Source: Alkalispirochaeta sp.
GTDB lineage: Bacteria > Spirochaetota > Spirochaetia > DSM-27196 > Alkalispirochaetaceae
Length of the DNA: 64,000 nt
Direction: 5' to 3'
Assembly: GCA_965242725.1 (NCBI GenBank)
Contig: CBDESZ010000005.1
Coordinates: 91,577-155,576, forward strand
The notes under the pieces were generated by a model. The model was not told the DNA's origin and made no database searches. It worked only from the letters and a program-made list of their open reading frames with translations. The translations under genes and the position numbers were made by a program. Shown here piece after piece: positions 1 to 64,000 of this stretch. Positions within the stretch are counted from its first letter, which is position 1, and each line of letters starts with the position of its first letter.

Positions 1-213
1 CTTGACCCATGCGTCGAAAACCACCGCCCTTGGGAGTGTCACGAGGGTGCCGGTGCGGATATCGGCGAGGGTCTTCAGTGAGGTGTTGATCATGATCAGG
101 AAAGGGACCAGGAACACCATCGCCGCCGCCGCAAGAAAAATGTAGACGAGAAACATATGGGCGACGTTGGCGGAACCGGGGCCGGCGGTCATGCGTGCCT
201 TTTCAGTTGCCAT
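1..213 (-). CDS. Carbohydrate ABC transporter permease (N-terminal part, runs off window)
   Basis: Manual translation MATEKARMTAGPGSANVAHMFLVYIFLAAAAMVFLVPFLIMINTSLKT...; ATG overlaps the end of the upstream permease. Confidence 0.85.
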   Translation of the reverse strand, partial: MATEKARMTAGPGSANVAHMFLVYIFLAAAAMVFLVPFLIMINTSLKTLADIRTGTLVTLPRAVVFDAWVK

Positions 214-1126
214 CGCGGGTTCCTCGCAATTCGTAAAAGAGATAGGGAACGACGATCACCATCACCATGATGAACATGACGACGGAACTCGCGGCGCCCA
301 GGGCGAGGCGATCGTATTTGAAGGAGAAATCGTACATGAACGTCGCCGGCATGTCGGTGGCGATACCGGGCCCCCCCTGGGTGAGGACGACGACGAGGTC
401 AAAGCTCTTTATCGAGAGGTGGGCGAGGACGATCACAGCGCTGAGAAAGACGGGACGCAGCATGGGGATGAGAATGTACCAGTAAATGGAGGTCAGCCTG
501 GCGCCGTCCACCTGGGCCGCTTCGGGAATGGAGGAGTCGATGCTCCGCAGCCCCGCCAGAAAGAGGCTCATCACATACCCGGCGGATTGCCAAACCGCAG
601 CGATGACGAGGGTGTATATCGCCATTTTTGTATCCACCAGCCATCGGAAGGTAAAGGTCTCAAATCCAAGATCCCGGACGAGCCGCTCAATGCCGAGGGA
701 GGGATTCAGAATCCACTTCCAGATCGTTCCGGTCACGATGAAAGAGAGTGCCATCGGATAGAGGTATACGGTCTGGAGAAACCGTTCGCCCCGTATTCGC
801 TGGTCCAGGAGAATTGCCAGCAGAAGGCCGACGATGATGGATATGCCGATATAGAGGGAACTGAATACTCCAAGATTGCGCATGGCGATGGTCCATCGTT
901 CCTGTCGTACAAAGAGGGTGACGTACTGCACAAACCCTTCCAGCTCATACCGGGGAAGCATGCGGGAGTCGGTGAAGGAAATCCACAGCGTCCACAGGAT
1001 GAACCCGTAAAAGAAGACGATCGTCACGACAAGGGTCGGAACCAGCACGAGCCGCGGAACGATCGGTCTGCGTCGCCCTGTCAGGCGGCGTCCTTTTCTC
1101 CGAGCCTGGGATTCGCCTGCCGCCAT
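203..1126 (-). CDS. Sugar ABC transporter permease (GtsB/MalF-like)
   Basis: Hydrophobic helices, EAA loop (EAAQVDGA). Confidence 0.92.
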   Translation of the reverse strand: MAAGESQARRKGRRLTGRRRPIVPRLVLVPTLVVTIVFFYGFILWTLWISFTDSRMLPRYELEGFVQYVTLFVRQERWTIAMRNLGVFSSLYIGISIIVGLLLAILLDQRIRGERFLQTVYLYPMALSFIVTGTIWKWILNPSLGIERLVRDLGFETFTFRWLVDTKMAIYTLVIAAVWQSAGYVMSLFLAGLRSIDSSIPEAAQVDGARLTSIYWYILIPMLRPVFLSAVIVLAHLSIKSFDLVVVLTQGGPGIATDMPATFMYDFSFKYDRLALGAASSVVMFIMVMVIVVPYLFYELRGTRDGN

Positions 1127-1153
1127 ACATCCTCCTTCCCGTTGACGGAAACG

Positions 1154-1179
1154 CGGCGGGTATCGGGTGATACCCGCCG
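1154..1179 (-). terminator. Intercistronic stem-loop after the SBP gene
   Basis: CGGCGGGTATC-GGGT-GATACCCGCCG, perfect 11-bp stem. Confidence 0.6.
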
Positions 1180-1212
1180 GATTTTCGGATTGTCATGTCG
1201 ACCGAAGACGCG

Positions 1213-2505
1213 TCAGTTTGCCCCTCGAACGGCACTCGCCAAGTTGGCCGCGGCGTCCCGGGCGGACATATTGGAGTTCACAAAGGTCGTAACCGTGTCG
1301 AGCATCGCACCCCGGATAGCCCGGGATACGGCCATTTCATGAGCCATACTGGGAATCAGGTTTCCCGTCTCGGCGGCGGCGGCAAAATCCTGCATCGAAA
1401 GTCGCGCCGGAATGTCGAAGGGATCCGGTGACATGCCCATGCGTACCGGTATCGACCCCTTGTAAATGTTGAAGGTTTCCTGGAAGGAGGGCGCCAGTAT
1501 CAGGCGCGCCATCGCCCGCTGGGCCGCTTTGTCCGCCGGATCATCGACATCGAACATGATGAAGCTGTCGATGTTGAATATGAACTGATCGCTCGTACCC
1601 GGTGCGGGGGCGGCGATGTAGTCCCGGTCCGGAACCTTGTCGGCGGCGGTAAACTCACCCTTTGCCCAGTCACCCATGAATTGCATCGCCGCATCACCCT
1701 CGATGACCATTGCAGTTGCAAGGTTCCAGTCCCTCCCCGGCGCACCGGGATCGGTAAAGCTGTGAATCATCCGTAGTGTCTCAAAAACCCGCACCATGGT
1801 GGGGCTGTTGATCGCGGCGGGATCGGCCTCAACCATCGTTTGATTGTAGAAATCGGTTCCCCCGACACCTGCGACAACGGTCTCAAAGACGGTAGCTTCC
1901 TGCCAGTCCTGACCGCCCCATGCGACGGGAATGTAGCCGGCCGCTCTGATAGCCCGTGCCGCCGTTGCAAACTCTTCCCACGTCGTCGGAATATCCACGC
2001 CGGCAGCGGCAAAGACTTCGGGATTGCACCACATCCAGTTTATGCGGTGTACGTTGACCGGTACGGCAACCCAGTTTCCCTCATACTTCATGATGTCCGC
2101 AACGACCCCCGGAATGAGGCGGTTCCAGTTTTCGTCCTGAGCGACACCGTTCAGGTTGGTCAGGAATCCTTCCTCCGCCCACGCCTGAATTTGCGGTCCC
2201 TTTACCTGCGCCGCCGTCGGCGGATTTCCCGCAACGGCACGTGAGCGCAGCGCGGTCATTGCGGCATCACCGCCGCCCCCGGCTACGGCAAAGTCGGTCC
2301 ATGTGTGTCCTTCCCCTTCCAGCTGCTCCTTCAGGACTTCCACCGCCGCGGCCTCACCTCCCGAGGTCCACCAGTGGAGCACCTCCACCTCGCCTTTCAA
2401 ATCCCCGGCCGGCGCCATCCCGCCCGTCTCGCGTTCACCCCGCGCAAAGACAAGGGCGACACAGGCGACAGCCAGAACCAGCAGCACCAAAACCCGTTTT
2501 GTCAT
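1213..2505 (-). CDS. Sugar ABC transporter substrate-binding protein (glucose/mannose GtsA-like)
   Basis: Signal peptide; VLHWWTSGGE and MGDWAKGEF motifs; GAGGAGG RBS before ATG 2505. Confidence 0.9.
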   Translation of the reverse strand: MTKRVLVLLVLAVACVALVFARGERETGGMAPAGDLKGEVEVLHWWTSGGEAAAVEVLKEQLEGEGHTWTDFAVAGGGGDAAMTALRSRAVAGNPPTAAQVKGPQIQAWAEEGFLTNLNGVAQDENWNRLIPGVVADIMKYEGNWVAVPVNVHRINWMWCNPEVFAAAGVDIPTTWEEFATAARAIRAAGYIPVAWGGQDWQEATVFETVVAGVGGTDFYNQTMVEADPAAINSPTMVRVFETLRMIHSFTDPGAPGRDWNLATAMVIEGDAAMQFMGDWAKGEFTAADKVPDRDYIAAPAPGTSDQFIFNIDSFIMFDVDDPADKAAQRAMARLILAPSFQETFNIYKGSIPVRMGMSPDPFDIPARLSMQDFAAAAETGNLIPSMAHEMAVSRAIRGAMLDTVTTFVNSNMSARDAAANLASAVRGAN

Positions 2506-2538
2506 GTCTGCCTCCTCATATTGAGTTTCCATTGGGGA

Positions 2539-2554
2539 AGCAATCTCCGTGCCG
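2539..2554 (-). promoter_or_regulatory. Sigma-54 (-24/-12) promoter of the sugar ABC operon
   Basis: Minus strand CGGCACGGAGATTGCT with GG-N10-GC spacing, next to a GAFTGA-containing activator. Confidence 0.8.
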
Positions 2555-2670
2555 GCCAGGAGCAGACTGTGTAATTCATTTACCGGGATATATTTATGAT
2601 CGTCGAATGGCGGACTTTCGGCACAAAGAGCGGTTCAGATCAACCGGTGCCGCCGGCGTGGCGGTCCATT

Positions 2671-4032
2671 TCAACCAGCCGAAATGCCGTGTTTCCTCAG
2701 GCGGTAGCGGAGGCGGCTGCGGGAAATCCGGAGCATCCGTGCGGCGGCCGATACGTTTCCCCCGCACGCCGCGAGCGTTTCCTTCAGGGTCGTCTTTTCC
2801 CGGGCGTCGAGTTCGCTTTCGCCCTCGGCTCGCCAGCCCTCCTGGCCTAGAGGCTGCATGTCCGCGGGCAGATCGGCGACGTCGATCTGCCGATGACCGG
2901 CAAAGACGACGGCTCGCTCGATAACGTTGCGAAGTTCCCTGACGTTTCCGGGCCACCGGTAGCGGATGAGCGTCGCTTCCGCTTCCCGGGACAGTCCCGT
3001 AATCCCTTTCTTCAGTTCCCGGGCGGAGCGGGCAAGAAAGATATGTGCCAGCGGAATGATGTCGTCTTGCCGGTTCCGAAGGGACGGAATATCAATGGTG
3101 ATCGTGTTGATCCGGTAGAACAGGTCTTTTCGGAACGTCCCCCGTTCCACCAGTCCGGCGAGGTCCCTGTTGGTTGCGCAAATGATGCGGGTGTTTATGG
3201 TGATGGTGGTCGTGCTCCCCAGAGGTTCAAACTGCTTTTCCTCCAGGAGGCGCAGGAGTTTGGCCTGAAGTGCCGGGGTCAGATCGGCAATTTCGTCCAG
3301 AAAGAGGGTCCCCCCGTCGGCCAGACGTACCTTCCCCTTGAAGTCGCCGTCTGCACCGGTGAAGGCTCCCCGGCGGTAGCCGAAGAGTTCGCTTTCAAGG
3401 AGTGTCTCCGGAATGGTGGGACAATTGATTGCAACAAACGGCCGCCCCTCTTCGCCGGATAGCCGGTGAATCACCCGGGCGACAACGCCCTTGCCGCTGC
3501 CGCTCTCACCGGTTATGAGTACCGGTGCCGGAGTCGGGGCGACCCTGGCGGCGGTTCTCGCAACCTGTCGCATCGGTTCACTTTCGCAGACAAGCTCATC
3601 CCGATGGAGAATTTCATTCAGTCGGCGATTTTCATCTGAGAGGTACTCCACCTCAAAAACACGATCGATGACCCTGCAAAAGACGTCTTTGTTGAAGGGC
3701 TTGGTGATGAAATCAATGGCACCTCGTTTCATAGCTTCCACCGCAACTTCAATGGTGCCGTAGGCGGTAATGAGAATGAGGGGGATGTCGTATCCGTTCT
3801 CCTTCAGGTGTTCGAGGAGACCGATCCCGTCAAGGTGCGGCATCTTGAGATCGGTCACGATCAGATCGACGATCTCACCATCACGTATCCGGTCAACCGC
3901 TTCCCTGCCGTCGGCAGCGGTCGCAACCGCGTAGCCCCGGCTTTCCAGCAGAATCGTGAGGGCTTCGCACATATTGGGTTCATCATCGACGATCAGTATT
4001 CGTTTCATATTCTCCGCCTGAAACTCCTTCAC
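2671..4032 (-). CDS. Sigma-54-dependent response regulator (NtrC/AtoC family)
   Basis: REC domain, GESGSGK Walker A, GAFTGA, WPGNVREL, C-terminal HTH. Confidence 0.95.
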   Translation of the reverse strand: MKEFQAENMKRILIVDDEPNMCEALTILLESRGYAVATAADGREAVDRIRDGEIVDLIVTDLKMPHLDGIGLLEHLKENGYDIPLILITAYGTIEVAVEAMKRGAIDFITKPFNKDVFCRVIDRVFEVEYLSDENRRLNEILHRDELVCESEPMRQVARTAARVAPTPAPVLITGESGSGKGVVARVIHRLSGEEGRPFVAINCPTIPETLLESELFGYRRGAFTGADGDFKGKVRLADGGTLFLDEIADLTPALQAKLLRLLEEKQFEPLGSTTTITINTRIICATNRDLAGLVERGTFRKDLFYRINTITIDIPSLRNRQDDIIPLAHIFLARSARELKKGITGLSREAEATLIRYRWPGNVRELRNVIERAVVFAGHRQIDVADLPADMQPLGQEGWRAEGESELDAREKTTLKETLAACGGNVSAAARMLRISRSRLRYRLRKHGISAG

Positions 4033-6150
4033 CTACAGGGTAACGAGAAATGTGGACCCCTCTCCCGGCCTGGATCGGCAGTCGATCGTACCATGGTGCT
4101 GTTCAATGATGCGGTGGACGATTGAAAGTCCGAGGCCCGTACCGTTTGATTTGGTCGTAAAAAAGGGATTGAAAATATTGCCGCCCACGGACTGGTCAAA
4201 ACCGGATCCCCAGTCACGAACTTCGATCTTCAGGCGGCCGTCCCGTGTGGCCGCCGATATGCGTACTCGTCCGTCCGGGCGGGACGCCTGGATCGCATTC
4301 AGGACGAGGTTGGCCACCACCTGCTCTATAAGGCTTCTGTCCATTTCATGGTCCGCCGCCGTCTCGAGACCGGTCGTTTCGACGGTCAGTTCGGGAAATC
4401 TGTCCAGGGGCAGACTGTCGAGGGCATTCATTACCACGAGCCCGACGGGCCACCGGCGGGTCTGTATCTCGGGGGGACGCGCGAAATCCAGAAGATTCCT
4501 GATGACCAGGCTCAGCGTATCAATTTCATTGATCACCATATGAGTGATGCGGCGGTAATTTCCAACGTTCCGGCGTACCTGAAAATCATCCCGAAGCATC
4601 TCTGCGGACACTTTCATGACACAAAGGGGATTTCGAATCTGATGGGCGACGCCGGCGGCCATCTCGCCCAGCGCGGCGAGACGGGATGAAATTGCCAGAC
4701 GATCCTCAAGGCGTTTCATTCTCGTGATGTCTTCAAAAATGGCGATGATGCCGATTTTATCGTTCTCCCGCGATCGTAACGGAGAGACGCTCACGCTCAA
4801 CGTCCGCTCTTCACCGTGCCCCTGGATGACGACCTCCCTGCCGTTTCCGTACGTTTCAGATCCCAGGGCGGTCTCGATGATTCCGCACAGCGGTTCCGGC
4901 ACCCTTCGGGACGTCATTTCGCGGCCCACGATTTCCTGAGCGTCGACGGCCAGCGTCCTGGCTGCGGCGGGATTGATCGTCGTAATCGTTTTCTCAAGGT
5001 TGACGGTGACAATGCCCGCGCTGACGTTGTCGAGAATCAGTGTATTGTACAGCGACAGCTGTCGCAGCTCCTGCTCCCGGCTTTTGAGATTTTCCCGCAT
5101 CGTATTGAATGCGTCGACGAGCTCGCCGAACTCGTCGTCCCTGCCGACGTGAAGGTGATGGGTCAGATTGCCGTCTGCAATCCTGTTGACTCCCTCGAGG
5201 ACGTGTTGGAAGGGGCGGTAAAAGGTCAGGCGGTAAAAGATAATTCCGACGAAGAGTGCCGCAGAGAGAATCAAAAAGGTGGAGACCATGGAGATCGTGT
5301 TATATCGGGTAATCTGCCGACGAAACTCAGTCGTGTCGAGAAGGCAATAGATGATTCCCTCCGGCGCGCCGATGCCGGACATCGAAATGGAACCTACCAC
5401 ATATCCGTCAGTGATCGGCGGGCTCTCATCACCCGGCGAGGGGCCTTGCGTCGCGGTAATCCGGTGCACCGTATCCCGGTCCAGATCGGCCGCGGCTACC
5501 GTCTGCGTACCGATTCTGAGAATGATTCGGACGCCCAGAAAAGTCTGCAACGTTCCGGTGAAGTCCGCATCCAGGTTGCGGCTGAGGACGAGCACACCGA
5601 TGATCTCGCTGCCCCGTTCAATCGGCGTGAGAACGGCGAGGCGGGGAGAGTCCTGACCGGGTGATACAAAAACAACCTCATTGCCGTCCATTGCGTGGGA
5701 TACGTACCGGTCCAGCTCAGGGGTTACGCCCGGACTGGTTCCTGCCGCGGAAAACAGGTGATCCGGAGCGGTATACACTTCGAGCGCATCCATACCCAGG
5801 GAGGCACGATAGACCGACAACTCCCGTGCCAGCAGGTTCCTCAGTCCGAAGTCGGTATAGTCGATCACCTTCGCCTGCCCGGCAAGGAGATTGGCGTTGA
5901 CCGCCTGCTCGGCTACCATCTCACGCAGATACCCGTCGATACCCGATACGGTGCGGTCCATTTGTGCTGAAAATGCCTCGTACTGGCTCCGGGAAATGAT
6001 GGTGGTGAGGGTGATGAGGGTGACAATTCCCTGCAGGAGCACAAGAACGACAAAGGACAGCGCCACCTTGGTTGAAATTTTCAGGCTCAGGCGCCGTCCG
6101 AATCGTCGTTCAATTCGCCGTCCGTCGCGCCGTCCATCCCGCCTGAACAT
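4033..6150 (-). CDS. Membrane sensor histidine kinase (HAMP-PAS-HisKA-HATPase)
   Basis: AHQIRNPL H-box, NLVLNA, PFFTTK, GTGLGL. Confidence 0.93.
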   Translation of the reverse strand: MFRRDGRRDGRRIERRFGRRLSLKISTKVALSFVVLVLLQGIVTLITLTTIISRSQYEAFSAQMDRTVSGIDGYLREMVAEQAVNANLLAGQAKVIDYTDFGLRNLLARELSVYRASLGMDALEVYTAPDHLFSAAGTSPGVTPELDRYVSHAMDGNEVVFVSPGQDSPRLAVLTPIERGSEIIGVLVLSRNLDADFTGTLQTFLGVRIILRIGTQTVAAADLDRDTVHRITATQGPSPGDESPPITDGYVVGSISMSGIGAPEGIIYCLLDTTEFRRQITRYNTISMVSTFLILSAALFVGIIFYRLTFYRPFQHVLEGVNRIADGNLTHHLHVGRDDEFGELVDAFNTMRENLKSREQELRQLSLYNTLILDNVSAGIVTVNLEKTITTINPAAARTLAVDAQEIVGREMTSRRVPEPLCGIIETALGSETYGNGREVVIQGHGEERTLSVSVSPLRSRENDKIGIIAIFEDITRMKRLEDRLAISSRLAALGEMAAGVAHQIRNPLCVMKVSAEMLRDDFQVRRNVGNYRRITHMVINEIDTLSLVIRNLLDFARPPEIQTRRWPVGLVVMNALDSLPLDRFPELTVETTGLETAADHEMDRSLIEQVVANLVLNAIQASRPDGRVRISAATRDGRLKIEVRDWGSGFDQSVGGNIFNPFFTTKSNGTGLGLSIVHRIIEQHHGTIDCRSRPGEGSTFLVTL

Positions 6151-6180
6151 CTCCTCTGTATCTCCTTCGTCGTTTCGGAC

Positions 6181-7470
6181 TTACTTCACGAGCTGATCGA
6201 TCTCACGCTGGGCGTTCTGCAACGCCACCGGGGGATCAACGTTTCCCCGGAGCGCTTCGTATATCCAGTACTGCAGGCGGTTGGACATATCCCGATACGC
6301 GGGATGGATCGGCCGGTGGTGGACCCCCCCGATCTGCCTTCGCTTGAGACCGATATCGGGATCTTCCCGCAGTGTCGTCTCCTCATCCCATACTTCCCGC
6401 CATACCGGCATCTCTTCCAGATGGCGACGCTGAAATTCCGGGGATGACAGGAAGCGGACAAATCGCCACGCCGTTTCCTTGTTCACGCTGTTGTGTGTCA
6501 CCGAGAGGCCCTGATATCCGCTCACCGTCGTGGTGTCCGCCCCCCGGCGCGCGACGGATCGCGCCGTCGGTATGAGTCCCGCCCGCCCCGTCTCACGAAT
6601 CGGCAGTTCCGACTCATCGATCAGGCGTCCCAGAAAGACCCAGTTCGGTGCAAAGAGCGCGTCTCCGGCGGTAAAGACCTCGGCTGCAAAAACCTCCTCA
6701 CTTTGAAGGGAATAGGGATTGAGGAGACCCCGGTCCAGAAGATCCACCAGGAATGCGAGCGCCTCTTCCGCCCCCGATGTTGTTACATCGATGGCGCCGG
6801 AATGGTCATAGAGATCCCCTCCAAAAGCGCCGGTGAGCCAGACAAACTCACAGACAAGGGCCTCCTGTTTGCGCAAGGGGAGGAAAACGGGAAATTCGAT
6901 GACACCTCTACGGCGGGCGGCAGAGGCCATATCGACCATCTCTTCAAGGGTGGACGGAGGATCATGAAAACCGGCGCGTTCAAGGATGCCCATGTTTGTA
7001 AAGAGGAGCTTGAAGTTAGCGAGAAACGGGACGGCCCACAACGCGCCGCCATAATCAAAGGCGGAGTAAATCTCGGGAACGATATTCCCCCGCACCTCCC
7101 TGGAAAGATCCGGCGGAACGGGATCGATGAGACCCCGCTCGGCAAATTCCGCCGTCCAGATCAAATCAAGAAGAATGATATCGTACGCCCCTTCCGCCAT
7201 ATCCGCGGAATGCATAATCAGGCTGTACTGGTCCTCGTATTCCGCAAAGGTGAGTTCCACATTGATCCCCGTGAGCGCCCGGAATTCCTCCGCCCGCCTC
7301 TGGACATCCGAAGGGGAATACCCGGCCTGGGCCATGTAGATCATGCGGAGTTGCTGCGCCGCCGCCGGAGTTGCAACCGCCTGAGCTGCAACCGCGTCGA
7401 CGGCAGCCGTCAATGAGAGAGACAGGAAAAAAGCCACTCTCCACCGCATAGGATACGGTACATCCGCCAT
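6181..7470 (-). CDS. Extracellular solute-binding protein (family 1)
   Basis: Signal peptide, DLIWTAEFAE motif; directly upstream of the kinase in the same orientation. Confidence 0.85.
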   Translation of the reverse strand: MADVPYPMRWRVAFFLSLSLTAAVDAVAAQAVATPAAAQQLRMIYMAQAGYSPSDVQRRAEEFRALTGINVELTFAEYEDQYSLIMHSADMAEGAYDIILLDLIWTAEFAERGLIDPVPPDLSREVRGNIVPEIYSAFDYGGALWAVPFLANFKLLFTNMGILERAGFHDPPSTLEEMVDMASAARRRGVIEFPVFLPLRKQEALVCEFVWLTGAFGGDLYDHSGAIDVTTSGAEEALAFLVDLLDRGLLNPYSLQSEEVFAAEVFTAGDALFAPNWVFLGRLIDESELPIRETGRAGLIPTARSVARRGADTTTVSGYQGLSVTHNSVNKETAWRFVRFLSSPEFQRRHLEEMPVWREVWDEETTLREDPDIGLKRRQIGGVHHRPIHPAYRDMSNRLQYWIYEALRGNVDPPVALQNAQREIDQLVK

Positions 7471-7554
7471 ATGGCGGTGTCAACGAAGAGTTCCGCTAGA
7501 GCTCGTCCATCGCCGCCGCTACCGGTTCAGTCGATTTGTCGGATGATCCGGTAC

Positions 7555-7613
7555 ATTGAACTTCGTTCCGCCCGGCGCCATTCCCTGCAGACGCGATCAA
7601 CCCGCCCTTGCAG
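7555..7613. repeat. 59-bp dispersed intergenic repeat, copy 1
   Basis: ATTGAACTTCGTTCCGC...CCCGCCCTTGCAG, colinear with 15634-15692. Confidence 0.7.
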
Positions 7614-7661
7614 AGGCGCGGCGGCGCTCATCACTCACCCCCACGGTTGTGGACAGCAAGG

Positions 7662-8225
7662 TCACCGCGTTGCGCTGCGATACCGTAGAAAAACCATTCC
7701 GTTGCCGAATCGTCGCTCCTCCATAAGATCGATCGCCGGCCGCAGATTTCGTGGCCAATAGGGAGTGCCTCCGCCAACAACAACCGGCGAGAGATAGAGG
7801 TGATACTCGTCCACAAGACCCGCTCGAATCGCCTCGGCCGCGAGGGTGGGGCCGCCGACGGCCAGGTCCCCATGGGATCGCTCTTTCAACTCCCGTACCA
7901 TCTTCGCGTCAAACTCCCGTTCCAGCCTCGTCCGTGCGGTGGTGACCTCAGGGAGCGTCCGGGAGAAGACCACCTTATCAGTCTCCTTCCAGATCCGCGC
8001 GTAGTCTAGTATCACCTCGGTCACCGACGGAAACGCCTCCGGCGTCTCCCAGACCGCCATCGTTTCATAGAGCTTCCTTCCGTAGAGGTGTGTCTTGATC
8101 GACCGCTCCAGATCATTTACAAACGCGTGCACCTCCGCATCCGGCTCTCCCCATCCAAATTTTCCGTCTTCATCGGTGACACAGCCGTCGAGGGACGTGA
8201 AAAAGGAATATATGAGCTTACCCAT
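7662..8225 (-). CDS. Dihydrofolate reductase family / RibD C-terminal domain protein
   Basis: SLDG, YGRKLYE, VGGPTLA, LVDEYHLY...PVVVGGG motifs. Confidence 0.9.
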   Translation of the reverse strand: MGKLIYSFFTSLDGCVTDEDGKFGWGEPDAEVHAFVNDLERSIKTHLYGRKLYETMAVWETPEAFPSVTEVILDYARIWKETDKVVFSRTLPEVTTARTRLEREFDAKMVRELKERSHGDLAVGGPTLAAEAIRAGLVDEYHLYLSPVVVGGGTPYWPRNLRPAIDLMEERRFGNGMVFLRYRSATR

Positions 8226-8279
8226 TGTGAAACCTCCGGGACAGGTACATCACCCGTCACACCGCATTCTACATGAAAA

Positions 8280-8930
8280 TCAATGCGTCCGAAGGCCGAT
8301 GTGGGCGGTGATATATCCGTGATTTGACAGGATACCGCCGTATCTCCCGGAATCAAGCTGATAGGAGAACTGGGCGCCCACTAAAAACTTCCCCTGTTGT
8401 GTCTCAATTCGTCCAACGAGGACGGGATGCAACTCGGTGGAAATGTAATAGCTGTAATAGGTGAGATCTTCAGGGTAGTCGCTGTACATCACGATTGCCA
8501 CCGCGCCTGCGCCAATCTCCAGAAATGGCAGCACCTTTCGACATACGTCGTGGAACGAATACAGTATATGGTGTTCCGTAAGCTCGTATTCGTACTCCGT
8601 AAAGTGGAGGGAATACAAGAGATTCCCTGTATACACAAGCTCGTCCCCCGATGTTGAAATATAGAAGCCGCCAAAGAAGCAGGGGATGTCGTAAAAATCA
8701 ATTGGAGCTTTCGAGTTTCGTTGTACGAACTCCTCTTCATTGGCAAATGGACCTATGACCAGACCGGTCTCGAGACTGAAGGAAGCGGCGGATATCAATA
8801 GAAAGACGAACGCGAATCCCCGACGCATCATGGCGACTCCTATTAACGGATCATTTTTCTTCACGGCAGTCATTATAAAATTCAATAATACGATATCAGG
8901 ACAAATTCTGCCATTTCTATAAGCGAACAA
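8280..8930 (-). CDS. Hypothetical exported protein
   Basis: ORF with signal-like segment (true start probably at the MRRGFAF Met) and aromatic beta-rich composition. Confidence 0.5.
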   Translation of the reverse strand: MFAYRNGRICPDIVLLNFIMTAVKKNDPLIGVAMMRRGFAFVFLLISAASFSLETGLVIGPFANEEEFVQRNSKAPIDFYDIPCFFGGFYISTSGDELVYTGNLLYSLHFTEYEYELTEHHILYSFHDVCRKVLPFLEIGAGAVAIVMYSDYPEDLTYYSYYISTELHPVLVGRIETQQGKFLVGAQFSYQLDSGRYGGILSNHGYITAHIGLRTH

Positions 8931-8963
8931 CGGAGTATGAATGTGTAATGTGCGGATTCAGCA

Positions 8964-9479
8964 TTACGAACGTCCACGGCCTCCGGAGCTATCCAGAAAG
9001 TGCCTGATTACTGCGGACTTATCAGGTCGTCCGATTTCGGCGTATGCACGTACTTCATGGAGCAACGATGTTATGGGGACCACGAGATCCTTATAACGAA
9101 CAAACTCGATTATTGATTCGATGTTGGGTGTATCATCCCATCCCTCTGGAGAAATCCGGTGCCGGACCTCCCCCATGAGTTCGATATCAATACCGTGGTA
9201 ATTCAGCTTTCCGTAGTGGGATTGAATATGTTCTGAAGTGCGGAAATATGTAGGTGAGACGACGCTTGCCCGGGCAGCCAGACATCGTTCAATCTCGTAC
9301 GCCCCTTCGGCGGTCGTCTGGATGTCGACGTCCCCGATCGGCAGATCGATACCGTGCAGGAAGAGGGTGAGACTGCCGGTAATTGCGTACCTCACGTGTT
9401 GCAACGCGCCGACGATCGTCCTTAAAGCTCCCTTAACCTCACGGGGCAGGTCCCGCATACATTCGTACCTGATTTCCAT
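8964..9479 (-). CDS. Nucleotidyltransferase-fold protein
   Basis: YAITGS...DVDI (GS...DxD) motif. Confidence 0.7.
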   Translation of the reverse strand: MEIRYECMRDLPREVKGALRTIVGALQHVRYAITGSLTLFLHGIDLPIGDVDIQTTAEGAYEIERCLAARASVVSPTYFRTSEHIQSHYGKLNYHGIDIELMGEVRHRISPEGWDDTPNIESIIEFVRYKDLVVPITSLLHEVRAYAEIGRPDKSAVIRHFLDSSGGRGRS

Positions 9480-9701
9480 TGACTCGAGTGTTCACTGTAC
9501 CGATTCTCATTGAGTCCAATCAACCGACCGGTGGCGACCGTTGCAAGGTATTTTATCGCTTCTTCCCGACCGATCAAACGTGCTTACCCGCACGAATTAA
9601 CCGCAAACTTGCGCCTCATGACAACTTCAGAACTCCCCTACACGCTATCGTTCCAGTCGGTGGTACGGCGGACCCCGCCGCAGGGATCAGGAGGTGAAAA
9701 A

Positions 9702-10292
9702 ATGAAGCGGATAGGAATGATCGTGCTGATGGCGGTGGTCACTGCGGTGAGCGTCGCGGCAACTCCCGCGGAGGAGGCGGAGAGACGAAACTTTCTCGGT
9801 ACCTCGGCGTTCATGGTTGCCTCGTTCATACCCGACCTGGACGTCATATTCTATGAAATCGACTACGGTCGGCGCCTCCGGGAAGGGCGGTACTTCCTCG
9901 CCGGAGCGCACGTTTACAGGATCGATGCGCCCATGTCCGCTACGGACGGCGTTCGCTATCCCGGTCGCGTCTATACCTATGGGCCGATCGTCGGCTTTCA
10001 GTACCTCCGTCCGTCGGGAATTTTTATCAGCCAGCTTGTCAATCCGATGATCCTCGACTATCGCGATAGAGGAGACGACGGGATCGGAACGGGGTACATG
10101 GTGCTCCTTGCGACGCGAGCGGGCTATCATCTCGATTTTTCCATCGGCGGCGTCCCCTTCTACTTCGAGGCAGCCGCGGAATTCAATTTCTGGCCGTGGT
10201 CGGGCGGCGCACCGGCGGAGTTTCGGGACATCGACACGGAGTATCCCCGGTATTGCTTTGCCCCTGCCTTGAACACGGGAATACGGTTTTAA
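9702..10292 (+). CDS. Hypothetical exported/outer-membrane protein
   Basis: GGAGG RBS, signal peptide MKRIGMIVLM..., C-terminal Phe. Confidence 0.65.
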   Translation: MKRIGMIVLMAVVTAVSVAATPAEEAERRNFLGTSAFMVASFIPDLDVIFYEIDYGRRLREGRYFLAGAHVYRIDAPMSATDGVRYPGRVYTYGPIVGFQYLRPSGIFISQLVNPMILDYRDRGDDGIGTGYMVLLATRAGYHLDFSIGGVPFYFEAAAEFNFWPWSGGAPAEFRDIDTEYPRYCFAPALNTGIRF

Positions 10293-10427
10293 TATGGCGT
10301 CCCTATTACGCGACACATCGCGGTGTGGCCGGAATAGGCTCCCCGGGCGGCATAGAGATCCCGCCAACCCTTCACGACAGGTTCCGCCGCCGTTGCGACG
10401 AAATCACTCATACATTGGAGGATCAAC

Positions 10428-11054
10428 ATGAAAAGAAAAGTTTTTGTTATTTCGCTGGCTGTGTTCCTCGTCGTCGCGGCGGGGATACCTCTTGCTTCCC
10501 GACTCCATCACGACCGGGGAAATCCCCGTGACCGGATGCACGCCTACTACGTGGAGACCTCCGTGGAGGTCTCCGCTTCCGCCGGGGAGGTATATCGATT
10601 TCTGCTCTACGATATTCCCTCTGTCTATGAGGATCTGACGGAGATGCATGATCATTTCGCAATTCTCGAGGGAGACCATCTGGAGGTGGGCGGCGTGGTT
10701 GAGTGTGTGGAGGGAGACCCGCAGCAATATGTGGTGCACAATTATGTCGTTACGGCGCTTGAGAAGGACAGGCTCGTAGCCATGGCATCGACGCCGTCGC
10801 GCGTAGTCGATCGCACTTCGGGTCGGCAGATCACCACCTGTGATACCTGGGTCTATCTCGAAATCGACCCTATTGAGGCGATGAATGAGGAGGCAGCCCT
10901 CCTGTCCATGACCGTTGTGATCGCCATGGAAAACTCATACATCAAGACGCTCCTGGACATCATTGCCCTTATCGGCGGCACCCGTGACCAGTGGGAAACG
11001 CAGTTTACCGAAGAACTCGAAAACTACAAGAAGGCAATCGAGGGAACGGTATAG
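10428..11054 (+). CDS. Hypothetical protein (SRPBCC-like)
   Basis: GGAGG RBS, N-terminal TM, 'ETSVEVSASAGEVYRFL' pattern. Confidence 0.6.
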   Translation: MKRKVFVISLAVFLVVAAGIPLASRLHHDRGNPRDRMHAYYVETSVEVSASAGEVYRFLLYDIPSVYEDLTEMHDHFAILEGDHLEVGGVVECVEGDPQQYVVHNYVVTALEKDRLVAMASTPSRVVDRTSGRQITTCDTWVYLEIDPIEAMNEEAALLSMTVVIAMENSYIKTLLDIIALIGGTRDQWETQFTEELENYKKAIEGTV

Positions 11055-12137
11055 TCACGCGGCGGGCGTGCCCGATCGGCGGTACTCACGGGGGGTGACG
11101 CCGGTCCAGGACTTGAACGCCTTGATAAAGGCGCTCGCATCGGAATATCCCAGAAGGAAGGCGATCTCCTCCACCGCCCGCCCGTCCCGGAGGTGGACTT
11201 TCGCGGCGGATTCACGGGTGTGCTGGACAACTGCGCTGAAAGTGGTACCTTCCGCGGCGAGGCGGCTCTGCAGCGCCCGGACGCTCATGTTCAACTGTCG
11301 GGCAATGCGACGTACACCCAGGCCCCGGCCGTCAAAGCTTTCAGTCGCCGCCCGGGCTACCTCACTTTGCACACCCCCGGAATCCTCCAGTTTCTCCAGG
11401 GTCCGCCTGGCATAGGACTCAAAATATGCAACCAGCTTCTCGTTGGGATTGATCGTCGGCGTTTTGCCCTGAGCGGGATTGAGGACCACGTAATTGGAAC
11501 GGCATTTGAAATGGACGGGGCATCGGAATACACGGCGGTACTCGGCGTCCGAGGACGGCGGGTCGACGCAAAACCCGACCTCCAGGGGAGAAATCTCGCG
11601 GCCCGTCAGTTTTCTCGCAAGGGTGATCATGCTGGCAATCACCGAAGGATAGGCGTGGTGCGACGGCGGTGCGGCTCCGTTCGCAGGCAGGTAGGTCACC
11701 CTGATACCGTGCATCCCTGGTCGCGTCCGCGGGATGAGGGCGGTACTCACCAGCTTGTGATATCGGCCGGCGATGGTCATGGCGGCGGCGAGGGTGGGGC
11801 TGTTCATCATGAGATAGCCCACGATCCCGTAATGGCTCGGTTCGATGATTTCCCCCATATGCAGGCCCAGGCACTCATCTCCCGTCAGCTCCGCCGCCGC
11901 ATCCTCGATGGCGGCACACACCCCGATGTCGACGCGACCGTCCGGATCGGACAGCAGATCGATATTCGCGCCTGCATGCCTGAACACATCGGCGGTATCA
12001 ACGCCGATGTGTCTGAGATAGCGATCGAGGAGGGCGAGAACTCCCACTGAGACATCAAATTCCGACGCGTGCACGCAAAATAATAGCACGAAATGACCAT
12101 TTCTTTGCGCGCCGAAACAACTGTCGTCGCCCTCCAC
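11055..12137 (-). CDS. AraC family transcriptional regulator (start uncertain)
   Basis: C-terminal EIAFLLGYSDASAFIKAFKSWTGVTPREYR. Confidence 0.9.
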   Translation of the reverse strand: MEGDDSCFGAQRNGHFVLLFCVHASEFDVSVGVLALLDRYLRHIGVDTADVFRHAGANIDLLSDPDGRVDIGVCAAIEDAAAELTGDECLGLHMGEIIEPSHYGIVGYLMMNSPTLAAAMTIAGRYHKLVSTALIPRTRPGMHGIRVTYLPANGAAPPSHHAYPSVIASMITLARKLTGREISPLEVGFCVDPPSSDAEYRRVFRCPVHFKCRSNYVVLNPAQGKTPTINPNEKLVAYFESYARRTLEKLEDSGGVQSEVARAATESFDGRGLGVRRIARQLNMSVRALQSRLAAEGTTFSAVVQHTRESAAKVHLRDGRAVEEIAFLLGYSDASAFIKAFKSWTGVTPREYRRSGTPAA

Positions 12138-12156
12138 GGGGTACTATAGGAGCGTT

Positions 12157-12828
12157 ATGAACCACTGCAATCGGAAAACAAGGACCACCGCGTCCGTCCT
12201 TGGTGTCCTCCTTGGTATGGCCGGCGCCATCAACCACGGCATCTTTGAAATCCTCCAGGGAAACACGCCCACTCCGGGGCCCTTCATCGAGGCGATCGGT
12301 CCATCCCACCGATTCTGGATTCACGGCACGGAAGGGGCGATTACGGTCATCCCCAACTTCCTCGTCACCGGAATCGCCGTTCTCGTGGTGAGCCTCGCCG
12401 TCATCGTGTGGTCGGTAAAATATATTCATCGACGGCACGGTGCCACGGTATTTCTCGTCCTCATGGCGCTGCTGACGGCAGTAGGTGGCGGAATCGGACA
12501 CATTGTCCTCGTTATTCCCGTCTGGGCCTACGCAACACGAATCTGTACACCCCTCCGGTGGTGGAAGAGGGTGCTGTCCCCGCGAGCCACCGCCATCGCG
12601 GCACGCCTGTGGTGGCCCCTCCTGTTGCTCACAGTCTTCTCCTGGATCATCGTCATGGAGCTGGGTATCTTCGGCTACCTCCCCGGACAGACCGACCCCG
12701 ACACGATCCTGAACATATGCTTCGCCTTCGTGCTGTTGACGGTGCTCCTCGCCAACCTCGCCTTTATCGGCGCCATTGGCGGAGACCTGGAAGAAAAGAG
12801 AGGTGTTCTGCCACCGGAAGAACGTTAG
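12157..12828 (+). CDS. Hypothetical membrane protein
   Basis: Several TM segments; divergent from AraC gene. Confidence 0.7.
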
Positions 12829-14519
12829 GTAACCTTTGGCCCCGCCTCCCTAACCGCAACGGAGCAACCCGATTCGAAGAAGTCAAAGTTCTCCTTAAAG
12901 AGGCGGGCAAGACGTCCCTTTATGCTGCGGTACTCAGCGGTGTTCTCCCAGCTCTCTTCCGGCCACAGCGTGTGGGGGTCAATGCCGGGCAGCTCCGTCT
13001 TGACCTCAAAACCAAAAACAGGATCTCGACGGCCTGGTAAACGGTCAAGTTCTCCGGAGTGGATCGCATCTATAATCCTTCGCGTCGTTTCCAGAGGAAT
13101 CCGTCGTCCCGTCCCATACGCGCCGCCGGTCCAGCCGGTATTGACCAGCCACACCGCCGCCCCGTTTCGTTCGATATATCCCGCAAGCAGTTCCGCGTAT
13201 CGTGATGGATGCCAGGGAATAAAGGCTGCTCCGAAGCACGCCGAGAAGGTTGCCTGGGGTTCAAGGACGCCTTCCTCGGTACCGGCGATCTTCGCGGTAT
13301 ATCCGCTGATGAAGTGGTACATCGCCTGCTCCGGTGACAACCGGGCGACGGGCGGAAGAACTCCAAAGGCGTCGCAGGAAAGAAAGACGATATTCCTGGG
13401 ATGATTCCCGACGCAGGGAATCTTGGCGTTCTGAATGTATTCAATTGGATAGGAACAGCGGGTGTTCTGGGTGACGGAATCATCGGAAAAGTCCACCACC
13501 CGCGAGAGGGGATCATAGACCACGTTTTCCAGGACCGCCCCAAAGCGTATCGCGCCGTAAATTTCCGGCTCCTTCTCCGGGTCGAGGTCTATGCATTTGG
13601 CGTAGCAGCCGCCTTCCACGTTGTAGACGCCCTTCGGGGACCAGCAGTGCTCGTCGTCGCCGATCAGCCTTCGGGACGCGTCGGCGGAGAGCGTCGTCTT
13701 TCCCGTTCCCGAGAGGCCAAAAAAGAGGCACACATCACCGTCGGCCCCTTCATTTGCTGAGCAGTGCATGGAAAGGACGTTCTTTTTGGGCATGCGGTAG
13801 TTTACGTACGTAAAGACGCCCTTCTTCATTTCCCCGGCGTATTCGGTACCCAGAATCACCATCTCACCCCGGGTAAAATCGATGTCCACGCTTGTCTTGC
13901 TTGTCATCCCCTGGGTAAACCGGTTGGCCGAGAAGGCGCCGGCGTTGTAAATGACAAACTCGGGCTCCCTGAAGGATTCCAGCTCCTCCGGCGTCGGGGT
14001 GATGAGCATGTTTGACATAAACAGCGCATGGTACGCCCGCTCACAGACGACACGTACCGTAAAGCGATGTTCCCCGTCCCACCCCGCAAAGGCGTCGACG
14101 ATAAAGAGGCGTTTGCGGGTATTGAGATAATCAATCGCCCGTTCGCGATTGATGAGAAAGACTCGATCGCTGCAGGGTTGATTGATCTCGCCCCACCAGA
14201 TCTCGTCCCGGGTCTGGTCGTCCTCCACAATCCGCTTGTCTCCGGGGCTGCGTCCCGTCTTGTCGCCGGATCGCACGGTGAGCGCTCCCTGGGCCGTGAT
14301 GGCAGACCCCTCCTCGAAAGTGAGGGCGTATTCATAAAGCTTCGCTGCGGAGAGATTTCGATATAACGTCGGCCCGGCGATCTCGGGTATCTCAAACCCC
14401 TTCATGATCGTACCGGCCGGTGCCGCTGATACCGGCGTTCCGCCCGGCGCCGTGGCTCGCGCCGCAGCCCCCGACGCCACTCCCGGAGACTGCTGTGCCG
14501 CCCGCCCGCCCGGACTCAC
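12825..14519 (-). CDS. pckA: Phosphoenolpyruvate carboxykinase (ATP); start at GTG 14519 (coupled to asd) or ATG 14405
   Basis: [32 protein letters not shown] motifs. Confidence 0.95.
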
Positions 14520-15547
14520 GGCACCCTCACCAGATCCATCTTCACCAGCGTCTCGGCGATCTGCACCGCGTTGAGGGCCGCGCCCTTGCGGATATTGTTT
14601 GAGACCACCCACAGATTGAGGCCGTTGGCGATGGTCAGATCTTCCCGGATCCGTCCCACCATCGTCTCGTCCACATCGTTGGAATCAAGTGGGGTGGGAT
14701 AGACGTTATTGGCGGGGGCGTCCTTCACGATGACGCCCGGCGCCGCTGCGAGAATAGCCCGCGCCTCATCGGCGGTGATCTTCTTCTCCGTCTCGATATT
14801 GAGCGACTCGGAATGGCCAAACCACACGGGAATGCGCACCGCCGTTGGGCTCACCGCGATGGAATCGTCGCCCATGATCTTTTTGGTCTCATTGACCATC
14901 TTGAACTCTTCCTTGGTGTACCCGTGGTCCTGAAAGACATCGATGTGGGGTACCGCATTAAAGGCAAGCTGCACCGGATGGACCTGGGGGGCCACCCGCT
15001 TGCCCGTCTTGAGGTACTCCTCGGCCTCCCTGGTCAGCCCGTCAAAGCCGCGCCGGCCGCCGCCGGAGGCCGCCTGATAGGTGGACACCACCACGCGCTT
15101 GATCTTCCCCGCGTCATGCAGCGGCTTGAGAACCACAACCATCTGAATCGTGGAGCAATTGGGGTTGGGGACAATTCCCTTGTGCCGTTTCAGATCATCC
15201 GGATTGACCTCGGGGACCACCAGAGGGCACTCCGGATTCATTCGCCACTCCGACGAATTGTCCACCACCACGGCGCCCATCTCTACCGCCTGCGGCGCCA
15301 GCGCCTTGCTTGCCGTCGCCCCGGCGGAAAAAATCGCAATATCGATGCCCCTGAAATTCTCCTTCACCGCCGCCTGCACCTTCACGGCCTGCCCGTTATA
15401 GATGACCTCTTTGCCGGCGTTCTCCGGAATATCCAGCGGCCGAAACTCATCAATCGGAAAGTTCCGCCGCTCCAGCGTCCGGATCATCTCCGTCCCCACC
15501 ATTCCCATGGCTCCCACCACCGCAACGTTGTATCTCTCTTTCGCCAT
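14516..15547 (-). CDS. asd: Aspartate-semialdehyde dehydrogenase
   Basis: [31 protein letters not shown]. Confidence 0.96.
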
Positions 15548-15633
15548 CCCTTTCTCCTTGGTTATGTATAATGCATAATATATCCTGTATTATCTATCTG
15601 TCAATGAAGGCGCTTCTCTACATCTCATTCAAA

Positions 15634-15692
15634 ATTGAACTTCGTTCCGCTCTGCGCTGTTCCGTGGTGAGGTGTAACACCCGCCCTTGCAG
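15634..15692. repeat. 59-bp dispersed intergenic repeat, copy 2
   Basis: Colinear with 7555-7613. Confidence 0.7.
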
Positions 15693-15903
15693 GGGATACT
15701 CATCCGGCGTCTCACTTCAGGAGAATACGCTTCCCCGCGGATGCGGCGACGGCGAATCCCTTCGTCCAATGGAGAACTCACATCGAAGATTCTCCTCCAC
15801 TTTTCCGAAAAGGGAGGGGGCAGAGGACCGATATGGTTTACGCGTTTTCCTGAAACGTTGAGATTGCATGTCTCAACGGGTGTCGACCGCCCAATGCGCC
15901 AGG

Positions 15904-16893
15904 TTATCGTTTCCCGGACCGCTCGGTTACATATGTTTGAATGAGGATAAACACAAGTACCAGGACGCCTACGAGGATCTGCGCCCACCATTCGCGGAAC
16001 GCCGGAATGTACGCCGGAAGCTTGAATACCAGTCCGTAGATCAGCACCCCGAACAACGTACCGATTACTCGACCGGAGCCGCCGGTAAGCAGCGTGCCGC
16101 CGATTACGACGGAGGCGATAACGTTCAGCTCGAGCCCCACGGAGCTGTGAGGTTTTCCCGAAGCAAGGTGGATCGTAAAAACAACCCCGCCGAGGGCGGC
16201 AAGGAATCCGCTCATTGTGTAAATCAGGACTTTGGTCCGGTTTACCGGCAACCCCATTAACACGGCTGAGTTCTCATTGCCGCCGATCGCGTATACATTC
16301 CGCCCGAATTTGGTGTATCTCGCCACTATGATTCCCGCCGCCAGGACGACGGCAAAGACAAATACGTACAGGGAAAGGTTTCCGGTTGCCACCTTCATGC
16401 CGGTCCTCTTCATAAACGCGATAAACGGATCCTGATTGATGCTAATGGTCCCCTGATGAACCATGTACGCAAGCCCGCGCATCAGAAACATGGTAACCAG
16501 AGTTACCAGAAACGGCGGCAGTTCGAAGTATGTAATCAGACAGCCGACGGTAAAGCCCATCACAACGCCTATTGCCAGGCACATCAGCATTGATACCCAG
16601 GTTGGCACCTGGTAGGCCTCATACATCTTGGCGATGAAGATCGTCGTGAAGGCGACAACAGAGCCCACCGAGAGGTCGATCCCGCCGGAAATGATCACAA
16701 ATGTCATTCCCACCGCGATAATTCCAAAGTAGGCGTTCGCTTTGAATATGTTCACGAAGTTGTACGCGGAGAAAAACCCCGGGAACAGCACCGATGCAGC
16801 GGCATACATCAGAAGGAATATCGAGACCGTCGTGACAATCGGGATGTTGCCGGCGCTAATTCTGAATTGCCGACTGCTGGTATTGGCGTTCAT
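15904..16893 (-). CDS. Sugar ABC permease (YjfF-like)
   Basis: GGIDLSVGS, YAIGGNENSA, VVIGGTLLTGG; ATGA overlap with upstream gene. Confidence 0.9.
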   Translation of the reverse strand: MNANTSSRQFRISAGNIPIVTTVSIFLLMYAAASVLFPGFFSAYNFVNIFKANAYFGIIAVGMTFVIISGGIDLSVGSVVAFTTIFIAKMYEAYQVPTWVSMLMCLAIGVVMGFTVGCLITYFELPPFLVTLVTMFLMRGLAYMVHQGTISINQDPFIAFMKRTGMKVATGNLSLYVFVFAVVLAAGIIVARYTKFGRNVYAIGGNENSAVLMGLPVNRTKVLIYTMSGFLAALGGVVFTIHLASGKPHSSVGLELNVIASVVIGGTLLTGGSGRVIGTLFGVLIYGLVFKLPAYIPAFREWWAQILVGVLVLVFILIQTYVTERSGKR

Positions 16894-17945
16894 GCGGCGC
16901 TCCTTCCCCGACGACGCGTTGCGGCCGTAGCAAGCATTCTCCGAAACGCCTCCGATTGGATCAGTGCAACCATAATCAACACCAGAGCCTTGAAAACAAG
17001 GGAGTATTCGTAGGGCCACCGCTGGAAGTACACGGTCGTGGTGAGACTTTGAATGATGAGGGCGCCCACGACTGAGCCGACGAGTGTGAACCGACCGCCC
17101 CACATCGTACCGCCGATAATTACCGCTGCGATCGCGTCCAGCTCAATCATAAAACCGGTCGTATAGGGACTGGTACTTGATTCACCGGCAACGTGGATCA
17201 ACCCGGCGATTCCCGCCAGGATGGCGCAGAACACGTACGTCCCGATGGTAATCAACCGTGTTCGAATTCCAACGTATCTGCTGGCAGTCCTGTTTTCTCC
17301 AATTGACTCGATAAAGATCCCGATCGCCGTCCGCTTGGTAACAACGAGCGTACCGAGAAACACCGCCAGCCCGATCCAGACCGGAATTGGAAACCCCAAA
17401 AAGTAACCCGTGCCCAACGTTGTGAACGGTACTTCGTGGTAGGTAGGGGTTTGTCCCTGCACCATCAGTACCGCTATCCCCCTGGCCGAGTACATCATGA
17501 TCAAGGTTGCTATGATCGGCTGGACCCCGACGACTGCAACGAGAACACCGTTGATGAGTCCCAGGACAAGGGCAATCATTAAAGGTACCAAGATTATCAG
17601 GGCCAGTGCCGGCTGAGGATCGGAAACTGGCAGCCCCTGCAAGTATCCCGGACGGATTAAGAGCGCCGCCATCGCCCCGGCGGCCGCCATCACCGAACCT
17701 ACGGACAAGTCTATACCCCCCGTTGCAAAAACCAGGGTCATTCCTGTTGCCAAAATGCAGAGCCGGGCGCCGTTGTTAAATATGTTTATGAGGTTGCCAC
17801 GGAACCGTCCGTCCTGATGAAGAGTCACGTCAAAAAACTCCGGCGATATCACGAGATTCAGCAATAGAATTGCCATCAGCCCGAGCAACACATACACGAT
17901 CCGTTTCTTCAGCGGGTCTCGTACCGCCGAGTGTCCAAGTTCCAT
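16890..17945 (-). CDS. Sugar ABC permease (YtfT-like)
   Basis: TGGIDLSVGS, QPIIATL, ELDAIAAVIIGG. Confidence 0.9.
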   Translation of the reverse strand: MELGHSAVRDPLKKRIVYVLLGLMAILLLNLVISPEFFDVTLHQDGRFRGNLINIFNNGARLCILATGMTLVFATGGIDLSVGSVMAAAGAMAALLIRPGYLQGLPVSDPQPALALIILVPLMIALVLGLINGVLVAVVGVQPIIATLIMMYSARGIAVLMVQGQTPTYHEVPFTTLGTGYFLGFPIPVWIGLAVFLGTLVVTKRTAIGIFIESIGENRTASRYVGIRTRLITIGTYVFCAILAGIAGLIHVAGESSTSPYTTGFMIELDAIAAVIIGGTMWGGRFTLVGSVVGALIIQSLTTTVYFQRWPYEYSLVFKALVLIMVALIQSEAFRRMLATAATRRRGRSAA

Positions 17946-17979
17946 AGCGTTTTCGTACTCCTTGACCGACGGCGGCCGG

Positions 17980-19491
17980 TCAGCCGGCGCCTGCGATCGT
18001 ATGCATGATCGTCGTCTCGTTCAGATCGTTTCCGACAAGTTCCCGAACCTTTCGGCGATCCCTCAGCACCGCGATTCGCGTAGAACACCGCACTACTTCA
18101 TCCAACTCGGATGATATAAAGAGAATTGCCAGGCCCCGTTTGCGAAGCCCGATAATGAGTTTCTGAATCTCCACCTTTGAACCCACGTCGATACCGCGAG
18201 TCGGTTCGTCGAGTATCAACAACTGGGGATCAGACGCCAGCCAACGGGCCAGGATTACCTTTTGCTGATTCCCTCCGCTCAGGTTTTTTACCCGTTGATT
18301 GACGCTTGGTGTTACGATGTTCAGGGACTCGATGAACTGTCTCGCGATCTCGTCCCGTTCTCTCCGGCTGAGAAAACGGAAGACCCCTCGCTTGGCTTGA
18401 AGGGCGAGAATGATATTCTCCCTTACGCTCAACTCCGGGATAATACCGACTTCTTTTCGATCTTCCGGGCAGAATCCCATTCCCAATTCGATAGCTCGTC
18501 TGGGACTTTTGACCACCGTGTGCCGTCCCGCGATCGAGACGTCTCCGGTATCAGGTTTCTCGATGCCGTAGAGCAGCTTGGCGATTTCGGTCCTGCCGGA
18601 ACCGAGGAGGCCGGCAAGACCCAGGACCTCCCCCCGGCGAATCGAGAGGTCAAAGGGTTCTATGTAACCACGTTTGTGGATACCGGCGAGTCTGACGTAC
18701 TCCTCTCCGGCGGTTTCCTGCTCGTGTTGCCACTGTACCGCCTCAAACTCGTTCAATTCCTTTCCGAGCATGGCGGAAATCAGATCGATTCTGGTCAATG
18801 CTCCCGTTTCATAGACCCCGACTTTCCGGCCGTTCCTCAGCACGGTTATCCTGTCGGTTATCTCAAACACCTGGTCCAGAAAGTGGGTAATAAAAACGAC
18901 GCCAATCCCCTGGTCCTTCAATTTTCGCATTATCGAAAACAACTGCCGGACTTCTGCTGCGTCCAGGCTGGAGGTGGGTTCATCGAGAATGAGCACTTTG
19001 GCTGAGATATCCAACGCCCGCGCGATCGATACCATCTGCTGGATCGCCACCGAGTAGCTGTTGAGCGGACGGGTCACGTCGATATCCAGGTCCAGCTGTG
19101 CCACCGCCTCAGCCGCCCGACGGTGGAGCTCTCTCCAGTCAATGCCCGCACCACCCGCGCGTAGCGGCTGACGGCCGAGAAAAATGTTCTCCGCAACCGA
19201 AAGAAGCGGTATGAGGTTGATTTCCTGATACACGGTGCTGATCCCGTGGTGTACGGCTTCGTTCGGAGAGCCATAGCTGACGGAATTCCCGTCGTAAAAA
19301 ATCTCTCCGCTGTCCTTTGAGTGAAATCCGGTAATCACCTTTATCAGGGTTGATTTTCCGGCTCCATTCTCGCCCATGAGGCCGTGTATCTCGCCGGCGC
19401 GCAGATCGAAATCAACGGATGCAAGAGCTTTCACTCCTGGAAAGCTCTTGCACAGATTAGAAACCTTTAGGATCGCTCTCATTTCAATCAC
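17980..19491 (-). CDS. Sugar ABC ATP-binding protein (YtfR/RbsA-like, two NBDs)
   Basis: GENGAGKST, LSGGNQQK, LDEPTRGID. Confidence 0.95.
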   Translation of the reverse strand: MIEMRAILKVSNLCKSFPGVKALASVDFDLRAGEIHGLMGENGAGKSTLIKVITGFHSKDSGEIFYDGNSVSYGSPNEAVHHGISTVYQEINLIPLLSVAENIFLGRQPLRAGGAGIDWRELHRRAAEAVAQLDLDIDVTRPLNSYSVAIQQMVSIARALDISAKVLILDEPTSSLDAAEVRQLFSIMRKLKDQGIGVVFITHFLDQVFEITDRITVLRNGRKVGVYETGALTRIDLISAMLGKELNEFEAVQWQHEQETAGEEYVRLAGIHKRGYIEPFDLSIRRGEVLGLAGLLGSGRTEIAKLLYGIEKPDTGDVSIAGRHTVVKSPRRAIELGMGFCPEDRKEVGIIPELSVRENIILALQAKRGVFRFLSRRERDEIARQFIESLNIVTPSVNQRVKNLSGGNQQKVILARWLASDPQLLILDEPTRGIDVGSKVEIQKLIIGLRKRGLAILFISSELDEVVRCSTRIAVLRDRRKVRELVGNDLNETTIMHTIAGAG

Positions 19492-19506
19492 CGTTGACTG
19501 CTGAAA

Positions 19507-20445
19507 TCAGAAGCCGCCGGTGGGGTGATCCATGTAGTTGGACTCGTCGTAGAGTGAGTCTGGATTGATGATGTACTGATCCACAGCCTCCCCGTTGATT
19601 GCCATAGAAATGGCTTCAAAACCGAGTGGTCCGAGCAGCGGACTGCACTCAACCGTCGCGTTCATGTCGCCACGATCGATCGCCTCAAAAGCCGCCTTGA
19701 TCGCGTCTATTGAAATGATGAGAACGTCGTCGCCCGGGTCCAACCCGGCCGCTTTGAGGGCCTCGATTGCGCCAAGGGCCATACCGTCGTTGTGCGCATA
19801 CACGAGGTCGAACTCGACGCCTGCGGCCAACCACGCCTCTACAACCTGTCGGCCTTTGTCCTGACTCCACTCTCCCGTTTGAGACTCCACTACTTCGATT
19901 CCGGGATATTTATTGATGATCTCCATAAATCCCTCGTTCCGCAGGATTGCCGGATCCGCCGCCGGATCACCGAACAACTCGACGACTTTTCCGTTGCCGT
20001 CAAGACGATTGGCGACCCATTCACCGGCAAGACGCCCCTCGTAGGCAAAGTCGGATGAGATCTGGGTGACCCATAAATCTTCGGGAGCATCAACTCCCCT
20101 GTCGAGAAGTACTACCGGGATTCCTGCGTCCCTGGCCTCTTGAAGGACTTCATCCCAACCGCTGCGCGTTTGCGGAGCCAGCAAAATGCCATCCACCCTT
20201 TGTGCGATGAAGTCGCGGATCGCCGCAATCTGGCCGTCCTGCTCGGCAACAGACAAGCGCAGATCAACTCCCAGCCGCTCAGCTTCCTGCTGGACCGAAT
20301 TGGTTTCAGTCGTGCGCCACGGACTGTCCTCTTTGATCTGCGCAAAGCCGACGGTCATCGTACCGTCGTCTTCAACCGCGCCACCGGCAAACGCCATGGC
20401 TGCGACTATCGCGATAGACATCACAAGGAATACACACCGTTTCAT
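19507..20445 (-). CDS. Sugar ABC substrate-binding protein (YtfQ-like, galactofuranose type)
   Basis: Signal peptide, VGFAQ...WR, AHNDGMALGA, VECSPLLGP. Confidence 0.9.
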   Translation of the reverse strand: MKRCVFLVMSIAIVAAMAFAGGAVEDDGTMTVGFAQIKEDSPWRTTETNSVQQEAERLGVDLRLSVAEQDGQIAAIRDFIAQRVDGILLAPQTRSGWDEVLQEARDAGIPVVLLDRGVDAPEDLWVTQISSDFAYEGRLAGEWVANRLDGNGKVVELFGDPAADPAILRNEGFMEIINKYPGIEVVESQTGEWSQDKGRQVVEAWLAAGVEFDLVYAHNDGMALGAIEALKAAGLDPGDDVLIISIDAIKAAFEAIDRGDMNATVECSPLLGPLGFEAISMAINGEAVDQYIINPDSLYDESNYMDHPTGGF

Positions 20446-20606
20446 CTCGTAACCTCCCTGCCTTCATTGGAAGACGCTTTGATTGTGAATCAGGTCCCGT
20501 TTCGGGGTACCTGATTCATGATGAGTCAGGGTATTTCTGTTGTCTTTGGACAGATCGGGGAATTGTTGTACGGATCAGCACAAGTGGCGCATGAAGACCG
20601 GTGCGA

Positions 20607-22469
20607 TCAGTACTTGCGGCTTCCTATGTACTCCCGGGCAACCTCCATCGGGAATACGCCCTCTTCCGTGTTGATCCGCAAGGGCAACTCTTCGCCATGG
20701 ACGTAGTCAACGACGGCTTTCATGAGTTGAGGACCCAACAAAGGAGAGCACTCCACCGTACAATTGAGCTTGCCTTCAATCATCGCTTCAAATGCCGCCC
20801 TCACGCCGTCTATGGACACGAGGAGGATGTCAACGCCGGGATTCAACCCCGCCTCTTCAATTGCCCGGATTGCTCCGAGAGCCATGTCGTCATTGTGGGC
20901 ATACACTACGTCTATCCGGTCGTACCGCAGGAGAAATCTGCTCATAACGTCATACCCGAGATTTTCGATGAAATCCCCAGGCGTGCTGTCAATGATCGCG
21001 TGGGACTCCACCCGATCGATTACTTCGGAAAACCCCAGGCTGCGGTCGATTGCCGGTGCAGATCCGGGGAGTCCCGCGATCTCCACGATTCGCACATCGG
21101 TGCGACCCTCGGTTTCCTCCAACACCCACTGCGCCGCCCGGCGTCCCTCTTCAATGAAATCGGCGACGAGATAGGTAGTGACAAGGGTCTCGTCGGATAC
21201 GTCCACAGTCCGATCCGAAGCAATAACGGGAATGCCTGCCTCCCTGGCCTCCTGCAGCACGTGATCCCAACCTGTCTCGACGATAGGGGAAAATGCGATT
21301 ACGTCCACCCCTGCGCGAATGAATTCCCGGATTGCCTCAATCTGGTTGGTCTGATCCAGGTCGGCATCGCGGAACATCAACGATATCCCGGCGTCCTCGG
21401 CTGCAGACTTTATGGATTCGGTGTTCGCCTCCCGCCAGGCGCTCTCCCGACCAACCTGGGAAAACCCCAATACGATCGGTTCATCCGGTTCCCGACGGAC
21501 CACGTGATCTGGTATGCCGGGTAGTTCGTCCAGAATTGGTTCCGTTATGAGAGAGGACCGTAGAAATATCTTTTTAGGGAGACCATCACGGCCCTCAAGG
21601 ATGTCCATGGCCCGGTGAACCGCCTCCTTCCCCCCGGTCGGGCAGGTGATCGTAGCCTCCAGGATGCCGTTAGCTACCAGCGCCAGTCCACCTTCCGGTC
21701 CGGTGAGTCCGTCGATACCGATGATCGCCGTGTCGGCTATTCCGGCTTCGTTCAAAGCCCGATACACACCGTAGGCCATGGCGTCATTGTGCGCAAACAC
21801 GACGTTGCTGGACGTAAACAGATCCAGGTGTGCCCTGGTGATGTCCTCCGCGCGGTCCCGCAGCCAATCGGCACTGTAACTGGCCAACACATCTATGTTC
21901 GGCGCCACTTCCAGTTCTTCCCGAAAGCCCCGCATGCGCTCAATCACGGGAAGTGACTTCGCGTTGCCGGTGATCTCGATCACACCGCCGGGTTCATCAG
22001 CCAGGTGGTCCTTCACAAATCGCGCTGCCTGTTTCCCCACCAGTCCGTTGTCGACGCCGATGAACAGTGAGTAGTCGTAGCCTTCTACAGCTTTATCGAG
22101 GACTACTACGGGTATCTGCTCGTACACATCCCGAATAGCCGGGGCCATCGCTCTGGACTCCACCGGCGACACTATCAATAGATCGATCCCGAGCTGAATA
22201 AGCTTCTCAATGTCCGCTTCCTGTTTCGAGACGCTGTCGCCGGCATTGGTAAACACGATTCGCACACCTTCGTAGGTCTCCGCAGTGTCCTGGATCTCCG
22301 CGTTCATCACCTCACGCCACGGCTCGGAAAGGTTTGCCTGGGCAACGCCGATCACGAATCGAATGTCCGTCGCCACGCGGTCTGTTCCGCACCCTGCAGT
22401 CAGCGCAATCGCTCCGGCCAGGACCAGCATTCGCAACGACGCAGATCGACGATTCCGCTGCTTTCTCAT
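20607..22469 (-). CDS. Lipoprotein with two tandem periplasmic sugar-binding domains
   Basis: Lipobox-like LTAGC; two AHND-x-MA repeats; second domain YtfQ-like. Confidence 0.85.
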   Translation of the reverse strand: MRKQRNRRSASLRMLVLAGAIALTAGCGTDRVATDIRFVIGVAQANLSEPWREVMNAEIQDTAETYEGVRIVFTNAGDSVSKQEADIEKLIQLGIDLLIVSPVESRAMAPAIRDVYEQIPVVVLDKAVEGYDYSLFIGVDNGLVGKQAARFVKDHLADEPGGVIEITGNAKSLPVIERMRGFREELEVAPNIDVLASYSADWLRDRAEDITRAHLDLFTSSNVVFAHNDAMAYGVYRALNEAGIADTAIIGIDGLTGPEGGLALVANGILEATITCPTGGKEAVHRAMDILEGRDGLPKKIFLRSSLITEPILDELPGIPDHVVRREPDEPIVLGFSQVGRESAWREANTESIKSAAEDAGISLMFRDADLDQTNQIEAIREFIRAGVDVIAFSPIVETGWDHVLQEAREAGIPVIASDRTVDVSDETLVTTYLVADFIEEGRRAAQWVLEETEGRTDVRIVEIAGLPGSAPAIDRSLGFSEVIDRVESHAIIDSTPGDFIENLGYDVMSRFLLRYDRIDVVYAHNDDMALGAIRAIEEAGLNPGVDILLVSIDGVRAAFEAMIEGKLNCTVECSPLLGPQLMKAVVDYVHGEELPLRINTEEGVFPMEVAREYIGSRKY

Positions 22470-23671
22470 GTCTTGACCTCCCCGCTCTTTCGGTAGTCAC
22501 CGGGGGGCCTCCCGGCGATTCGCGTGAACATCCGGGTAAAATAGTGTTGACTCGCGTACCCCACTTCGTCCGCAACTTCGTAGATCATCTTGTCCTCGGC
22601 CCGGAGGAGCTGCATTGCCTTGCAGACCCGATACCGGTTGGTGAACTCGGAAAAACCGTATCCGGTGTTCTGTTTGAGCAACCGACTCACATAGGCCGGG
22701 CTCAGGGCCAACGCGTCCGAGGCCAATTCAAGGCTCAGGTCCTTGTTTCCGAACTCCTCGTCCAGGAACGATACAAACTTCCGCATAAACGCACTTACAT
22801 GGCCTTTGTGTTCGAGGGCATCCGTCAGCACTTCGTAGTCCTGGACAAATCCTTCATAGTCAAGCCGGCAGTCTCCGACTGCGATCTGCAAAGGAATGTT
22901 CAGGCTCGATTGCGCATCCTTCCGGATCAATTCGGCTGCGTCTGCCGTCAACTCGCCAAAAATCATGTACAACAGGCGCTCATACCGGTCCTCAAAACGG
23001 ATCCACGATGACCTGTCTCCGAGATGAATCTCTGCGAGTCTATTAACGGCGGTCTTCCGTACGTGGTGCTCCTCGAGATCTGCCGCAGTCCCTCCGTAGA
23101 ATCGGGCATTCAGTTGAATAGCCAGTAATCGCGCGCTTGCCGTCGCATCGAGGTGCAGAACCATTTTCCGATCGTTTATCTCGTCCTGTGAAGAAAATCC
23201 CTGAATCCAGTCGTCAAACAACTCCTGAATCAGGCCGTCTCGATTCCGCCGCACCTCGTTGGATGCCCATTGCAGCAGCTCGTTCTTCGTCCGCCGCTCA
23301 GCCAGTACTGAGGTGGCCCGGTCCAGGATTCGCCTCAGGGTCCGGGAATCTACGGGTTTCAGAACGTATTCGAAAATGGGCAACTCCACGGCCCGGCGGG
23401 CGTAATCAAACTCATCATGGCCCGTAATGACAATGACGATGCAGTTTTCGGCTTCCTCCCGGATCTGCTCGATGAAATCGAGCCCGTTCATCCGGGGCAT
23501 ACTGATGTCCACAAGCAGGATATCCGGTAGCTCCTCCCGGATTCGTTCCAGTGCTGCCACTCCGTCGCCGGCTTCTCCACAAATGATAAACTCGGCACCT
23601 GCCGACGAAATCAAACTGCCCAGGCGACGTCTGGTTTTGGGCTCGTCATCCGCGATGAACACCGTCCACAT
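22466..23671 (-). CDS. Response regulator with AraC HTH (YesN-like)
   Basis: REC domain plus C-terminal EVADEVGY...YFTRMF. Confidence 0.92.
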   Translation of the reverse strand: MWTVFIADDEPKTRRRLGSLISSAGAEFIICGEAGDGVAALERIREELPDILLVDISMPRMNGLDFIEQIREEAENCIVIVITGHDEFDYARRAVELPIFEYVLKPVDSRTLRRILDRATSVLAERRTKNELLQWASNEVRRNRDGLIQELFDDWIQGFSSQDEINDRKMVLHLDATASARLLAIQLNARFYGGTAADLEEHHVRKTAVNRLAEIHLGDRSSWIRFEDRYERLLYMIFGELTADAAELIRKDAQSSLNIPLQIAVGDCRLDYEGFVQDYEVLTDALEHKGHVSAFMRKFVSFLDEEFGNKDLSLELASDALALSPAYVSRLLKQNTGYGFSEFTNRYRVCKAMQLLRAEDKMIYEVADEVGYASQHYFTRMFTRIAGRPPGDYRKSGEVKT

Positions 23672-23680
23672 ACAGTCCTC

Positions 23681-25513
23681 CTATACCTTCTCGCGGATGA
23701 TTGGATGTCGAATGGTGACGTCCGTGCCTCTATTCTCACTGCTGACGACGGTAATCCCATACTCGTCGCCATATGTCAGACTTATCCTATCGTTTACATT
23801 ATAAAGGGCAAACGCCGTCCGATCGGGTTCGTGATTGACGTGAGACAACCCCTGGCTGATCTGGGCCAGTTCCGCGGCCGGTATGCCTACACCGTCGTCG
23901 GCCACCGTGAGCTCAAGCACGTCGGCGTTCTCCGCGATATTCACGCGAATGGTACCGGATCCCGATTTCTCCTTTATGCCGTGATAGATGGCGTTTTCCA
24001 CCAGAGGTTGGAGGATCATCTTTTGAACCTGTAGTCCCGTAAGGTTCTCCGGGCACTCTACCGAGAAATCGAACTTCTCCTCATATCTAAGCTTCTGAAT
24101 CGTCAGGTAACTCCTGACGTGATCGATCTCGTCACCCAGCGAAATCATCTCCCTGCCCTGGCTCAGGGCGATCCTGAATAGCCGCGTCAGCGCCATCACG
24201 GCCTCCGCGATCTGGTCGTGCCCCTTTTCTTCTGCCATCCAGAGAATCGTATCCAGCGTGTTATACAGGAAGTGTGGTTTAATCTGCTGTTGCAGGATCC
24301 GCAGCTCCGCTTCATGTTTTGCCTTCTGCTCCGTGTATACCAGATCCAGCAACGTCTGAATCCGATCCAGCATGGAGTTCAGCCCTTGGCCCAGATCGTC
24401 GATCTCGTCCCGGCTATTGCCGTCGTATCGAACATCCAGATCGCCGTGGCCCGCTCGTTCCATTACTGAACGGAGGTGTAGAACCGGCTTTGAGATTGCC
24501 GTGGAGTACACCATTGAAATGACGACGGTGAGCGCAATCGTAACCAGCGCGATGATCAATGCAGACATCTGTACAAATCGTACCGGTTGGAGTGCCTCGT
24601 CCAGGTAATAGACCCCTATCGTTTTCCAGCCCATATACGGAGATTCGGCAAAAATGAACCGGTATCCCCGGTTGTCTATCGTCCGTTCCACGATCTGGCT
24701 GCTATTGGTGAACCAATCCGGATTTATCCGGTACACGATCGAATTGACGGGAGCGTATACGATCTCCTCATTCCCGTCGACGATCATATAAAACGCCGAC
24801 TCACCCCTTGATAGACCCTGGAACGAATCCTCCAGGTAGTCCAGGGACAAATCAACCATCAGCACTCCCGCAAACGTCCCAGTTTCCGGATCGTCGATCG
24901 ACTTAATAACCGACACAATCTCGTCCGGTCCAATACCGGAGGGATTCCGCAAATTCCGCCCGATCGGCCGTGTGACCAAACTGAAATCGCCGGGAGTCGT
25001 GCTTGCCTGGACAAACCAATCCTCCTGGGGCAGCGGATCGCGCATGATTCGTTCAAGGTCACTGGCGACAAATCTTCCGGACTTTGTGACCGCAATCATC
25101 CCCGCTATCTCGGGATGGGAATCCATGGTCGCCCGGAAAAGTCGGGTAATCAGTTCAGTTTCGTCATCCGAACCACGAGCGGTCGCCTCAGAAACCTCTG
25201 CGTGCATTTCATACATGCCGGCGGAAACACTGACGGAAGAGGGCTGCCCGGCCTGGTGTTCCGGTCGACTGAGGAAGAACCGGCCTATCATCTCGTCCTG
25301 CAGAATCATATCCAGCAGCTTCTCCTGGTCCCGGATCGTGAGTTCAAGGTTGTGAGTGACCCGTTCCACCATATCCCTGGTGTACCTGGCAGAGAGCTCC
25401 GCCACTGAACGGGAATACAGAATCGGCGCGACGATACCCAGCGTGAGAATAGGGAGGAGAATGATCGTCGAAAAATAAATCAGGACCCGCTCACGGAACC
25501 TGGCTTTTGCCAT
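23681..25513 (-). CDS. Sensor histidine kinase (YesM/LytS type)
   Basis: QIKPHFLYNTL, LQPLVENAIYHG; start placed at MAKARF (uncertain). Confidence 0.92.
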   Translation of the reverse strand: MAKARFRERVLIYFSTIILLPILTLGIVAPILYSRSVAELSARYTRDMVERVTHNLELTIRDQEKLLDMILQDEMIGRFFLSRPEHQAGQPSSVSVSAGMYEMHAEVSEATARGSDDETELITRLFRATMDSHPEIAGMIAVTKSGRFVASDLERIMRDPLPQEDWFVQASTTPGDFSLVTRPIGRNLRNPSGIGPDEIVSVIKSIDDPETGTFAGVLMVDLSLDYLEDSFQGLSRGESAFYMIVDGNEEIVYAPVNSIVYRINPDWFTNSSQIVERTIDNRGYRFIFAESPYMGWKTIGVYYLDEALQPVRFVQMSALIIALVTIALTVVISMVYSTAISKPVLHLRSVMERAGHGDLDVRYDGNSRDEIDDLGQGLNSMLDRIQTLLDLVYTEQKAKHEAELRILQQQIKPHFLYNTLDTILWMAEEKGHDQIAEAVMALTRLFRIALSQGREMISLGDEIDHVRSYLTIQKLRYEEKFDFSVECPENLTGLQVQKMILQPLVENAIYHGIKEKSGSGTIRVNIAENADVLELTVADDGVGIPAAELAQISQGLSHVNHEPDRTAFALYNVNDRISLTYGDEYGITVVSSENRGTDVTIRHPIIREKV

Positions 25514-26202
25514 AAACAGAGATTGTATACCGCGAATTCGCGAGCTGGCAATGTTGGTGATGTAGTCCCTGTGGAGGGGGCTTCGGGTACTCCATGTCGA
25601 AAGCCTTCTCCGCCGGCTTCTCGATGGATGTGGCTCCGGCGCGATACTCATTGTTCAATCCGACAACCGATCTTTTTTACGTATGACTTGCCCCCGGGAC
25701 GGCAAACGGGGGAGTGCATCTGAATCTGCGTGGTCAGGTACCTCTTAAGTTCAGCGAAGCACGGAATGGCGCCACCCGGCACGTTGACCCAGCCCGAACT
25801 CTTTGCCTCGGCCGGTATCGCACATAACTTGCATCGAAGGTCTGATTGCCGGTGATGTTTCCGACCGCCGATTCGATTTCGGGAGTCCAAGGACGGAACA
25901 GCACGGACACAATCACCTCCTGACGGCCATGACGTATTCCAAGGATGGCTCCGTCAACGGCGCGGGCGACAAACCGGTAGCCAGTCCCGAACCAGGGAAG
26001 AAAACGGGAAGCGTCCGTTGATTGTTCTTTTCGTCTGCTGTGACCCGGAAGAGATGGTTCCGATCTTCGTACCGGTGGACCCCATGGAAATCATGATAGG
26101 TGCCGGACGCCGCTCCGAGGAACAGGCGTGCTTTATTCTGCACGATCTCGGGGAAAATGAGTATCTTTCAAAAGTGTCAAATATAGAAACGAACCGGGAG
26201 GA

Positions 26203-26898
26203 ATGTATATGAAGTTACAACGTTGGGGTGGTGTAGCCGCTCTCTATCACGGTGCCGCCTACATCTTCGCCATGATTTTCTTCCTCGTACTCGTCGACTA
26301 CTCAGGCGTCAGCGACGCCGGTGAGAAAGTTTCCCTGCTCGCCGCGAACACCGGTGCAATGTACGGGATGATGTTCGTCGCCTACATTCTCTTTGGCGTT
26401 CTCCTGGTCGTTCTTTCTCTCGCCCTTCGCCAAAGGCTGCGAAACCAGGCGCCGGCACTTGTAGACGTTGCTACGGTCTTCGGAATCATCTGGGCGACCA
26501 TCCTCATTGCGGCGGGAATGATATTCAACGTCGGAATGCACGCGGTTGTGGAGATGGCCGCGACCAATCCCGATCGAGCCCACGTTGTCTGGACCGTCGT
26601 GGAACTCGTTCACGACGGCATCGGCGGCGGGAGCGAGATCGTCGGAGGTGTCTGGATCCTCTTGCTGAGCATCGCGGCCCTCCGCGTTTCCCGGCCCGAG
26701 AGCGGCGCCTCCGATGAAGGTGCGGTCCTAGTGCGGCCGCTCCCCCGGGCGCTCAACTACCTGGGCGTCGTTATCGGTGCCGCCGGAATCCTCTCCGACA
26801 TCCCGGGACTCGGCGAGATACTGGGTATCGTCTTTGGACTGCTCCAGATCGTCTGGTTCTTCTGGCTCGGTTCACACTTGATTAGCCGCGCCGGATAG
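26203..26898 (+). CDS. Membrane protein (DUF4386-like)
   Basis: Six TM-like segments, GIGGGSEIVGGVW. Confidence 0.7.
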   Translation: MYMKLQRWGGVAALYHGAAYIFAMIFFLVLVDYSGVSDAGEKVSLLAANTGAMYGMMFVAYILFGVLLVVLSLALRQRLRNQAPALVDVATVFGIIWATILIAAGMIFNVGMHAVVEMAATNPDRAHVVWTVVELVHDGIGGGSEIVGGVWILLLSIAALRVSRPESGASDEGAVLVRPLPRALNYLGVVIGAAGILSDIPGLGEILGIVFGLLQIVWFFWLGSHLISRAG

Positions 26899-26947
26899 GG
26901 ACGCAACGGGCGCGGTAGAACACCGGATTTCAGACCCATTCCCTCTG

Positions 26948-27096
26948 TTCTATACTCGTTTGGCCGTACTTCACCGCCGCCGCCTCGGTACCGTTAAACC
27001 GGTCGTTGCCAATATCCGTAGCGCATCGGGCTGGATCGCTTCACCTTGCGCGGATGGAAGAAGGTCGACACGCAATGGAAGCTTTACTGCCTGGTA
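26948..27096 (+). pseudogene. IS1182-family transposase C-terminal relic
   Basis: Encodes (frameshifted) GTVKPVVANIRSA/GLDRFTLRGWKKVDTQWKLYCLV, similar to the C-terminus of 39436-40992. Confidence 0.8.
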
Positions 27097-27145
27097 CGTT
27101 AACTGCGCATCATGAATTGGCCGCAGTTTCGCTAAGTTGTTATAT
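27097..27145 (-). repeat. Partial attC (distal end of array)
   Basis: GTTATATT at 27139 complements the core at 28779; other arm replaced by the IS1182 relic. Confidence 0.4.
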
Positions 27146-27234
27146 TATAAGCGATTAACGCGCCAAAAAATGTTCGGGAGCACCGATTTGTTTTATTGCG
27201 TGCAAAACAAAGCACCTCACACTGTTCAGTCGAC

Positions 27235-27825
27235 TTACTTCTTTAACAAAGCACCCAATGCTACCTGCTGTAGCTTACTAAATGCAGATGGTTCCATTCG
27301 TTCATATTCCAAATAGGCAGGGCTATATACCATTCCGACACCGAGAACATCGAAATAAACGAGTAAGGTCTCATTACTAACGCTATCTTCGATCTCGCCG
27401 GCTCTGCGTCCAGCTTCTATAAATGGAACGGCAGTATTCTCGATTGCCGTACGACGAAGCTCCAGAATCTCAGATCGAATTTCCGGGGATTCCGTGCGGA
27501 GCCACTCGGTTAACTCGCCGCCATAGGCTTGAATCGATCGACTTTTGATATCAAATAGTTCAAACAGCTTGTCTCTATAATTCTTTTCGCTCCCTAAGAG
27601 CTTTTCTATCACCGATGCTAACTCCTGGAAATAGCGGATTATACTTTCCCGGATCAGATCATTCTTGGTTCCGAAATTTTTAAAAACGGTCACTCGAGAT
27701 GCTCCCGCATTCCGTGCTATTTCTGTAACACTAACGTTTCTCATGCCATTACGAGCAAACAGTTTGGTCGCCGCTTGTAGAATTTCTTCCCGTTTCTTGA
27801 GTCGGCGCGAATCGTGACCATTCAT
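27235..27825 (-). CDS. TetR/AcrR family regulator
   Basis: N-terminal HTH ILQAATKLF...SVTEIARNAGASRVTVFKNFGTK. Confidence 0.9.
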   Translation of the reverse strand: MNGHDSRRLKKREEILQAATKLFARNGMRNVSVTEIARNAGASRVTVFKNFGTKNDLIRESIIRYFQELASVIEKLLGSEKNYRDKLFELFDIKSRSIQAYGGELTEWLRTESPEIRSEILELRRTAIENTAVPFIEAGRRAGEIEDSVSNETLLVYFDVLGVGMVYSPAYLEYERMEPSAFSKLQQVALGALLKK

Positions 27826-27945
27826 ATCTATTTCATCTTACCGTTAGTGAAGCACCAAGACGAGGGTAATCACTTGATCCCAACGGAAACTCGTTTTAAA
27901 ATGTACTATAATCGCTCCGATAGTTCATATTTATTTGGGGGGCGT

Positions 27946-28740
27946 ATGACGATTTCTCATTTCCTCTACAACGCGTTTACTATAGAGCATCGGAGTTTGC
28001 GCATTGCGATTGATCCTGGCGCAGATCTATTCCTTTTCCGTTTCAAACCACTTATCCCAACGGACAGTTGGAAATCCTTCACCCATACGTTTGTCACTCA
28101 CGCAGATCCTGACCACCATTGGTACACCGACAAAGTCGCGGCCGCTTCTGGCTCACCGATTATCTGTGGAAGAGGAATGACAAGGACACGTGGAGAGAAA
28201 ACCTATCTGCTTGGGCCGCGTAGCCGTGGCTTAGCTTTCGACTACGAACCTCCGTTACTTCATTCTATCTCCGTTGGTGAGACACTCGAAATCACTCCCG
28301 AATTATCCGTAACCGGAATCCCCGCCCGACACGGACCTCTTTCATTCCGGTTTGGACCGTTCAAGAAAACGTTTCGCCCAGGACCCACGGAGCGTATCGG
28401 CTACGGGGCGATAGGATTCGTTATACAAATTGAAAACACATCAATCGTGAACTTGGGAGACACCTTATTCTTAGGCGACCAATGGTCGAGTATCAACGAA
28501 CCGGACGTTCTGATGATTCCTATCGGAGGCGACTTGATTGGAAATACTATGGGTATTGACGACGCGCTTAAAGTCGTTCGACAAATTCAGCCAAGAATCG
28601 TGATCCCCTGTCATTTTAATATCCCATCCTTTTTCCGGATCAATGGAAACCCAACAGACGTATCCTTGTTCGTTCGCGAAATCGAAGAATCCGGATCGGA
28701 ATGCCGAATACTCACGAGAGGCGAATCTATCGTAATCTAG
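27946..28740 (+). CDS. MBL-fold metallo-hydrolase (UlaG-like)
   Basis: THADPDH, LGDT, IPIGG, IPCHF motifs. Confidence 0.88.
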   Translation: MTISHFLYNAFTIEHRSLRIAIDPGADLFLFRFKPLIPTDSWKSFTHTFVTHADPDHHWYTDKVAAASGSPIICGRGMTRTRGEKTYLLGPRSRGLAFDYEPPLLHSISVGETLEITPELSVTGIPARHGPLSFRFGPFKKTFRPGPTERIGYGAIGFVIQIENTSIVNLGDTLFLGDQWSSINEPDVLMIPIGGDLIGNTMGIDDALKVVRQIQPRIVIPCHFNIPSFFRINGNPTDVSLFVREIEESGSECRILTRGESIVI

Positions 28741-28772
28741 ATTCAACGAAAATCAGTTCGCAGTTCACGCGA

Positions 28773-28850
28773 ATATAACGTTCGCGTTAATAGCCGGCTC
28801 CGGCCCGCGCGCAAGCGTGGGCATGGCACGGAAATTGCGCGTGACATAGA
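28773..28850 (-). repeat. Partial/degenerate attC
   Basis: ATATAAC followed by the arm shared with other attC (GCCGGCTCCGGCCCG...TGGCACG); distal arm not clearly recognisable. Confidence 0.55.
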
Positions 28851-29033
28851 GTAGATAGGGTCCAACAACCGGCGAATCATGGAACAGATCGGATATCGGT
28901 CTCCACAAGAAGTCGAAATCGAGTACTATCAAGAACATTCAACCTGTCCGTTGAAACCGGGGCGGTTCACGGTTCGGATGTCGATGGGCATTTCCCGATT
29001 GTTCTCATGATTTCACCGGCACGCAGTGCATTC

Positions 29034-29354
29034 TTATCTAATGTTACGCCGCAAAAGGATATCCTCAATATTCCGTCTTCCGTCAATTACCGCATGGACA
29101 AGAATGCGTTCACCATCGATTGTGTAGAATAATCTCCACGGCGGTATAACGATTTCCCGATATTTCGTGATGTTTTGGCGCTCTAATTCCGGAATCACTC
29201 GTCCTGATTCAGGTTGCCGCGTTAGCTGCTTGACCGACGTATCGATCATGTCGAGGAATGATTTGGCGTGGTGGGTTGAGTGATTATTCAGAATCCACGA
29301 AACGATGTCCTCGAGATCGTGTGCGGCAATGGTCGACCAAATGATCTGAAGCAT
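29034..29354 (-). CDS. RelE/ParE family toxin
   Basis: IIWSTIAAHDLEDI...PESGRVIPEL...YREIVIPPWRLFY. Confidence 0.9.
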   Translation of the reverse strand: MLQIIWSTIAAHDLEDIVSWILNNHSTHHAKSFLDMIDTSVKQLTRQPESGRVIPELERQNITKYREIVIPPWRLFYTIDGERILVHAVIDGRRNIEDILLRRNIR

Positions 29355-29369
29355 TGATTGCGTGGCCGT

Positions 29370-29651
29370 CTATGTCTGGGTATTGATCCGATTTCTTACA
29401 AACGACATGGCTTCCTCATGAGACAACGTATTGTCGCGTTGGAGATCATGTTCGCTTTGAGAGATTAATTTCATAATACCGAGAGCATCTTTCATCTCCT
29501 GGAATGAAGCGGTATCGAGCAGGACTGCTTTTGCCTCACCATTCTGGGTGATCACGATCGGGTTGTGGGATTCATTCACCTGACGAAGCATTTCTGCGGC
29601 ATTTGATTTGACATACGAGATGGGTCGGATATCGGATTGTAGATTCATCAC
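29370..29651 (-). CDS. Phd/YefM family antitoxin
   Basis: IRPISYVKSNAAEML...PIVITQNGEAKAVL. Confidence 0.92.
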   Translation of the reverse strand: MMNLQSDIRPISYVKSNAAEMLRQVNESHNPIVITQNGEAKAVLLDTASFQEMKDALGIMKLISQSEHDLQRDNTLSHEEAMSFVRNRINTQT

Positions 29652-29716
29652 GTCTCCAGTCCGAATATAGTCACTTATTTAGTCGTCGTGGTCAAGCTTT
29701 CGGAAATAAAAGGGCG

Positions 29717-29875
29717 TCGTAACGTGGAGCTGACGTGCCGGCTTCGTTCCCGAGGCTTCGCCGAGGAATTGGCGGATAATTGCGCGTAACGAGAATACTA
29801 AAATACGTTTAATTCATTTCCCCAAAATCAATTAACGTGAGAAAGAAACGGTCGAATCAAGCGACCATGTTATGT
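29717..29875 (-). repeat. attC (159 bp, AT-rich expanded apex)
   Basis: TCGTAAC...GTTATGT ends; TAATTG/CAATTA closes an AT-rich loop; inverse core resembles the core at 32583. Confidence 0.7.
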
Positions 29876-29929
29876 CCTGGTGTCGATTTCGTTCGTACGT
29901 TTTTTTGAATTCGACCCCACGAATGGGTA

Positions 29930-31328
29930 GAGTCCCATAGAGTGGTGTAAAAAGCGGTGGAACTAAACAGCCACCGCGCGTCTCCGGTAAGCTGTGAATC
30001 GACCAAAACACACAGCAAGGAGACGAACACGGTGACCACTGAAAGCATCGCATTGATGGAGCTGATTGAAAAGCACGGCGACAAGGACTTCCTCAGAGAA
30101 ATTGGCCAATGGACCCTTCAGCGGCTTATGGAGTTGGAAGTTGAGCAGCAGGTGGGCGCCGGACCGCACGAGCGGACTGACGATCGGACTACCCATCGTA
30201 ACGGCTATCGGGATCGAACATTGGAGACACGAATCGGATCGCTGTCATTGCGAATTCCGAAGCTTCGGTCCGGTAGCTATTTCCCGTCGTTTCTGGACCC
30301 CCGGAAGAAGAGTGAGCACGCCCTCGTCGCGGTTGTCCAGGAGGCGTACATCAACGGCGTCAGCACCCGTAAGGTCGATGATCTGGTTCAGTCGATGGGA
30401 ATGACCGGGATATCCAAGAGCCAGGTATCGCGGCTTTGCGCGGAACTGGACGAGCAGGTAAAAACGTTCCTGGAACGTCCTCTCAGCGGGGACTGGGCGT
30501 ATGTCTGGTTTGACGCGACGTACGTGAAGTCGCGGAACGATGGACGAGTTGTGAGCCGTGCGATTGTTGTTGCGGTGGGAGTAAGTGCCGAAGGACGCCG
30601 TGAAGTGCTCGGAATCGCCGTCGGACCGGCTGAGACAGAGGCGTTCTGGATGGAGTTTCTGCGTTCCCTGGTAGCACGAGGACTCTCCGGGGTGCGATTG
30701 GTGATCTCCGATGCCCACATCGGGTTGAAGAACGCCATCAGCCAAGTACTGGGAGCAACCTGGCAACGGTGTCGTGTGCACTTCATGCATCAGCCGCGTA
30801 CCGCAGGTACGAGGAACGCGGCGACAGGAATGCGTTGGCCCACGTACCTCGCAAGCAGCATCAGATGGTCGCCGCAGTGATCCGTACCGCATTCGTTCAA
30901 GAGAGCCGAGACGACGCGGTAGCGCAATGGCGGGAGACGGCCGATCGGCTGAGAGATCGTTTTCCGAAACTGGGAGAGCTCATGGATGACGCTGAGGCCG
31001 ATGTTCTCGCATTCATGACGTTCCCGAAAGAACATTGGCGGCAGATATCAAGCACGAACCCGCTGGAACGCATCAACAAGGAGATTAAGCGGCGGACCAA
31101 CGTTGTCGGCATCTTCCCGAATGATGGAGCGATCACCCGTCTGGTAGGAGCTCTGGTGAACGAACAATCGGATGAGTGGCAGGTAACTCGAAAGTATATG
31201 AGCCAGGAGAGCTTGCAGAAGGTTCTCAAACCGGCGTCGGAGCAGCGGATGTTGTCGGCGGAAGGAACGGATATGGTAGCGTAGGCTCAGCTACCGGAGA
31301 CGAAAAGTTACACCACTTGACGGGACGC
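29930..31328 (+). mobile_element. IS256-family insertion sequence
   Basis: Imperfect IRs GAGTCCCATAGAGTGGTGTAA / TTACACCACTTGACGGGACGC; no TSD seen. Confidence 0.88.
30032..31284 (+). pseudogene. IS256 (Mutator) transposase, frameshifted by a 38-bp insertion at 30788-30825
   Basis: RNGYR, DATYVK, SDAH, QRCRVHFM | RNALAHVP, STNPLERINKEIKRR; removing 38 bp restores the frame. Confidence 0.9.
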
Positions 31329-31524
31329 AACACACGAACGGGTTTCTGATTAAATCGCTCGTATTTCGTTGTATCCGGAGAGAAATATTTCTATCTTTCG
31401 AATAACACAGGTACTTATTCTCGCAGATGTACAAGATTAGGAATAACCGATTTCCAGTAAACGGTATTGGCGGCTCATCCGAAAAAGACATCGGTTAGTC
31501 GAAATATGACCAAGGAGGCAATCG

Positions 31525-32496
31525 ATGAAAGTGGTAAGTGTCCCCAAATACGGCTCTCCAGACGGACTTGAGATACGAGAAGTTCCGATTCCTGATCCAA
31601 GTTCGGGAGAAGTCTTGGTCAAACTATCCGCTGCATCGGTGAATGCCGGCGACTGGCATATTGTTCGGGGTACACCTTGGATCATTCGTTTGATGTTCGG
31701 CGTTAACAAACCAAAGATAACGGCGCTCGGTTCGGACATGGCCGGCATCGTCGAAACAGTTGGTGACGGCGTGACGAAGTTCGTTCCGGGGGATGCGGTG
31801 TTTGCATCACTACCAAACTTTGGCGCGTTTGCAGAGTATGCCCTGGTCTCATCGGACGCTTTGGTGAAAAAACCCACGGGACTCAGCTTCGAAGAGGCTG
31901 CAGCTATTCCACTATCCGGCGTGACGGCCTTGCAAGGGCTCAGGGACGTAGGCAAGATTACAAAAGATGATCGTGTTCTTATCATCGGCGCGTCGGGCGG
32001 CGTTGGTTCTTTTGCCGTCCAGATAGCGAAAGCTTTCGGTGCGCGAGTCACAGCCGTTTGCAGTACGACTAAAATACAGATGGTACAATCCCTTGGAGCA
32101 GATGAGGTTGTTGACTACAAAGTAGAAGACGTGACTTTACGTAGAAATGAGTTCGACCTCGTTCTTGATGCCGGCGCATTTCGTTCTATCTTCGACTATA
32201 GCGGGTGTCTTTCGAAGACCGGACGATACGTCCTCGTAGGAGGTTCCAACGCTCAGTTTTTTCAGGCAATGCTTCTGGGACCGCTGAGATCAAAAAAAAC
32301 AGGGCAGCGATTCGGTACGATGACCATGAAGTCCAACCCCGAAGACTTAGCGTTCCTCACAGGGCTTGTCGACGCGGGGAAGTTACGGTCGATCGTTGGG
32401 CAGCGCTTCTCTCTCACCGATGCCGCTGCGGCAGTGCGTTGCCTCGAAAACGGTTGCTCTACCGGGAAGGTCATCATCACAATCGCAAAAAGTTAA
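31525..32496 (+). CDS. NAD(P)-dependent alcohol dehydrogenase / quinone oxidoreductase (MDR family)
   Basis: AASVNAGD, GASGGVGSFAVQIAK, GKVIIT. Confidence 0.92.
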   Translation: MKVVSVPKYGSPDGLEIREVPIPDPSSGEVLVKLSAASVNAGDWHIVRGTPWIIRLMFGVNKPKITALGSDMAGIVETVGDGVTKFVPGDAVFASLPNFGAFAEYALVSSDALVKKPTGLSFEEAAAIPLSGVTALQGLRDVGKITKDDRVLIIGASGGVGSFAVQIAKAFGARVTAVCSTTKIQMVQSLGADEVVDYKVEDVTLRRNEFDLVLDAGAFRSIFDYSGCLSKTGRYVLVGGSNAQFFQAMLLGPLRSKKTGQRFGTMTMKSNPEDLAFLTGLVDAGKLRSIVGQRFSLTDAAAAVRCLENGCSTGKVIITIAKS

Positions 32497-32576
32497 CTCG
32501 AAATGTATCAAGATGCATCGATAGCCGAGTATTCGATACCGCCCGGTTTGAGAAGTTCACAATAAACTCGACCGGA

Positions 32577-32702
32577 ACATAACGACGACATCACCTGCAA
32601 TCTGCAGCCCGGAGCCGCGTAGCGGCGGAGGGATTGGCACGTGTTTTTGCGGATGCAAAAACCGTGACAAGAAAAATGTTGTAGTCCACCGAAATGCTAT
32701 AT
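32577..32702 (-). repeat. attC (126 bp) with mutated inverse core (AGC instead of AAC)
   Basis: Close to 34846-34970 in sequence; directly follows the AAA gene stop. Confidence 0.85.
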
Positions 32703-33863
32703 CGCGGTTTGAACCAGCTCCTCATGTAGAGCCTTCCATCCTACTACGCGGGTTCCATTTCTTTCATATGAGTCATCGCCTGCATACACTAGATATGTGG
32801 CAGGGGTATCGGCCTTTGCCAGAGTCTTCCAATAATCGAGACCGGAAAAAGCATCATTCCTGATTGTCTTCCCCGATTTGATCTCGATCCCCGATTGCTT
32901 CATTCCCGACTCAAGAATGACATCGATCTCTTTGCGATGATTGTCACGCCAGAAATAGAGGCCAAATTTCTCCCCTATGTTGAAATTGCTTTTCACTAAT
33001 TCCGTCACGACAAATGTCTCGAACAACGCCCCCTTGAGAAAATGATAATCAAGCTGATCCTTATCCCGAATCCCCAGCAAACTGCATACGAGTCCGGTAT
33101 CGGTAAAATAAATCTTCGGATTCTTCACGATCCGTTTGTTGTAGTTCTTGTGATACGGCGGAAGCCGATAGATCAGGAAACTTGCTTCCAGTATCGATAT
33201 CCATTCACGAATCGTTCCATGAACGACGCCACATTGCTCCGAGATTGATGACAGATTCAGTTCCTGTCCCGTTCTTCCCGCCAGGATACGCAAGAATTTT
33301 AGGAATCCATCGATTTTTGTTATTTGCTTGATCTGACGAATATCTTTCTCAATGTAGGTTGCGATGTAGTTTTTATAGAACGTTTCGGGACGAATATGCT
33401 GATCGTAGATTCGAGGGTAGCTACCCGCAAAAAGCAAATCTGATATATCCAGATTGAAAGTTCTCATTTCATACGCGGAGAACGGCAGTAGCCTTGTGAG
33501 ACCGACACGTCCGGCAAGTGATTGGGTAATCTGTTCCATTAGCAGAAAGTTGTGTGAACCGGTGATAATAATTCGGCCGGTCGTGTCAAGTTGATCAACG
33601 TGTGTCTGGAGATACGAAATGAGGTGGGGGACTCGTTGGATTTCATCAAAAATGACATCTGAATGAAATCGCCCCAGGAATCCTCTGGGATCGGATTTGG
33701 CAAATTCTCGATGATCGATATCCTCCAGACTCACATAATCAAAATTGGGAAACAGCTTTTTCGCGAGGGTAGTCTTGCCCGATTGTCGCGGCCCAAGGAT
33801 CGCCACGAGTGGGAACTCGGTGCTCAGCGAATGGATTTCAGCTTCTAATTGTCGATCGATCAT
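32697..33863 (-). CDS. AAA+ ATPase with DUF4143 domain
   Basis: GPRQSGKTT, FDEIQR, SLAGR, PKIYFTDTGL, EIDV...EIK. Confidence 0.92.
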   Translation of the reverse strand: MIDRQLEAEIHSLSTEFPLVAILGPRQSGKTTLAKKLFPNFDYVSLEDIDHREFAKSDPRGFLGRFHSDVIFDEIQRVPHLISYLQTHVDQLDTTGRIIITGSHNFLLMEQITQSLAGRVGLTRLLPFSAYEMRTFNLDISDLLFAGSYPRIYDQHIRPETFYKNYIATYIEKDIRQIKQITKIDGFLKFLRILAGRTGQELNLSSISEQCGVVHGTIREWISILEASFLIYRLPPYHKNYNKRIVKNPKIYFTDTGLVCSLLGIRDKDQLDYHFLKGALFETFVVTELVKSNFNIGEKFGLYFWRDNHRKEIDVILESGMKQSGIEIKSGKTIRNDAFSGLDYWKTLAKADTPATYLVYAGDDSYERNGTRVVGWKALHEELVQTAI

Positions 33864-33921
33864 GGTCTTAGCATAGTTTATATGTACAAATTGTCAATAC
33901 AAAAAAACATTTTGTACCGCG

Positions 33922-33982
33922 ATATAACGAAAGAGCTCAGTTACGTGGCGAGAGCCACGACAACTGGAGAGAAATGTTACAT
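33922..33982 (-). repeat. attC (61 bp)
   Basis: ATATAAC...CAGTTACGTGGCGAGAGCCACGACAACTG...GTTACAT; antitoxin stop lies in the inverse core. Confidence 0.88.
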
Positions 33983-34297
33983 TGCGTCCTTCCCTATACT
34001 ACCTCCGATCACATTTCTGATTTCATCTGTTTCTACGAGTTGATCGGTCACGTATTTATGAATGATTGAACTTATCAGCGTCTGATAGGGTACACCTTCT
34101 CGAGACGCCCGGAGTTTTGTCATCTCAAGATCTTGTTCCGACAATCGGAGACTGATCGCTCGAGATTTACGGGCGGTATCAAGAATTTTCTCGATTCGTT
34201 TTCGCTTTTCAGGACCGACAGACACCGTCTGATCAGCGTTGTTTTCGATTTCTCGTTCTTCGGGCGTCAAATCGAATTCGCCATTCGTTAAGTTCAT
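33977..34297 (-). CDS. Antitoxin (CopG/BrnA-like RHH)
   Basis: ISLRLSEQDL...GVPYQTLISSIIHKY; ATGA-coupled to the toxin. Confidence 0.85.
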   Translation of the reverse strand: MNLTNGEFDLTPEEREIENNADQTVSVGPEKRKRIEKILDTARKSRAISLRLSEQDLEMTKLRASREGVPYQTLISSIIHKYVTDQLVETDEIRNVIGGSIGKDAM

Positions 34298-34560
34298 ATG
34301 TTACCTCCGTAGCGTCGATGGTATTTTCGACTGGGAAAAGCCGTTTTCAGAAAGATCGTTTCTGAATCATCTATGAGGAACGGTACCACCCATGTGTAAT
34401 GACGTATCGTGAGGATGAAGTATTGCTGGTTTTCTCTGGTCGGGTTTTCGACGATGTCAAGATAGTCTCCGTCGAGAATCATTCCGGCGATCTCTTCAAA
34501 CGATATTCCCCGTTCTCGCTTGAGAACCGTATTCTTTTCCTCATCCCAGACAACATCCAT
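34294..34560 (-). CDS. BrnT-like toxin
   Basis: WDEEKNTVLKRERGISFEE...FLKTAFPSRK. Confidence 0.85.
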   Translation of the reverse strand: MDVVWDEEKNTVLKRERGISFEEIAGMILDGDYLDIVENPTRENQQYFILTIRHYTWVVPFLIDDSETIFLKTAFPSRKYHRRYGGNI

Positions 34561-34845
34561 ACGATATAATTATACTCCGATTGTATATACATTGTGAATT
34601 GGTGTATTCAACGGTTGCCGGATTGTTCGGGTGTATCACTTTGTAGTCGGGACTATCGACGTCCAGGTCTGATAAGATTTTTCTACGAAAGGTCAAATTC
34701 TTTTTATCTGGCAAAAAACCGCCGATAGGTTCTGGCTGTCGACACTTCCCGATAAGGGGAGTTTTTCGTTCAGGATCATACCGACATAGATTTTTCGTGC
34801 GGGTAAGGTATTGGGCAAAAACACATATTTCGAACCACGGATGCA

Positions 34846-34970
34846 ATGTAACGCTGAGGTCACCTGCCGGTTCCGGCCCGGAGCCGCGTAGCGGCGGAGG
34901 GATTGGCACGTGTTTTTGCGATTGCAAAAACCGTGACAAGAAAATGTTGTAGTCCACCGAATTGTTATCC
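34846..34970 (-). repeat. attC (125 bp)
   Basis: ATGTAAC...GTTATCC; 14-bp complementarity with the core at 35794-35807. Confidence 0.88.
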
Positions 34971-35098
34971 CGCCGTTTACCTTGTACGAAAGTGATTCGT
35001 TTTTAGAAACGGATGCGCCGTTCATGTCGATCGTTCATGTAAACCCGAGAATTGATAAATCGTCGCTCTGGCCAACGCAGAAGTAAAGATCGATCTCA

Positions 35099-35458
35099 TC
35101 ACACAAATTTTTCGACGGATACTTCGAATAACGTCGCGAGTTTCTTCGCCATATTTTTGCTGATCGATCGATGGCCGTTTTCCATATTCGAAATATTTTG
35201 GCGCGTCAGATTTCCGAGTTGTTCTGCCAATTGGTCCTGCGTCATCCCATGCATCTGTCGATACATCCGTACGTTTTCTCCCGGAGTTATTGTCTCCCGG
35301 ATCGACTGATACCAATCACTTTTTGTCACTTCAACTATTTCATCATCTTCGTCTTCGATGACTTCAATCTCTCCGTACTGGTCACGCAAAAATTTCACCA
35401 GCGATCCGCCGATTTCTCCTTCAAGTCTAATATGGGGCTTTTTCACGACTACCTGCAT
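35099..35458 (-). CDS. XRE/HTH antitoxin (HigA-like)
   Basis: GMTQDQLAEQLG...ISNMENGHRSIS; GAGG RBS before MQVVVKKP. Confidence 0.88.
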   Translation of the reverse strand: MQVVVKKPHIRLEGEIGGSLVKFLRDQYGEIEVIEDEDDEIVEVTKSDWYQSIRETITPGENVRMYRQMHGMTQDQLAEQLGNLTRQNISNMENGHRSISKNMAKKLATLFEVSVEKFV

Positions 35459-35711
35459 AGTACACCTCGATTTCCATTTCTCCATTTTCCACGCGCCAAC
35501 ATGCCACCCATGAATAGGAGAGATGGCAATGGTATTCTCGATCGGATAGCTTGCTGAAATTCCGCCATTCGGTTCGTATTGGTCCTTTTCTGATCAGATC
35601 CTCGACCAAATTGGCGAACAAGACTTGTTCTTTCCGCGGCATCTTTCCGATTTGTTTTTCTACCTTTCGGCGGAAGAAGACGCGCCAGGTTTCGTTCGGA
35701 TCTTCAGTCAT
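35427..35711 (-). CDS. RelE-fold toxin (HigB-like)
   Basis: WRNFSKL...YHCHLSYSWVACW...EVYYAGSREKAPY; upstream of the HTH gene. Confidence 0.8.
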   Translation of the reverse strand: MTEDPNETWRVFFRRKVEKQIGKMPRKEQVLFANLVEDLIRKGPIRTEWRNFSKLSDREYHCHLSYSWVACWRVENGEMEIEVYYAGSREKAPY

Positions 35712-35800
35712 GGTCCGGTGTTCCGATTTCAAGTCCGATCTTCACCATGCAATAATTGTAACCATATACTGGTTATTTATCAACCTCACCTTCAACGGCG

Positions 35801-35861
35801 GGATAACGACAGAGCTCAGTTGCGTGGCGAGAGCCACGACAACTGAAGTGACGTGTTATCT
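35801..35861 (-). repeat. attC (61 bp)
   Basis: Close to 33922-33982 in sequence; inverse core complements the core at 39354-39364. Confidence 0.88.
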
Positions 35862-35875
35862 GCCTGACGTCCTGC

Positions 35876-36302
35876 CTACCGATATTTTTCTTCAATCTGG
35901 CTTCGAAAAGACCGTGCAAGTCCCGGACTTTTTTCTAGGATTTCCATTATCGCTTTCGGATCTATTTCAAAGCTGTATGCATGTCGAATGAAGTGGCGAA
36001 ACGCCAAGAATCCGAGCAGATTCGATCGGGTTGTATTGTCGATCAGGGATTGTTTCTCGGCGAGTTCAAGAAGAGCCGTATGCCAATTATTGCCCGACGG
36101 GATCGGAATGGTTTGATCTTTTATGGCAAACTCGATCACCTTCTCGATGCCATTATAGTATTGTCGACAAGGAGAGTGCGGCCGCTCGAATTTCGATGTC
36201 GTCGAGTGGATTCTGATTCGATTTTCGGAGCAGCAAGTCTATCAAGTCCAATTCACGATTAATATTTTCAAACTCGCCATGAATTGCCGCCTTGTAGTCC
36301 AT
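35876..36302 (-). pseudogene. HEPN (HepT-like) RNase toxin with a 1-nt frameshift near 36160
   Basis: MDYKAAIH...AAALSLSTI / YNGIEKVIEF...FRHFIRHAY (RX4HXY). Confidence 0.8.
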
Positions 36303-36303
36303 C

Positions 36304-36600
36304 TTACGCGACCCGTTTGACATGTGGGTTGGAAAGTATTTGGCGACCGAAATTCACCTGCAAATCAAGATCGACAAGATCAACCGGTCTGGAGGACCGA
36401 TTCAATACCTCGCCGTAAATCGCGAAAAATTTGTTGGCGGGTATACCGCGAACGGCGAAGTCCAAATCCGAGGTCTCCGACGCATGATCTTCCGCAGCGG
36501 AACCGAAGAGATAGATTTCGGAACACCCAATAGACTTCAGGTAGTTGGTAATGATTTCGATATCATCTGCGATTGAATTAAGGGCGGCATTCCTTTCCAT
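36304..36600 (-). CDS. Minimal nucleotidyltransferase (MntA-like antitoxin)
   Basis: LFGS-X10-DLD motif, VDLVDL. Confidence 0.9.
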   Translation of the reverse strand: MERNAALNSIADDIEIITNYLKSIGCSEIYLFGSAAEDHASETSDLDFAVRGIPANKFFAIYGEVLNRSSRPVDLVDLDLQVNFGRQILSNPHVKRVA

Positions 36601-36717
36601 GTATTTCAGTATACATGGAAAAGAAAGCAGGATTGAATGGTTTGTCAAGGGCCGCGTAATTCCCCACCCCAGGGCCATCCATATTCCCCAGTGAAAATAA
36701 GGGTATCCGGGGGGGTG

Positions 36718-37488
36718 TCACGATTTTGGCGGAGCTGATTTTGAGGTGTGGGAGCCGTGTACTTCCTTCCGGTACGAGCGCCCTTTCGAAGTAATGAGTT
36801 TAATCGCTCCCGAGACCATGCGGTCGAGAATAGCACCACCAACGATGGGATCGGGAAAGATGCTGTACCAGTCCTGCGGCGGTCTGTTGGAAGTGAGAAT
36901 GGTCGAGGAGATACCGTTCCGTTCTTCGGCGATGATGTACAGCATCTCCGCCTCATGCTGATCAAGAGAGCGGAAGGCGAAATCATCGAGGATGAGGACA
37001 TCCACGGAACACGCTTTCTTGAGCATCCGTCGTTGCCGATCAGGTGAAGCGGTAAGGAGGCTGGAAAGCAGCCGCTGAGTGCTGCGGAACAGCACGGTGA
37101 ATCCCTGGCGGCATGCCTCGTGGCCGATCGCTTTCACAATGAACGTCTTCCCGATTCCGGGAGGACCGGCAATAACGAGGTTGGTGTGCTGCTGGATAAA
37201 CCGGCATGATGCCAGGTCGCGGATCGTTGCCGCCGGAAAGACTTCATCATTGAAACGGAAATCGAAGCGATCGAAGGTTTCCCGGGTTCCCAGGGATGCC
37301 TGACTCAACCGTTTGGTGAAGTTGTTCGCCTCCCGGTTTGCCAGTTCGTCGTGGAGAACCAGAGCGAGGAACTCGAGATAACCGAGGCTCTGCTCTTGAG
37401 CCTCAATCAACCGGTGATCAAGCTGCTGGTACGCTCCGGGCATGCGTAGTCGTTTAAGTTCGTGTTCAATTTCGTGAGCCTGCTGCAT
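36718..37488 (-). CDS. istB: IS21 helper ATPase IstB
   Basis: GPPGIGKT, LILDDF, TSNRP...AILDR. Confidence 0.93.
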   Translation of the reverse strand: MQQAHEIEHELKRLRMPGAYQQLDHRLIEAQEQSLGYLEFLALVLHDELANREANNFTKRLSQASLGTRETFDRFDFRFNDEVFPAATIRDLASCRFIQQHTNLVIAGPPGIGKTFIVKAIGHEACRQGFTVLFRSTQRLLSSLLTASPDRQRRMLKKACSVDVLILDDFAFRSLDQHEAEMLYIIAEERNGISSTILTSNRPPQDWYSIFPDPIVGGAILDRMVSGAIKLITSKGRSYRKEVHGSHTSKSAPPKS

Positions 37489-39079
37489 CGAGTTCCTCCT
37501 GAAGGTCAAAGAAATAGGTGATATCCCGTGCCATCGTCATATCGACAGCGGGCGTGGTAGAGAGTGTTCCTCGCCTGCCGGCGGTCCTGTCTAGTTCAAA
37601 CAATGCTTTGAACGTTTTGGGAACGACGATCCGGCGGCGCAGTGCGGTGAGGCAGTGAGTATCAAAGTCCGGATGTTCGCGGAATTCATCCATAACACGG
37701 AGTAGTCCCTGAGCCTGACGGGCGTTGAGATACGCGTGAGGCGCCAGGATTGCGGAAATCAGATCCCGGGCTGCACTCCCGTACGAATTCGCGCGCTGGA
37801 GAAGGTGTTGTGGATAGGACCCGTCCATCATCGCCTGTTTTTCCGCCGGAAAGTCGCTGGTGAAGTAATACACCCGCGTTCCCGGCTCATATGGATAGAT
37901 GCGGATACGCTCCGGGCCATGAAAAATCTCGATCAGGCGCCTGGTAGCGCGTACCGCCACCTGTTTTCCCCGGTATTTCGCCGGAACGGCAAAGCGCATC
38001 TTGTGGTAGCTCAGAAAGCCATCACCCTTGTGAACTTTCGGATAGGCCCAGGAAGCCGGCTCGAATCGCGATTCCGGGAGCGGTTTGAGTGCATTTTGCT
38101 CGGCCACAAACGCTTCCTCAGGTGGAATACGAGTCGTTCCATGCGGTTCCGTACCGTATTCGTCGACACACCATTGAAGCATGTAGCGGTTCATTTCCGT
38201 GAGGGTCGCGGTGGGATGGACTGCTCTGATGACACGATACGCTTCCCTGACAACCGGAATAATCCGCTCGACCTTCCCTTTATCTGTTGCCGTCACTACC
38301 CGAGCGGTATTCACAAAGGTTCCGTAATACTCAGCCACTTCTGCCAGAGACCGGTTCAGCTGCGGGTCCCAGAGGTCCGGTTTAATCACCGCAGCCTTCA
38401 GGTTATCCACCGTGAGAAACTCGGTGACACCGCCGTAGAAATGGAATATCTCAACCACGCTCTCCGCAAAGCTCTGTTCGCTCTGGCTGGTGACCAATTG
38501 GACAAAGGGCTTGCGAGAGTGAGCAAGAATTGCACAGAAGGCGTAGATCGTGCGATTCCGCCCATCCACGGCCAGAAGCCCCATGGTGCCGTAATCAAGT
38601 TGGACCTCCCGACCCGGCGGTAACTCAATACGGATATACGTCTTCTTTGCAACCTCCATTAAACCGTGTTCCCGGGCGAACCGTTTGAACGACGAGTATC
38701 CGATGGAGAGGTTATGGCGCCGGAGGATCACCCGATATGCCGATTTCGGGCGCATCGGTTTTTCGATTTTCCCGTTCTCATCTTTGGACGGAGCGATCAG
38801 TTCGCGCAGTTCATCAAGATGATCAATAAGCTGATCCCTCGCCGGTGTAGACTTCTCACGCGGCTGATCGGCAAGATCTCCTGCCCGTCTCTGAAACGCA
38901 TCCCGGCTGACTGCCAATTCTGCCGGCAGTAGTGACCGCTCCGAGAGAATCCTGATGTATTTCCCGATCGTCTTGCGATCCCATCCAGTGTGTATGGCGA
39001 TCGCGCTTTTGCTTTCTCCGGCGATGGCGCGACGGTATACCTCATAGAGGTGATCAATCTTCAGCATACGGTATCCCAT
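37466..39079 (-). CDS. istA: IS21 transposase IstA
   Basis: PPGREVQLDYG, DNLKAAV, DKGKVER. Confidence 0.93.
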   Translation of the reverse strand: MGYRMLKIDHLYEVYRRAIAGESKSAIAIHTGWDRKTIGKYIRILSERSLLPAELAVSRDAFQRRAGDLADQPREKSTPARDQLIDHLDELRELIAPSKDENGKIEKPMRPKSAYRVILRRHNLSIGYSSFKRFAREHGLMEVAKKTYIRIELPPGREVQLDYGTMGLLAVDGRNRTIYAFCAILAHSRKPFVQLVTSQSEQSFAESVVEIFHFYGGVTEFLTVDNLKAAVIKPDLWDPQLNRSLAEVAEYYGTFVNTARVVTATDKGKVERIIPVVREAYRVIRAVHPTATLTEMNRYMLQWCVDEYGTEPHGTTRIPPEEAFVAEQNALKPLPESRFEPASWAYPKVHKGDGFLSYHKMRFAVPAKYRGKQVAVRATRRLIEIFHGPERIRIYPYEPGTRVYYFTSDFPAEKQAMMDGSYPQHLLQRANSYGSAARDLISAILAPHAYLNARQAQGLLRVMDEFREHPDFDTHCLTALRRRIVVPKTFKALFELDRTAGRRGTLSTTPAVDMTMARDITYFFDLQEELDAAGSRN

Positions 39080-39435
39080 GACCCACAGTCCTCCTGCGCA
39101 TCAGGGTACCGGTATCACCCCATCAGGTGGGGAATATGGATGGCCCTATTGCGGAAAAACTGGGGAATATAAATGGCCCCGTGGGGCTCGGCGGGTGGGG
39201 AATATCCATGGCCCCAACGCCAAATTTATGGGGATTATGCCTGGCCCGCGACATGGTTCTCTTGTCAGATATCGATTATTCAGGCTTTACGTTGTAGAAC
39301 CCTCGGAATACTTTCTCGCATCGATTCCTGTACCTGTGATTTTTCGCAACGGAAGGCAGATAACGAGGCTGTAGAAAAAGTACCACGAATTGGTCCCAGA
39401 CGGTAGAATGGAGAAACGTCCGGCGGGAGGGGCTG

Positions 39436-40992
39436 ATGGCACGGTTTCGTGAGTACTCGTATGACCAGACTATGATGTTACCGGTGGCGCTGGGGCGGCA
39501 GCTGCAGCCAGGAAGTTTCGAACACGCCGTCAATCATCTCGTAGACCATTGCATCGATCGAACGGTCTTTGAAGAGCGCTATACAAATGACGACACCGGC
39601 GCCCCCGTCATCGATCCAACGATTCTTCTGAAAATCATCCTGTTCGCCTACTCCCGAGGTATCCTCTCAAGTCGGGCAATTGCCCGGGCATGCGAGGAAA
39701 ATGTCATCTTTATGGCGCTCTCAGCGGACACCCGCCCCCACTTCACCACGATCGCCAACTTCATCTCTTCGATGGACGGTGTTATTGCTCCGTTGTTTCG
39801 AGATGTGCTCACCGTTTGCTACACCGAGGGTCTCATCGGCCGGCAGATGTTCGCCATCGACGGCTGCAAGATCTCCTCGAACTGTGCCAAAGAGTGGAGC
39901 GGAACGAAAAAGGAGCTTCTGAAGAAGGCGGAGACGATCGAGCGGTCAATAGAAGCGTTGGTGGCACGCCACCGGGAAGAGGACGAGAAGCAGATTCGTT
40001 CTGAGAGCAGAGAGAGTGAAGAGCAAAAGATCGCGACATTGAAAAAGAAGGCGGAAAAGATCATCTCTTGGACCTGTGAGAACGAAGACCGGATCGGTCG
40101 GCGGGGTAAGCCGGTGAAAAGCAACCTCACCGACAACGAAAGCGCCAAGCTGGTGAGCTCTCACGGAGTCATCCAGGGCTACAATGGTATAGCCACCGTG
40201 GACGCCACGCATCAGATCGTGGTGGATGCCCAAGCCTTCGGAGACGTCCATGAGGCCGCTCATGTCAAAGAGATCATCAAGTCGGTGGAAGCCACTTTTT
40301 CCTTCATGGATCCCGGCAAGAAGCCCTTCGACTCGGTAGTCGTTACCGCCGACAGCGGCTTTAACAGCGAAGAGGCCACAGCCGCGGTACTGGATGCCGG
40401 TATTGATGCGTACATCGCGGATCCGCGATTTCGAAAACGGGATCCTCGCTTCGTCAATCAACAGGAGCATAAGGCAAAGACCACCGACCGGAAGCAAACT
40501 TCCAAGGCGCGAAAATACTTCACTGCTGACGAGTTCACCTTCAATGATGAGGGAGTTCTCGTCTGTCCGGCAGGCAAACCGATGAAGAGTAGTTGTCCGA
40601 ACTGGAAGGACAAAAAGGGCTACACCGGCCGAACCTTCAAGGGGTATCCGGTGCACTGCGGCGATTGCCCGTTGCGAGGCCAGTGCCTCCGAAGCCCCAA
40701 CTCACCGGTCCGGCAGGTGACCAAGACCGATCGAGGTCTGCGACACAACACGAAGAGCGCCGTCGCGCGGATGATCGAGCGCTTCGATACCGAGCGAGGC
40801 CGCCACTACTATTCAAAACGAATGGGAACCGTGGAACCGGTCTTCGGAAACACCAGAGCCGCGCTCGGTTTGGACCGTTTTACGCTCCGCGGTCGTCGGA
40901 AGGTGGACGCGCAATGGAAGCTCTACTGCATCGTACACAACATCGGAAAGCTAGCCCGATACGGACCGTCGTTCGCCAGCGCAACCGGCTAA
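39436..40992 (+). CDS. IS1182-family transposase
   Basis: LLKIILFAY...SSRAI, PHFTTIANF, IDGCK, ADSGF, VEPVFG. Confidence 0.93.
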   Translation: MARFREYSYDQTMMLPVALGRQLQPGSFEHAVNHLVDHCIDRTVFEERYTNDDTGAPVIDPTILLKIILFAYSRGILSSRAIARACEENVIFMALSADTRPHFTTIANFISSMDGVIAPLFRDVLTVCYTEGLIGRQMFAIDGCKISSNCAKEWSGTKKELLKKAETIERSIEALVARHREEDEKQIRSESRESEEQKIATLKKKAEKIISWTCENEDRIGRRGKPVKSNLTDNESAKLVSSHGVIQGYNGIATVDATHQIVVDAQAFGDVHEAAHVKEIIKSVEATFSFMDPGKKPFDSVVVTADSGFNSEEATAAVLDAGIDAYIADPRFRKRDPRFVNQQEHKAKTTDRKQTSKARKYFTADEFTFNDEGVLVCPAGKPMKSSCPNWKDKKGYTGRTFKGYPVHCGDCPLRGQCLRSPNSPVRQVTKTDRGLRHNTKSAVARMIERFDTERGRHYYSKRMGTVEPVFGNTRAALGLDRFTLRGRRKVDAQWKLYCIVHNIGKLARYGPSFASATG

Positions 40993-41127
40993 ACGAGAAC
41001 GGCTGGAACGATAGCTCCCCAGGGTGTGTACTCCGGTGATTTCGGACAGGGATTCCGGGCGAAAACGGACAGCTGCCTGAAGGAACAAAATCCTCGCCAT
41101 CACTCATAACAGCTGTCCGTTTTCAGG

Positions 41128-41877
41128 TCAATCTACCGCATAGAGTTTCCTCCTCACCGTGTCGCCGGTGATCTCAATTCGGTGAGAATGAAATGCAAGC
41201 CGATCCATGATTGCGTCGGCGATCGTCGGGTCGCCTATGAGGGCATGCCAGTTCTCTACCGGTTGCTGAGAGATGATCATTGTTGATTTCCGTCGGTGCC
41301 GGTCCTCAAGGATTTCAAGGAGAGCCATTCGAGAGGTATGGTTGAGCGGCTCCAGGCCGAAGTCGTCGATGAGCAGTAATGCGCTCTTCATGATTCGTGT
41401 CAGATGTTTCAGGTATGTTCCATCCGCCTTGGCCGCTTCGATTTCGTTGAACAGGCGAGATGCGGAAAAGTACGCCACGGAATGGCCGTGCTGGCACGCC
41501 TGATGCCCGAAGGCTGATCCGAGAAAGCTTTTTCCACAACCGGTTGGACCGGTGATGAGAAGATCCTGCCCCCGGGATATCCACGAGCAGTCGGCGAGCC
41601 GAAGAATCTGGTTCTTGTCCAGATTCCGATCCAGGGTGTAGTCGATATCTTCCAATGCAGCCTGGTAGCGGAACCGGGCAGCCCGGGTAAGCCGATCGAG
41701 CCGTCGGTTGTGCTTCTCATCCCATTCGGCGTCGATCAGGTACGTGATCGTCTCGTCGATGGTGAGATCCATGGTTTTTCCGGTTTCCTGAAGCGTGCGA
41801 AACGCCTGGGCCATTCCATGCAGGCGCATCTCGGTCATTCTGTTGATCGTTGCCTGATTATTGTTCATGGTGCTCAT
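41128..41877 (-). CDS. istB: IS21 helper ATPase IstB
   Basis: GPTGCGKS, LLIDDFG, DPTIADAIMDRL. Confidence 0.93.
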   Translation of the reverse strand: MSTMNNNQATINRMTEMRLHGMAQAFRTLQETGKTMDLTIDETITYLIDAEWDEKHNRRLDRLTRAARFRYQAALEDIDYTLDRNLDKNQILRLADCSWISRGQDLLITGPTGCGKSFLGSAFGHQACQHGHSVAYFSASRLFNEIEAAKADGTYLKHLTRIMKSALLLIDDFGLEPLNHTSRMALLEILEDRHRRKSTMIISQQPVENWHALIGDPTIADAIMDRLAFHSHRIEITGDTVRRKLYAVD

Positions 41878-41879
41878 CC

Positions 41880-43427
41880 TTACTTGTAGATTGCCGAATC
41901 ACGCAGATTCTTGTGGTCGGTGAAAAGAAGTACCCGATCATCCTCGTGATCATCCTTCTCCTGGCGCAAAATCTCGTCCAGATACCCACGGACATCCCGA
42001 TAGCTGATTCTGGAGTAGTTAAGGGCTCGTCGACAGGCCAAGTTCAGTCGATCTGAACCGACTTCCTGTGCCATATTCAGCACCCCAAGACAGGACTTGT
42101 ATGCCTGTTGCTCATGGGGTTTATCGCTCAGGAGCCGAGAAATCACCAGGAACGTCTCTTCTCCGATGGAATTGGCCCAGGAGGTGAACTTTTCGGCAGA
42201 CCAGGATTGAAAAAACCGGTGGTGCTTGGGCATGTGCTCGGCTTTTGTCGTGTACTGCCCTTTTTTCCGGCTGCGCCGGTGCTGGGCAACGCGTACGTTG
42301 TCGTGATATACCGCGACGATACGCTCATCGAAGATCACCTTTACCTGCACACCCTTCAACTGCCAGGGAACGGAGTAGTAGTGCTTATCTTCCGACAGGA
42401 TAAAGTGATAGTCCGGTGCAACCTTGTGGTTCTCGAAGGATTTCATCGGATACGGCGCGCTGGGCAGCGTCTTCAGCGCCGATCGTTCGATCTCCTCAAA
42501 CAACTGCCGTCGAGAGATTTGCAGCTTGGTCAATTCTCGAGTATTGTGGGTCTCAAGGCGTTCGGCGATGGCCTGGTTGAGCTCAGCCAACGAATGGAAC
42601 GTCCTGCCGTACAGCGGGGCGAAAATCCGCTGGTAGGTTAATTTGACGGTGTTCTCCGCCAGGGCCTTGTCTTTTGGTTTGTATGCCCTGGCGGGAATAA
42701 CCGTCGTTCGGTAATACTCGGCAAAATCGTCGAACAGCGGATTGATTTCCGGTTCGTATTTGCTTGCCTTGAGCACGGCCGCCTTCAGATTATCCGGTAC
42801 CAGAGCGCGGGGAACTCCGTCGAAATAGCGCAACGCCCGCTCGGTTGAACGGAGAAACGCTTCCTGTTTCTGGCTCTCGTCAGCTTCGACATACGCGAGT
42901 TGGCTTGCTCCGAGTACCGCAACGAATACCTCTGCCTGCTGTTCTTCGCCGTCTCGATAGTACGGGAAGGTCTCACCGGCGTAATCGATGTAGGCCATGT
43001 CTCCCGGTTCGTGAGGTTGCCGCATGGTGACCTCGCCGGATTCCAGGAACATGCCAAAGTGGTGACAGAACTGGCTGTAGCGATACCCGTCGGGGTGCTG
43101 CGTCCGGTACTCCTCCCACAACAGCTGCTTGGTCATTCCCCGGCGCTTTAACCGTTTTGCGTATTCCGGGAAGAGCGCCATCACCTGCGTGTACTGCTCG
43201 CTTTCTTCCTGCTTTTTCTCTTCGAACAGGCCAAGCAGTTCGTCATCGGTGAGCTCAAGGCTCTTCTCAAAGCTGATTCCGGTGCGTCTGAATCGCACCA
43301 GGTATTCACTGATCGTCGTCTTCGATACTCCGGTGAGTCGCGATACGTCCCGAAGCCCCAGTTTGCTCTCGTAGGTGAGCGCAAGCAATTTGCGCATGTG
43401 TTTCACAGGTATCCTCTCTCTCGGCAT
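41880..43427 (-). CDS. istA: IS21 transposase IstA
   Basis: IDYAG, VPDNLKAAV, PKDKALAEN. Confidence 0.93.
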   Translation of the reverse strand: MPRERIPVKHMRKLLALTYESKLGLRDVSRLTGVSKTTISEYLVRFRRTGISFEKSLELTDDELLGLFEEKKQEESEQYTQVMALFPEYAKRLKRRGMTKQLLWEEYRTQHPDGYRYSQFCHHFGMFLESGEVTMRQPHEPGDMAYIDYAGETFPYYRDGEEQQAEVFVAVLGASQLAYVEADESQKQEAFLRSTERALRYFDGVPRALVPDNLKAAVLKASKYEPEINPLFDDFAEYYRTTVIPARAYKPKDKALAENTVKLTYQRIFAPLYGRTFHSLAELNQAIAERLETHNTRELTKLQISRRQLFEEIERSALKTLPSAPYPMKSFENHKVAPDYHFILSEDKHYYSVPWQLKGVQVKVIFDERIVAVYHDNVRVAQHRRSRKKGQYTTKAEHMPKHHRFFQSWSAEKFTSWANSIGEETFLVISRLLSDKPHEQQAYKSCLGVLNMAQEVGSDRLNLACRRALNYSRISYRDVRGYLDEILRQEKDDHEDDRVLLFTDHKNLRDSAIYK

Positions 43428-43734
43428 TCCGTACTCCCTCACAATGATGTTACCCACCAGTTTGCCGGGAGTGCCCGTATTGATCGAGGATCTCTTCTGT
43501 CAGGCTGAATCGATTCCGGCGCTCCGGAAAAACTGTCCGTTTTCCGCCGGAATCGGTGTCCGGATTACGCCGGAATCACTGTCCGCTTTCCACCGGAATA
43601 CGTGTCCGTTTTGGGCCGGTGTACACAAGGGAACGGCAGCCGGGTATTAGTCCGCTCAGCCCGGGAAATCTGTCCTCCTCGGGGGCCCTGAAGAGAACCG
43701 AACTTCCGCCAAAACGGACTTTTTCTACAGGCAA

Positions 43735-43886
43735 AACGTGGAGCTCAGCTGCCGGCTGCGGCCTGAGCGAAGCGAAGGATTGGCGCGTTAATTGCGGTCA
43801 GAAGATGGATCGTATTGATTTAAATTATTTCCTTAAAAGCAATTAACGTGCCAAAGCAACGGTCTGCTGGAGCGATCATGTTATGA
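43735..43886 (-). repeat. attC (~155 bp, AT-rich apex); its core (39358-39364) is separated by IS1182
   Basis: CGTTAATTGC/GCAATTAACG stem; GTTATGAAGCCA complements the core at 44851-44862. Confidence 0.85.
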
Positions 43887-43991
43887 AGCCAAGTCAACTT
43901 CATGAATCGTTTACTCAGGGCGACGGCGCATCCTTGACTTGAACTCGAAATCAGCTTTTCAACAATCCAACATTCTGAATTTGGCGACGCC

Positions 43992-44804
43992 CTATTCAGA
44001 CAAGAGTTCGTAGCGATCTCTTTCGTTGTCGGCAAGGCGTTCGTACTCCCTTCGATCAATTGCGATAATTTCCTTTGAGGACAGCCCCCTAATCGCGGCC
44101 TTTACCATTACGAAGTCCTCGCTGAATGACCTAAGCACAGTTTCGGGGTCAAAGCCCTTGCGTGCAAACGCAAATCCCAATCCGGGAAGATTCTGCAACC
44201 GTGAAGCGAGGTTGATGCACGGTCCGACGTAATCATCCCCTGATCCAATCGAGTAAACATTACCTTTTGCAATACCGCATCTAAGCATTTCTGGTGGATC
44301 AGGGTATTTTTTCGACACTTTAGGAAGGAAGCTATCTTCATACTCAAAGCAGATATTGCTCATCGACATGATTATGTTGTGTTGGGCTTCTCTTTTTACG
44401 CCAGCGACATTCCAAAGAACAAGAATCCCGTCGCCGAGGAATTTTGTATAAAACGGCAAACTGTGATATAGACGGTAGCCATCGTCGTCTTCTTTCATGA
44501 TTGTTTCTGTCCGAATAGAATCAAACAGCCAGCTTAAGAATTCTGCAAGAAAGGAATTGACAAATAGTTCAGGTTCAGTTTGCGAACAAAAATGCGTAAA
44601 TCCTTTTAGGTCGAAAATCGCGCAGATCGCTTTGGTTATGTCCGATTCGACATTAAGGTTCCCGAGTCTCAACAGGCCGACGTCGAACGAATCGATTTTT
44701 TGTTTGTCAAAGACGCGAACCCTCTTCCCGTTACGACTAACGAGTCTTGAATCCTTCTTGGACGCAACGTATCGCAAAACGCCTCCTTTCGTACTCCCGG
44801 CCAT
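43992..44804 (-). CDS. Stand-alone class III nucleotide cyclase-domain protein
   Basis: IFDLKGFT, KFLGDGIL, LRCGIAKG, DYVGPCINLASRLQ. Confidence 0.85.
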   Translation of the reverse strand: MAGSTKGGVLRYVASKKDSRLVSRNGKRVRVFDKQKIDSFDVGLLRLGNLNVESDITKAICAIFDLKGFTHFCSQTEPELFVNSFLAEFLSWLFDSIRTETIMKEDDDGYRLYHSLPFYTKFLGDGILVLWNVAGVKREAQHNIIMSMSNICFEYEDSFLPKVSKKYPDPPEMLRCGIAKGNVYSIGSGDDYVGPCINLASRLQNLPGLGFAFARKGFDPETVLRSFSEDFVMVKAAIRGLSSKEIIAIDRREYERLADNERDRYELLSE

Positions 44805-44855
44805 TGTATCATGTGGTGTTCCGTTGACTAGACTTCTTATAACGTAACTCTGGCT

Positions 44856-44965
44856 TCATAACGCAAAGGTGACCTGCGTGGCGTGATTGGCGTGGCCGTT
44901 GCCGGCGGAGCCGATTCGCAACGGCCATGACAATGGCCACGACAGGTCAACCGGTCTTGTTACAC
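44856..44965 (-). repeat. attC (110 bp) of non-coding cassette A
   Basis: L boxes GGT[T]GACC/GGTCACC; near-identical to 47040-47141. Confidence 0.88.
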
Positions 44966-45205
44966 TGCGATCGACACAGTTTTCGGAGTATCGCCATGCG
45001 GATATCTGGCACCAGGTTCTCGCCCGCGAATGTCTCGATTTGCTCGAAGGGCAAATCGAGCGTACGTGGGCGCGGAGCAGAAAAGGCACCGACAACAACG
45101 GGGTTGCCCCGGATTCCTTCCCGATTTTCGATTTAAAAAAATTGATCCGATCGGATGGTTTGTCCCTCACGTCCTACCAACGGAGCCGGTCATTTGCAGT
45201 GTAAC
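44959..45205. other. ORF-less structured gene cassette, copy A
   Basis: Bounded by GTTACACTGC/GCAGTGTAAC; paralog at 48752-49001. Confidence 0.85.
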
Positions 45206-45317
45206 GTTGGCTTGAGCTGCTGGCTGCGACCCGACCGAAGGGAGGGACTGGCGCGGTTCTTGCCGAAGAGCAAGAACCGTGACAGAAGCAACAGACTGCT
45301 CGAAGCCGTTGTTATGC
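45199..45317 (-). repeat. attC (119 bp)
   Basis: GCATAAC-N5-CTT[C]GAGC...GCTCAAG-N5-GTTACAC, with the canonical extrahelical base, 2 nt after the DUF262 stop. Confidence 0.92.
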
Positions 45318-45319
45318 AG

Positions 45320-46981
45320 TCAGCGATTCACAACGTCCTTGCAGATCGAGACAATGGCTGCTGTGCGCTGTGCCAGAAAATCGTCGTAGTTATCGTAAGA
45401 CAGGTTTTCAGGATGATCAGAATAGTGATCAACGAGGAGATGTTTTTTTATCTTGATTCCGGCATCCCTCAACTCTGCGAAATGGTTGGCGGGATCCTGA
45501 GCCCGTTTTCGAAGGTTCTCGGTTGCACCACAAAATCTGTAGTTGCCGATGTGGTTGATTCGGCTGGTTGGCAAATTTCTCAACTTGCTCTTCGGAAATA
45601 TATGGTCAATGTGTGGTTCGTTTCCTTTGTACCGAACGTGGAACGGACTACTTCCGTGCTGTTCGACATATATCAGGTTTAGGACGATAAAGCGCAACCG
45701 CATGTCAATAGAATCGCCGGTCAGTTCTACCTGTCTGTTCTGCCGCCGAAAATATGACTTTATCTCAGCAAGTGGGAAATCGCTAGGCGCACTCTTTTGC
45801 TGGATCTGAGCGCACGTGTTAAGCACTTGGTCTGTTCGAGCCGAAAACCAATTGAACATTTGAGAACCGTAGTAGTACGCCTTCAACAACGGGTAGGCTG
45901 TGACTGGTGGAGAAGGTGACCCGTAGAAATAGTTGAACACCGGAATCAGGGCGTTGTAAGAGCGCACGACCTTGTCAGAGTACAGTTGAAGCTGGTTCTT
46001 CAAAAAATCTGATAACTGCAGAAACGCGCGTTCTAATTTATTCCAATTGTCCTGAATCTTGGCCAACACCTGGGCGCCTGCGTTTGAAGCCAGATACTTG
46101 GGCGACAATACTGCTGATTCACCAACAGCAACCATAATCGCTTTCAATGCGAAAGTCTTATCGAAAAGTAAGCGCCCGTCGCTGTTGAGATCAGCCACCA
46201 CGTTTTCGATGTTTTCTTCGACCGGCGTCCACGCCTCCTTCATGACCGCAAACAGCAAATCCGATGGTTCGAGTTTCGTACCTCCGGAATTCACTCGCAC
46301 GAAAATGTTCAAAATGTTTTTGTAATCATATTCTTCGGACGCGGTGCCATCGAGTTCATCAACCCACAGGTACGTGTCTTCACGCAGTATTGATGCAAGT
46401 TGTGCCACATTTCTTCGAACTAAACGTTGGCGTTGCCGTCGAGCATCTGACGATTCCTCGAGAGAATCATCCAACTGGTCATTAATCTCATCGGAAATAT
46501 CATTGGCGTTTTTCTTGTTGGCGTAGAGTGAACTAATCGCGAACCATGGGAAGTCAAGCTGGTCGTTACTCAATTCAAAACGATACGAGATCCCGTCTTC
46601 AATCTCTTCGTCGCCTGACAGAAGATCGATGAACAGTCGCTTGTCACCGAAAGTTCCATCATATGCGAAGAAGAGGGATTGAAGACGTTGTTGACCATCA
46701 AGTACAAGGACTTTGGTCCTACCCTCTTGGCTCACCGTCGAATCGTAGTAGTCTCGGAGCACCGGATCCTCTTCGTAGTTGTCCATGAACCTCCGACATT
46801 GGATTTCGTCATCGGTTTTCCAAAATAGGAGCGTCTGAAACGGGTAGTTCTTCATCAAAGTGTCAAAGAACCTGACCACTTGCTGAAAATCCCACACGAA
46901 CGGACGTTGAATATGCGGTAGGTACAACTGTCGGTTCCGAGACTGAAGAAGACTGTTCAGAGATATTGGTTTATAGGCCAT
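45320..46981 (-). CDS. DUF262 + HNH (DUF1524-like) protein, GmrSD-like
   Basis: QRPFVW, LDGQQRL, FVRVNSGG; C-terminal HIDHIFPKS...IGNY...EN. Confidence 0.88.
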   Translation of the reverse strand: MAYKPISLNSLLQSRNRQLYLPHIQRPFVWDFQQVVRFFDTLMKNYPFQTLLFWKTDDEIQCRRFMDNYEEDPVLRDYYDSTVSQEGRTKVLVLDGQQRLQSLFFAYDGTFGDKRLFIDLLSGDEEIEDGISYRFELSNDQLDFPWFAISSLYANKKNANDISDEINDQLDDSLEESSDARRQRQRLVRRNVAQLASILREDTYLWVDELDGTASEEYDYKNILNIFVRVNSGGTKLEPSDLLFAVMKEAWTPVEENIENVVADLNSDGRLLFDKTFALKAIMVAVGESAVLSPKYLASNAGAQVLAKIQDNWNKLERAFLQLSDFLKNQLQLYSDKVVRSYNALIPVFNYFYGSPSPPVTAYPLLKAYYYGSQMFNWFSARTDQVLNTCAQIQQKSAPSDFPLAEIKSYFRRQNRQVELTGDSIDMRLRFIVLNLIYVEQHGSSPFHVRYKGNEPHIDHIFPKSKLRNLPTSRINHIGNYRFCGATENLRKRAQDPANHFAELRDAGIKIKKHLLVDHYSDHPENLSYDNYDDFLAQRTAAIVSICKDVVNR

Positions 46982-47039
46982 TGTTTTACCCCAATCTAAT
47001 CATATCACAGGTTTGTTGGAGTTCGAGTCGAAATTGACT

Positions 47040-47141
47040 GCATAACGCAGAGGTGACCTGCGTGGCGTGATTGGCGTGGCCGTTGCCGGCGCAGCCGATA
47101 GCAACGGCCATGACAATAGCCACGACAGGTCAACTGTCTTG
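47040..47141 (-). repeat. attC of non-coding cassette B, split by IS110 (remainder 48752-48758)
   Basis: Removing the IS restores ...CAACTGTCTTGTTACAC, matching attC 44856-44965. Confidence 0.88.
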
Positions 47142-47217
47142 ATACTCATTAAGGCCTCCCCTGGGAGGTGCGGTAAACTACCGCTATACCCAATCCCTTC
47201 CCGAAGGAGGAGACCTA

Positions 47218-48318
47218 ATGAGGTTCTATAACGAACAGCACGAATTCTACGTTGGTATCGACCATGGTTGCGTTCCTCGGCTCCGCCTGCGGTACGCAAC
47301 CTAAGCAAGAGAGATGTTCGCCTGCGTCCTCAATCGTGATGGCTACGTTCTTCTTCATCGAAACATGAAAGCCGATCGCGATCACCTTGATCGGCTGGTA
47401 CGACGCTTTCCCGGTGACATAGTGATCGCGGTGGAATGCATCTTCACCTGGTATTGGATTGCAGACTTCTGCGATGAACGGGATATCCCATTTGTCTTGG
47501 GGCACGCGCTCTACATGAAAGCCATCCACGGCGGGAAGTCCAAGAACGATAAGATCGATTCACATAAGATCGCAACGATGCTGCGGGCCGGGATGCTTCC
47601 GGAAGCGTATGTGTATCCTCGGGAAATGCGTGCAACACGAGATCTCCTTCGGCGACGCGAATACTTCATGCACCAACAGTCGGAACTTCTGACCCATGTG
47701 AAGAACACCAACACCCAGTACAATTATCCCGCTTTCCAAAAACGAATAGCGGCGACGGCGAATCGACAAGGATTAGAGGAGCGATTCGAAGAACCAAGCG
47801 CCCGAAAAAGCATCGAAGCTGACCTTCATCTCCTGGACGTCTATCACCGCGTTCTACTCGACCTGGAAGCAGAGATAAAACGGCAGGCGAAGCACCACGA
47901 TCCGGTCGCATTTCACCTCCTCCAGACGATCCCCGGGGTTGGTCCAATTCTCTCGCTGGTCATTCTTTATGAGATCCATGACATCAATCGCTTTCCAAAG
48001 GTCGGAAACTTCATCTCCTACGCCCGCCTGGTCAAATGTGCTCACGAGTCCGCCGGGAAACGATCGGGAAGTGGCAATAACAAAATCGGAAATGCGCATC
48101 TGAAATGGGCATTCAGCGAAGCGGCAGTCATTTTCCTCCGTGATCAGGAGGATGCGAAACGTCTACAGCAACGACTCATCCAGAAGTACGGAAAGGCCAA
48201 GGCACTTTCGATCATCGCTCAGAAACTCGGAAGAACTGTCTATTTTATGTTGAAGAGAAAGGAGCCTTTTGTAGCGAAGCGATTCTTTGGAGACGGCGTG
48301 CAGGAGCCGGCAGCATAA
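47218..48318 (+). pseudogene. IS110-family DEDD transposase interrupted by a ~36-bp hairpin insertion with an adjacent in-frame TAA (47302-47304)
   Basis: GGAGG RBS, MRFYNEQHEFYVGID...AREMFAC; VEC, KNDKIDS, IPGVG, ESAGK, GNAHLKWAF. Confidence 0.88.
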
Positions 48319-48455
48319 CTGGACCACCACGCGACGGGTTGTCTTTCGATGAGGACCTTCTATGCAGCACGATTGCCAACTCCCCATCATGCCCACCAGT
48401 CGCGAGTCCCTAGCGTTTTGATTAGACCTGTACGTCGGTCTCCTCTTTTGCAAAT

Positions 48456-48680
48456 ACGAGTGATGCGGGATATTTCCCGCGGTTTGTCCCGCTCCGACCT
48501 GCCCAAGTAACTGCGACCATATGGATCGCGTCCTTTGAATCAGGCGGATGTCGGGTACCGAGAGAATTCTACGGCACGCAGCAGGTGTGACCGTCGATAC
48601 GTGTTTGGTGCAGACCGCTTGTCAGCACCCGGACCTCAGAATTGCGAATCAAGCGGCGTGATATCTCCGGCATCACTCGT
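48456..48680 (+). ncRNA. Candidate bridge/seek RNA in the IS110 3' non-coding region
   Basis: ACGAGTGATGC (48456) pairs with GCATCACTCGT (48670) and encloses two stem-loops with internal loops. Confidence 0.55.
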
Positions 48681-48751
48681 TCGGATATTGGAAACGGCTA
48701 TCGCCGGGTCCGGCTACCACTTTGTCATTGACAGCAGGAGGCCTAATACGT

Positions 48752-49001
48752 GTTACACTGCGATCGATACAGATTTCGGAGGTTCGCCAGCCGGACAACT
48801 GGCACCATGTTCTCGCCCACGAATGTCTCGATTTGCTCGAAGGGCAAATCGAGCGTACGTGGGCGCGGAGCTGAATAGGCACTGACAACAACGGGGTAAC
48901 CCCGGATTCCTTCTCCATTTTCGATTAAAAAATAAAATTGACCTGATCGGTTGGTTTGTCCCTCACGTCCTCCCAACGGAGCCGGTCATTTGCAGTGTAA
49001 C
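48752..49001. other. ORF-less structured gene cassette, copy B
   Basis: Diverged paralog of 44959-45205. Confidence 0.85.
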
Positions 49002-49120
49002 GAAAAGGTTACGTGCTGGCTGCGGCCCGAGCGATAGCGAGGGATTGGCGCGATTGTTGCCGGCGAGAGCCGAGCAACAATCGTGACAAAGCAACAGACA
49101 CGTGAACCGTCGTGTTATGT
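48995..49120 (-). repeat. attC (126 bp)
   Basis: ACATAAC...GGTT[C]ACG / CGTAACC...GTTACAC; 13-bp complementarity to the core at 49936-49948. Confidence 0.9.
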
Positions 49121-49121
49121 C

Positions 49122-49418
49122 TCACGTATTCCCACGACGTATATGTACTTCGGTTACCGCTCCTAACGCGTGAGCCACTCGCTTCAAAAACGCCAAAGAT
49201 AGATTCCGATAATTACCCGATTCGAGCCGGGCGATCGCCGGTTGTGACGTTCCGACCCGAGACGCCAATTCCTTCTGGGTCAAGTTTGCCATCTTTCTGA
49301 GGGCGATAACTTCTTTCGCGACCTCAAATTCTTCGGATGTTTCGTCATATTCTCGTCGGAACGTATCGTCGCGAAGTTCTTCCTCCAGGAGGTCATCATA
49401 TCTTTTCGATTCCATCAT
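49122..49418 (-). CDS. HigA-like HTH antitoxin
   Basis: LTQKELASRVGTSQPAIARLESG. Confidence 0.9.
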   Translation of the reverse strand: MMESKRYDDLLEEELRDDTFRREYDETSEEFEVAKEVIALRKMANLTQKELASRVGTSQPAIARLESGNYRNLSLAFLKRVAHALGAVTEVHIRRGNT

Positions 49419-49747
49419 TATTTCTCCTCCAAATACTGCGTCTTGATCCTCAGTGCCCGTTCAATTTCTCGACGATCCGTTTTATCCGATTTTTTGACGA
49501 ATCCTGATGTCACGACGAATACGCGTTCGCCCTCGAAGAAATAGACCGATCGGCAAATATTCGATCCAAGTCGAACCCGCAATTGACTCAGATCCGATCC
49601 AACCAGTTTTCGTGAATGGGGCAGCGGCAATTCGGGTCCAAACTGTTTCAGTAATTCGATTGATCGAAACGCTTTCGCCCGCATCTTCGCGTCGAGGGAA
49701 CGCAGAAAAACGATTGCCGGTTCCAGCAGAAGAACGTCCCATTCCAT
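49418..49747 (-). CDS. HigB/RelE (Gp49-like) toxin
   Basis: LPLPHSRKL...LRVRLGSNICR...SGFVKKSDKTDRREIERA. Confidence 0.9.
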   Translation of the reverse strand: MEWDVLLLEPAIVFLRSLDAKMRAKAFRSIELLKQFGPELPLPHSRKLVGSDLSQLRVRLGSNICRSVYFFEGERVFVVTSGFVKKSDKTDRREIERALRIKTQYLEEK

Positions 49748-49752
49748 AAGGA

Positions 49753-49794
49753 ATTATATCACAATTGATATAGAGAAGATATCAATATTGTGAT
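49753..49794 (-). promoter_or_regulatory. TA promoter/operator
   Basis: TGn-TATAAT 5 nt before ATG; inverted repeats TATATCA/TGATATA and ATCACAAT/ATTGTGAT. Confidence 0.6.
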
Positions 49795-49941
49795 TTCTGC
49801 ATTGGTTACATTTTCGACCTCGTTGATCGGTAGTTTTTGAACCTCGGGGAGCTCGGTAATGCGATCATCAATTCTGGGCAGCCACCGCATTTCAGATCGT
49901 GATTGAAGCATTTACGGGTAGGGTTACCGTGTTTCCGTGAG

Positions 49942-50045
49942 ACATAACGCCGCCGCTCACCTGCGGCACTCCCGGCCACGTTACACCCGCACGGGGGCGC
50001 CCGCGAGTACGACCCGGTGCTGCCAGGTGCAGCGGCCTGTTAGCC
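49942..50045 (-). repeat. attC (104 bp)
   Basis: GGCTAAC-N5-GCT[G]CACC...GGTGAGC-N6-GTTATGT; GNAT stop lies in the inverse core. Confidence 0.9.
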
Positions 50046-50555
50046 GGCCCGTTCTATTCCCGGTTCCCCGTCCCCGATTCGGAGTGCAAAGTAAACATCT
50101 CCGTTCGCATGGTGGGTAACCGTGAAGCCGTTCGCGAGATAGAATCGGATCACGTCATCCCATGTTTCGGTTGTCTCGAGCACGACTATACGTACCCCCA
50201 GGCACTCCGCGCGGCGAAGGAGCTCGCGCAAGATCAGTCGTCCCACCCCCCGGCGTCTGCGATTCGCCGCAACTGACATCCGGACGATCTCAGCGACCCC
50301 CTTCCTGTGCCCAGTCGTCTTCAGTGCACCAGTCCCAATGATTCGGTCGCTTTCCAGGGCGACGAGGAATGTCGCATCTGCGTAACTCGTGCAAATCTCC
50401 TCCAGGTCCGGATTCTTGGACGTATCCCTGTAGCCCCAGTGCTCTTCTAAGCCGGTGAGAATCAACGCGCGCGCCTCAGCCTGGTCGGACGGTTCTATGG
50501 TCCTGAGACGAATGGTCTCCGACGTAATAACGTGCTTGTCGTGTCCTGCTAACAT
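50040..50555 (-). CDS. GNAT family N-acetyltransferase (first cassette)
   Basis: RMSVAANRRRRGVG motif A, IRFYLANGF. Confidence 0.9.
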   Translation of the reverse strand: MLAGHDKHVITSETIRLRTIEPSDQAEARALILTGLEEHWGYRDTSKNPDLEEICTSYADATFLVALESDRIIGTGALKTTGHRKGVAEIVRMSVAANRRRRGVGRLILRELLRRAECLGVRIVVLETTETWDDVIRFYLANGFTVTHHANGDVYFALRIGDGEPGIERAG

Positions 50556-50692
50556 CCTCTACTCCCGACTATTGCACGATCGCCGCGTCGCAAGTACGCC
50601 GCTGCACCAAAGTTATACCTATAAGCGCAACGCCCTTTTTCCTGCTTGGCAACGGTGAAAACATTATAACACCGCATCGGGGGGACGTGACG
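50547..50692 (-). promoter_or_regulatory. Putative attI-like site with a Pc-like extended -10 promoter
   Basis: Core GTTAGCA (50553-50547) has no attC arm upstream; TGT-TATAAT at 50671-50663 points into the array. Confidence 0.45.
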
Positions 50693-50857
50693 GCGGAGGA
50701 TAATCTTTCTTTTTCGGTCGTAGGTGGAATGAGACGGAAGAATTCGCCGCCGTATAAATCCGAAACAACTACACCACAAGACGCCCGTATTGGACATGTC
50801 CCCCATTTGCGGTTCGCGCAGGCAAGGGCGACAGGGACCGGCCGACTCTCCTGCCTC

Positions 50858-52255
50858 TCACACCATCCCCGACGGATCCAGCAGCTCCGCCACCTTCTCA
50901 TCAGGCAGGACTCCCGCCTCCAGGACGACGTCCCGAATCTTTCGTTTCTCTTTGTACGCCTTGTAGGCAAGTTTGGTGGCCTGGTCGTAGCCGATCTCCG
51001 TGGCAAGGGGGGTGACGAGGGCGAGGGACCACTCGATCCAGTAGTCAAGGCGCTCCCGGTCCGCCTCGAGCCCCGTGATCGCCTTGTCCGCAAATACCCG
51101 GCATGTGTTGGCGAGGATGTCGATGGAGCTCAGCGTCTCGAGGGCGATGAGGGGGTTCATCATGTTCAGCTCAAGCGGCGCATTCTGGCCGGCGATGGTG
51201 ACGCTCACCACCTTGCCGTTTACGTAGGCCGCCACCTGAATGACCATTTCCGGAATGACCGGGTTGACCTTGCCGGGCATGATGGAGCTCCCCGGTTGCA
51301 GGCTGGGCAGGACGATCTCGCCCAGGGCGCCCCGGGGGCCGCTTGCCAACAGGCGCAGATCATTGGCGATTTTCATAAGGCTCGTCGCCAGGGTGTTGAG
51401 GGCGCCCATGAGGGAGACCTGGGCGTCCCGGCTCGCGATGGCTTCAAATTTGTTGGGGGCGCTTTTGAAGGGGAGGCCCGTGTCACGGGCGATGCCTGCG
51501 GCGACGGCGTCGGGGAAGTCGGGGTGACAGTTGACGCCCGTTCCCAGGGCGGTGCCGCCCAGGGCAAGCTCCTCGAGGTCCGGGAGCGTCGCGCGCAGGC
51601 GTTCCCGCGCCTTTTCGATCTGTACGGCGTAGCCGGAGAACTCCTGTCCCAGGGTCATCGGGACCGCGTCCTGTAAATGGGTGCGTCCGAGCTTGATGAG
51701 GTCGGCAAACTCCCGTTCCTTCTTCCGCAGCGCCGCGGCGAGGTGATCCAGTGCTGACAGGAGACCCTCCGCCTCCACCCGGTTGGCGATGTGGATTGCC
51801 GTGGGGATGACGTCGTTTGAGGACTGGCCGCGGTTGACGTGGTCGTTGGGATGGACGGGGGAGCGGGTGCCCCGCGGCTCTCCGAGGATTTCATTGGCGC
51901 GGTTGGCGATGAGCTCGTTGGTGTTCATGTTCCAGCTCGTGCCGCTGCCGGTCTGGAAGACGTCGATAGGGTAGTGGGCGTCCCACGTTCCTTCATAGAC
52001 TTCTTCGGCGGCTTGATTGATGGCGTCGGCGAGTTTCCCGTCCACCAGGCCGAGCTGTCCGTTGACCCGGGCCGCGTTCTTCTTGATCAGCGCCAGCGCG
52101 CGAATCATCGGTGCGGGTATGCGCATGGGACTCACGCCGAAGTTTTCCACCGCCCGCTGTGTCTGGGCGCCCCAGTACGCCCATCCCGGTATTTCAATCT
52201 GCCCCATGGAGTCCGATTCTGTGCGGGGCTTCTCGTTGGTTTCGTGTGTGGCCAT
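50858..52255 (-). CDS. fumC: Class II fumarate hydratase
   Basis: FQTGSGTS, GQSSND, GRTHLQDA, GSSIMPGKVNP. Confidence 0.95.
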   Translation of the reverse strand: MATHETNEKPRTESDSMGQIEIPGWAYWGAQTQRAVENFGVSPMRIPAPMIRALALIKKNAARVNGQLGLVDGKLADAINQAAEEVYEGTWDAHYPIDVFQTGSGTSWNMNTNELIANRANEILGEPRGTRSPVHPNDHVNRGQSSNDVIPTAIHIANRVEAEGLLSALDHLAAALRKKEREFADLIKLGRTHLQDAVPMTLGQEFSGYAVQIEKARERLRATLPDLEELALGGTALGTGVNCHPDFPDAVAAGIARDTGLPFKSAPNKFEAIASRDAQVSLMGALNTLATSLMKIANDLRLLASGPRGALGEIVLPSLQPGSSIMPGKVNPVIPEMVIQVAAYVNGKVVSVTIAGQNAPLELNMMNPLIALETLSSIDILANTCRVFADKAITGLEADRERLDYWIEWSLALVTPLATEIGYDQATKLAYKAYKEKRKIRDVVLEAGVLPDEKVAELLDPSGMV

Positions 52256-52412
52256 TTCTCTCCTCCGTGTACCGATCTATATACCAACGGGAAGGCACAA
52301 AAGGCAAACGTCCCGGGCGAATCCCCGACGGGCGCGGGTGACACAAGAGGTGTAACGAGCGGCCCGTCACGGAAGGCGTGACGGGCGCAGCCGGCTTGAG
52401 TACTTTCAACCC

Positions 52413-53150
52413 ATGAATATCGGTCTCCTTGTATGTGAAGATACCCCGCCGTACGCGACGTTTTTCCGCGATCTCCTGGACGGCACCTCCCGGGGCGGTG
52501 AGATCACCCTCCACCCCTACAAAGCATATGAGGGAGATCTGCCGTCGGATGTCCGTGACCATGAAGGCTACCTCATCACCGGCAGCCGCGCCGGGGTCTA
52601 TGAGGACCTGCCGTGGATCGGTTCGCTCCTTACGTTTGTGGGCGAGGCGCATGGCGCCGCCGTGCCGCAGGTGGGGGTGTGTTTTGGCCATCAGGTGCTG
52701 GCCCACGCCCTGGGAGGCCGGGTAGAGAAGGCCGGCGCGGGGTGGGAGCTCGGTATTCACGGGACGGCGATCACCCGGCACTTTCCGTGGATGGACGGCG
52801 CCGCCGCCGGGGCGGACGCAGAGCGCCTCAACCTGGTCTACGTCCATCAGGATCAGGTTGTGAGCCTGCCGAAGGGAGCGACCCCCTTTGCCGCGACCGA
52901 CCTCTGTCCCGTGGCGGGATTTGTTATTGGCGGCATACCCGACGCCCCCGCGGCACTGGGCATTCAGGGACATCCCGAGTTTTCTCCCGCCGCGACGGAG
53001 GAGATCATCCGCACGCAGCCGGAGAAGTTCCCCCCGCCGGTGGCCGATCCCGCCCTGCACTCACTGGCGTCACACGGTGACGAGGTGGACAGCGCCGTCG
53101 TCGCGGAATGGATCACACGGTTTCTGTTGACTGCCGGCGGCCGACGGTAA
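52413..53150 (+). CDS. Type 1 glutamine amidotransferase-like protein
   Basis: GVCFGHQ, QGHPEF. Confidence 0.9.
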   Translation: MNIGLLVCEDTPPYATFFRDLLDGTSRGGEITLHPYKAYEGDLPSDVRDHEGYLITGSRAGVYEDLPWIGSLLTFVGEAHGAAVPQVGVCFGHQVLAHALGGRVEKAGAGWELGIHGTAITRHFPWMDGAAAGADAERLNLVYVHQDQVVSLPKGATPFAATDLCPVAGFVIGGIPDAPAALGIQGHPEFSPAATEEIIRTQPEKFPPPVADPALHSLASHGDEVDSAVVAEWITRFLLTAGGRR

Positions 53151-53327
53151 AAAACTCAGCGGAACGAAGTTCGCCGCGCGCAGGCGCGGCAGAAAATAAG
53201 GAGAGATGAGACGCGGAAAAAGGCGGTCGAACGACCGAAATTCGGGCGGGAGGTGAAAATTGTTGACTAAAACACTTTCCGGCCCGCTATGGTCGTCAGT
53301 ATACTTAGAGCTCAATGGGAGTATTGA

Positions 53328-54239
53328 ATGGCTAACATCGCGATTGTCGGCGCCGGTAACGTCGGCGCCAATTCAGCTTTTTTCATCGCCGAGCGGAATA
53401 TCGGCGATGTGGTGATGCATGACATCCAGGAAGGCATGGCAACCGGCAAGGCCCTGGACATGATGGAGGCGGCACCGATCCGCGGCTATCAGCGCGCAAT
53501 CCGGGGGACCGACAATTTTGACGATATCCTCGAGAGCGATATCGCCGTGGTCGCCGCCGGGCACGTCCGCGAGCCCGGAATGAAGCGGGAAGATCTCTAT
53601 ATCAAGAACACCGATATCATCGACGACATCGCCGCGAAAATGACCGGCTACACCGGTACCGTCGTCATCGCCACCGAACCGGTGGATGTCATGGTGATGC
53701 GCTTTCAGCGGAAGTCGGGACTCAAGGCGACGAGGGTGATCGGCCTCGGCGGGGTCCTTGACAGCACGCGCCTGCGTTTTGCCCTGAGCAGGGCGGTGGG
53801 GGTGACGCCGGAAAATATTTCCGCCACCGTCATCGGCCGCCACGCCGACCGCATGCTGCCCCTGGCGGACTACTGCCGCGTCAGCGGCGTTCCCGCATCG
53901 GTCCTTCTGGGTTCGTCGGAGCTGGAACGCGTCTTTGAAGAGACCCGTCACGCCGGGGACGTCATCGTTGAAATGTCCCAGCGCGCCTCAAGCTATTACG
54001 GTCCTTCCGCCGCGGCGGCGGATGTGGTGCAGGCGATCGCCTGGGATACGCGGCGGATTCTTCCCGTCTCCTTTATGTGGGAGGACCACTACGGCGTCAA
54101 GGACGTGGCCATGAGCCTTCCCGCGGTGCTTGGATGGACCGGTGTCGTACGGGTGATGGAGCCGACCCTCTCCTCGGACCAGATCGAGGAACTGAAGCGG
54201 TCCGCGGAAGAGCTGAACCAGATTTACTGTTGCGGGTGA
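53328..54239 (+). CDS. Malate/lactate dehydrogenase-family paralog (divergent)
   Basis: GAGNVG, REPGMKR, LDSTR, GRHAD. Confidence 0.88.
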   Translation: MANIAIVGAGNVGANSAFFIAERNIGDVVMHDIQEGMATGKALDMMEAAPIRGYQRAIRGTDNFDDILESDIAVVAAGHVREPGMKREDLYIKNTDIIDDIAAKMTGYTGTVVIATEPVDVMVMRFQRKSGLKATRVIGLGGVLDSTRLRFALSRAVGVTPENISATVIGRHADRMLPLADYCRVSGVPASVLLGSSELERVFEETRHAGDVIVEMSQRASSYYGPSAAAADVVQAIAWDTRRILPVSFMWEDHYGVKDVAMSLPAVLGWTGVVRVMEPTLSSDQIEELKRSAEELNQIYCCG

Positions 54240-54249
54240 GGAGTGAGGT

Positions 54250-55188
54250 ATGAATAAGGTTTCGGTCATCGGCGCCGGGAACGTCGGCGCCACGGCGGTC
54301 TACTACATCGCCGAGAAGAATATCGCGGATATCGTCATGGTCGACGTCGTACCCGGCATGCCCCAGAGTAAAGCAATTGACTTTATGCACGCCGCCCCCT
54401 CCCGCGATTACAACGTGACCATCGTCGGGTCCAACGACTACGCAGCCATCGCCGACAGCGACGTCGTCGTCATGACCGCCGGCATGGCCCGCAAGCCCGG
54501 CATGGACCGGATGGATCTGTTGAAGACAAATGTGAATATCGCAAAACAGGCCGCCCAGGCGATCGCCGAGTACGCGCCTAACGCGCTGGTGATCGCCGTG
54601 AGCAACCCCCTGGACGTCATCGCCATGGTGACCCTCCGGGAGAGCGGCTTTGCCCTGAAGCGCGTCGTCGGTATGGCGGGAATCCTCGATTCCACGCGCT
54701 TTCAGTATTTCATAGCCCAGCGGCTGGGGGTGCTGCCGAGGGACGTGATGGCCATGGTTCTTGGCGGCCACGGAGATTCAATGGTTCCCCTTCCGCGCTA
54801 TACCTCGGTGGGCGGGTTTCCCCTGACGGAACTCCTGAACGACGAGGTGATCGAGGAGCTGGTGCAACGTACCCGCACCGGTGGCGCGGAGATCGTGAGT
54901 TTTCTGAAAAAGGGAAGCGCGTATTACGCGCCCGCGGCAAGCGTCGCAAAGATGGTGGAGGCGATGATCAAGGATGAAAAACGCTTTGTCGCCGCCAGCG
55001 CCTATTTGCGCGGCGAGTACGGCTACCGGGACATTTTCCTTGGTGTGCCCGTCCTCCTCGGCCGCAACGGTGTGGAAAAGATATATGAGCTTGAGCTCAG
55101 CGACGATGAAAAAAAAGCCCTCGATGCATCGGCGGTTGCCGTGCAGGGGGGAGTAAAAACATTGGAAGAGATCTATACGCCGGGATGA
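54250..55188 (+). CDS. mdh: Malate dehydrogenase
   Basis: GAGNVG, ARKPGMDR, SNPLD, LDSTR, GGHGD. Confidence 0.95.
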   Translation: MNKVSVIGAGNVGATAVYYIAEKNIADIVMVDVVPGMPQSKAIDFMHAAPSRDYNVTIVGSNDYAAIADSDVVVMTAGMARKPGMDRMDLLKTNVNIAKQAAQAIAEYAPNALVIAVSNPLDVIAMVTLRESGFALKRVVGMAGILDSTRFQYFIAQRLGVLPRDVMAMVLGGHGDSMVPLPRYTSVGGFPLTELLNDEVIEELVQRTRTGGAEIVSFLKKGSAYYAPAASVAKMVEAMIKDEKRFVAASAYLRGEYGYRDIFLGVPVLLGRNGVEKIYELELSDDEKKALDASAVAVQGGVKTLEEIYTPG

Positions 55189-55220
55189 CCGGTGATATGG
55201 TGACCTCCGAGGTGTGGTGT

Positions 55221-55255
55221 CGGCCCGTATCGTTGATACGGGCCGCTTTTCTTTC
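55221..55255 (+). terminator. Rho-independent terminator
   Basis: CGGCCCGTATC-GTT-GATACGGGCCG followed by CTTTTCTTTC. Confidence 0.8.
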
Positions 55256-55348
55256 ACCGTCGGTTGCTCTCTCACAGGAGCCGTTTTATATTGATTAGTA
55301 AGCTAGTAGGTATTATTACGTAACAGAACGCGGAATGGGGAGGTCAAA

Positions 55349-57079
55349 TTGGTACACGAGTTTGATGCAGTGATCGTAGGCGCCGGGGGAGCGGGTTTAT
55401 ACGCCGCCCTTGAGGCGAGCAAGACGGCAAAAACGGCGGTTATCAGCAAGCTCTATCCGCAGCGCAGCCACACCGGCGCCGCCCAGGGCGGTATCGGAGC
55501 GGCCTTGGGCAATGTGGAAGAGGACAGCCCCGAGTGGCACGCCTTTGACACCGTCAAGGGTGGTGATTATCTGGTTGACCAGAACGCCGCCAAGATTCTG
55601 GCGGAAGACGCCGTCCGGGCGGTATATGACCTGGAGAATCGCGGCCTTCCCTTCAGCCGCCTTGAAAGCGGCAAGATCGCCCAGCGCCGCTTTGGCGGTC
55701 ACACCCACCACTTTGGAGAGGGTCCGGTGCATCGCTCCTGCTACGCCGCCGACCGTACCGGTCACATGATCCTCCAGACCCTCTATCAGCAGTGCATTAA
55801 GAACAACGTACAGTTTTACGACGAGTACCACGTGGTGGACCTCCTCATGGAGGGAACCACCGTACGGGGAATCGTCACCTTTGAATTGAAGACGGGAGAG
55901 CTCCATATCTTCCAGGCCAAGGCGGTGCTCTTTGCAACCGGCGGTTTCGGCCGGATGTTCAAGATCACCTCCAACGCCCACGCAAATACCGGCGACGGCC
56001 CCGCGCTCCTCGCCCGGGCGGGGATTCCCCTGGAGGATATGGAGTTTTACCAGTTTCATCCCACCGGCATTTTGGGTATGGGAATCCTCATTACCGAGGG
56101 CGTCCGCGGCGAAGGGGGTATCCTGAAGAACCGCGACGGCGAGCGCTTCATGGAGCGCTACGCTCCGACCCTCCTCGATCTGGCGCCCCGGGATATGGTC
56201 AGCCGGGCGATCATGACCGAGGTCGCCGCCGGCAAGGGCGTCCGGGGGGATAAGAAGATCGATGACTACGTCTGGCTCGACGCGAGCCACCTGGGACGGG
56301 AGGTGGTGGAGCAGAAGATTCCCGACATCGCCGACTTCTGCAAGACCTATCTCGACGTCGACCCCGCGGAAAAACCGATGCCCGTCCAGCCGACGGCGCA
56401 CTACGCCATGGGAGGGATACCCACCGATGTGGACGGCCGCGTCAACACCGGCACAACGGTCTATGACGGGCTCTACGCCGCGGGAGAGGCGGCGTGCGTC
56501 TCCGTCCACGGCGCCAACCGTCTCGGCACCAACAGTCTGGTGGACCTCGTCGTGTTCGGCCGGCGGGCGGGACAGCACATCGCGGAGTATGTGAAAAATG
56601 CCTCGAGCCGCCCCGCAAAAGAGCAGGACGCCGACCGGGCGCGGGAGCGCCTCGACGTCCTCCGAAAGAGGAAGGGCGGACGCCACGTCGGTCCCATCAT
56701 GGACCGCATGCATGAGGTGATGATGGAAAAGGTCGGTGTCTATCGCACCCAGGAGAAGATGGACGCCGCGGTCAAAGAGATTCAGGAGCTGCGGCAGGAG
56801 TTCAAGGAAGTTGCCGTCCAGGATCGGGGAGCCGGCTTTAACGCCGAGGTGCTCCAGATCATGGAACTGCAGAACCTCCTCGATCTCTCCCTGATCACCG
56901 CCGCGAGCGCAGCAAACCGGACGGAAAGCCGCGGCGCCCACGCCAGGGAGGACTATCCCGACCGGGACGACGACCAGTGGCTGAAGCACACCCTCACCGG
57001 CATTGACGGCGACTCGATATCCATCGACTACAAGGCGGTGGATGTGAGCATTTGGAAACCCAAACCGAGAACGTATTGA
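55349..57079 (+). CDS. sdhA: Succinate dehydrogenase/fumarate reductase flavoprotein subunit
   Basis: [29 protein letters not shown]. Confidence 0.93.
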
Positions 57080-57096
57080 TAGAGGAGCTATAGAGC

Positions 57097-57906
57097 ATGA
57101 AGGTTACCCTTGCAATTGAACGTTTTAATCCGGAGACCGACTCACAGCCACATGTACAGATCTATCAGGTGGACGTTGAGCCGACGGATCGCATTCTGGA
57201 CGCTCTCATCGATATCACACAGAATCAGGACGGCACCCTGGGATACCGGAAGAGCTGCGCCCACGGCGTCTGCGGTTCCGATGCGATGCGCATTAACGGG
57301 CGGGAGCGCCTCGCCTGCAAGACCCTCTTCAAGGACATTATCGGTGAACCTCAATGGACGCGCGCTTCCGGTGAGAAGGCGGAGCAGGCAAAGACCGCCG
57401 ATACGGATGCGCCGATCCGCATCGAACCGCTTGACCATTTACGGGTCCAGAAGGATCTCATGGTCGATCAATCGCCCTTCTTTGAGAAGTTCCGGGGGGT
57501 GAAGCCCTTCTTCGTCCCCAAAGCACCGGAGCCCGAGCGGGGTGAATACATTCAGTCCCCCGAGGAGCGGGAGCTCTTTGACGAGGCGACAAAGTGCATC
57601 AACTGCGCCGCCTGCTACTCGGCGTGTCCCATTCTGGATACCAATCCCCACTTCATCGGTCCCCAGGCGATCACCAACGCCGCCCGCTTCATCTTTGACA
57701 GCCGGGACAAGGGGCTTGAGGCGCGCCTGGATGTGCTGGATACGGAAAACGGCGTGTGGCCCTGTGAGAGCCACTTTGAATGTACCCGGGTCTGTCCCCG
57801 GGAAATCAAGATTACCAAGTTGATCAATTTCACCAAACGGGAGATCAAGAAATACCGCCACGCCCGGGGTGAACAGACGGCGGAAGAAAGGGCTCAGAGT
57901 ACATGA
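57097..57906 (+). CDS. sdhB: Succinate dehydrogenase iron-sulfur subunit
   Basis: SCAHGVCGSD, CINCAACYSACP, CESHFECTRVCP. Confidence 0.93.
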   Translation: MKVTLAIERFNPETDSQPHVQIYQVDVEPTDRILDALIDITQNQDGTLGYRKSCAHGVCGSDAMRINGRERLACKTLFKDIIGEPQWTRASGEKAEQAKTADTDAPIRIEPLDHLRVQKDLMVDQSPFFEKFRGVKPFFVPKAPEPERGEYIQSPEERELFDEATKCINCAACYSACPILDTNPHFIGPQAITNAARFIFDSRDKGLEARLDVLDTENGVWPCESHFECTRVCPREIKITKLINFTKREIKKYRHARGEQTAEERAQST

Positions 57907-59027
57907 AAATTCACGAGTATCAGGCAAAAGAGTTGTTCAAGTCGTACGGCATCGCCGTCACCGACCAGGCCGTGGTGACGAAGGCCGCCGACGCACGGTC
58001 GGCGGCGGAACGCCTCGGCGGGAAGGTCGTGGTGAAGGCGCAGGTGCTGGTAGGAGGCCGCGGCAAGGCCGGCGGCGTCAAGCTGGCACAGGGTGCCGAC
58101 GACGCAGTCTCCAAGGCGGACGCCATTCTTGGCATGGATATCAAGGGCGAAACGGTTGAAAAGGTGCTTATCGCGCCGACGGCGGATATCCTCAAGGAGT
58201 ACTACCTGGGCCTCATCATGGACCGGGGGAGCAAGAAGATCATCCTCATGGTCACGAAGGAAGGGGGCGTGGAAATTGAGGAGCTCGCCGTCACCGATCC
58301 CGACAAGATCATCAAGTTTCCCATCGACATCACCGCGGGCATCGACGATACCGCGCTGACAAAGGTTCTCACCGAAGTCTTTGAAAAGAAGCCCCTCATC
58401 GAGCAGGCCGCGGACACGGTGAAGAAACTCTACAAGATGTTTGTGGAGAAGGACGCCTCCCTGGTGGAGATCAACCCCTACGCCCTCGTCGACGAGACGA
58501 CCCTCGTCGCGCTGGACGCGAAGGTGAACTTTGACGACAACGCCCTCTTTCGCCACGACGACGTGGAGGCGATGAAGAATCCCGAGGAGTACTCTCAGGA
58601 CGAAATCGACGCGAAGGAGTTTGGCCTCAGTTTTGTCAGCATGGACGGCGACATCGGCTGTATCGTCAACGGTGCCGGACTGGCCATGGCGACGATGGAT
58701 ATCGTCAAACTCTACGGCGGTACTCCCGCCAACTTTCTCGACGTGGGGGGATCGTCCAATCCGGAAAAGGTCCTCAACGCGATTAAGATCATCCTGAGAA
58801 ACAGGAAGGTCAGGGCGATCCTCATAAACATCTTCGGCGGGATAACGCGGTGCGACGACATCGCTAAGGGAATCATCATGGCTACCGACCAGATCGATAT
58901 CAAGGTTCCTCTGGTGATCCGCCTTGTCGGCACCAATCAGGAAGAGGGACGGGCGATGCTTGCGGAAAAGGGATTTTCCGTCGCCGACGAGTTGAGTGAT
59001 GCGGTACAGAAAGTGGTCGCCTCCTGA
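57903..59027 (+). CDS. sucC: Succinyl-CoA synthetase beta subunit
   Basis: HEYQAK, GGRGKAGG, NGAGLAMATMD. Confidence 0.96.
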   Translation: MKIHEYQAKELFKSYGIAVTDQAVVTKAADARSAAERLGGKVVVKAQVLVGGRGKAGGVKLAQGADDAVSKADAILGMDIKGETVEKVLIAPTADILKEYYLGLIMDRGSKKIILMVTKEGGVEIEELAVTDPDKIIKFPIDITAGIDDTALTKVLTEVFEKKPLIEQAADTVKKLYKMFVEKDASLVEINPYALVDETTLVALDAKVNFDDNALFRHDDVEAMKNPEEYSQDEIDAKEFGLSFVSMDGDIGCIVNGAGLAMATMDIVKLYGGTPANFLDVGGSSNPEKVLNAIKIILRNRKVRAILINIFGGITRCDDIAKGIIMATDQIDIKVPLVIRLVGTNQEEGRAMLAEKGFSVADELSDAVQKVVAS

Positions 59028-59048
59028 GCCGCGGAAGGGAATGAAACG

Positions 59049-59918
59049 ATGAGTATATTGATTGACGAAACAACACAGGTACTGGTACAGGGCATCACCG
59101 GACGGGACGGCTCGTTTCACGCGCGCCAGATGGTCAAGGACGGAACGAAGGTCGTCGCCGGCGTGACGCCGGGCAAGGGCGGCCAGAAAATGGACGACGT
59201 GCCCGTCTACAACTCCGTACAGGACGCGCAGAAGGATCACCGCATCGATGCGACGGTCATTTTTGTCCCGGCGAAATTTGCCGCCGCGGCGGTACGGGAG
59301 GCGGCGGATGCCAAAGTGCCGCTGATTATCACCATCACCGAGGGCGTCCCCGTGCTGGATATGCTCGCGGCGTACCGCTACGTACAGGAACAGGGACTGC
59401 GCATGATCGGACCCAACTGTCCCGGACTGATCAGTCCAGGGAAGTGCAAGATCGGCATCATGCCCTACCACATTCACCTGCCCGGGAACATCGGCGTCAT
59501 TTCCCGCTCGGGGACGCTCACCTATGAGGTGGTATACAACCTCACCAAGCACGGCATGGGACAGAGCACATGCGTCGGCATCGGGGGCGACCCGGTGATC
59601 GGTACGAGCTTTATCGACGCCCTCTCCCTCTTTGAGGAAGATCCCGACACGGCGGGCGTCGTCGTCATCGGCGAGATCGGCGGTGACGACGAAGAGAAGG
59701 CCGCGGATTTTATCAAGTCAAAAATGTCGAAACCCGTCGTCGGCTTCATTTCGGGTCGCACGGCGCCTCCGGGTAAACGGATGGGTCACGCCGGTGCGAT
59801 CATCTCCGGCGGAAAAGGAACGCCCGACGCCAAGGTGAAGGCCTTTGAAGCGGCGGGAGTCCCCGTTGCCGACAAACCCGACGAGATTCCCGACCTTCTC
59901 AAGCAGAAGCTGCGATGA
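59049..59918 (+). CDS. sucD: Succinyl-CoA synthetase alpha subunit
   Basis: QGITG, GPNCPG, RMGHAGA. Confidence 0.96.
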
Positions 59919-60028
59919 TTGTCGCCTGTTGTGCCCTGTACATGTGTATCAGTGAATGATCTCGACAGGTATGAGCCGCGACGAATCCGTCGCGGCTGAT
60001 TATTTTCCAGAATGAGAGGGTATGACCC

Positions 60029-62932
60029 ATGGAACGAATGGGAATAGAGAACGCCGCCTTTGCCGAGGAGCTGTACGCCGCGTGGCTGGAAGAGCCGGAA
60101 TCGGTGAGTCCCGAATGGCGGGAGTACTTTGAGTCGCTCCAGAGCGGGGAGGCAGGCGATGCAGCCGGCGCCGGCCCGGGAGTCGGCGCTGCCGCCGCGA
60201 CACTATCCGGACCGGCTGGGATCGCCGATGGTGCGCGGGTATCCACCTCCTTTATCGGCCACGCTCCCGGTCCCTATTTGAAACAGGGCGGAGACAAGCA
60301 GGCCCGGGTGGAGAGTCTCCTCTGGGCGTACCGCGACGTGGGCGCCATTTACGCCAAAATCAACCCCCTCGAGGCGTACGAGACACCGGCGATGAAGTAC
60401 ATGCGCATCACCGTGGAGGGCGCCTTTGACAGCCTCTCCCTTGATGCCTTCGGCCTGAGTGAAGATGATCTGGATACGGAGTTCTACGCCGGCGGTTTTT
60501 ATGAGCCTGAACGGATGCCCCTGCGGGACATCCTTGCCCGCGCAAAGAGCACCTACCTTTCCACCCTGGGTGTGGAGTTTCTGCACATCAAGAACAGGGT
60601 CATGCGACGGTGGATCCTGGAGAAGATCGAACGGGATCAGCATCGCAAGGACTGGTCCCGGGACCAGAAGATCCGCTTTCAGAAGGACCTCATCAAAGCC
60701 GAAGCCTTTGAGCATTTCGTTCACACCAACTTCATAGGGCAGAAGCGATTCAGTCTGGAAGGGGGTGAGGGACTCATTCCGGCGGTGCACTACCTCGTCT
60801 ATACGGCGGTGGAGCACCACCTTCAGGAGATCGTTCTGGGTATGGCCCACCGCGGCCGCCTCAACGTCTTTACCAACGCCATGCGCAAGCCTGCGGTGGA
60901 AACATTTGCCAAGTTTATCGATGCGGAGCAGCCCCATGAGTTCGGGGGCACCGGCGACGTCAAGTACCACCTGGGTCACAGTTTCGACTACATCGACAAG
61001 GCGACGGGGCGGAAGATACACATCTCCCTTGTGGCAAACCCGAGTCACCTTGAGGCGGTGGACCCGGTGGTGCAGGGGAAGGCACGGGGTATTCAACGCC
61101 GAAGGGGCGACGTGAACCGGAAGAAGGTGCTTCCCGTACTTATTCACGGCGATGCCGCCTTCAGTGGACAGGGAGTCGTCGCGGAGACCTTCAACCTGAG
61201 CCAGCTCAAGGGATACCGAACAGGCGGAACGGTCCACATCATCGTCAATAACCAGATCGGATTTACAACCGCCAGCCGGGACGCCCGGAGCACCTACTTT
61301 GCCACGGACCTGGCAAAATCGCTGCAGGTACCGGTCTTTCATGCAAACGGCGACGATCCCGAGGCGATCGTCCGCGCCGTCGACCTGGCGCTGCGGTGGC
61401 GGCAGAAGTTCGGTTACGATGCGGTGGTGGATATTCTCTGTTACCGCCGCCTGGGCCACAACGAGGCTGATGAACCCTCCTACACCCATCCCATCATGTA
61501 CAAGATGATCAAGGACCACCCAAGTGCGCCGGAACTGTACGGCCGCCGCCTGGAGGAGAACGGTGTCTGGACGAAGGAAGAGCAGAACGCCTTCCGCGAG
61601 CGGTACAAGGGTGTGCTGAAGGAACAGCTTGAGAAGGCAAAAGGCGACTACAAACCCGACCTTGACGACGCCTTTGAGCTGGGTGAATGGACCGCCTTTC
61701 AGCATGAGTACAAACACGAGCCGGTGGAGACCGGCGTCGCCGAGAAGGAGCTCCGCGCCCTGGGAAAGGTGCTTACCACCGTCCCGGAGGGGTTCAACCT
61801 CCATCCCAAACTGGCACGGCTGGTAAAGGATCGGGCTAAGATGCTTAAGAGCGGCAAGGATATCGACTGGGGCTTTGCGGAAGCCCTCGCCTTTGCCTCC
61901 ATCCTCAAGGACGGCTATCCAATCCGCCTGAGCGGTGAAGACTCCGGGCGGGGCACCTTCAGCCACCGCCACGCCGAATGGTGGGATGTGGAGCGGGAAA
62001 AGCCCCACTTCTACACGCCCCTCAAGCACATCGCCTCCGACCAGCCGACCTTCAGCGTCTACGACAGCCCCCTCTCGGAGTACTCAGTCCTCGGTTTTGA
62101 CTACGGCTACTCTCTGGCGCAGCCCAACATCCTGGTGATCTGGGAAGCCCAGTTCGGCGATTTTGTGAACGGCGCCCAGGTGATCATCGATCAGTTTATC
62201 TCCTCAAGCGAGAGCAAGTGGTTTCGCAACTCCGGGCTGGTGATGCTGCTTCCCCACGGGTACGAAGGGCAGGGGCCGGAACATTCAAGCGCCCACCTGG
62301 AACGCTTTCTGGAGCTCTGTGCCGACGACAACATGCAGGTGGTCAACGCCACACTGCCGGCGCAGTTCTTCCATTTGCTCCGGCGGCAGATGCATCAGCC
62401 CTACCGCAAGCCCCTCATCGTCATGTCGCCGAAGAGCCTTCTCCGTCACAAAGAGGCGCGATCGGAGTTGAAGGATCTGACGTCGGGGCACTTCCGTACC
62501 GTCCTTGATGATCCGAGGAAGCCGAAAATGCCTGATTTGCTTATCTTTTGTAGCGGAAAGGTCTATTACGACCTGGACGGCCGGCGTGAGGAGCTGGGGC
62601 TGAAGAACGTCGCCATTGTGCGTATCGAGCAGCTCTATCCCTTTCCCTGGGATGAGATCTCCCAGATCGTCAAACCCTATCAGGGCGTGTCGCGGACGAT
62701 CTGGGTCCAGGAGGAGAGTCGCAATCGGGGAGCGTGGCGCTTTGTGCAGAACCGACTCGCAGAAATTGTCGGTGTTGAAAATATCGAATACGTCGGCCGC
62801 GAGCCGAGCCCGTCACCGTCCACAGGCTCCTTCCGGGAGCATACGACGCAATTGAAGCGCTTCCTGGACGACGCCTTTTCTTCAGTGGCGGAAGAGGGGG
62901 CGCAACACAAGAGAGGAGACGACGAGGAATGA
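60029..62932 (+). CDS. sucA: 2-oxoglutarate dehydrogenase E1
   Basis: KRFSLEG, GDVKYHLG, HGDAAF, WEAQFGDF. Confidence 0.96.
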   Translation: MERMGIENAAFAEELYAAWLEEPESVSPEWREYFESLQSGEAGDAAGAGPGVGAAAATLSGPAGIADGARVSTSFIGHAPGPYLKQGGDKQARVESLLWAYRDVGAIYAKINPLEAYETPAMKYMRITVEGAFDSLSLDAFGLSEDDLDTEFYAGGFYEPERMPLRDILARAKSTYLSTLGVEFLHIKNRVMRRWILEKIERDQHRKDWSRDQKIRFQKDLIKAEAFEHFVHTNFIGQKRFSLEGGEGLIPAVHYLVYTAVEHHLQEIVLGMAHRGRLNVFTNAMRKPAVETFAKFIDAEQPHEFGGTGDVKYHLGHSFDYIDKATGRKIHISLVANPSHLEAVDPVVQGKARGIQRRRGDVNRKKVLPVLIHGDAAFSGQGVVAETFNLSQLKGYRTGGTVHIIVNNQIGFTTASRDARSTYFATDLAKSLQVPVFHANGDDPEAIVRAVDLALRWRQKFGYDAVVDILCYRRLGHNEADEPSYTHPIMYKMIKDHPSAPELYGRRLEENGVWTKEEQNAFRERYKGVLKEQLEKAKGDYKPDLDDAFELGEWTAFQHEYKHEPVETGVAEKELRALGKVLTTVPEGFNLHPKLARLVKDRAKMLKSGKDIDWGFAEALAFASILKDGYPIRLSGEDSGRGTFSHRHAEWWDVEREKPHFYTPLKHIASDQPTFSVYDSPLSEYSVLGFDYGYSLAQPNILVIWEAQFGDFVNGAQVIIDQFISSSESKWFRNSGLVMLLPHGYEGQGPEHSSAHLERFLELCADDNMQVVNATLPAQFFHLLRRQMHQPYRKPLIVMSPKSLLRHKEARSELKDLTSGHFRTVLDDPRKPKMPDLLIFCSGKVYYDLDGRREELGLKNVAIVRIEQLYPFPWDEISQIVKPYQGVSRTIWVQEESRNRGAWRFVQNRLAEIVGVENIEYVGREPSPSPSTGSFREHTTQLKRFLDDAFSSVAEEGAQHKRGDDEE

Positions 62933-64000
62933 AACAACCGGTAGAGGTACCACAAGTCGGCGAATCCGTAACGAGTGGAATTCTTGCGGTCTGGAACGTC
63001 GCCGACGGCGATTACGTGAATGAAGGGGATGAAATCTTTGAGCTGGAAACGGACAAGGCGACGCTGCCTGTCCCCGCCCCCGCGTCGGGAGTGATTTCGA
63101 TTGAGGTCCAGGCCGACGAAGAGGTTGAAATCGGCACCGTCGTCGCCCGGATCGATACCGATGCGTCCGCGCCGGCCGGGGGGACGTGCCGCCGCCGACG
63201 AGTCCGGCACCTCCGACGAGGGCCGCCGCCGACGAGTCCGGCACGGCTGACGCCTCCGGCGACGTCCACGACGCACTCTCTCCCGCGGTGCGGCGCATCC
63301 TCGAGGAAAACGATCTCGACGCCGCGACGGTGGCGGGGAGCGGTGACGCCCTCCGGGAAGGACGGCCGCCTGACCAAGGGAGACGTTCAGGAGTATCTCG
63401 ACGGCGCAGGCGGGGGCGGTAAAAAAAGCCGACGCCCCGGCGGGGGCCGACCGATCCGGGAGCGCCCCCTTGCAGAAGGGTACGACGCAGGCCGGAACGC
63501 AAGTTCAATCTACAAATTCCGGAACGGGAGAAGAGCGGCAGGAGCGCAGGAGGATGTCCAATTTGCGCAAGACCATCGCCGCCAATCTCGTGCATAGTAA
63601 GCAGCAGAGCGCCCATTTGACGACCTTTAATGAGGTTGATATGAGCGGCGTCATGGCGTTGCGGAGCGCCCAGAAGGAGCGTTTTGAGGAGGTCCACGGC
63701 GTCCGTCTGGGCTTTATGAGCTTTTTTGTGACGGCGGCGCAGCGGGCCCTCGCGGAGTTTCCCGAGGTGAACGCCTATGTGGACGGGACGGATATTCTCT
63801 ACAACCGTTTTTACAATGTGGGCGTTGCCATTTCCACCGATGCGGGGCTCCTCGTACCGGTGCTGAAGGATGTGGACACCATGGATTTTGCCGAGATTGA
63901 ACGACGGATTCTCGATTTCGCGAAGCGCGCCAAGGCGAAGCGCCTTCTTCCCGATGAGTTTTCCGGCGGGACCTTTACCATTACCAACGGCGGCGTCTTT
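62929..64000 (+). CDS. sucB: Dihydrolipoamide succinyltransferase E2 (partial; apparent frameshifts in 63180-63550)
   Basis: Lipoyl ETDKA; SPAVRR and GKDGRLTKGDV segments; catalytic domain from 63554 (LTTFNEVDM, GGTFTITNGG) in different frames. Confidence 0.85.

Follow-up and report, generated by a model that had tools for sequence, protein, structure and literature searches.

Short inserts in two transposase genes of an Alkalispirochaeta genome belong to a REP-like hairpin family

Two short inserts that break transposase genes in a 64-kb stretch of Alkalispirochaeta DNA (the window) are probably copies of a lineage-specific, REP-like hairpin family of Alkalispirochaeta-like spirochaetes and some other bacteria, mobilized in trans. 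A reading of the window made from the sequence only (the sequence-only reading) had noticed two related inserts in two transposase genes. Both sequences are present and have a motif in common: the pattern GCGTACCGCAGG-N(0-12)-CGAGGAACGC matched at only two places in the window, 30796-30819 (+) and 47270-47297 (-), and no match was obtained in any of 100 shuffles. The first element is 38 nt long (30789..30826, + strand; ATCA, stem/loop, GACA), lies in sense within an IS256-family transposase gene and scored 47.1 bits with model R1. The second, of 36 nt (47266..47301), lies within an IS110-family transposase gene and scored 49.0 bits; its motif is on the - strand, antisense to the gene. When the hairpins were folded as DNA and compared with shuffles, z was -2.8 for the IS256 insert and -5.0 for the IS110 insert. 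The GNA triloop mini-hairpins described in the sequence-only reading were confirmed and, as it had stated, neither target-site duplication nor terminal inverted repeats were seen at the inserts. The likeness that it had drawn to an attC site at 29746-29769 proved weak. The family model had no match there (E ≤ 10, filters off) and only one other copy of this supposed attC, 72% identical, was found in the genome. Copies identical to either insert were absent from the own assembly (G000), and an intergenic copy in another genome (G006) matches the 38-nt IS256 insert at 100% identity.

The hairpin had 16 matches at E ≤ 0.001 in its own genome. Matches were found in 35 of the 61 genomes searched, G000 included. 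Among these are each of the 16 other genus members and 20 of the 21 genomes of the family, every one with 1-49 matches. One Spirochaetaceae genome (G061) had at least 150. Elements are 36-50 nt long. Their basal stem contains a CGTACC/GGAACG core as well as an A.A mismatch and is followed by a conserved RNA/GA internal loop (3x2) and a variable apical stem, with tails of approximately AYMA upstream and GACA downstream according to the flank profile of 137 distinct copies. Among 118 distinct copies, 97.6% of cells were paired, versus 81.7% in shuffles; both sides changed in eight of the 10 pairs and the covariation score was reached by none of 500 shuffles. Slid registers paired only 26-43%. 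These compensatory changes strongly support the stem, and the G-U and U-G pairs show which of the two strands folds. Of 109 parsed copies, 74 had GCA/GA as internal loop and 34 had GGA/GA. Apical loops were triloops in 50 of 65 folded copies, mostly C-GNA-G, and the closing pair was C-G in 60 of 65.

Evidence that the family has moved was obtained from the IS256-like element, which extends approximately from 29923 to 31331 (+), the points where likeness to the copies in G009, G032 and G003 begins and stops; contig joints were located near 31328. The N-terminal part of its transposase (29957..30788, +), whose frame is open up to the insert, matches positions 5-258 of the 379 of the Pfam Transposase_mut profile (E 2.5e-88). 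The C-terminal part, in another frame (30827..31284, +), matches positions 259-377 (E 1.2e-37), and the profile is thus contiguous at the break. The 38-nt insert was lacking in three IS256 relatives included in the alignment. An empty allele was recovered as a 252-nt contig of an unrelated metagenome (run X5), from another sample and study, which has no mismatch to the IS and skips exactly 30789-30826; this support is one contig with a depth of 3.1 and 26 nt on its shorter side. The ends of the insert as set by the empty allele are AT..CA, and it splits a CGG codon. The sequence-only reading had placed 38 extra bp at 30788-30825, and its position is to be moved one base to the right. The insertion is clean (38 nt, no target duplication). 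The empty allele may represent the state before insertion or that after excision. An IS256 copy in G009, 78% identical, carries two further inserts of 40 nt at other sites, again without target duplication; their tails (ATCA..GACA and ATGA..GTCA) are like those in the window, and three more hairpins lie beside this copy. Defined ends, lack of target duplication, filled and empty alleles and independent inserts at other sites in a related IS256 copy all bear out the earlier proposal that the inserts are members of an ultra-short, structured family with a history of mobility.

The junction in the IS110-family (DEDD) transposase gene is not clean. The gene (47218..48318, +; Pfam DEDD_Tnp_IS110 and Transposase_20) is broken after codon 16 and its product is 98% identical to an intact protein of 354 aa, P0001. 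An in-frame TAA (47302..47304, +) directly follows the hairpin. Relatives read GAC CTN/TTR CAY GCA at this place, and the Leu codon of GIDLH is absent at the junction: P0001, the closest intact protein, reads GIDLHAREMF, and the window reads GID-H-(36 nt)-stop-AREMF. The insert had been described as approximately 36 bp at 47266-47301 followed by an in-frame stop; position and stop stand, and a simple insertion does not, because the Leu codon is missing. No DNA of an intact close IS110 copy was found in the metagenome contigs by an exact 24-nt search, loci recovered by protein-guided search were at most 72% identical, and no contig joint was reported at the insert site in the metagenome runs compared.

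The genomic context was surveyed for the 150 best-scoring copies in the own and related genomes. Thirty-three of them are found downstream of a tRNA gene, at a distance of up to 200 nt and on the strand of the tRNA, and none of the 150 shows any of the three other arrangements. The tRNA genes that precede hairpins represent 11 tRNA species and occur in several families of the order, and nine of the 33 copies begin at most 3 nt from the tRNA end; the exception in G000 is a weak and truncated copy, which lies antisense at 57 nt from tRNA-Val. Downstream of 5S rRNA there are two copies in sense, some copies are located directly upstream of start codons, and the arrays of G061 have a common promoter-like sequence upstream and a T-run downstream. 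The strict position at tRNA genes points to an RNA role or to a targeted process, and plain selfish DNA does not predict it. Together with the strong covariation and with conserved unpaired bases typical of protein-bound RNA, these locations speak for the view that the hairpin is foremost a functional RNA element, bound by a protein at its internal loop and acting in 3'-end formation, processing or protection of tRNA, 5S rRNA and some mRNAs. The copies in genes would then be rare accidents of copying by array recombination, template switching or reverse transcription. We consider this account unlikely. Antisense copies are present in the 23S-5S spacer, in the 5S-tRNA spacer of G061 and at three of the seven inserts counted inside genes (the other four are in sense), and one array in G014 is antisense to both its neighbours. 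C-GNA-G triloops are the hallmark of very stable DNA mini-hairpins and are not known as one of RNA, and clean insertion with defined tails is left unexplained. Moreover, no Rfam family matches the hairpin: there was no match at the gathering score in the window and none over a hairpin in copy-rich loci, whether 16 kb were scanned at E ≤ 1 or 7 kb at E ≤ 10.

Location inside a gene was supported for six of the 150 best copies: two IS families account for four of them and a fucokinase-like kinase gene for the other two. It was not supported for the remaining 144; those that do not follow tRNA genes are intergenic, flank 5S rRNA or form arrays between housekeeping genes. The sequence-only reading had proposed a special link to transposase genes, with silencing of the IS as a possible reason for retention, or a reversible switch. 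A dedicated system that puts hairpins into transposase genes, to silence the IS or as reversible on/off switches, would account for the fact that the only two gene-internal copies of G000 are both in transposases, that the related IS256 has two more inserts, that filled and empty alleles exist and that conserved protein motifs are hit. We judge it very improbable, since transposase genes hold only four of the 150 surveyed copies, the kinase gene of G013 was entered two to three times (inserts of 51 and 38 nt and a partial third), likewise in conserved motifs, and the three other IS of the same island (two IS21-type and one IS5/IS1182-type) carry no insert. The orientation in genes is mixed and no associated gene was found. 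The special link was thus not upheld, and silencing is to be regarded as a side effect, not as a shown function. Even less credible is the view that the inserts are tiny introns or ribosome-skipped elements and that the interrupted genes still work. In favour of this view, these genes are otherwise intact, several inserts may occur in one of them, and the 51-nt kinase insert is in frame and without stop. Because inserts are found in both orientations, there is no single RNA structure common to them; inserts of 38 and 40 nt put the sequence behind them out of frame, no matching in-frame take-off and landing codons were found around either insert in the window, and the organism is a bacterium according to its 23S rRNA. 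Introns and ribosome bypass were rejected on the grounds of mixed orientation, frame-shifting lengths and lack of matched codons.

If the inserts are copies of a trans-mobilized hairpin family, as we prefer, one DNA strand would fold, and the folded single strand would be cut at its tails and pasted elsewhere by an enzyme acting in trans, which would be other than a RAYT/IS200-type Y1 transposase. Copies would survive where they are harmless or useful, such as behind tRNA and rRNA genes and within untranslated regions, IS and dispensable genes, and the breakage of transposases would be a by-product. Against this explanation, no mobilizing enzyme was found among the genomes searched. The Y1_Tnp profile (PF01797) had no match in G000, G014, G030 and G038 and was matched in only two of 16 genus members. 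No hairpin was found within 1.5 kb of the single weak Y1-like gene of G061, and a protein query gave nothing in five further genomes or in G000. A RAYT/IS200-type Y1 transposase, not found in most hairpin-bearing genomes, was therefore rejected as the mobilizer. Single-strand transposons of the IS200/IS605 type show a replication-strand bias. No clear bias was seen in G014 (13 loci versus eight relative to dnaA at 1.594 Mb, not significant), and both orientations are mixed all along the G061 chromosome among 150 of its 1520 candidates. Inserts are clustered, with two within 17 kb in the window, two in the G009 IS next to three others, and two to three in one G013 gene, which could mean local copying, not transposition. 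The unclean IS110 junction, the single shallow contig behind the empty allele and the lack of identical copies in G000 also weigh against this explanation.

Among known systems, the closest are short palindromic repeats. REP/BIME sequences are described in PMC3733652 as imperfect palindromes of 20-40 nt, of which a genome has tens to hundreds; they are clustered and mostly extragenic, occasionally inside genes, their number varies between related species, and they are thought to move as folded single strands. The hairpin family resembles the RAYT-associated, GTAG-type REP/BIME in being short, imperfectly palindromic, abundant and mainly extragenic. It differs from them in lacking a GTAG (or GTGG) end (137 distinct copies), in the lack of a RAYT in most hairpin-bearing genomes and in that no repeats flank the Y1-like gene of G061. 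Its tandem arrays, found between unrelated housekeeping genes, are head-to-tail and not alternating, its stem has an A.A mismatch, its internal loop is conserved and its location behind tRNA genes is strict. The sequence-only reading had held that abundant copies without enrichment in mobile-element genes would be an ordinary REP-like repeat. The own and related genomes yielded many copies without such enrichment; by this rule the family is a REP-like repeat. CGTC-tagged REPs (Di Nocera et al., 2013; PMC3733652), according to that paper, reportedly have no dedicated transposase, occur in Spirochaetes among other phyla, have short unpaired tails and are in some cases inside genes; they are built of a CGTC head, a plain stem of 8-9 bp, a loop of 4-5 nt and a CCA-like tail. 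The CGTACC/GGAACG core, A.A mismatch, 3x2 internal loop, frequent triloops and GACA tail of the hairpin family set it apart from them, as judged from that description. Rickettsia palindromic elements (RPE) are also presented there as short palindromic mobile elements that land in protein-coding genes (PMC3733652). The units of UG27 reverse-transcriptase hairpin arrays are approximately 150 nt long with a pseudoknot (bioRxiv 10.64898/2026.09.22.753630); these arrays were set aside as unlike the family by unit size and pseudoknot. No description of the hairpin was found in the literature searched.

Other mobile elements share single features with the family. Mitochondrial GC clusters and 'byp' elements are short palindromic mobile elements that land in protein-coding genes. 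Byps are skipped by ribosomes by means of matched codons, which are absent here, and RPE are 100-150 nt long and stay in frame, whereas the hairpin inserts are shorter and, at 38 and 40 nt, shift it. IS200/IS605 elements and PATEs make no target duplication, have no terminal inverted repeats and are inserted and excised seamlessly in a hairpin-dependent manner; they depend on a Y1 HUH transposase in trans and on a 5' target of 4-5 nt that does not vary. The hairpin family is like these miniatures in lacking target duplication and terminal inverted repeats, and unlike them in that a Y1 transposase is missing from most of the genomes searched and that the element is a single 38-nt hairpin. The 5' flanks of the inserts (ATGC, TCGC, TTAC, AGGC and CCAA) show no fixed tetranucleotide, the preceding base being only loosely C. 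A MITE is not indicated either: no duplication was seen at the junctions of three inserts in IS256 copies, and the ends are unlike those of the IS in the window. Integron attC sites are recombination sites whose active form is a folded single strand; its stem is conserved, its central bases are unpaired and its apical part varies. They are approximately 57-140 nt long with paired R and L boxes (RYYYAAC/GTTRRRY), and the hairpin copies have neither this size nor R''/R' and L''/L' boxes.

REP-like repeats are common, yet they are rarely caught moving, and whole classes have no known transposase. The present family provides unusually clean material: a 38-nt element with exact ends, filled and empty alleles of the same IS, independent entries into a kinase gene and into a single IS lineage, and RAYT-less genomes. 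The conserved unpaired bases in the fold are what a protein must read, and the strict position and orientation after tRNA genes suggest a use to the host. It is thus a good system for finding the missing mobilizing enzyme and for asking about a role in tRNA and rRNA 3'-end formation. A bolder reading, which we regard as unlikely, is that the 38-nt hairpin with its defined tails is a new minimal transposon, which an enzyme unrelated to the known Y1 HUH transposases (maybe one of the host) excises and inserts without scar as single-stranded DNA, with an additional RNA role as a conserved tRNA/5S 3'-trailer. If true, the sequence would be maintained by two forces, its mobility and its use to the host.

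Besides the six gene-internal copies that were kept, 19 match rows were flagged by the open-frame test. No split gene was recognized with Pfam or NCBIfam at any of 10 loci away from tRNA genes, rRNA genes and arrays (L232, L004, L234, L238, L263, L266, L049, L268, L038 and, added by hand, L233/L035). The hairpin at L232 is located at the end of a bAvd-like gene.

Both transposase inserts described in the sequence-only reading were borne out. The pattern common to them, GCGTACCGCAGG and CGAGGAACGC separated by a gap of 0-12 nt, was found at two places in the window, 30796-30819 (+) and 47270-47297 (-), and none of 100 shuffles of the window contained a match. Insert 1 (38 nt, 30789-30826, + strand) interrupts an IS256-family transposase gene, the halves of which match positions 5-258 and 259-377 of the Transposase_mut profile (Pfam) and are contiguous at the break. 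The second interrupted gene, with insert 2 (36 nt, 47266-47301, - strand), encodes DEDD_Tnp_IS110 and Transposase_20 domains (Pfam). When folded as single-stranded DNA, both inserts formed hairpins (z = -2.8 and -5.0 versus shuffles). A covariance model (R1) was built from ten aligned copies (alignment A1) and run on the window with filters off; high scores were obtained for the two inserts only (47.1 bits for insert 1 and 49.0 bits for insert 2, next best 16.1).

The whole assembly of the source genome (G000; 34 contigs, 4.34 Mb) was searched loosely, and additional copies were recovered that have the same two conserved halves and different outer stems and apical hairpins. The wider search of assembly and relatives called for in the sequence-only reading thus yielded many copies, a family and not two oddities: among the best 150 of ~5,800 first-look candidates, G000 had 19 R1 matches at E <= 10 and 16 at E <= 0.001, three matches belonging to the second of two rRNA operon copies. 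R1 matches were present in 35 of 61 genomes (60 relatives and G000), at 1 to 49 per genome. All 16 other genomes of the genus were positive, as were 20 of 21 of the family and all five genomes searched from each of two further families of the order; six other families had few or none. At least 150 matches were counted in G061 (Spirochaetaceae, 2.5 Mb). When one genome per species was scanned for the exact pattern, at least 125 stretches matched. Among the matches listed, copies judged hairpin-like by their flanks came from Alkalispirochaeta, Spirochaeta, Spirochaetaceae and a few Opitutaceae and Deferribacterales MAGs. The gaps of actinobacterial and other matches are long and unstructured, and these matches look like chance occurrences in coding sequence. 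Several draft contigs of the relative G009 (C107, C338, C507, C438, C258 and C150) end in hairpin arrays; arrays therefore probably break assembly, and hairpins in draft genomes are probably undercounted.

Stem pairing was analysed on 150 aligned copies (alignment A2), 118 of them distinct. The basal stem was paired in 97.6% of cells versus 81.7% in shuffles (118 distinct copies), and in slid registers pairing was just 26-43%. Eight of its ten pairs change on both sides (173 cells versus 30 expected), and its covariation score was reached by none of 500 shuffles. A2 was fitted to R1, which favours structure, yet the outer stem pairs are each of four or five pair types. G-U and U-G pairs were common at one stem position (23 cells) and, therefore, the folding strand is the strand as modelled. 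The inner stem, CGTACC/GGAACG, contains an A.A mismatch and is followed by an internal loop and an apical stem of 1-6 bp; among 109 parsed copies, the internal loop was GCA/GA 74 times and GGA/GA 34 times. Folded apical loops were triloops in 50 of 65 cases, mainly GAA, GTA or GGA, and 60 of 65 had a C-G closing pair. In seven copies the apical part is GCGAAGC, a heptamer that is a classic extra-stable DNA mini-hairpin. The flank consensus (137 distinct copies) is approximately AYMA upstream and GACA downstream. No Rfam family matched the hairpin in the window or the copy-rich loci.

Movement was examined by aligning three related IS256 copies (from G032, G003 and G009) to the window. Neither the G032 nor the G003 copy contains an insert. 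In the G009 copy (78% identical), insert 1 is absent, but two 40-nt hairpins are present at other sites, both antisense, with tails ATCA..GACA and ATGA..GTCA; no target duplication was visible at either in the alignment. Three more hairpins lie directly outside this copy. Insert 1 was present in contigs of metagenome runs X1 and X4 (one sample, probably the source). The empty allele was found in run X5, a sediment metagenome from another study, as a 252-nt contig (depth 3.1, shorter side 26 nt) that matches the IS without mismatch and joins 30788 to 30827, skipping 38 nt that end AT..CA. The ends of insert 1 are therefore fixed: the element is ATCA-hairpin-GACA, cleanly inserted inside a CGG codon (TTCATGC|GGAATGCG). 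An intergenic copy in another species (G006) is 100% identical to it over 38 nt. At the IS110 site, the closest intact transposase (P0001; 98% identity across all 337 residues) reads GIDLHAREMF, versus GID-H, 36 nt, TAA and AREMF in the window, and relatives have the codons GAC CTN/TTR CAY GCA. Hence the Leu codon is missing at insert 2, or the junction was changed by a small additional deletion. For an intact close copy, an exact 24-nt search of metagenome contigs gave no match, and the loci reached with the protein as guide were at most 72% identical. No contig joint was reported at this site in the metagenome-run contigs compared with the window. Three copies, one of them partial, interrupt a fucokinase-like GHMP kinase gene of G013: a sense 51-nt copy, in frame within the PxGSGLG motif; a second copy of 38 nt after GGWQDQIGGVAGG; and a partial third copy upstream with a frame change. 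The gene has no homologue in G000.

The best reading of the hairpins is a new REP-like family. The transposase-less CGTC REPs described by Di Nocera et al. (PMC3733652) are closest in kind, but their architecture differs. A RAYT-driven REP was rejected: Y1_Tnp had no match in G000, G014, G030 and G038 and was positive in just 2 of 16 genus members. A weak Y1-like gene of G061 was discarded as mobiliser, since hairpins are absent from its surroundings and six hairpin-bearing genomes contain no relative. Introns and bypass elements were also rejected: of the counted gene-internal copies, 4 are in sense and 3 in antisense orientation, copies of 38 or 40 nt cause frameshifts, and matched flanking codons are absent. 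The special link to transposase genes did not hold: 6 of 150 copies were supported as gene-internal (four in IS, two in the kinase), and three other IS of the same island have no hairpin. No replication-strand bias of the hairpins was evident in G014 or G061. For the new REP-like family, a folded single DNA strand would be moved in trans by a putative enzyme.

The main rival, or complement, to mobile hairpins is a role as RNA 3'-end elements, suggested by the strict position of hairpins after tRNA genes. Among the 150 best copies of G000 and relatives, 33 follow a tRNA gene on its own strand at a distance of up to 200 nt, and none has any of the three other tRNA-hairpin arrangements. The 33 represent 24 locus-by-tRNA combinations and 11 tRNA species (Leu or Ser in 27), many loci being orthologous and the counts hence non-independent. 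In G000, hairpins begin 2-5 nt past tRNA-Leu(taa), tRNA-Ser(tga) and tRNA-Leu(caa), the last with a tandem pair, and others lie 68 nt past tRNA-Leu(cag) and 90 nt past tRNA-Arg(gcg). This strict trailer position suggests that resident copies of the mobile family also serve, or at least are tolerated, as RNA 3'-end elements.

Each G000 rRNA operon has three hairpins: the 23S-5S spacer contains an antisense copy, and two sense copies follow 5S. The 23S rRNA of G000 is bacterial. One further hairpin lies upstream of cysD and another immediately 5' of an unnamed gene's start. A weak truncated copy (G000:C15:67906-67934), antisense and 57 nt from the 3' end of tRNA-Val(cac), is a minimal hairpin in which a GAAA loop closes the basal stem directly, without internal loop or apical stem. 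G014 arrays (period ~47, 54 or 95-100 nt) lie between unrelated housekeeping genes (Fe-hydrogenase and aroD/E; a TetR gene and a dehydrogenase) or adjoin ppk or mnhE. In G061 arrays, 2-9 identical units repeat every 48-51 nt, with conserved upstream and downstream sequence. Within ~100 nt on either side of the arrays (loci L092 and L132), most G061 arrays have in common a conserved sequence with a TTGACT box upstream and a T-run downstream. These could act as promoter and terminator for a multi-hairpin RNA, or could mark where a larger composite repeat ends. At L245 (G009:C30, 1388-5510), three paralogous gene copies recur every 1.9-2.0 kb, each with a hairpin directly 5' of the start codon, ending GTCA-ATG. 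At L232 (G019:C55, 1249-1897), which may be a diversity-generating retroelement locus, a hairpin is located at the end of a bAvd-like gene, beside an open reading frame that encodes an Lcl_C-like domain.

The two broken IS of the window lie within an island rich in toxin-antitoxin pairs (ParE/Phd, BrnT/BrnA), which also holds an HTH protein, a nucleotidyltransferase, two IS21-type elements (IstA/IstB), an IS5/IS1182-type transposase, a GmrSD-like restriction enzyme and a Gp49/HigB-like gene (island features at 29034-29651, 33977-34557, 35099-35482, 36304-36675, 36718-39076, 39436-40989, 41128-43454, 45320-46978 and 49418-49744). The sequence previously called an attC has one other copy in the genome, 72% identical (window regions 29690-29900 and 43735-43885). 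Contig joints connect window positions 31328, 43864 and 47041, and short repeats flank the IS, which together suggests a repeated IS-flanking or cassette-boundary sequence.

What the first reader, a model, noticed from the sequence alone, without database searches (positions are those of the whole stretch)
44959..49001. Duplicated ORF-less, hairpin-rich integron cassette (candidate ncRNA or ssDNA element)
Seen: two ~250-bp cassettes (44959-45205, 48752-49001) with identical 10-bp core complementarity (GTTACACTGC/GCAGTGTAAC) and near-identical attC sites, but scattered substitutions and a 3-nt indel. The frames open in copy A on each strand are stopped in copy B (TGA on +, TAA on -). The hairpin CTCGATTTGCTC-GAA-GGGCAAATCGAG is invariant. 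It sits inside a CGCCC(A/G)CG/CGTGGGCG stem where the variant keeps pairing as G-T/U only on the + strand. The stem CGGGG/CCCCG is kept while its loop changes (TTG vs TAA). Inference: selection acts on a + strand structure, antisense to the array and on the attC bottom strand. It could be a structured RNA or a signal on the excised single-stranded cassette. In array order each copy directly precedes a putative defence cassette (DUF262, cyclase).
Basis: partly seen in the sequence, partly recalled or inferred. Interest (0 to 1): 0.8.

Follow-up and report, generated by a model that had tools for sequence, protein, structure and literature searches.

The report
Multi-copy gene-less integron cassette
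This is a small mobile integron cassette that carries no gene, only a recombination site and a conserved short hairpin, and it belongs to an already described class of gene-less cassettes rather than being a clearly new structured RNA.

Summary
Two 247/250-bp copies (22 substitutions and a 3-nt indel) are the bodies of one 343-bp integron cassette, each with its own attC. They lie in a minus-strand cassette array with no integrase (a CALIN).

I found more copies:
- a 73%-identical allele (C) on another contig of the same genome;
- a copy identical to C, in a different array context, in a second species of the genus (D);
- A-like and C-like copies in another organism's sequencing run and a marine metagenome, including a tandem-or-circular cassette junction.

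Homology stops exactly at the attC core sites in every context, so the unit is mobile. No reading frame is open in all alleles, neither long ORF has a protein relative, and nothing matches Rfam.

The claimed selection on a plus-strand structure does not survive the divergent allele. The strand bias disappears, most changed pairs are broken, and covariation is not significant. Only a 10-12-bp palindromic hairpin persists, with one compensatory pair, and it reads alike on both strands.

Best reading: a new member of the known gene-less (ORF-less) cassette class, acting in cis or selfish. Interest is modest.

The parts
44862..45204 (-). Cassette copy A, whole mobile unit by the G|TT convention (343 bp).
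   Evidence: Homology to copies B, C and D starts and stops at the attC cores. The unit length equals the 343-nt 'goes back' joint seen in run X5.
44856..44965 (-). attC of copy A (R'' GTGTAAC at 44965-44959, R' GTTATGA at 44862-44856 on the minus strand).
   Evidence: The bottom (plus) strand folds as an imperfect hairpin: -36.3 kcal/mol as DNA, z -5.80, 0 of 200 shuffles as good. It is 92.5% identical to B's attC and 86.6% to C's.
45021..45072 (.). Central hairpin of copy A. The inner palindrome is at 45034-45060. The block 45027-45078 is identical in A and B.
   Evidence: The inner 10 bp are kept in C/D with one compensatory pair (columns 78/100). The outer stem has two A.G mismatches in C.
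45099..45111 (.). Small CGGGG-loop-CCCCG hairpin of copy A.
   Evidence: It was flagged as a weak terminator-like site on the minus strand. Two of its 5 pairs are broken in C, and changes in it are listed for the X6 contigs.
48752..49001 (-). Copy B body (250 nt).
48814..48865 (.). Central hairpin of copy B (inner palindrome 48827-48853).
48892..48904 (.). Small GC hairpin of copy B (loop TAA).
47040..47141 (-). Distal part of copy B's attC, separated from the body by the IS.
   Evidence: 94.6% identical to A's attC over 93 nt; sequence read.
47142..48751 (+). IS110-family insertion sequence inside copy B's attC, next to the R'' core. Boundaries are good to a few bases.
   Evidence: The transposase at 47314-48318 carries DEDD_Tnp_IS110 and Transposase_20 domains. 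The flanks were read. An X3 contig shows 1616 letters between 44951 and 44958.
45205..45317 (-). attC of the DUF262 cassette, directly upstream of copy A in array order.
   Evidence: Hairpin fold z -3.83; 78% identical to the HigA-cassette attC.
49001..49120 (-). attC of the HigB/HigA-type TA cassette, directly upstream of copy B.
   Evidence: Hairpin fold z -5.19; Gp49 and HTH_3 genes at 49122-49747.
45320..46981 (-). DUF262/GmrSD-type cassette gene, lying between copies B and A.
   Evidence: Pfam GmrSD_N 4.3e-29; PADLOC HEC-05 1e-74 over the full length.
43992..44804 (-). 270-aa cyclase-like cassette gene, downstream of copy A.
   Evidence: PF00211 is only sub-threshold (E 0.15). There are 101 matches at E <= 0.001, including the window's own protein, mostly about 260 aa. 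Several are labelled class 3 adenylate cyclase by their source and two carry PF00211.

Best explanation
It is a gene-less (ORF-less) integron cassette: a 343-bp mobile unit made of a ~240-bp non-coding body and its own ~105-bp attC site. Integron recombination copies and moves it between cassette arrays.

Shown:
- The unit has exact attC-core boundaries in at least four sequence contexts.
- It has three copies in this genome.
- An identical copy sits in a second species of the genus.
- Another organism has a junction joining the cassette's end to its start.
- No conserved reading frame exists.

Inferred: the body acts, if at all, in cis and at the nucleic-acid level. Its only conserved internal feature is a 10-12-bp palindromic hairpin that reads the same on both strands. 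That could be a protein-binding palindrome, or an RNA or DNA hairpin that punctuates transcription between independently promoted neighbouring cassettes (TA pairs, defence genes). By analogy with tested gene-less cassettes it may also carry promoter activity. The wider plus-strand fold seen in copies A and B is a feature of that young lineage and is not a conserved structure.
For: Cassette status:
- The R''/R' cores and hairpin-forming attC are in place.
- Neighbouring cassettes have their own attCs.
- Homology between A, B, C and D begins and ends at the cores while the flanks differ.

Mobility and copy number:
- My blastn found copy C at 72.9% identity over the whole body, with the same attC type.
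- Model R1 found copy D in G003, identical to C over body and attC but with different neighbours.
- Runs X5 and X6 hold A-like copies whose loose ends start at 45206-45207. X5 has a 45201->44859 joint (tandem or circle) and a C-like loose end.
- Integron integrases over the TIGR02249 cut-off occur in 8 of 22 genomes of the family, including G003. None was found in G000.

Non-coding:
- Every one of the six frames has a stop in at least one allele, and indels shift frames.
- The TGA that closes the plus-strand frame is shared by B, C, D and X6, so A's long ORF is derived.
- Neither ORF has protein relatives among 5.8 billion clusters, and neither has a Pfam hit.

The hairpin core is kept in C/D, with one C-G to T-A compensatory pair and U.G to U-A.

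Precedent: passages read in PMC11014356 and PMC6557892 report gene-less cassettes in chromosomal integrons, most with promoter activity, including cassettes from spirochaete (Treponema) integrons.
Against: No function is shown.
- No sigma-70-like site of at least 8 of 12 matches is shared by the three alleles on either strand. PMC11014356 states that such promoters cannot be predicted in silico.
- The downstream cyclase cassette has its own promoter-like site, so it may not need one from this element.
- Conservation of the central block is only suggestive. The A-B invariant run has p = 0.089, and C differs at about 10 of 52 positions there against 25% overall.
- A and B do fold better on the plus strand, through G.U pairs.
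- Substitutions are rarer in columns paired in the consensus fold (16% vs 35%, p = 0.0007). That test is circular, because the consensus fold prefers conserved columns. It vanishes with single-sequence folds in 7 of 8 comparisons.
Confidence: 0.55

Rival explanations
1. Selfish or neutral 'empty' cassette. The body is decayed or filler DNA with no function for the host. The unit persists and multiplies only because its attC recombines efficiently, and the hairpin is a relic.
For: The attC is better conserved than the body (86.6-92.5% vs 73-90%). Most pairs of the predicted folds are broken in the divergent allele. No promoter motif, Rfam match or ORF was found. It is multi-copy within arrays and tandem or circular in X5. 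It is the only whole cassette duplicated in this array.
Against: The inner palindrome is retained across 27% divergence with a compensatory double change. Two blocks (columns 61-109 and 193-251) stay at 80-88% identity against 75% overall. Body length is kept at 247-250 nt in all alleles. C and D are 100% identical across two species.
Confidence: 0.25
2. A plus-strand element, antisense to the array and on the attC bottom strand, is under selection. It is either a structured small RNA or a fold of the single-stranded cassette that influences recombination.
For: A and B fold much better on the plus strand (z -5.19 vs -2.49 for A; central hairpin -42.5 vs -27.9 kcal/mol), through several G.U pairs and no A.C pairs. 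The G/A variant opposite T keeps pairing only on that strand. U.G to C-G and U.G to U-A changes in C fit RNA-like evolution. An extended -10-like TGTTACACT at the R'' core is present in all alleles, and a weak terminator-like hairpin follows on the plus strand in B. Cassette-borne sRNAs and antisense promoters have precedent (passages in PMC6557892 and PMC11014356).
Against: The strand bias is absent in C/D. Only 7 of 32 changed pairs are kept. Covariation is not above the shuffles and the alifold covariation term is positive. The small hairpins carry breaking changes in C and in the X6 contigs. The -10-like motif is a by-product of the attC core and recurs in neighbouring attCs. There is no Rfam match and no RNA data on it.
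Confidence: 0.15
3. It encodes a small protein, either in the array-sense frame running into the attC (81-104 aa in A and B) or on the plus strand (105 aa in A).
For: ORFs of 104 and 105 aa in A and 81 aa in B. B has an ATG start after a GGAG-like motif.
Against: No frame is open in all alleles, and C/D have stops or frame shifts in each. The A/B versus C amino-acid differences are about as many as neutral change predicts. There are no homologues and no Pfam hit. The sense ORF would have to read through the whole attC and stop in the next cassette.
Confidence: 0.03

Closest known systems
Gene-less cassettes of Vibrionaceae superintegrons (Blanco et al., NAR 2024, PMC11014356; abstract and passages read)
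   Same: An attC-bounded cassette without a gene in a chromosomal array, lying among TA and other cassettes. A regulatory rather than coding role is proposed.
   Different: Those cassettes were shown by reporters, RT-qPCR and 5'-RACE to carry promoters, mostly on the sense strand. Here nothing is measured and no shared sigma-70-like motif is seen. This one is from a spirochaete array without integrase, is GC-rich (about 54%), and is built around a conserved palindrome.
ORF-less gene cassettes of Treponema-type integrons from the oral metagenome (Tansirichaiya et al., Sci Rep 2019, PMC6557892; abstract and passages read)
   Same: ORF-less cassettes in spirochaete integrons. That paper reports 13 of 63 oral cassettes as ORF-less, with TA cassettes carrying their own promoters alongside.
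   Different: Promoter activity was shown there and not here.
sRNA-Xcc1, an integron-cassette-encoded trans-acting sRNA of Xanthomonas (Chen et al. 2011; seen only as cited in PMC6557892)
   Same: Precedent for a non-coding cassette whose product is an RNA.
   Different: No Rfam family, sRNA-Xcc1 or any other, matched at gathering or at E <= 5 beyond chance hairpin hits. No transcript is known for this cassette.
CALIN (cluster of attC sites lacking an integron integrase); the term is recalled, not taken from a call
   Same: An array of attC-bounded cassettes, with no IntI in the window or over the cut-off in the genome.
   Different: The genome is 92% complete, so an unassembled intI cannot be excluded. 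Relatives do have IntI.

Membership tests
Integron gene cassette | Own attC with inverse core (RYYYAAC-like) and core (GTTRRRY-like) sites | tested here: met
   GTGTAAC...GTTATGA in A, GTTATGC in B and GTTATGT in C.
Integron gene cassette | attC bottom strand folds into an imperfect hairpin | tested here: met
   DNA fold -36.3 kcal/mol, z -5.80, 0 of 200 shuffles as good. B's site folds poorly as it stands (z +0.98) because the IS splits it.
Integron gene cassette | A discrete unit whose homology ends at the G|TT crossover in different contexts | tested here: met
   A, B, C and D share body plus attC, and the flanks diverge at the cores. X5 and X6 loose ends start at 45206-45207, and X5 has a 343-nt unit joint.
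Integron gene cassette | Lies in an array next to an integron integrase and attI | tested here: not met
   The array is present. The best TIGR02249 match in G000 scores 77 bits against a 265-bit cut-off, and the array is bounded by fumarase. This fits an integrase-less array, not a complete integron. 8 of 22 genomes of the family have IntI.
Integron gene cassette | attC recognised by a dedicated attC model (IntegronFinder/HattCI) | not testable with these tools
   No attC covariance model is available here.
Gene-less / ORF-less cassettes | No ORF that fills the cassette or is conserved | tested here: met
   Six-frame comparison of three alleles; no homologues; no Pfam hit.
Gene-less / ORF-less cassettes | Promoter activity on the sense and/or antisense strand | not testable with these tools
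   Consensus scans find no site shared by all alleles, and PMC11014356 reports that in-silico prediction fails. No RNA run covers the element.
Structured non-coding RNA | Match to a curated RNA family | tested here: not met
   Rfam 15: 0 matches at gathering score over the window. The only matches at E <= 5 are to miRNA/snoRNA models at E 0.63-2.4.
Structured non-coding RNA | Covariation supporting a conserved fold | tested here: inconclusive
   Only 3 distinct sequences. 2 of 68 pairs are compensatory, 58 of 500 shuffles do as well, and the alifold covariation term is +2.46. 7 of 32 changed pairs are kept.
Structured non-coding RNA | A transcript with defined ends | not testable with these tools
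   The runs laid were contigs. The one RNA run covered only 45244-45316.
MITE / IS remnant | Terminal inverted repeats with target-site duplication, independent of attC | tested here: not met
   The 10-bp 'inverted repeat' is the R'/R'' core pair of the attC. No duplication flanks it.

The most novel reading that the evidence does not exclude
The cassette is a mobile, protein-free regulatory module. Its own attC core supplies an extended -10 element that drives a ~140-160-nt plus-strand (antisense) RNA, built around the conserved hairpin. This RNA, or the same fold on the single-stranded bottom strand, would modulate either expression of the upstream neighbouring cassette or the cassette's own excision. 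That would explain why the unit is repeatedly duplicated and is shared unchanged between species.
Probability: 0.12. Interest if true: 0.6.

Novelty: new member of a known kind. Interest (0 to 1): 0.3.

Why it matters
Gene-less cassettes are a small but recurrent fraction of chromosomal integron arrays. Experimental work so far covers Vibrionaceae and oral Treponema. This family gives a compact test case from a marine spirochaete lineage: two alleles 27% apart, multiple copies per genome, identical copies in two species, and one conserved palindrome. The question it can address is whether such cassettes are regulators, recombination helpers or simply parasites of the integron machinery. It also shows that a two-copy comparison can suggest strand-specific structural selection that a third, more distant allele removes.

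Tried and rejected
Searches for more copies that found nothing useful:
- DNA searches with the body found only 22-33-nt chance matches: 99 genomes of the order, 401 of the class, plasmids.
- These DNA-mode searches also missed copies C and D, so they are weak evidence of absence.
- The exact 27-nt hairpin had 0 matches in genome contigs.
- The hairpin with a free loop gave 43 loci in metagenome contigs. None extends beyond about 44 nt by blastn, so they are chance palindromes.
- The degenerate hairpin gave 15 loci in genome contigs. One is real (L076); the other 14 match only the 21-27-nt hairpin. It had 0 matches in viral contigs.
- Model R1 found nothing new in 150 further class genomes. The G033 hit (25 bits) has many non-standard pairs and I treat it as chance.

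RNA evidence:
- The one RNA run laid (X19) covered only 45244-45316, a neighbouring attC, and says nothing about the element.
- RNA-labelled runs of the same species label held next to none of the words.

Other readings considered and dropped:
- An operator used elsewhere in the genome: the palindrome occurs only in the three copies.
- The central hairpin as a second attC: its AAC/GTT cores are in the wrong arrangement (read).
- Retron msr/msd or a group II intron remnant: no Rfam signal.
- An intrinsic terminator: only 5-bp stems with poor T-runs.
- A sigma-54 site at CTGGCAC: the spacing is wrong (read).

The lower substitution rate in consensus-paired columns is rejected as evidence, because the test is circular.


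Full report
**What is there.**

The genes around them are on the minus strand, and each is followed by an imperfect inverted repeat that folds as single-stranded DNA:
- GNAT, a Gp49/HTH toxin-antitoxin pair, DUF262/GmrSD, and a 270-aa ORF;
- the inverted repeats fold far better than shuffles, with z -3.8 to -5.8.

So the array runs from high to low coordinates and the window's plus strand is the attC bottom strand.

In array order the layout is:
- HigB/HigA-type TA cassette and its attC (49001-49120);
- copy B;
- DUF262 cassette and its attC (45205-45317);
- copy A;
- the 270-aa cassette;
- IS21 copies.

Each copy is a complete cassette, made of a body plus its own attC (A: 44856-44965).

The '10-bp core complementarity' is the R'/R'' core pair that every cassette carries at its two ends. 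It also forms the terminal 12-bp stem of the predicted fold.

Copy B's attC is interrupted next to its R'' core by a ~1.6-kb IS110-family element:
- the transposase at 47314-48318 carries DEDD_Tnp_IS110 and Transposase_20 domains;
- the rest of the attC lies at 47040-47141 and is 94.6% identical to A's;
- a contig of run X3 shows the same 1616 extra letters.

No integron integrase is in the window. None passes the TIGR02249 cut-off in the 92%-complete genome (best 77 bits against 265). By contrast, 8 of 22 genomes of the family have one.

**More copies.**
The DNA mode of the genome search reported only A and B. My own blastn against the laid genome found a third copy (C):
- it lies on contig C6 (L058:5817-6064) and is 72.9% identical over the whole body;
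- it has the same attC type, 86.6% identical;
- it sits at the edge of another array, about 380 nt from a tRNA-Met gene.

A covariance model of the body's core (R1) gave these results:
- it found a fourth copy (D) in G003, a genome of the same genus, and nothing else convincing in 99 genomes of the order;
- it found nothing new in 150 further genomes of the class;
- D is identical to C over body and attC, but its flanks differ from the cassette boundaries outward;
- D lies between a HigB/HigA pair and a BrnT/CopG-like pair.

A genome contigs record titled as an uncultured Spirochaeta sp. MAG (L076) carries the same copy at the same contig coordinates. I count it as the same assembly. It suggests that the window comes from a spirochaete.

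Laying public runs added further copies:
- another organism's run (X5) and a marine metagenome (X6) hold A-like copies, whose unlike flanks begin at 45206-45207;
- X5 also has a C-like copy;
- X5 has a contig that joins 45201 back to 44859, the cassette's end joined to its start, meaning either two tandem units or a circle;
- that joint is 343 nt, exactly the unit length by the G|TT convention.

Within this array it is the only whole cassette present twice. The unit is therefore a real, mobile, multi-copy cassette.

**Coding or not.**
- In a six-frame comparison of A, B and C, every frame has a stop in at least one allele, and small indels shift frames between alleles.
- A's 105-aa plus-strand ORF is closed by a TGA shared by B, C, D and X6, so A's open state is derived.
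It stops early in C, would have to read through the whole attC, and has a junk-like composition.
- Neither long ORF has a relative among 5.8 billion protein clusters or a Pfam match.

The cassette is non-coding.

**Structure.**
Copy A folds well on the plus strand (z -5.19) and less well on the minus strand (z -2.49). Much of that comes from the attC-derived terminal stem. Without it the z-scores are:

| Copy | Plus strand | Minus strand |
|---|---|---|
| A | -2.41 | -0.14 |
| B | -4.03 | -1.82 |
| C | -1.56 | -1.41 |

The strand bias of A and B sits in the 63-nt central hairpin, which uses several G.U pairs. Its energies in kcal/mol are:

| Copy | Plus strand | Minus strand |
|---|---|---|
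| A | -42.5 | -27.9 |
| B | -42.7 | -31.8 |
| C | -24.4 | -27.5 |

In C the outer stem carries two A.G mismatches, and the CGGGG/CCCCG hairpin loses two of its five pairs.

The covariation tests give no support:
- RNAalifold gives a positive (penalising) covariation term, with 2 compensatory pairs of 68.
- In the pair-count control, 58 of 500 shuffles reach the observed paired fraction and compensatory count, and 27 of 500 reach the covariation score.
- With folds predicted from single sequences, which avoids circularity, 32 of the 70 inner pairs of A's plus-strand fold change in C and only 7 stay paired. For the minus-strand fold the figures are 33 of 75 and 13.
- The apparent deficit of substitutions in consensus-paired columns is an artefact of how a consensus fold is chosen, and I do not use it.

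What does persist is the inner palindrome. It is 12 bp with one U.G pair in A and B, and a perfect 10 bp in C/D. It shows one C-G to T-A double change and one U.G to U-A change. It is equally good on both strands, and it occurs nowhere else in the genome.

The 52-nt block invariant between A and B has permutation p = 0.089. No difference is listed inside it for X5 or X6, but that table is truncated.

**Known families.**
Rfam has nothing at gathering score. At E <= 5 it gives only chance hairpin matches.

The literature describes this kind of object:
- Gene-less cassettes occur in Vibrionaceae superintegrons, and most of those tested drive transcription, mainly on the sense strand. Some carry antisense promoters, and the authors state that in-silico promoter prediction fails (PMC11014356, abstract and passages).
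- ORF-less cassettes occur in Treponema-type integrons (13 of 63 oral cassettes), some with promoter activity. That paper cites the cassette-borne sRNA-Xcc1 (PMC6557892, abstract and passages).

Here no sigma-70-like site of at least 8 of 12 matches is shared by all alleles on either strand. The downstream cyclase-like cassette has its own promoter-like site.

**How it most likely works.**
Shown: it is a non-coding cassette that spreads as a discrete attC-bounded unit.

Inferred: spread is by integron-integrase recombination, supplied in trans or in the past, because G000 has no detectable IntI.

Inferred, with low certainty: the body's conserved palindrome acts in cis. It could be a protein-binding site, or a hairpin that affects transcription or RNA stability between neighbouring, independently promoted cassettes. 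Some promoter activity is possible, by analogy with tested gene-less cassettes.

My estimates for the four readings are:
- non-coding cassette acting in cis: about 0.55;
- purely selfish or neutral cassette: about 0.25;
- a small protein: about 0.03.

**The neighbours.**
The DUF262 protein matches the PADLOC candidate HEC-05 over its full length (1e-74).

The 270-aa protein is only sub-threshold for the class III cyclase domain (E 0.15). A search found 101 matches at E <= 0.001, including the window's own protein, mostly about 260 aa. Several are labelled class 3 adenylate cyclase by their source.

Copies C and D precede an unknown 69-aa ORF and a TA pair, so 'precedes a defence cassette' is not a property of the family.

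**Verdict.**
This is a sound observation of a real element, but an ordinary one for integron arrays: a new member of the known gene-less cassette class. The structural-selection argument rested on two close copies and is not upheld by the distant allele.

Noticed in passing
window 47142-48751: A single-copy IS110-family element (DEDD transposase, plus strand) is inserted in copy B's attC right next to the R'' core. Short inverted sequences (TTAAGGCCTCC / GGAGGCCTAAT) lie near its ends. This resembles the attC-targeting IS1111 group (name recalled; only a search listing was seen).
   Followed up: partly
L058:5716-6064 and L063:1405-1765: Copies C (G000) and D (G003, another species of the genus) are 100% identical over about 350 bp of body plus attC, while their flanks are unrelated. 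This points to recent cassette exchange between the two lineages.
   Followed up: partly
window 44859/45201 (run X5): A 210-nt contig of another organism joins the cassette's attC end directly to the cassette start (343-nt unit). This is either a tandem duplication or an excised circle.
   Followed up: no
window 43992-44804: A stand-alone ~260-aa protein family with 101 matches (including the window's own protein), mostly unannotated. It is weakly class III cyclase-like, has no PADLOC match, and is carried here as a single-gene cassette.
   Followed up: partly
window 36642-39265 and 41021-43632: Two different IS21-type elements (transposase plus IstB). Each has 99.8-100% identical copies on other contigs (C16, C4, C18). 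They interrupt the array.
   Followed up: no
window 31159-31331 vs G000:C6:126282-126454: A 173-bp stretch that is 84% identical between this array and the array holding copy C, just downstream of the 69-aa ORF cassette. It is probably another shared attC or cassette end.
   Followed up: no
L058:6065-6135: Upstream of copy C, two GTT-type core sites lie 68 nt apart with no recognisable attC hairpin, about 380 nt from tRNA-Met (6441-6513). This may be the degenerate start of that array.
   Followed up: no
method (vs 31, 56): The DNA mode of the genome search missed the 73%-identical copies C and D. Plain blastn (word size 7) and a covariance model both found them, so negative DNA-mode results should be read with care.
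   Followed up: yes

Follow-up and report, generated by a model that had tools for sequence, protein, structure and literature searches.

An insertion sequence interrupts an attC site

The window, that is, the whole 64,000-nt stretch of Alkalispirochaeta sp. DNA analysed, contains a gene cassette array, followed by a fumarase gene, in which one attC site is interrupted by an insertion sequence (IS; Table 1). The recombinase gene of this element is antisense to the cassettes. Integrons assemble adaptive and resistance genes, and attC sites serve as their docking points. A paralogous, uninterrupted attC in the same array served as the empty-site reference: positions 44851-44915 showed 94% identity to 47035-47099, and positions 44958-45139 showed 90% identity to 48751-48932. 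The proposal, made in a preliminary description of this DNA, that removal of the element rebuilds an attC like this paralogue was therefore upheld. The letters at the empty site are GGTCTTG/TTACAC (the slash marks the cut here and below). The attC is an imperfect palindrome, delimited by RYYYAAC and GTTRRRY, one arm of which has unpaired bases; as single-stranded DNA, the paralogue folded at -32.8 kcal/mol (z = -5.2), and none of 200 shuffled sequences was equally stable. When contigs of four runs were compared with the region, the one joint that skipped the element, running from 47134 to 48751 with CGGTCT in between, was considered as an excision product and turned out to be the paralogous empty attC. 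Neither a circle junction nor an unoccupied form of the interrupted site was seen; contigs could hardly reveal a circle junction. Further attC sites were found at 45199-45317 and 49942-50045. The genome (91.8% complete) gave no integron integrase above the TIGR02249 cut-off (best match 77 bits, against 265); the array therefore resembles an attC cluster without an integrase.

Table 1. Positions in the window of the insertion sequence, its parts and the attC sites
Feature	Position	Strand	Remarks
Paralogous uninterrupted attC (empty-site reference)	44856..44965	-	Identity to the interrupted flanks; ssDNA fold
Left, larger part of the interrupted attC	47039..47141	-	Ends in TG core copy 47140-41; L''...R' part in cassette orientation
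Insertion sequence	47142..48752	+	1,611 bp counting the right-hand TG core copy; from junctions and empty-site comparison
Left subterminal inverted repeat AGGCCTCC	47152..47159	+	8 bp, 10 nt inside the left end
Interrupted recombinase (transposase) gene	47218..48318	+	PF01548 (6.6e-13), PF02371 (1.9e-19)
36-nt palindromic insert	47266..47301	+	11-nt terminal inverted repeats, 10/11 matching; disrupts the recombinase gene
RNA domain 1 (predicted), proposed site-specific target-binding loop	48295..48436	+	Outer helix 48295-48304 with 48427-48436
11-bp closing stem (48456-66/48670-80)	48456..48680	+	Encloses domain 2; exact complement, in the MFE fold
RNA domain 2 (predicted), three-way junction	48481..48616	+	Outer helix 48481-87 with 48610-16
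-35 hexamer TTGACA of the circle-junction promoter	48728..48733	+	Kept in relatives
Right subterminal inverted repeat GGAGGCCT	48738..48745	+	From the window sequence and relatives
Right part of the interrupted attC, TTACACT	48753..48759	-	Minus strand is inverse core GTGTAA

The left junction in the window reads ...CAACTGTCTTG/ATACTCATTAAGGCCTCC and the right junction GGAGGCCTAATACGTG/TTACACTGCG. The dinucleotide TG is present at both 47140-41 and 48751-52 and only once in the empty site, a pattern repeated in the relatives of the element; this sets the length of the IS. The junctions, the duplicated TG and the uninterrupted paralogue confirmed that the element is an IS110-superfamily IS lying inside an attC and inserted at TTG/TTA of the inverse-core end, in agreement with the insertion at the TG of the inverse core described earlier. 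The span first proposed (47040-48758) contains the element together with attC DNA on both sides (102 bp left, 6 bp right). In relatives, the left end, ATACTCATTAAGGCCTCC, is conserved. The insertion is site-specific, with a short shared core and without terminal inverted repeats, as is typical of the IS110 superfamily. The subterminal inverted repeats noticed before are present; they measure 8 bp here and 8-12 bp among relatives, within the 7-17 bp of the IS1111 group (Partridge and Hall definition, as used in PMC11187229), and the non-coding DNA is distributed as in that group, with 434 nt 3' of the recombinase gene against 76 nt 5' of it. A genome search for further copies showed the element to be the sole copy in the 4.34-Mb genome.

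The recombinase gene is disrupted by a palindromic insert

The protein combines an N-terminal RuvC-like DEDD domain (PF01548) with a C-terminal Tnp domain (PF02371), the architecture of the IS110 superfamily. Its reading frame, however, is broken: the insert and an in-frame TAA (47302-04) come after the N-terminal 16 codons, and the longest open frame resumes at 47314. Comparison with intact relatives (73, 66 and 58% identity) indicated that the sole lesion is a net insertion of 12 codons with a stop, located after GID, which cuts this first catalytic-region motif off from the remaining protein. The 36-nt palindrome is missing in four aligned relatives and is unique within the genome. As judged from this lesion, the window copy is probably inactive and immobile, a decayed example of little interest by itself.

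Metagenome contigs of relatives were seen to contain related inserts. A metagenome scan with a degenerate pattern for the palindrome gave 112 matches, and all 80 of those inspected looked like chance occurrences in GC-rich coding DNA.

Relatives share a junction promoter and a short target core

Relatives of the recombinase were found in genome contigs (360 in total), and 79 of their loci were fetched, at 53-73% identity; both ends could be defined in about 50 relatives from many phyla. Joining the right end of the window element to its left end generates TTGACA, an 18-nt spacer and GATACT. The -10 hexamer GATACT exists only upon this joining, and no promoter-like site was found within the linear element. 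Among 43 unique elements, TTGACN was present in all 43, the 18-nt spacer in 41 and GATACT in 37, so that the junction promoter proposed from the window copy is not only present but conserved in its arrangement.

Nearly all the end-defined relatives lie at TTG/TT(A), many of them in attC-like hairpins. Among the 45 sites with full flanks, the positions to the left of the cut were G at -1 (45/45), T at -2 (44/45) and T at -3 (38/45), while those to the right were T at +1 and +2 (45/45 each) and A at +3 (34/45). An inverse-repeat partner of the attC type was detected at z ≥ 2 in 21 of 42 sites with a crude test. In an equally crude analysis, the MFE fold of the joined flanks, which the evident attC of the window fails, the GTT of the junction found a pairing partner in an upstream AAC at 20 of 42 sites. 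By these crude tests about half of the relatives' sites thus have no clear attC partner. The ORFs flanking the element were antisense to the recombinase gene at 24 of 31 loci. The fixed position and orientation within attC seen in the IS1111-attC group are therefore found in this clade as well: TTG/TT(A) held at 45 of 45 sites, along with the partner and antisense counts just given. Copies at non-attC sites, named in the preliminary description as evidence that would speak against attC targeting, do occur to some extent, since a few relatives appear at sites that are not attC-like; these still have TTG/TT. The copies can be clustered, with up to six in one Spirochaetia chromosome, five of them within about 35 kb. 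Since the base-paired core of the target, TTG/TTA, is short, something else must supply specificity.

The 3' non-coding region contains two covarying domains

Two predicted RNA domains with covariation support were found in the 3' non-coding region. In domain 1, the 14 helix pairs were paired in 86.7% of cases, against 61.4% for shuffled controls; in domain 2, the figures for 20 pairs were 89.1% and 75.9%, with double changes in 18 of the 20. For both domains none of 500 shuffles reached as high a value, and this held for four of five measures in domain 1 and five of five in domain 2; controls in which the pairing was slid were 34-46% paired. Chance can be excluded because the conservation and covariation are seen in the relatives, and not in the single window copy. 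An arm of domain 2 carries a second TAAC/TTTG loop (GTAAC at 48507-11, TTTG at 48534-37), and a further hairpin pairs 48571-76 with 48588-94.

The 11-bp stem on which the earlier RNA proposal was built has perfectly complementary strands and is part of the minimum-energy fold, and a similar closing stem can be drawn by eye in the nearest relatives. The structured region does lie within the 3' non-coding DNA, as had been proposed, but it begins about 160 nt upstream of that stem. A terminator-like hairpin at 48424-41 was not read as a terminator because domain 1 has a covarying outer helix with which it competes. An Rfam scan of positions 44000-51000 (E ≤ 1) returned no family.

Candidate guides match the flanks and the ends of the element

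Domain 1 contains a candidate right-target guide, GCATAAC (48313-19), which overlaps the recombinase stop codon, and a candidate left-target guide, GCGTTTTG (48413-20). In permutation tests, which ignore kinship and shared arrays, the domain 1 guides matched their own flanks at 10.77 of 15 positions, against 9.58 when permuted (0 of 5000 permutations as high), and at 4.18 against 3.07 of the 8 variable positions (0/5000), while the corresponding values for the GTAAC loop of domain 2 were 9.08 against 8.62 of 15 (31/5000) and 2.71 against 2.24 for the variable positions (20/5000). In relatives L044-L050, the left-target guide matched four of four sites at 8 of 8 positions. The target guides of the window copy fit 10 of the 15 positions of its own site, and no perfect target site for them was found in the genome; the earlier suggestion that the element is programmed to the attC sites of this host was therefore abandoned.

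The candidate donor guides lie in the junction strands of domain 2: a right-donor slot at 48560-70 and a left-donor guide, ATACGTG, at 48597-603. The latter, already noted as a match to the donor, takes the form ATA[N]GTG and is identical to the right end of the element in 29 of 33 relatives, its variable base (A in 13, G in 10, C in 4, T in 2) changing with that end. Three G-for-A cases are compatible with wobble pairing. In L004 and L067 the guide does not match the element's own right end. The pair with the highest mutual information was right-end position -4 with window column 48600 (1.2 bits, 86% identity). The right-donor guide was modestly supported across the clade (6.85 against 6.26 of 10 positions, with many transversions). 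L013 and L041 have compensatory variants in the guide to the left end. In the window, the right-donor slot forms three Watson-Crick and two wobble pairs with the element's own left end over 10 positions. Transitions were counted for wobble asymmetry (25 against 15 in the right-donor slot, 4 against 1 in the left-donor guide), and the difference is too weak to serve as a signature of RNA-DNA pairing. In the subclade of the window element, ATGAGT-like motifs located 45-70 nt upstream of the second TAAC hint that the right-donor guide may have been relocated in L002, L004 and L062.

The loops thus match both strands of target and donor and covary with them, the right-donor guide less strongly; they are not invariant across elements, the other finding that had been named as adverse. 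What the analysis establishes is the anatomy of the element, its conserved structure and the covariation of guides with DNA. The sequence statements of the preliminary description were all checked and all were correct, and its view that the 3' region behaves like a bridge or seek RNA holds; the guides that track the flanks, however, lie upstream, in a domain that it did not include. It is unlikely that its model is complete, with the RNA confined to 48456-48680 and GTAAC as the target loop. The exact 11-bp stem would fit such an RNA, and the GTAAC/TTTG loop is present, with invariant target letters and a weak flank signal, but covariation is stronger in a separate conserved domain further upstream, whose guides track the flanks much better than GTAAC does.

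The 3' blocks might instead act as DNA, being internal copies of the ends or binding sites of the recombinase held similar through concerted evolution. As would be expected of such a copy, the ATA[N]GTG block and the right end are alike for about 11 nt, a stretch that takes in part of the subterminal repeat. This reading is nonetheless quite improbable: the 34 helix pairs covary as in a folded single strand; the donor block for the left end is its reverse complement, whereas that for the right end copies it directly, a two-strand pattern that bridge RNAs share; the domain 1 guides track flanks that lie outside the element; and homologous systems use RNA (PMC11187229, PMC11208160).

The element belongs to the ISGsu4/ISMahy12 lineage

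A group of attC-targeting elements, the IS1111-attC group, was reportedly described by Tetu and Holmes in 2008 and by Post and Hall in 2009. As described in PMC11187229, its members resemble the window element in being ISs with a DEDD recombinase, subterminal repeats and non-coding DNA 3' of the gene, in inserting at one end of attC, and in choosing the target through an RNA from the non-coding region (here predicted), the match to the top strand lying 5' of that to the bottom strand. A seekRNA has been shown experimentally for the attC-targeting ISKpn4 and ISPst6 (Siddiquee et al. 2024, PMC11187229), and for 93% of IS1111 elements a bridge RNA has been predicted in the right end, its donor nucleotides lying in multi-loops (PMC11208160). 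The kind of system is therefore already known.

The sequence of the recombinase, however, places the element in the ISGsu4/ISMahy12 lineage. ISGsu4 and ISMahy12, compared by eye, have N-terminal motifs in common with the window recombinase; the same lineage includes the ISfinder entries ISGsu5, ISShfr7 and ISShwo5 (listed as IS110), with the motifs, again by eye, MRFY..Y.GIDLHA... and HALYMKA.HGGK.K.D.ID..KIA. ISGsu4, ISGsu5, ISShfr7 and ISShwo5 share one protein cluster in the tree table of Durrant et al. (PMC11208160). In the published identity matrix of PMC11187229, ISGsu4 is 17.4, 17.1 and 17.7% identical to ISPst6, ISKpn4 and ISPa21, respectively, and its identity to any of the first 160 ISs, ISPa25 and IS1111A/C included, does not exceed 22.6%. 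Taking these ISGsu4 values as a proxy for the window protein, neither full-length relatedness to the IS1111 transposase nor closeness to ISPst6, ISKpn4 and ISPa21 (at least 76% among themselves) or ISPa25 (46%) was found. The IS110/IS1111 label given earlier therefore stands for the superfamily and the IS1111-like layout, but the element falls outside the described IS1111-attC group.

That it is an ordinary member of that group (ISPst6, ISKpn4, ISPa21, ISPa25), with their type of seekRNA, is thus very unlikely, in spite of the shared target type (attC, one end, fixed orientation), subterminal repeats and 3' non-coding region. Besides a recombinase lineage about 17% identical through the ISGsu4 proxy, the window lineage differs in its longer non-coding region (434 nt in the window, 414-588 nt in 16 of 17 relatives measured) and in having two separately folded domains with two target-type loops. 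Further, no plasmid record was at least 60% identical to the recombinase, matches in Pseudomonas were about 33% identical, and the non-coding region gave no blastn match in 72,556 plasmids. Among the tblastn plasmid matches, H3 is a Vibrio plasmid copy of the lineage of the window element; H14, considered as ISKpn4-type, lies in an unrelated IS110 context.

A full-text search by element names found no paper on the target or RNA of the ISGsu4-type ISfinder entries, and the table of Siddiquee et al. (PMC11187229) gives ISGsu4 only as 'IS110, 20 copies, 5 unique insertion events'. The attC targeting and the duplicated target loop of this lineage thus appear undescribed so far.

Capture of the element as a gene cassette by an integron integrase is hardly credible: the insertion point does coincide with the G/TT crossover of a core-type box, but the element starts with ATAC and not TT, has no attC of its own, occupies, in cassette orientation, the inverse core and not the R' crossover, possesses ends and a promoter conserved in all relatives, and resides in a genome in which, as given above, no integron integrase passed the TIGR02249 cut-off.

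A proposed RNA-guided mechanism

Taken together, the locus very probably holds a single, probably immobile copy of an RNA-guided IS of the ISGsu4/ISMahy12 lineage in an attC of an integrase-less array. Its mechanism can be drawn by analogy from IS621, ISEc11 and ISKpn4. The element would leave as a circle, and the joined ends would form a sigma-70-type promoter transcribing the recombinase gene and the downstream non-coding RNA. Domain 1 would offer the 7-nt guide GCATAAC to the top strand, right of the cut, and the 8-nt guide GCGTTTTG to the bottom strand, left of the cut. The three-way junction of domain 2 would offer the donor guides, namely a slot that in relatives is complementary to the left end, and ATACGTG, identical to the right end plus core. 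Strands would be exchanged at the common TG core by the recombinase once it has bound these loops. It is by this analogy that we infer that the RNA is expressed and bound by the recombinase, how the chemistry proceeds and what the second TAAC/TTTG loop does.

The proposed RNA resembles the bridge RNA of IS621 (Durrant et al. 2024, PMC11208160; Hiraizumi et al. 2024; PMC13626964), as described there, in having four guides that each include the core, in that the right-target and right-donor guides pair with top strands and the left-target and left-donor guides with bottom strands, and in the promoter rebuilt at the circle junction. It differs in that the RNA is encoded 3' of the gene, the guides within a loop follow the reverse order, the core is TG and not CT, the donor guides occupy a three-way junction where IS621 has an internal loop, and a target-like loop is present as a third one.

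A tentative joint reading, which we consider possible but less likely than not, is that the ISGsu4-like lineage represents a second, independently evolved family of attC-targeting RNA-guided ISs, with a duplicated target loop and distributed over many environmental phyla. Under that reading, the free-standing domain would track each site, while a generic copy, with TAAC/TTTG only, would sit in the donor-binding domain. The two target loops may split the work, the first serving site choice at insertion, and the second may recognise any occupied TTG/TTA junction, for excision or direct transfer. A preprint on another IS110 element (10.1101/2025.10.25.684509) proposes direct transfer through joint action of the bridge RNA and a truncated target-loop RNA.

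The results suggest that a deep-branching IS lineage apart from the described IS1111-attC group is also specialised on attC in many phyla; if true, IS invasion would be a general feature of environmental cassette arrays. Elements homing to attC can block, split or move cassettes. The clade would also offer the bridge-recombinase field natural cases of separate target and donor domains, of donor guides in a three-way junction and of an extra target-like loop, features that bear on split-RNA designs and on the balance between excision and insertion. Group IIC-attC introns are another class of mobile elements specialised on attC (PMC3001079), although these retroelements, which rely on a ribozyme and a reverse transcriptase, are mechanistically unrelated.

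Insertion of the element into an attC site

The left junction of the insertion sequence reads ...CAACTGTCTTG|ATACTCATTAAGGCCTCC and the right junction GGAGGCCTAATACGTG|TTACACTGCG. The element is absent from a paralogous cassette boundary (44851-45206; 90–94% identical to the two flanks of the element), which reads GGTCTTG|TTACAC. Comparison with this element-free paralogue indicates an insertion of 1,611 bp, spanning 47142-48752 and including a TG assignable to either side, and upholds the sequence reading of the preliminary description. Folded as single-stranded DNA, the uninterrupted paralogue attC gave a long imperfect hairpin (-32.8 kcal/mol, z = -5.2; none of 200 shuffles was as stable) bounded by ..ATAAC and GTTAC.., as expected of an attC. 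Since the genes between the attC sites are all encoded on the minus strand, the element falls within the inverse core (GTGTAA|C) and its recombinase gene is antisense to the cassettes. The attC and a 235-bp ORF-less cassette are duplicated with 90–94% identity (44851-45206 versus 47035-47141 plus 48753-49002); the element occupies one of the two copies.

No integron integrase above the TIGR02249 cut-off was found in the whole genome (91.8% complete), the best score being 77 bits against 265, and a fumarase gene follows the array, which can thus be classed as integrase-less. Capture of the element by an integron integrase fails as an explanation, being contradicted by the ends of the element, by the box occupied and by the lack of an integrase.

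Features of the element and its surroundings (window positions)
Feature	Position	Strand	Remarks
Mutator/IS256-type transposase	29957-31284		split in two ORFs
Repeat pair	32580-32675 / 34849-34944
Repeat pair	33916-33979 / 35795-35858		..ATAACGAAAGAGCTCAG...GTTA, short-attC-like
IS21-type pairs, two	36718-39079; 41128-43457
54-nt direct repeat	39126-39247		GGTGGGGAATATGGATGGCCC..., two copies, 68 nt apart
DDE_Tnp_1_6 transposase	39436-40992
Further attC-type sites	45199-45317; 49942-50045		same build as the paralogue attC
Cassette cargo	45320-46981, 49122-49747, 50040-50555	-	GmrSD-type endonuclease (N-domain protein), Gp49/HTH pair (toxin-antitoxin-like), GNAT acetyltransferase; plus an ORF without assignment between sites
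Leader	47152-47217		76 nt
Leader hairpin 1			CCTCCC..GGGAGG, overlaps subterminal repeat
Leader hairpin 2			GCGGTA..TACCGC, after hairpin 1
Ribosome-binding site	47206-12		GGAGGAG
Palindrome	47266-47301		36 nt
Domain 1	48295-48436		predicted RNA
Domain 1 outer helix	48295-304 with 48427-36		10 bp
Domain 1, end of 5′ strand	48313-19		GCATAAC, TAA = stop codon
Domain 1, end of 3′ strand	48413-20		GCGTTTTG
Terminator-like hairpin and T-run	48424-48449		3′ of left-target guide
Domain 2	48481-48616		predicted RNA
Domain 2 outer helix	48481-87 with 48610-16
Domain 2 arm, internal loop	48507-11; 48534-37		..GTAAC (5′ strand); ..TTTG (3′ strand)
Domain 2 hairpin	48571-76 with 48588-94

The element belongs to an ISGsu4/ISMahy12-type lineage

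The recombinase gene encodes both IS110-superfamily domains. Scanning a single genome of each species identified 360 relatives, and 79 loci (53–73% identity) were fetched from Pirellulales, Spirochaetota, Desulfobacterota, Nitrospirota, Acidobacteriota, Planctomycetota and others; a Vibrio campbellii plasmid copy has the same anatomy as the element. Both ends were defined in 51 copies (the right end of locus L004 was shifted by one by hand), which, with L026 left out, represent 43 distinct element sequences and 50 distinct sites. The relatives keep the left end ATACTCATTAAGGCCTCC, a right end of the form ..TTGACN-N..-GGAGGCCTTATA[N]G[T/G]G, and the subterminal repeats.

Insertion sequences with a guide RNA that target attC are an established kind. 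Bridge RNAs are established in IS110/IS1111 (PMC11208160, PMC13626964); attC-targeting IS1111-family elements were described by Tetu & Holmes 2008 and Post & Hall 2009 (as cited in PMC11187229), and seekRNAs, the guide RNAs of such elements, were demonstrated in ISKpn4 and ISPst6, a further one being predicted in ISPa25 (PMC11187229). Membership of this classical IS1111-attC group fails for the present element, whose recombinase does not fit. By eye, the ISfinder entries ISGsu4 and ISMahy12 carry the N-terminal motifs of the lineage (letters as given in the Siddiquee et al. source data). With ISGsu4 as a proxy, identities in the matrix of Siddiquee et al. (PMC11187229) are 17.4% to ISPst6, 17.1% to ISKpn4, 17.7% to ISPa21 and no more than 22.6% to any of the first 160 IS, including the IS1111 block and ISPa25; the same source data file ISGsu4 as IS110. 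By this proxy, these identities and the filing place the element, which has an IS1111 layout, outside the described IS1111-attC group. Full-text searches outside ISfinder and the subscription journals turned up no publication on the RNA of the ISGsu4-type lineage or on its targeting of attC.

L004 and L067, about 5 kb apart on one Spirochaetota contig, are diverged, and their left-donor blocks (..CCAGTG / ..CCAGCG) mismatch their own right ends; L067 lacks the usual stop codon and L062 has an internal stop. Decayed copies seem common.

Predicted junction promoter and donor guides

Joining the right and left ends creates TTGACA, 18 nt and GATACT, as the preliminary description had proposed, and this predicted junction promoter is conserved among the 43 distinct elements (TTGACN in all 43, an 18-nt spacer in 41, GATACT in 37). 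A consensus scan found no promoter-like site inside the linear element (1.4 expected). The leader holds two hairpins before the ribosome-binding site, a feature shared with relatives.

Alignment of the 3′ regions of the relatives revealed conserved blocks. Domain 2 of this non-coding region is predicted to form an RNA three-way junction. Its 20 pairs were 89.1% paired over 33 sequences, against 75.9% when shuffled and 34–46% when slid, and 18 pairs had changed on both sides; none of 500 shuffles reached the observed values. The strand 3′ of the domain 2 hairpin is CGATACGTG, whose ATA[N]GTG is identical to the right end plus core. When all end positions were compared with all columns, right-end position -4 and column 48600 were the top pair (1.2 bits, 86% identity). 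The variable base and the right end agreed in 29 elements of 33 (A in 13, G in 10, C in 4, T in 2); of the four disagreements, three were G for A, compatible with RNA–DNA wobble, and one, L004, was a misfit. This covariation supports the donor match originally noted at ATACGTG. In most relatives, the strand 5′ of the hairpin reverse-complements left-end positions 3-9 and continues with T-TC (e.g. GATGAGTTTC); where the left end is unusual, as in L013/L014 and L041, this strand has the matching ACATAGT and AATCAT(T). Clade-wide this match is modest (6.85/10 versus 6.26 permuted, 0/2000 as high), with many transversions, and in the window copy it is poor (three Watson-Crick and two wobble pairs of 10). 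Durrant et al. (PMC11208160) noted multi-loop donor guides, like those of domain 2, for many IS1111 orthologues.

Proposed target guides in domain 1

Domain 1 lies upstream of the guide RNA initially modeled and covers the last 24 nt of the recombinase gene. Its outer helix and inner hairpin covary strongly in 30 sequences: the pairs were 86.7% paired against 61.4% when shuffled, 14 of 14 pairs showed double changes, and the covariation score was 0.70 versus 0.26 for shuffled alignments (0/500 as high). The 5′ strand ends in G[C/T][C/A]TAAC and the 3′ strand in N5-TTG before ATTGG.

The 15 guide letters of domain 1 matched their own flanks better than those of other copies (10.77 versus 9.58), as did the eight variable letters (4.18 versus 3.07); in both cases 0/5000 permutations were as high. 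This comparison covered 39 sites, motif and spacing filters having removed L023, L024, L066, L028, L044, L048, L049 and L050. With a cruder extraction, the left guide ACGATTTG of L044-L050 was identical at 8/8 positions to all four left flanks. L074 matched at 14/15 positions, and L002, L062 and L042 at 13/15; L002 and L062 have ..ATG in guide and flank alike, versus ..TTG in the others. The GTAAC loop of domain 2, first tentatively proposed as the target guide, retained a weak flank signal (9.08 versus 8.62, 31/5000 as high; variable letters 2.71 versus 2.24, 20/5000), but domain 1 guides track the flanks better. All these permutations ignore relatedness and shared arrays, so that the figures are not probabilities. 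By eye, the domain 1 loop and the domain 2 arm look like duplicates, with GA[G/A]CC-N-TAACTGGA and TTGATTGG(G)A in common.

A role of the conserved blocks at the DNA level fits poorly: 34 helix pairs covary, the donor blocks show a two-strand pattern, and the guides track flanks outside the element. Read as a guide RNA, the region has the guide order described by Siddiquee et al. (PMC11187229) for IS1111-type seekRNAs, in which the segment matching the top strand comes 5′ of the one matching the bottom strand, and its strand assignment agrees with that of IS621. A terminator-like hairpin and the outer helix of domain 1, which covaries, are competing folds; the hairpin could be a switch, or a chance feature of the window copy.

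Target sites

Over the 45 sites whose flanks were complete, the sequence next to the cut was near-invariant: T at -3 (38), T at -2 (44), G at -1 (45), T at +1 and +2 (45 each), A at +3 (34) and G at +5 (31). Also kept were -17 T (37), -16 C (43), -12 T (41) and -9 A (39). A partner in inverse repeat, starting ..AAC and lying 44–110 nt upstream, reached z of at least 2 in 21 of 42 sites and at least 3 in 15. A few sites are not attC-like (e.g. L052, L064, L066). Flanking ORFs were antisense to the recombinase gene at 24 of 31 loci. The copies are clustered: one Spirochaetia chromosome, the maximum, holds six, five of which fall in about 35 kb, and a Spirochaetota contig has three in a 16-kb stretch.

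State of the window copy

The genome contains one copy of the element. Its recombinase gene is colinear with four intact relatives (58–73% identity) except for a single lesion, in which the Leu-His codons after GID are replaced by 14 codons, the last being TAA; the inserted DNA is a palindrome unique in the genome. The longest open frame restarts past the first catalytic-region motif. The target guides match their own site at 10 of 15 positions; the 14-mer that they would specify is nowhere perfectly matched in the genome, two mismatches being found at 12 places. The earlier suggestion of an element tuned to the attC sites of this host was therefore not borne out; we read the copy as a recently disabled passenger, probably acquired by transfer.

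The palindrome is one of a small family: a contig from a wetland metagenome, about 93% identical to the element, has a diverged form of it at the corresponding position, and a sludge contig has the palindrome alone, between unrelated flanks. In both the wetland and the sludge metagenome, relatives bear a 39–40-nt family member in inverted orientation at the position equivalent to 47697-47701. Scanning metagenome contigs with a pattern for the palindrome gave only apparent chance matches. Of the substitutions listed for the wetland contig at 47334-47439, 13 of 16 fall at third codon positions, suggesting that the interrupted genes may still be under selection. The evidence on this palindrome family is weak, since it comes from single contigs of depth 2–5.

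The region at 29957-43457 is rich in mobile elements. Given its short-attC-like repeat pair, the cassette array may reach to about 32 kb. The 54-nt direct repeat lies between two transposase genes.
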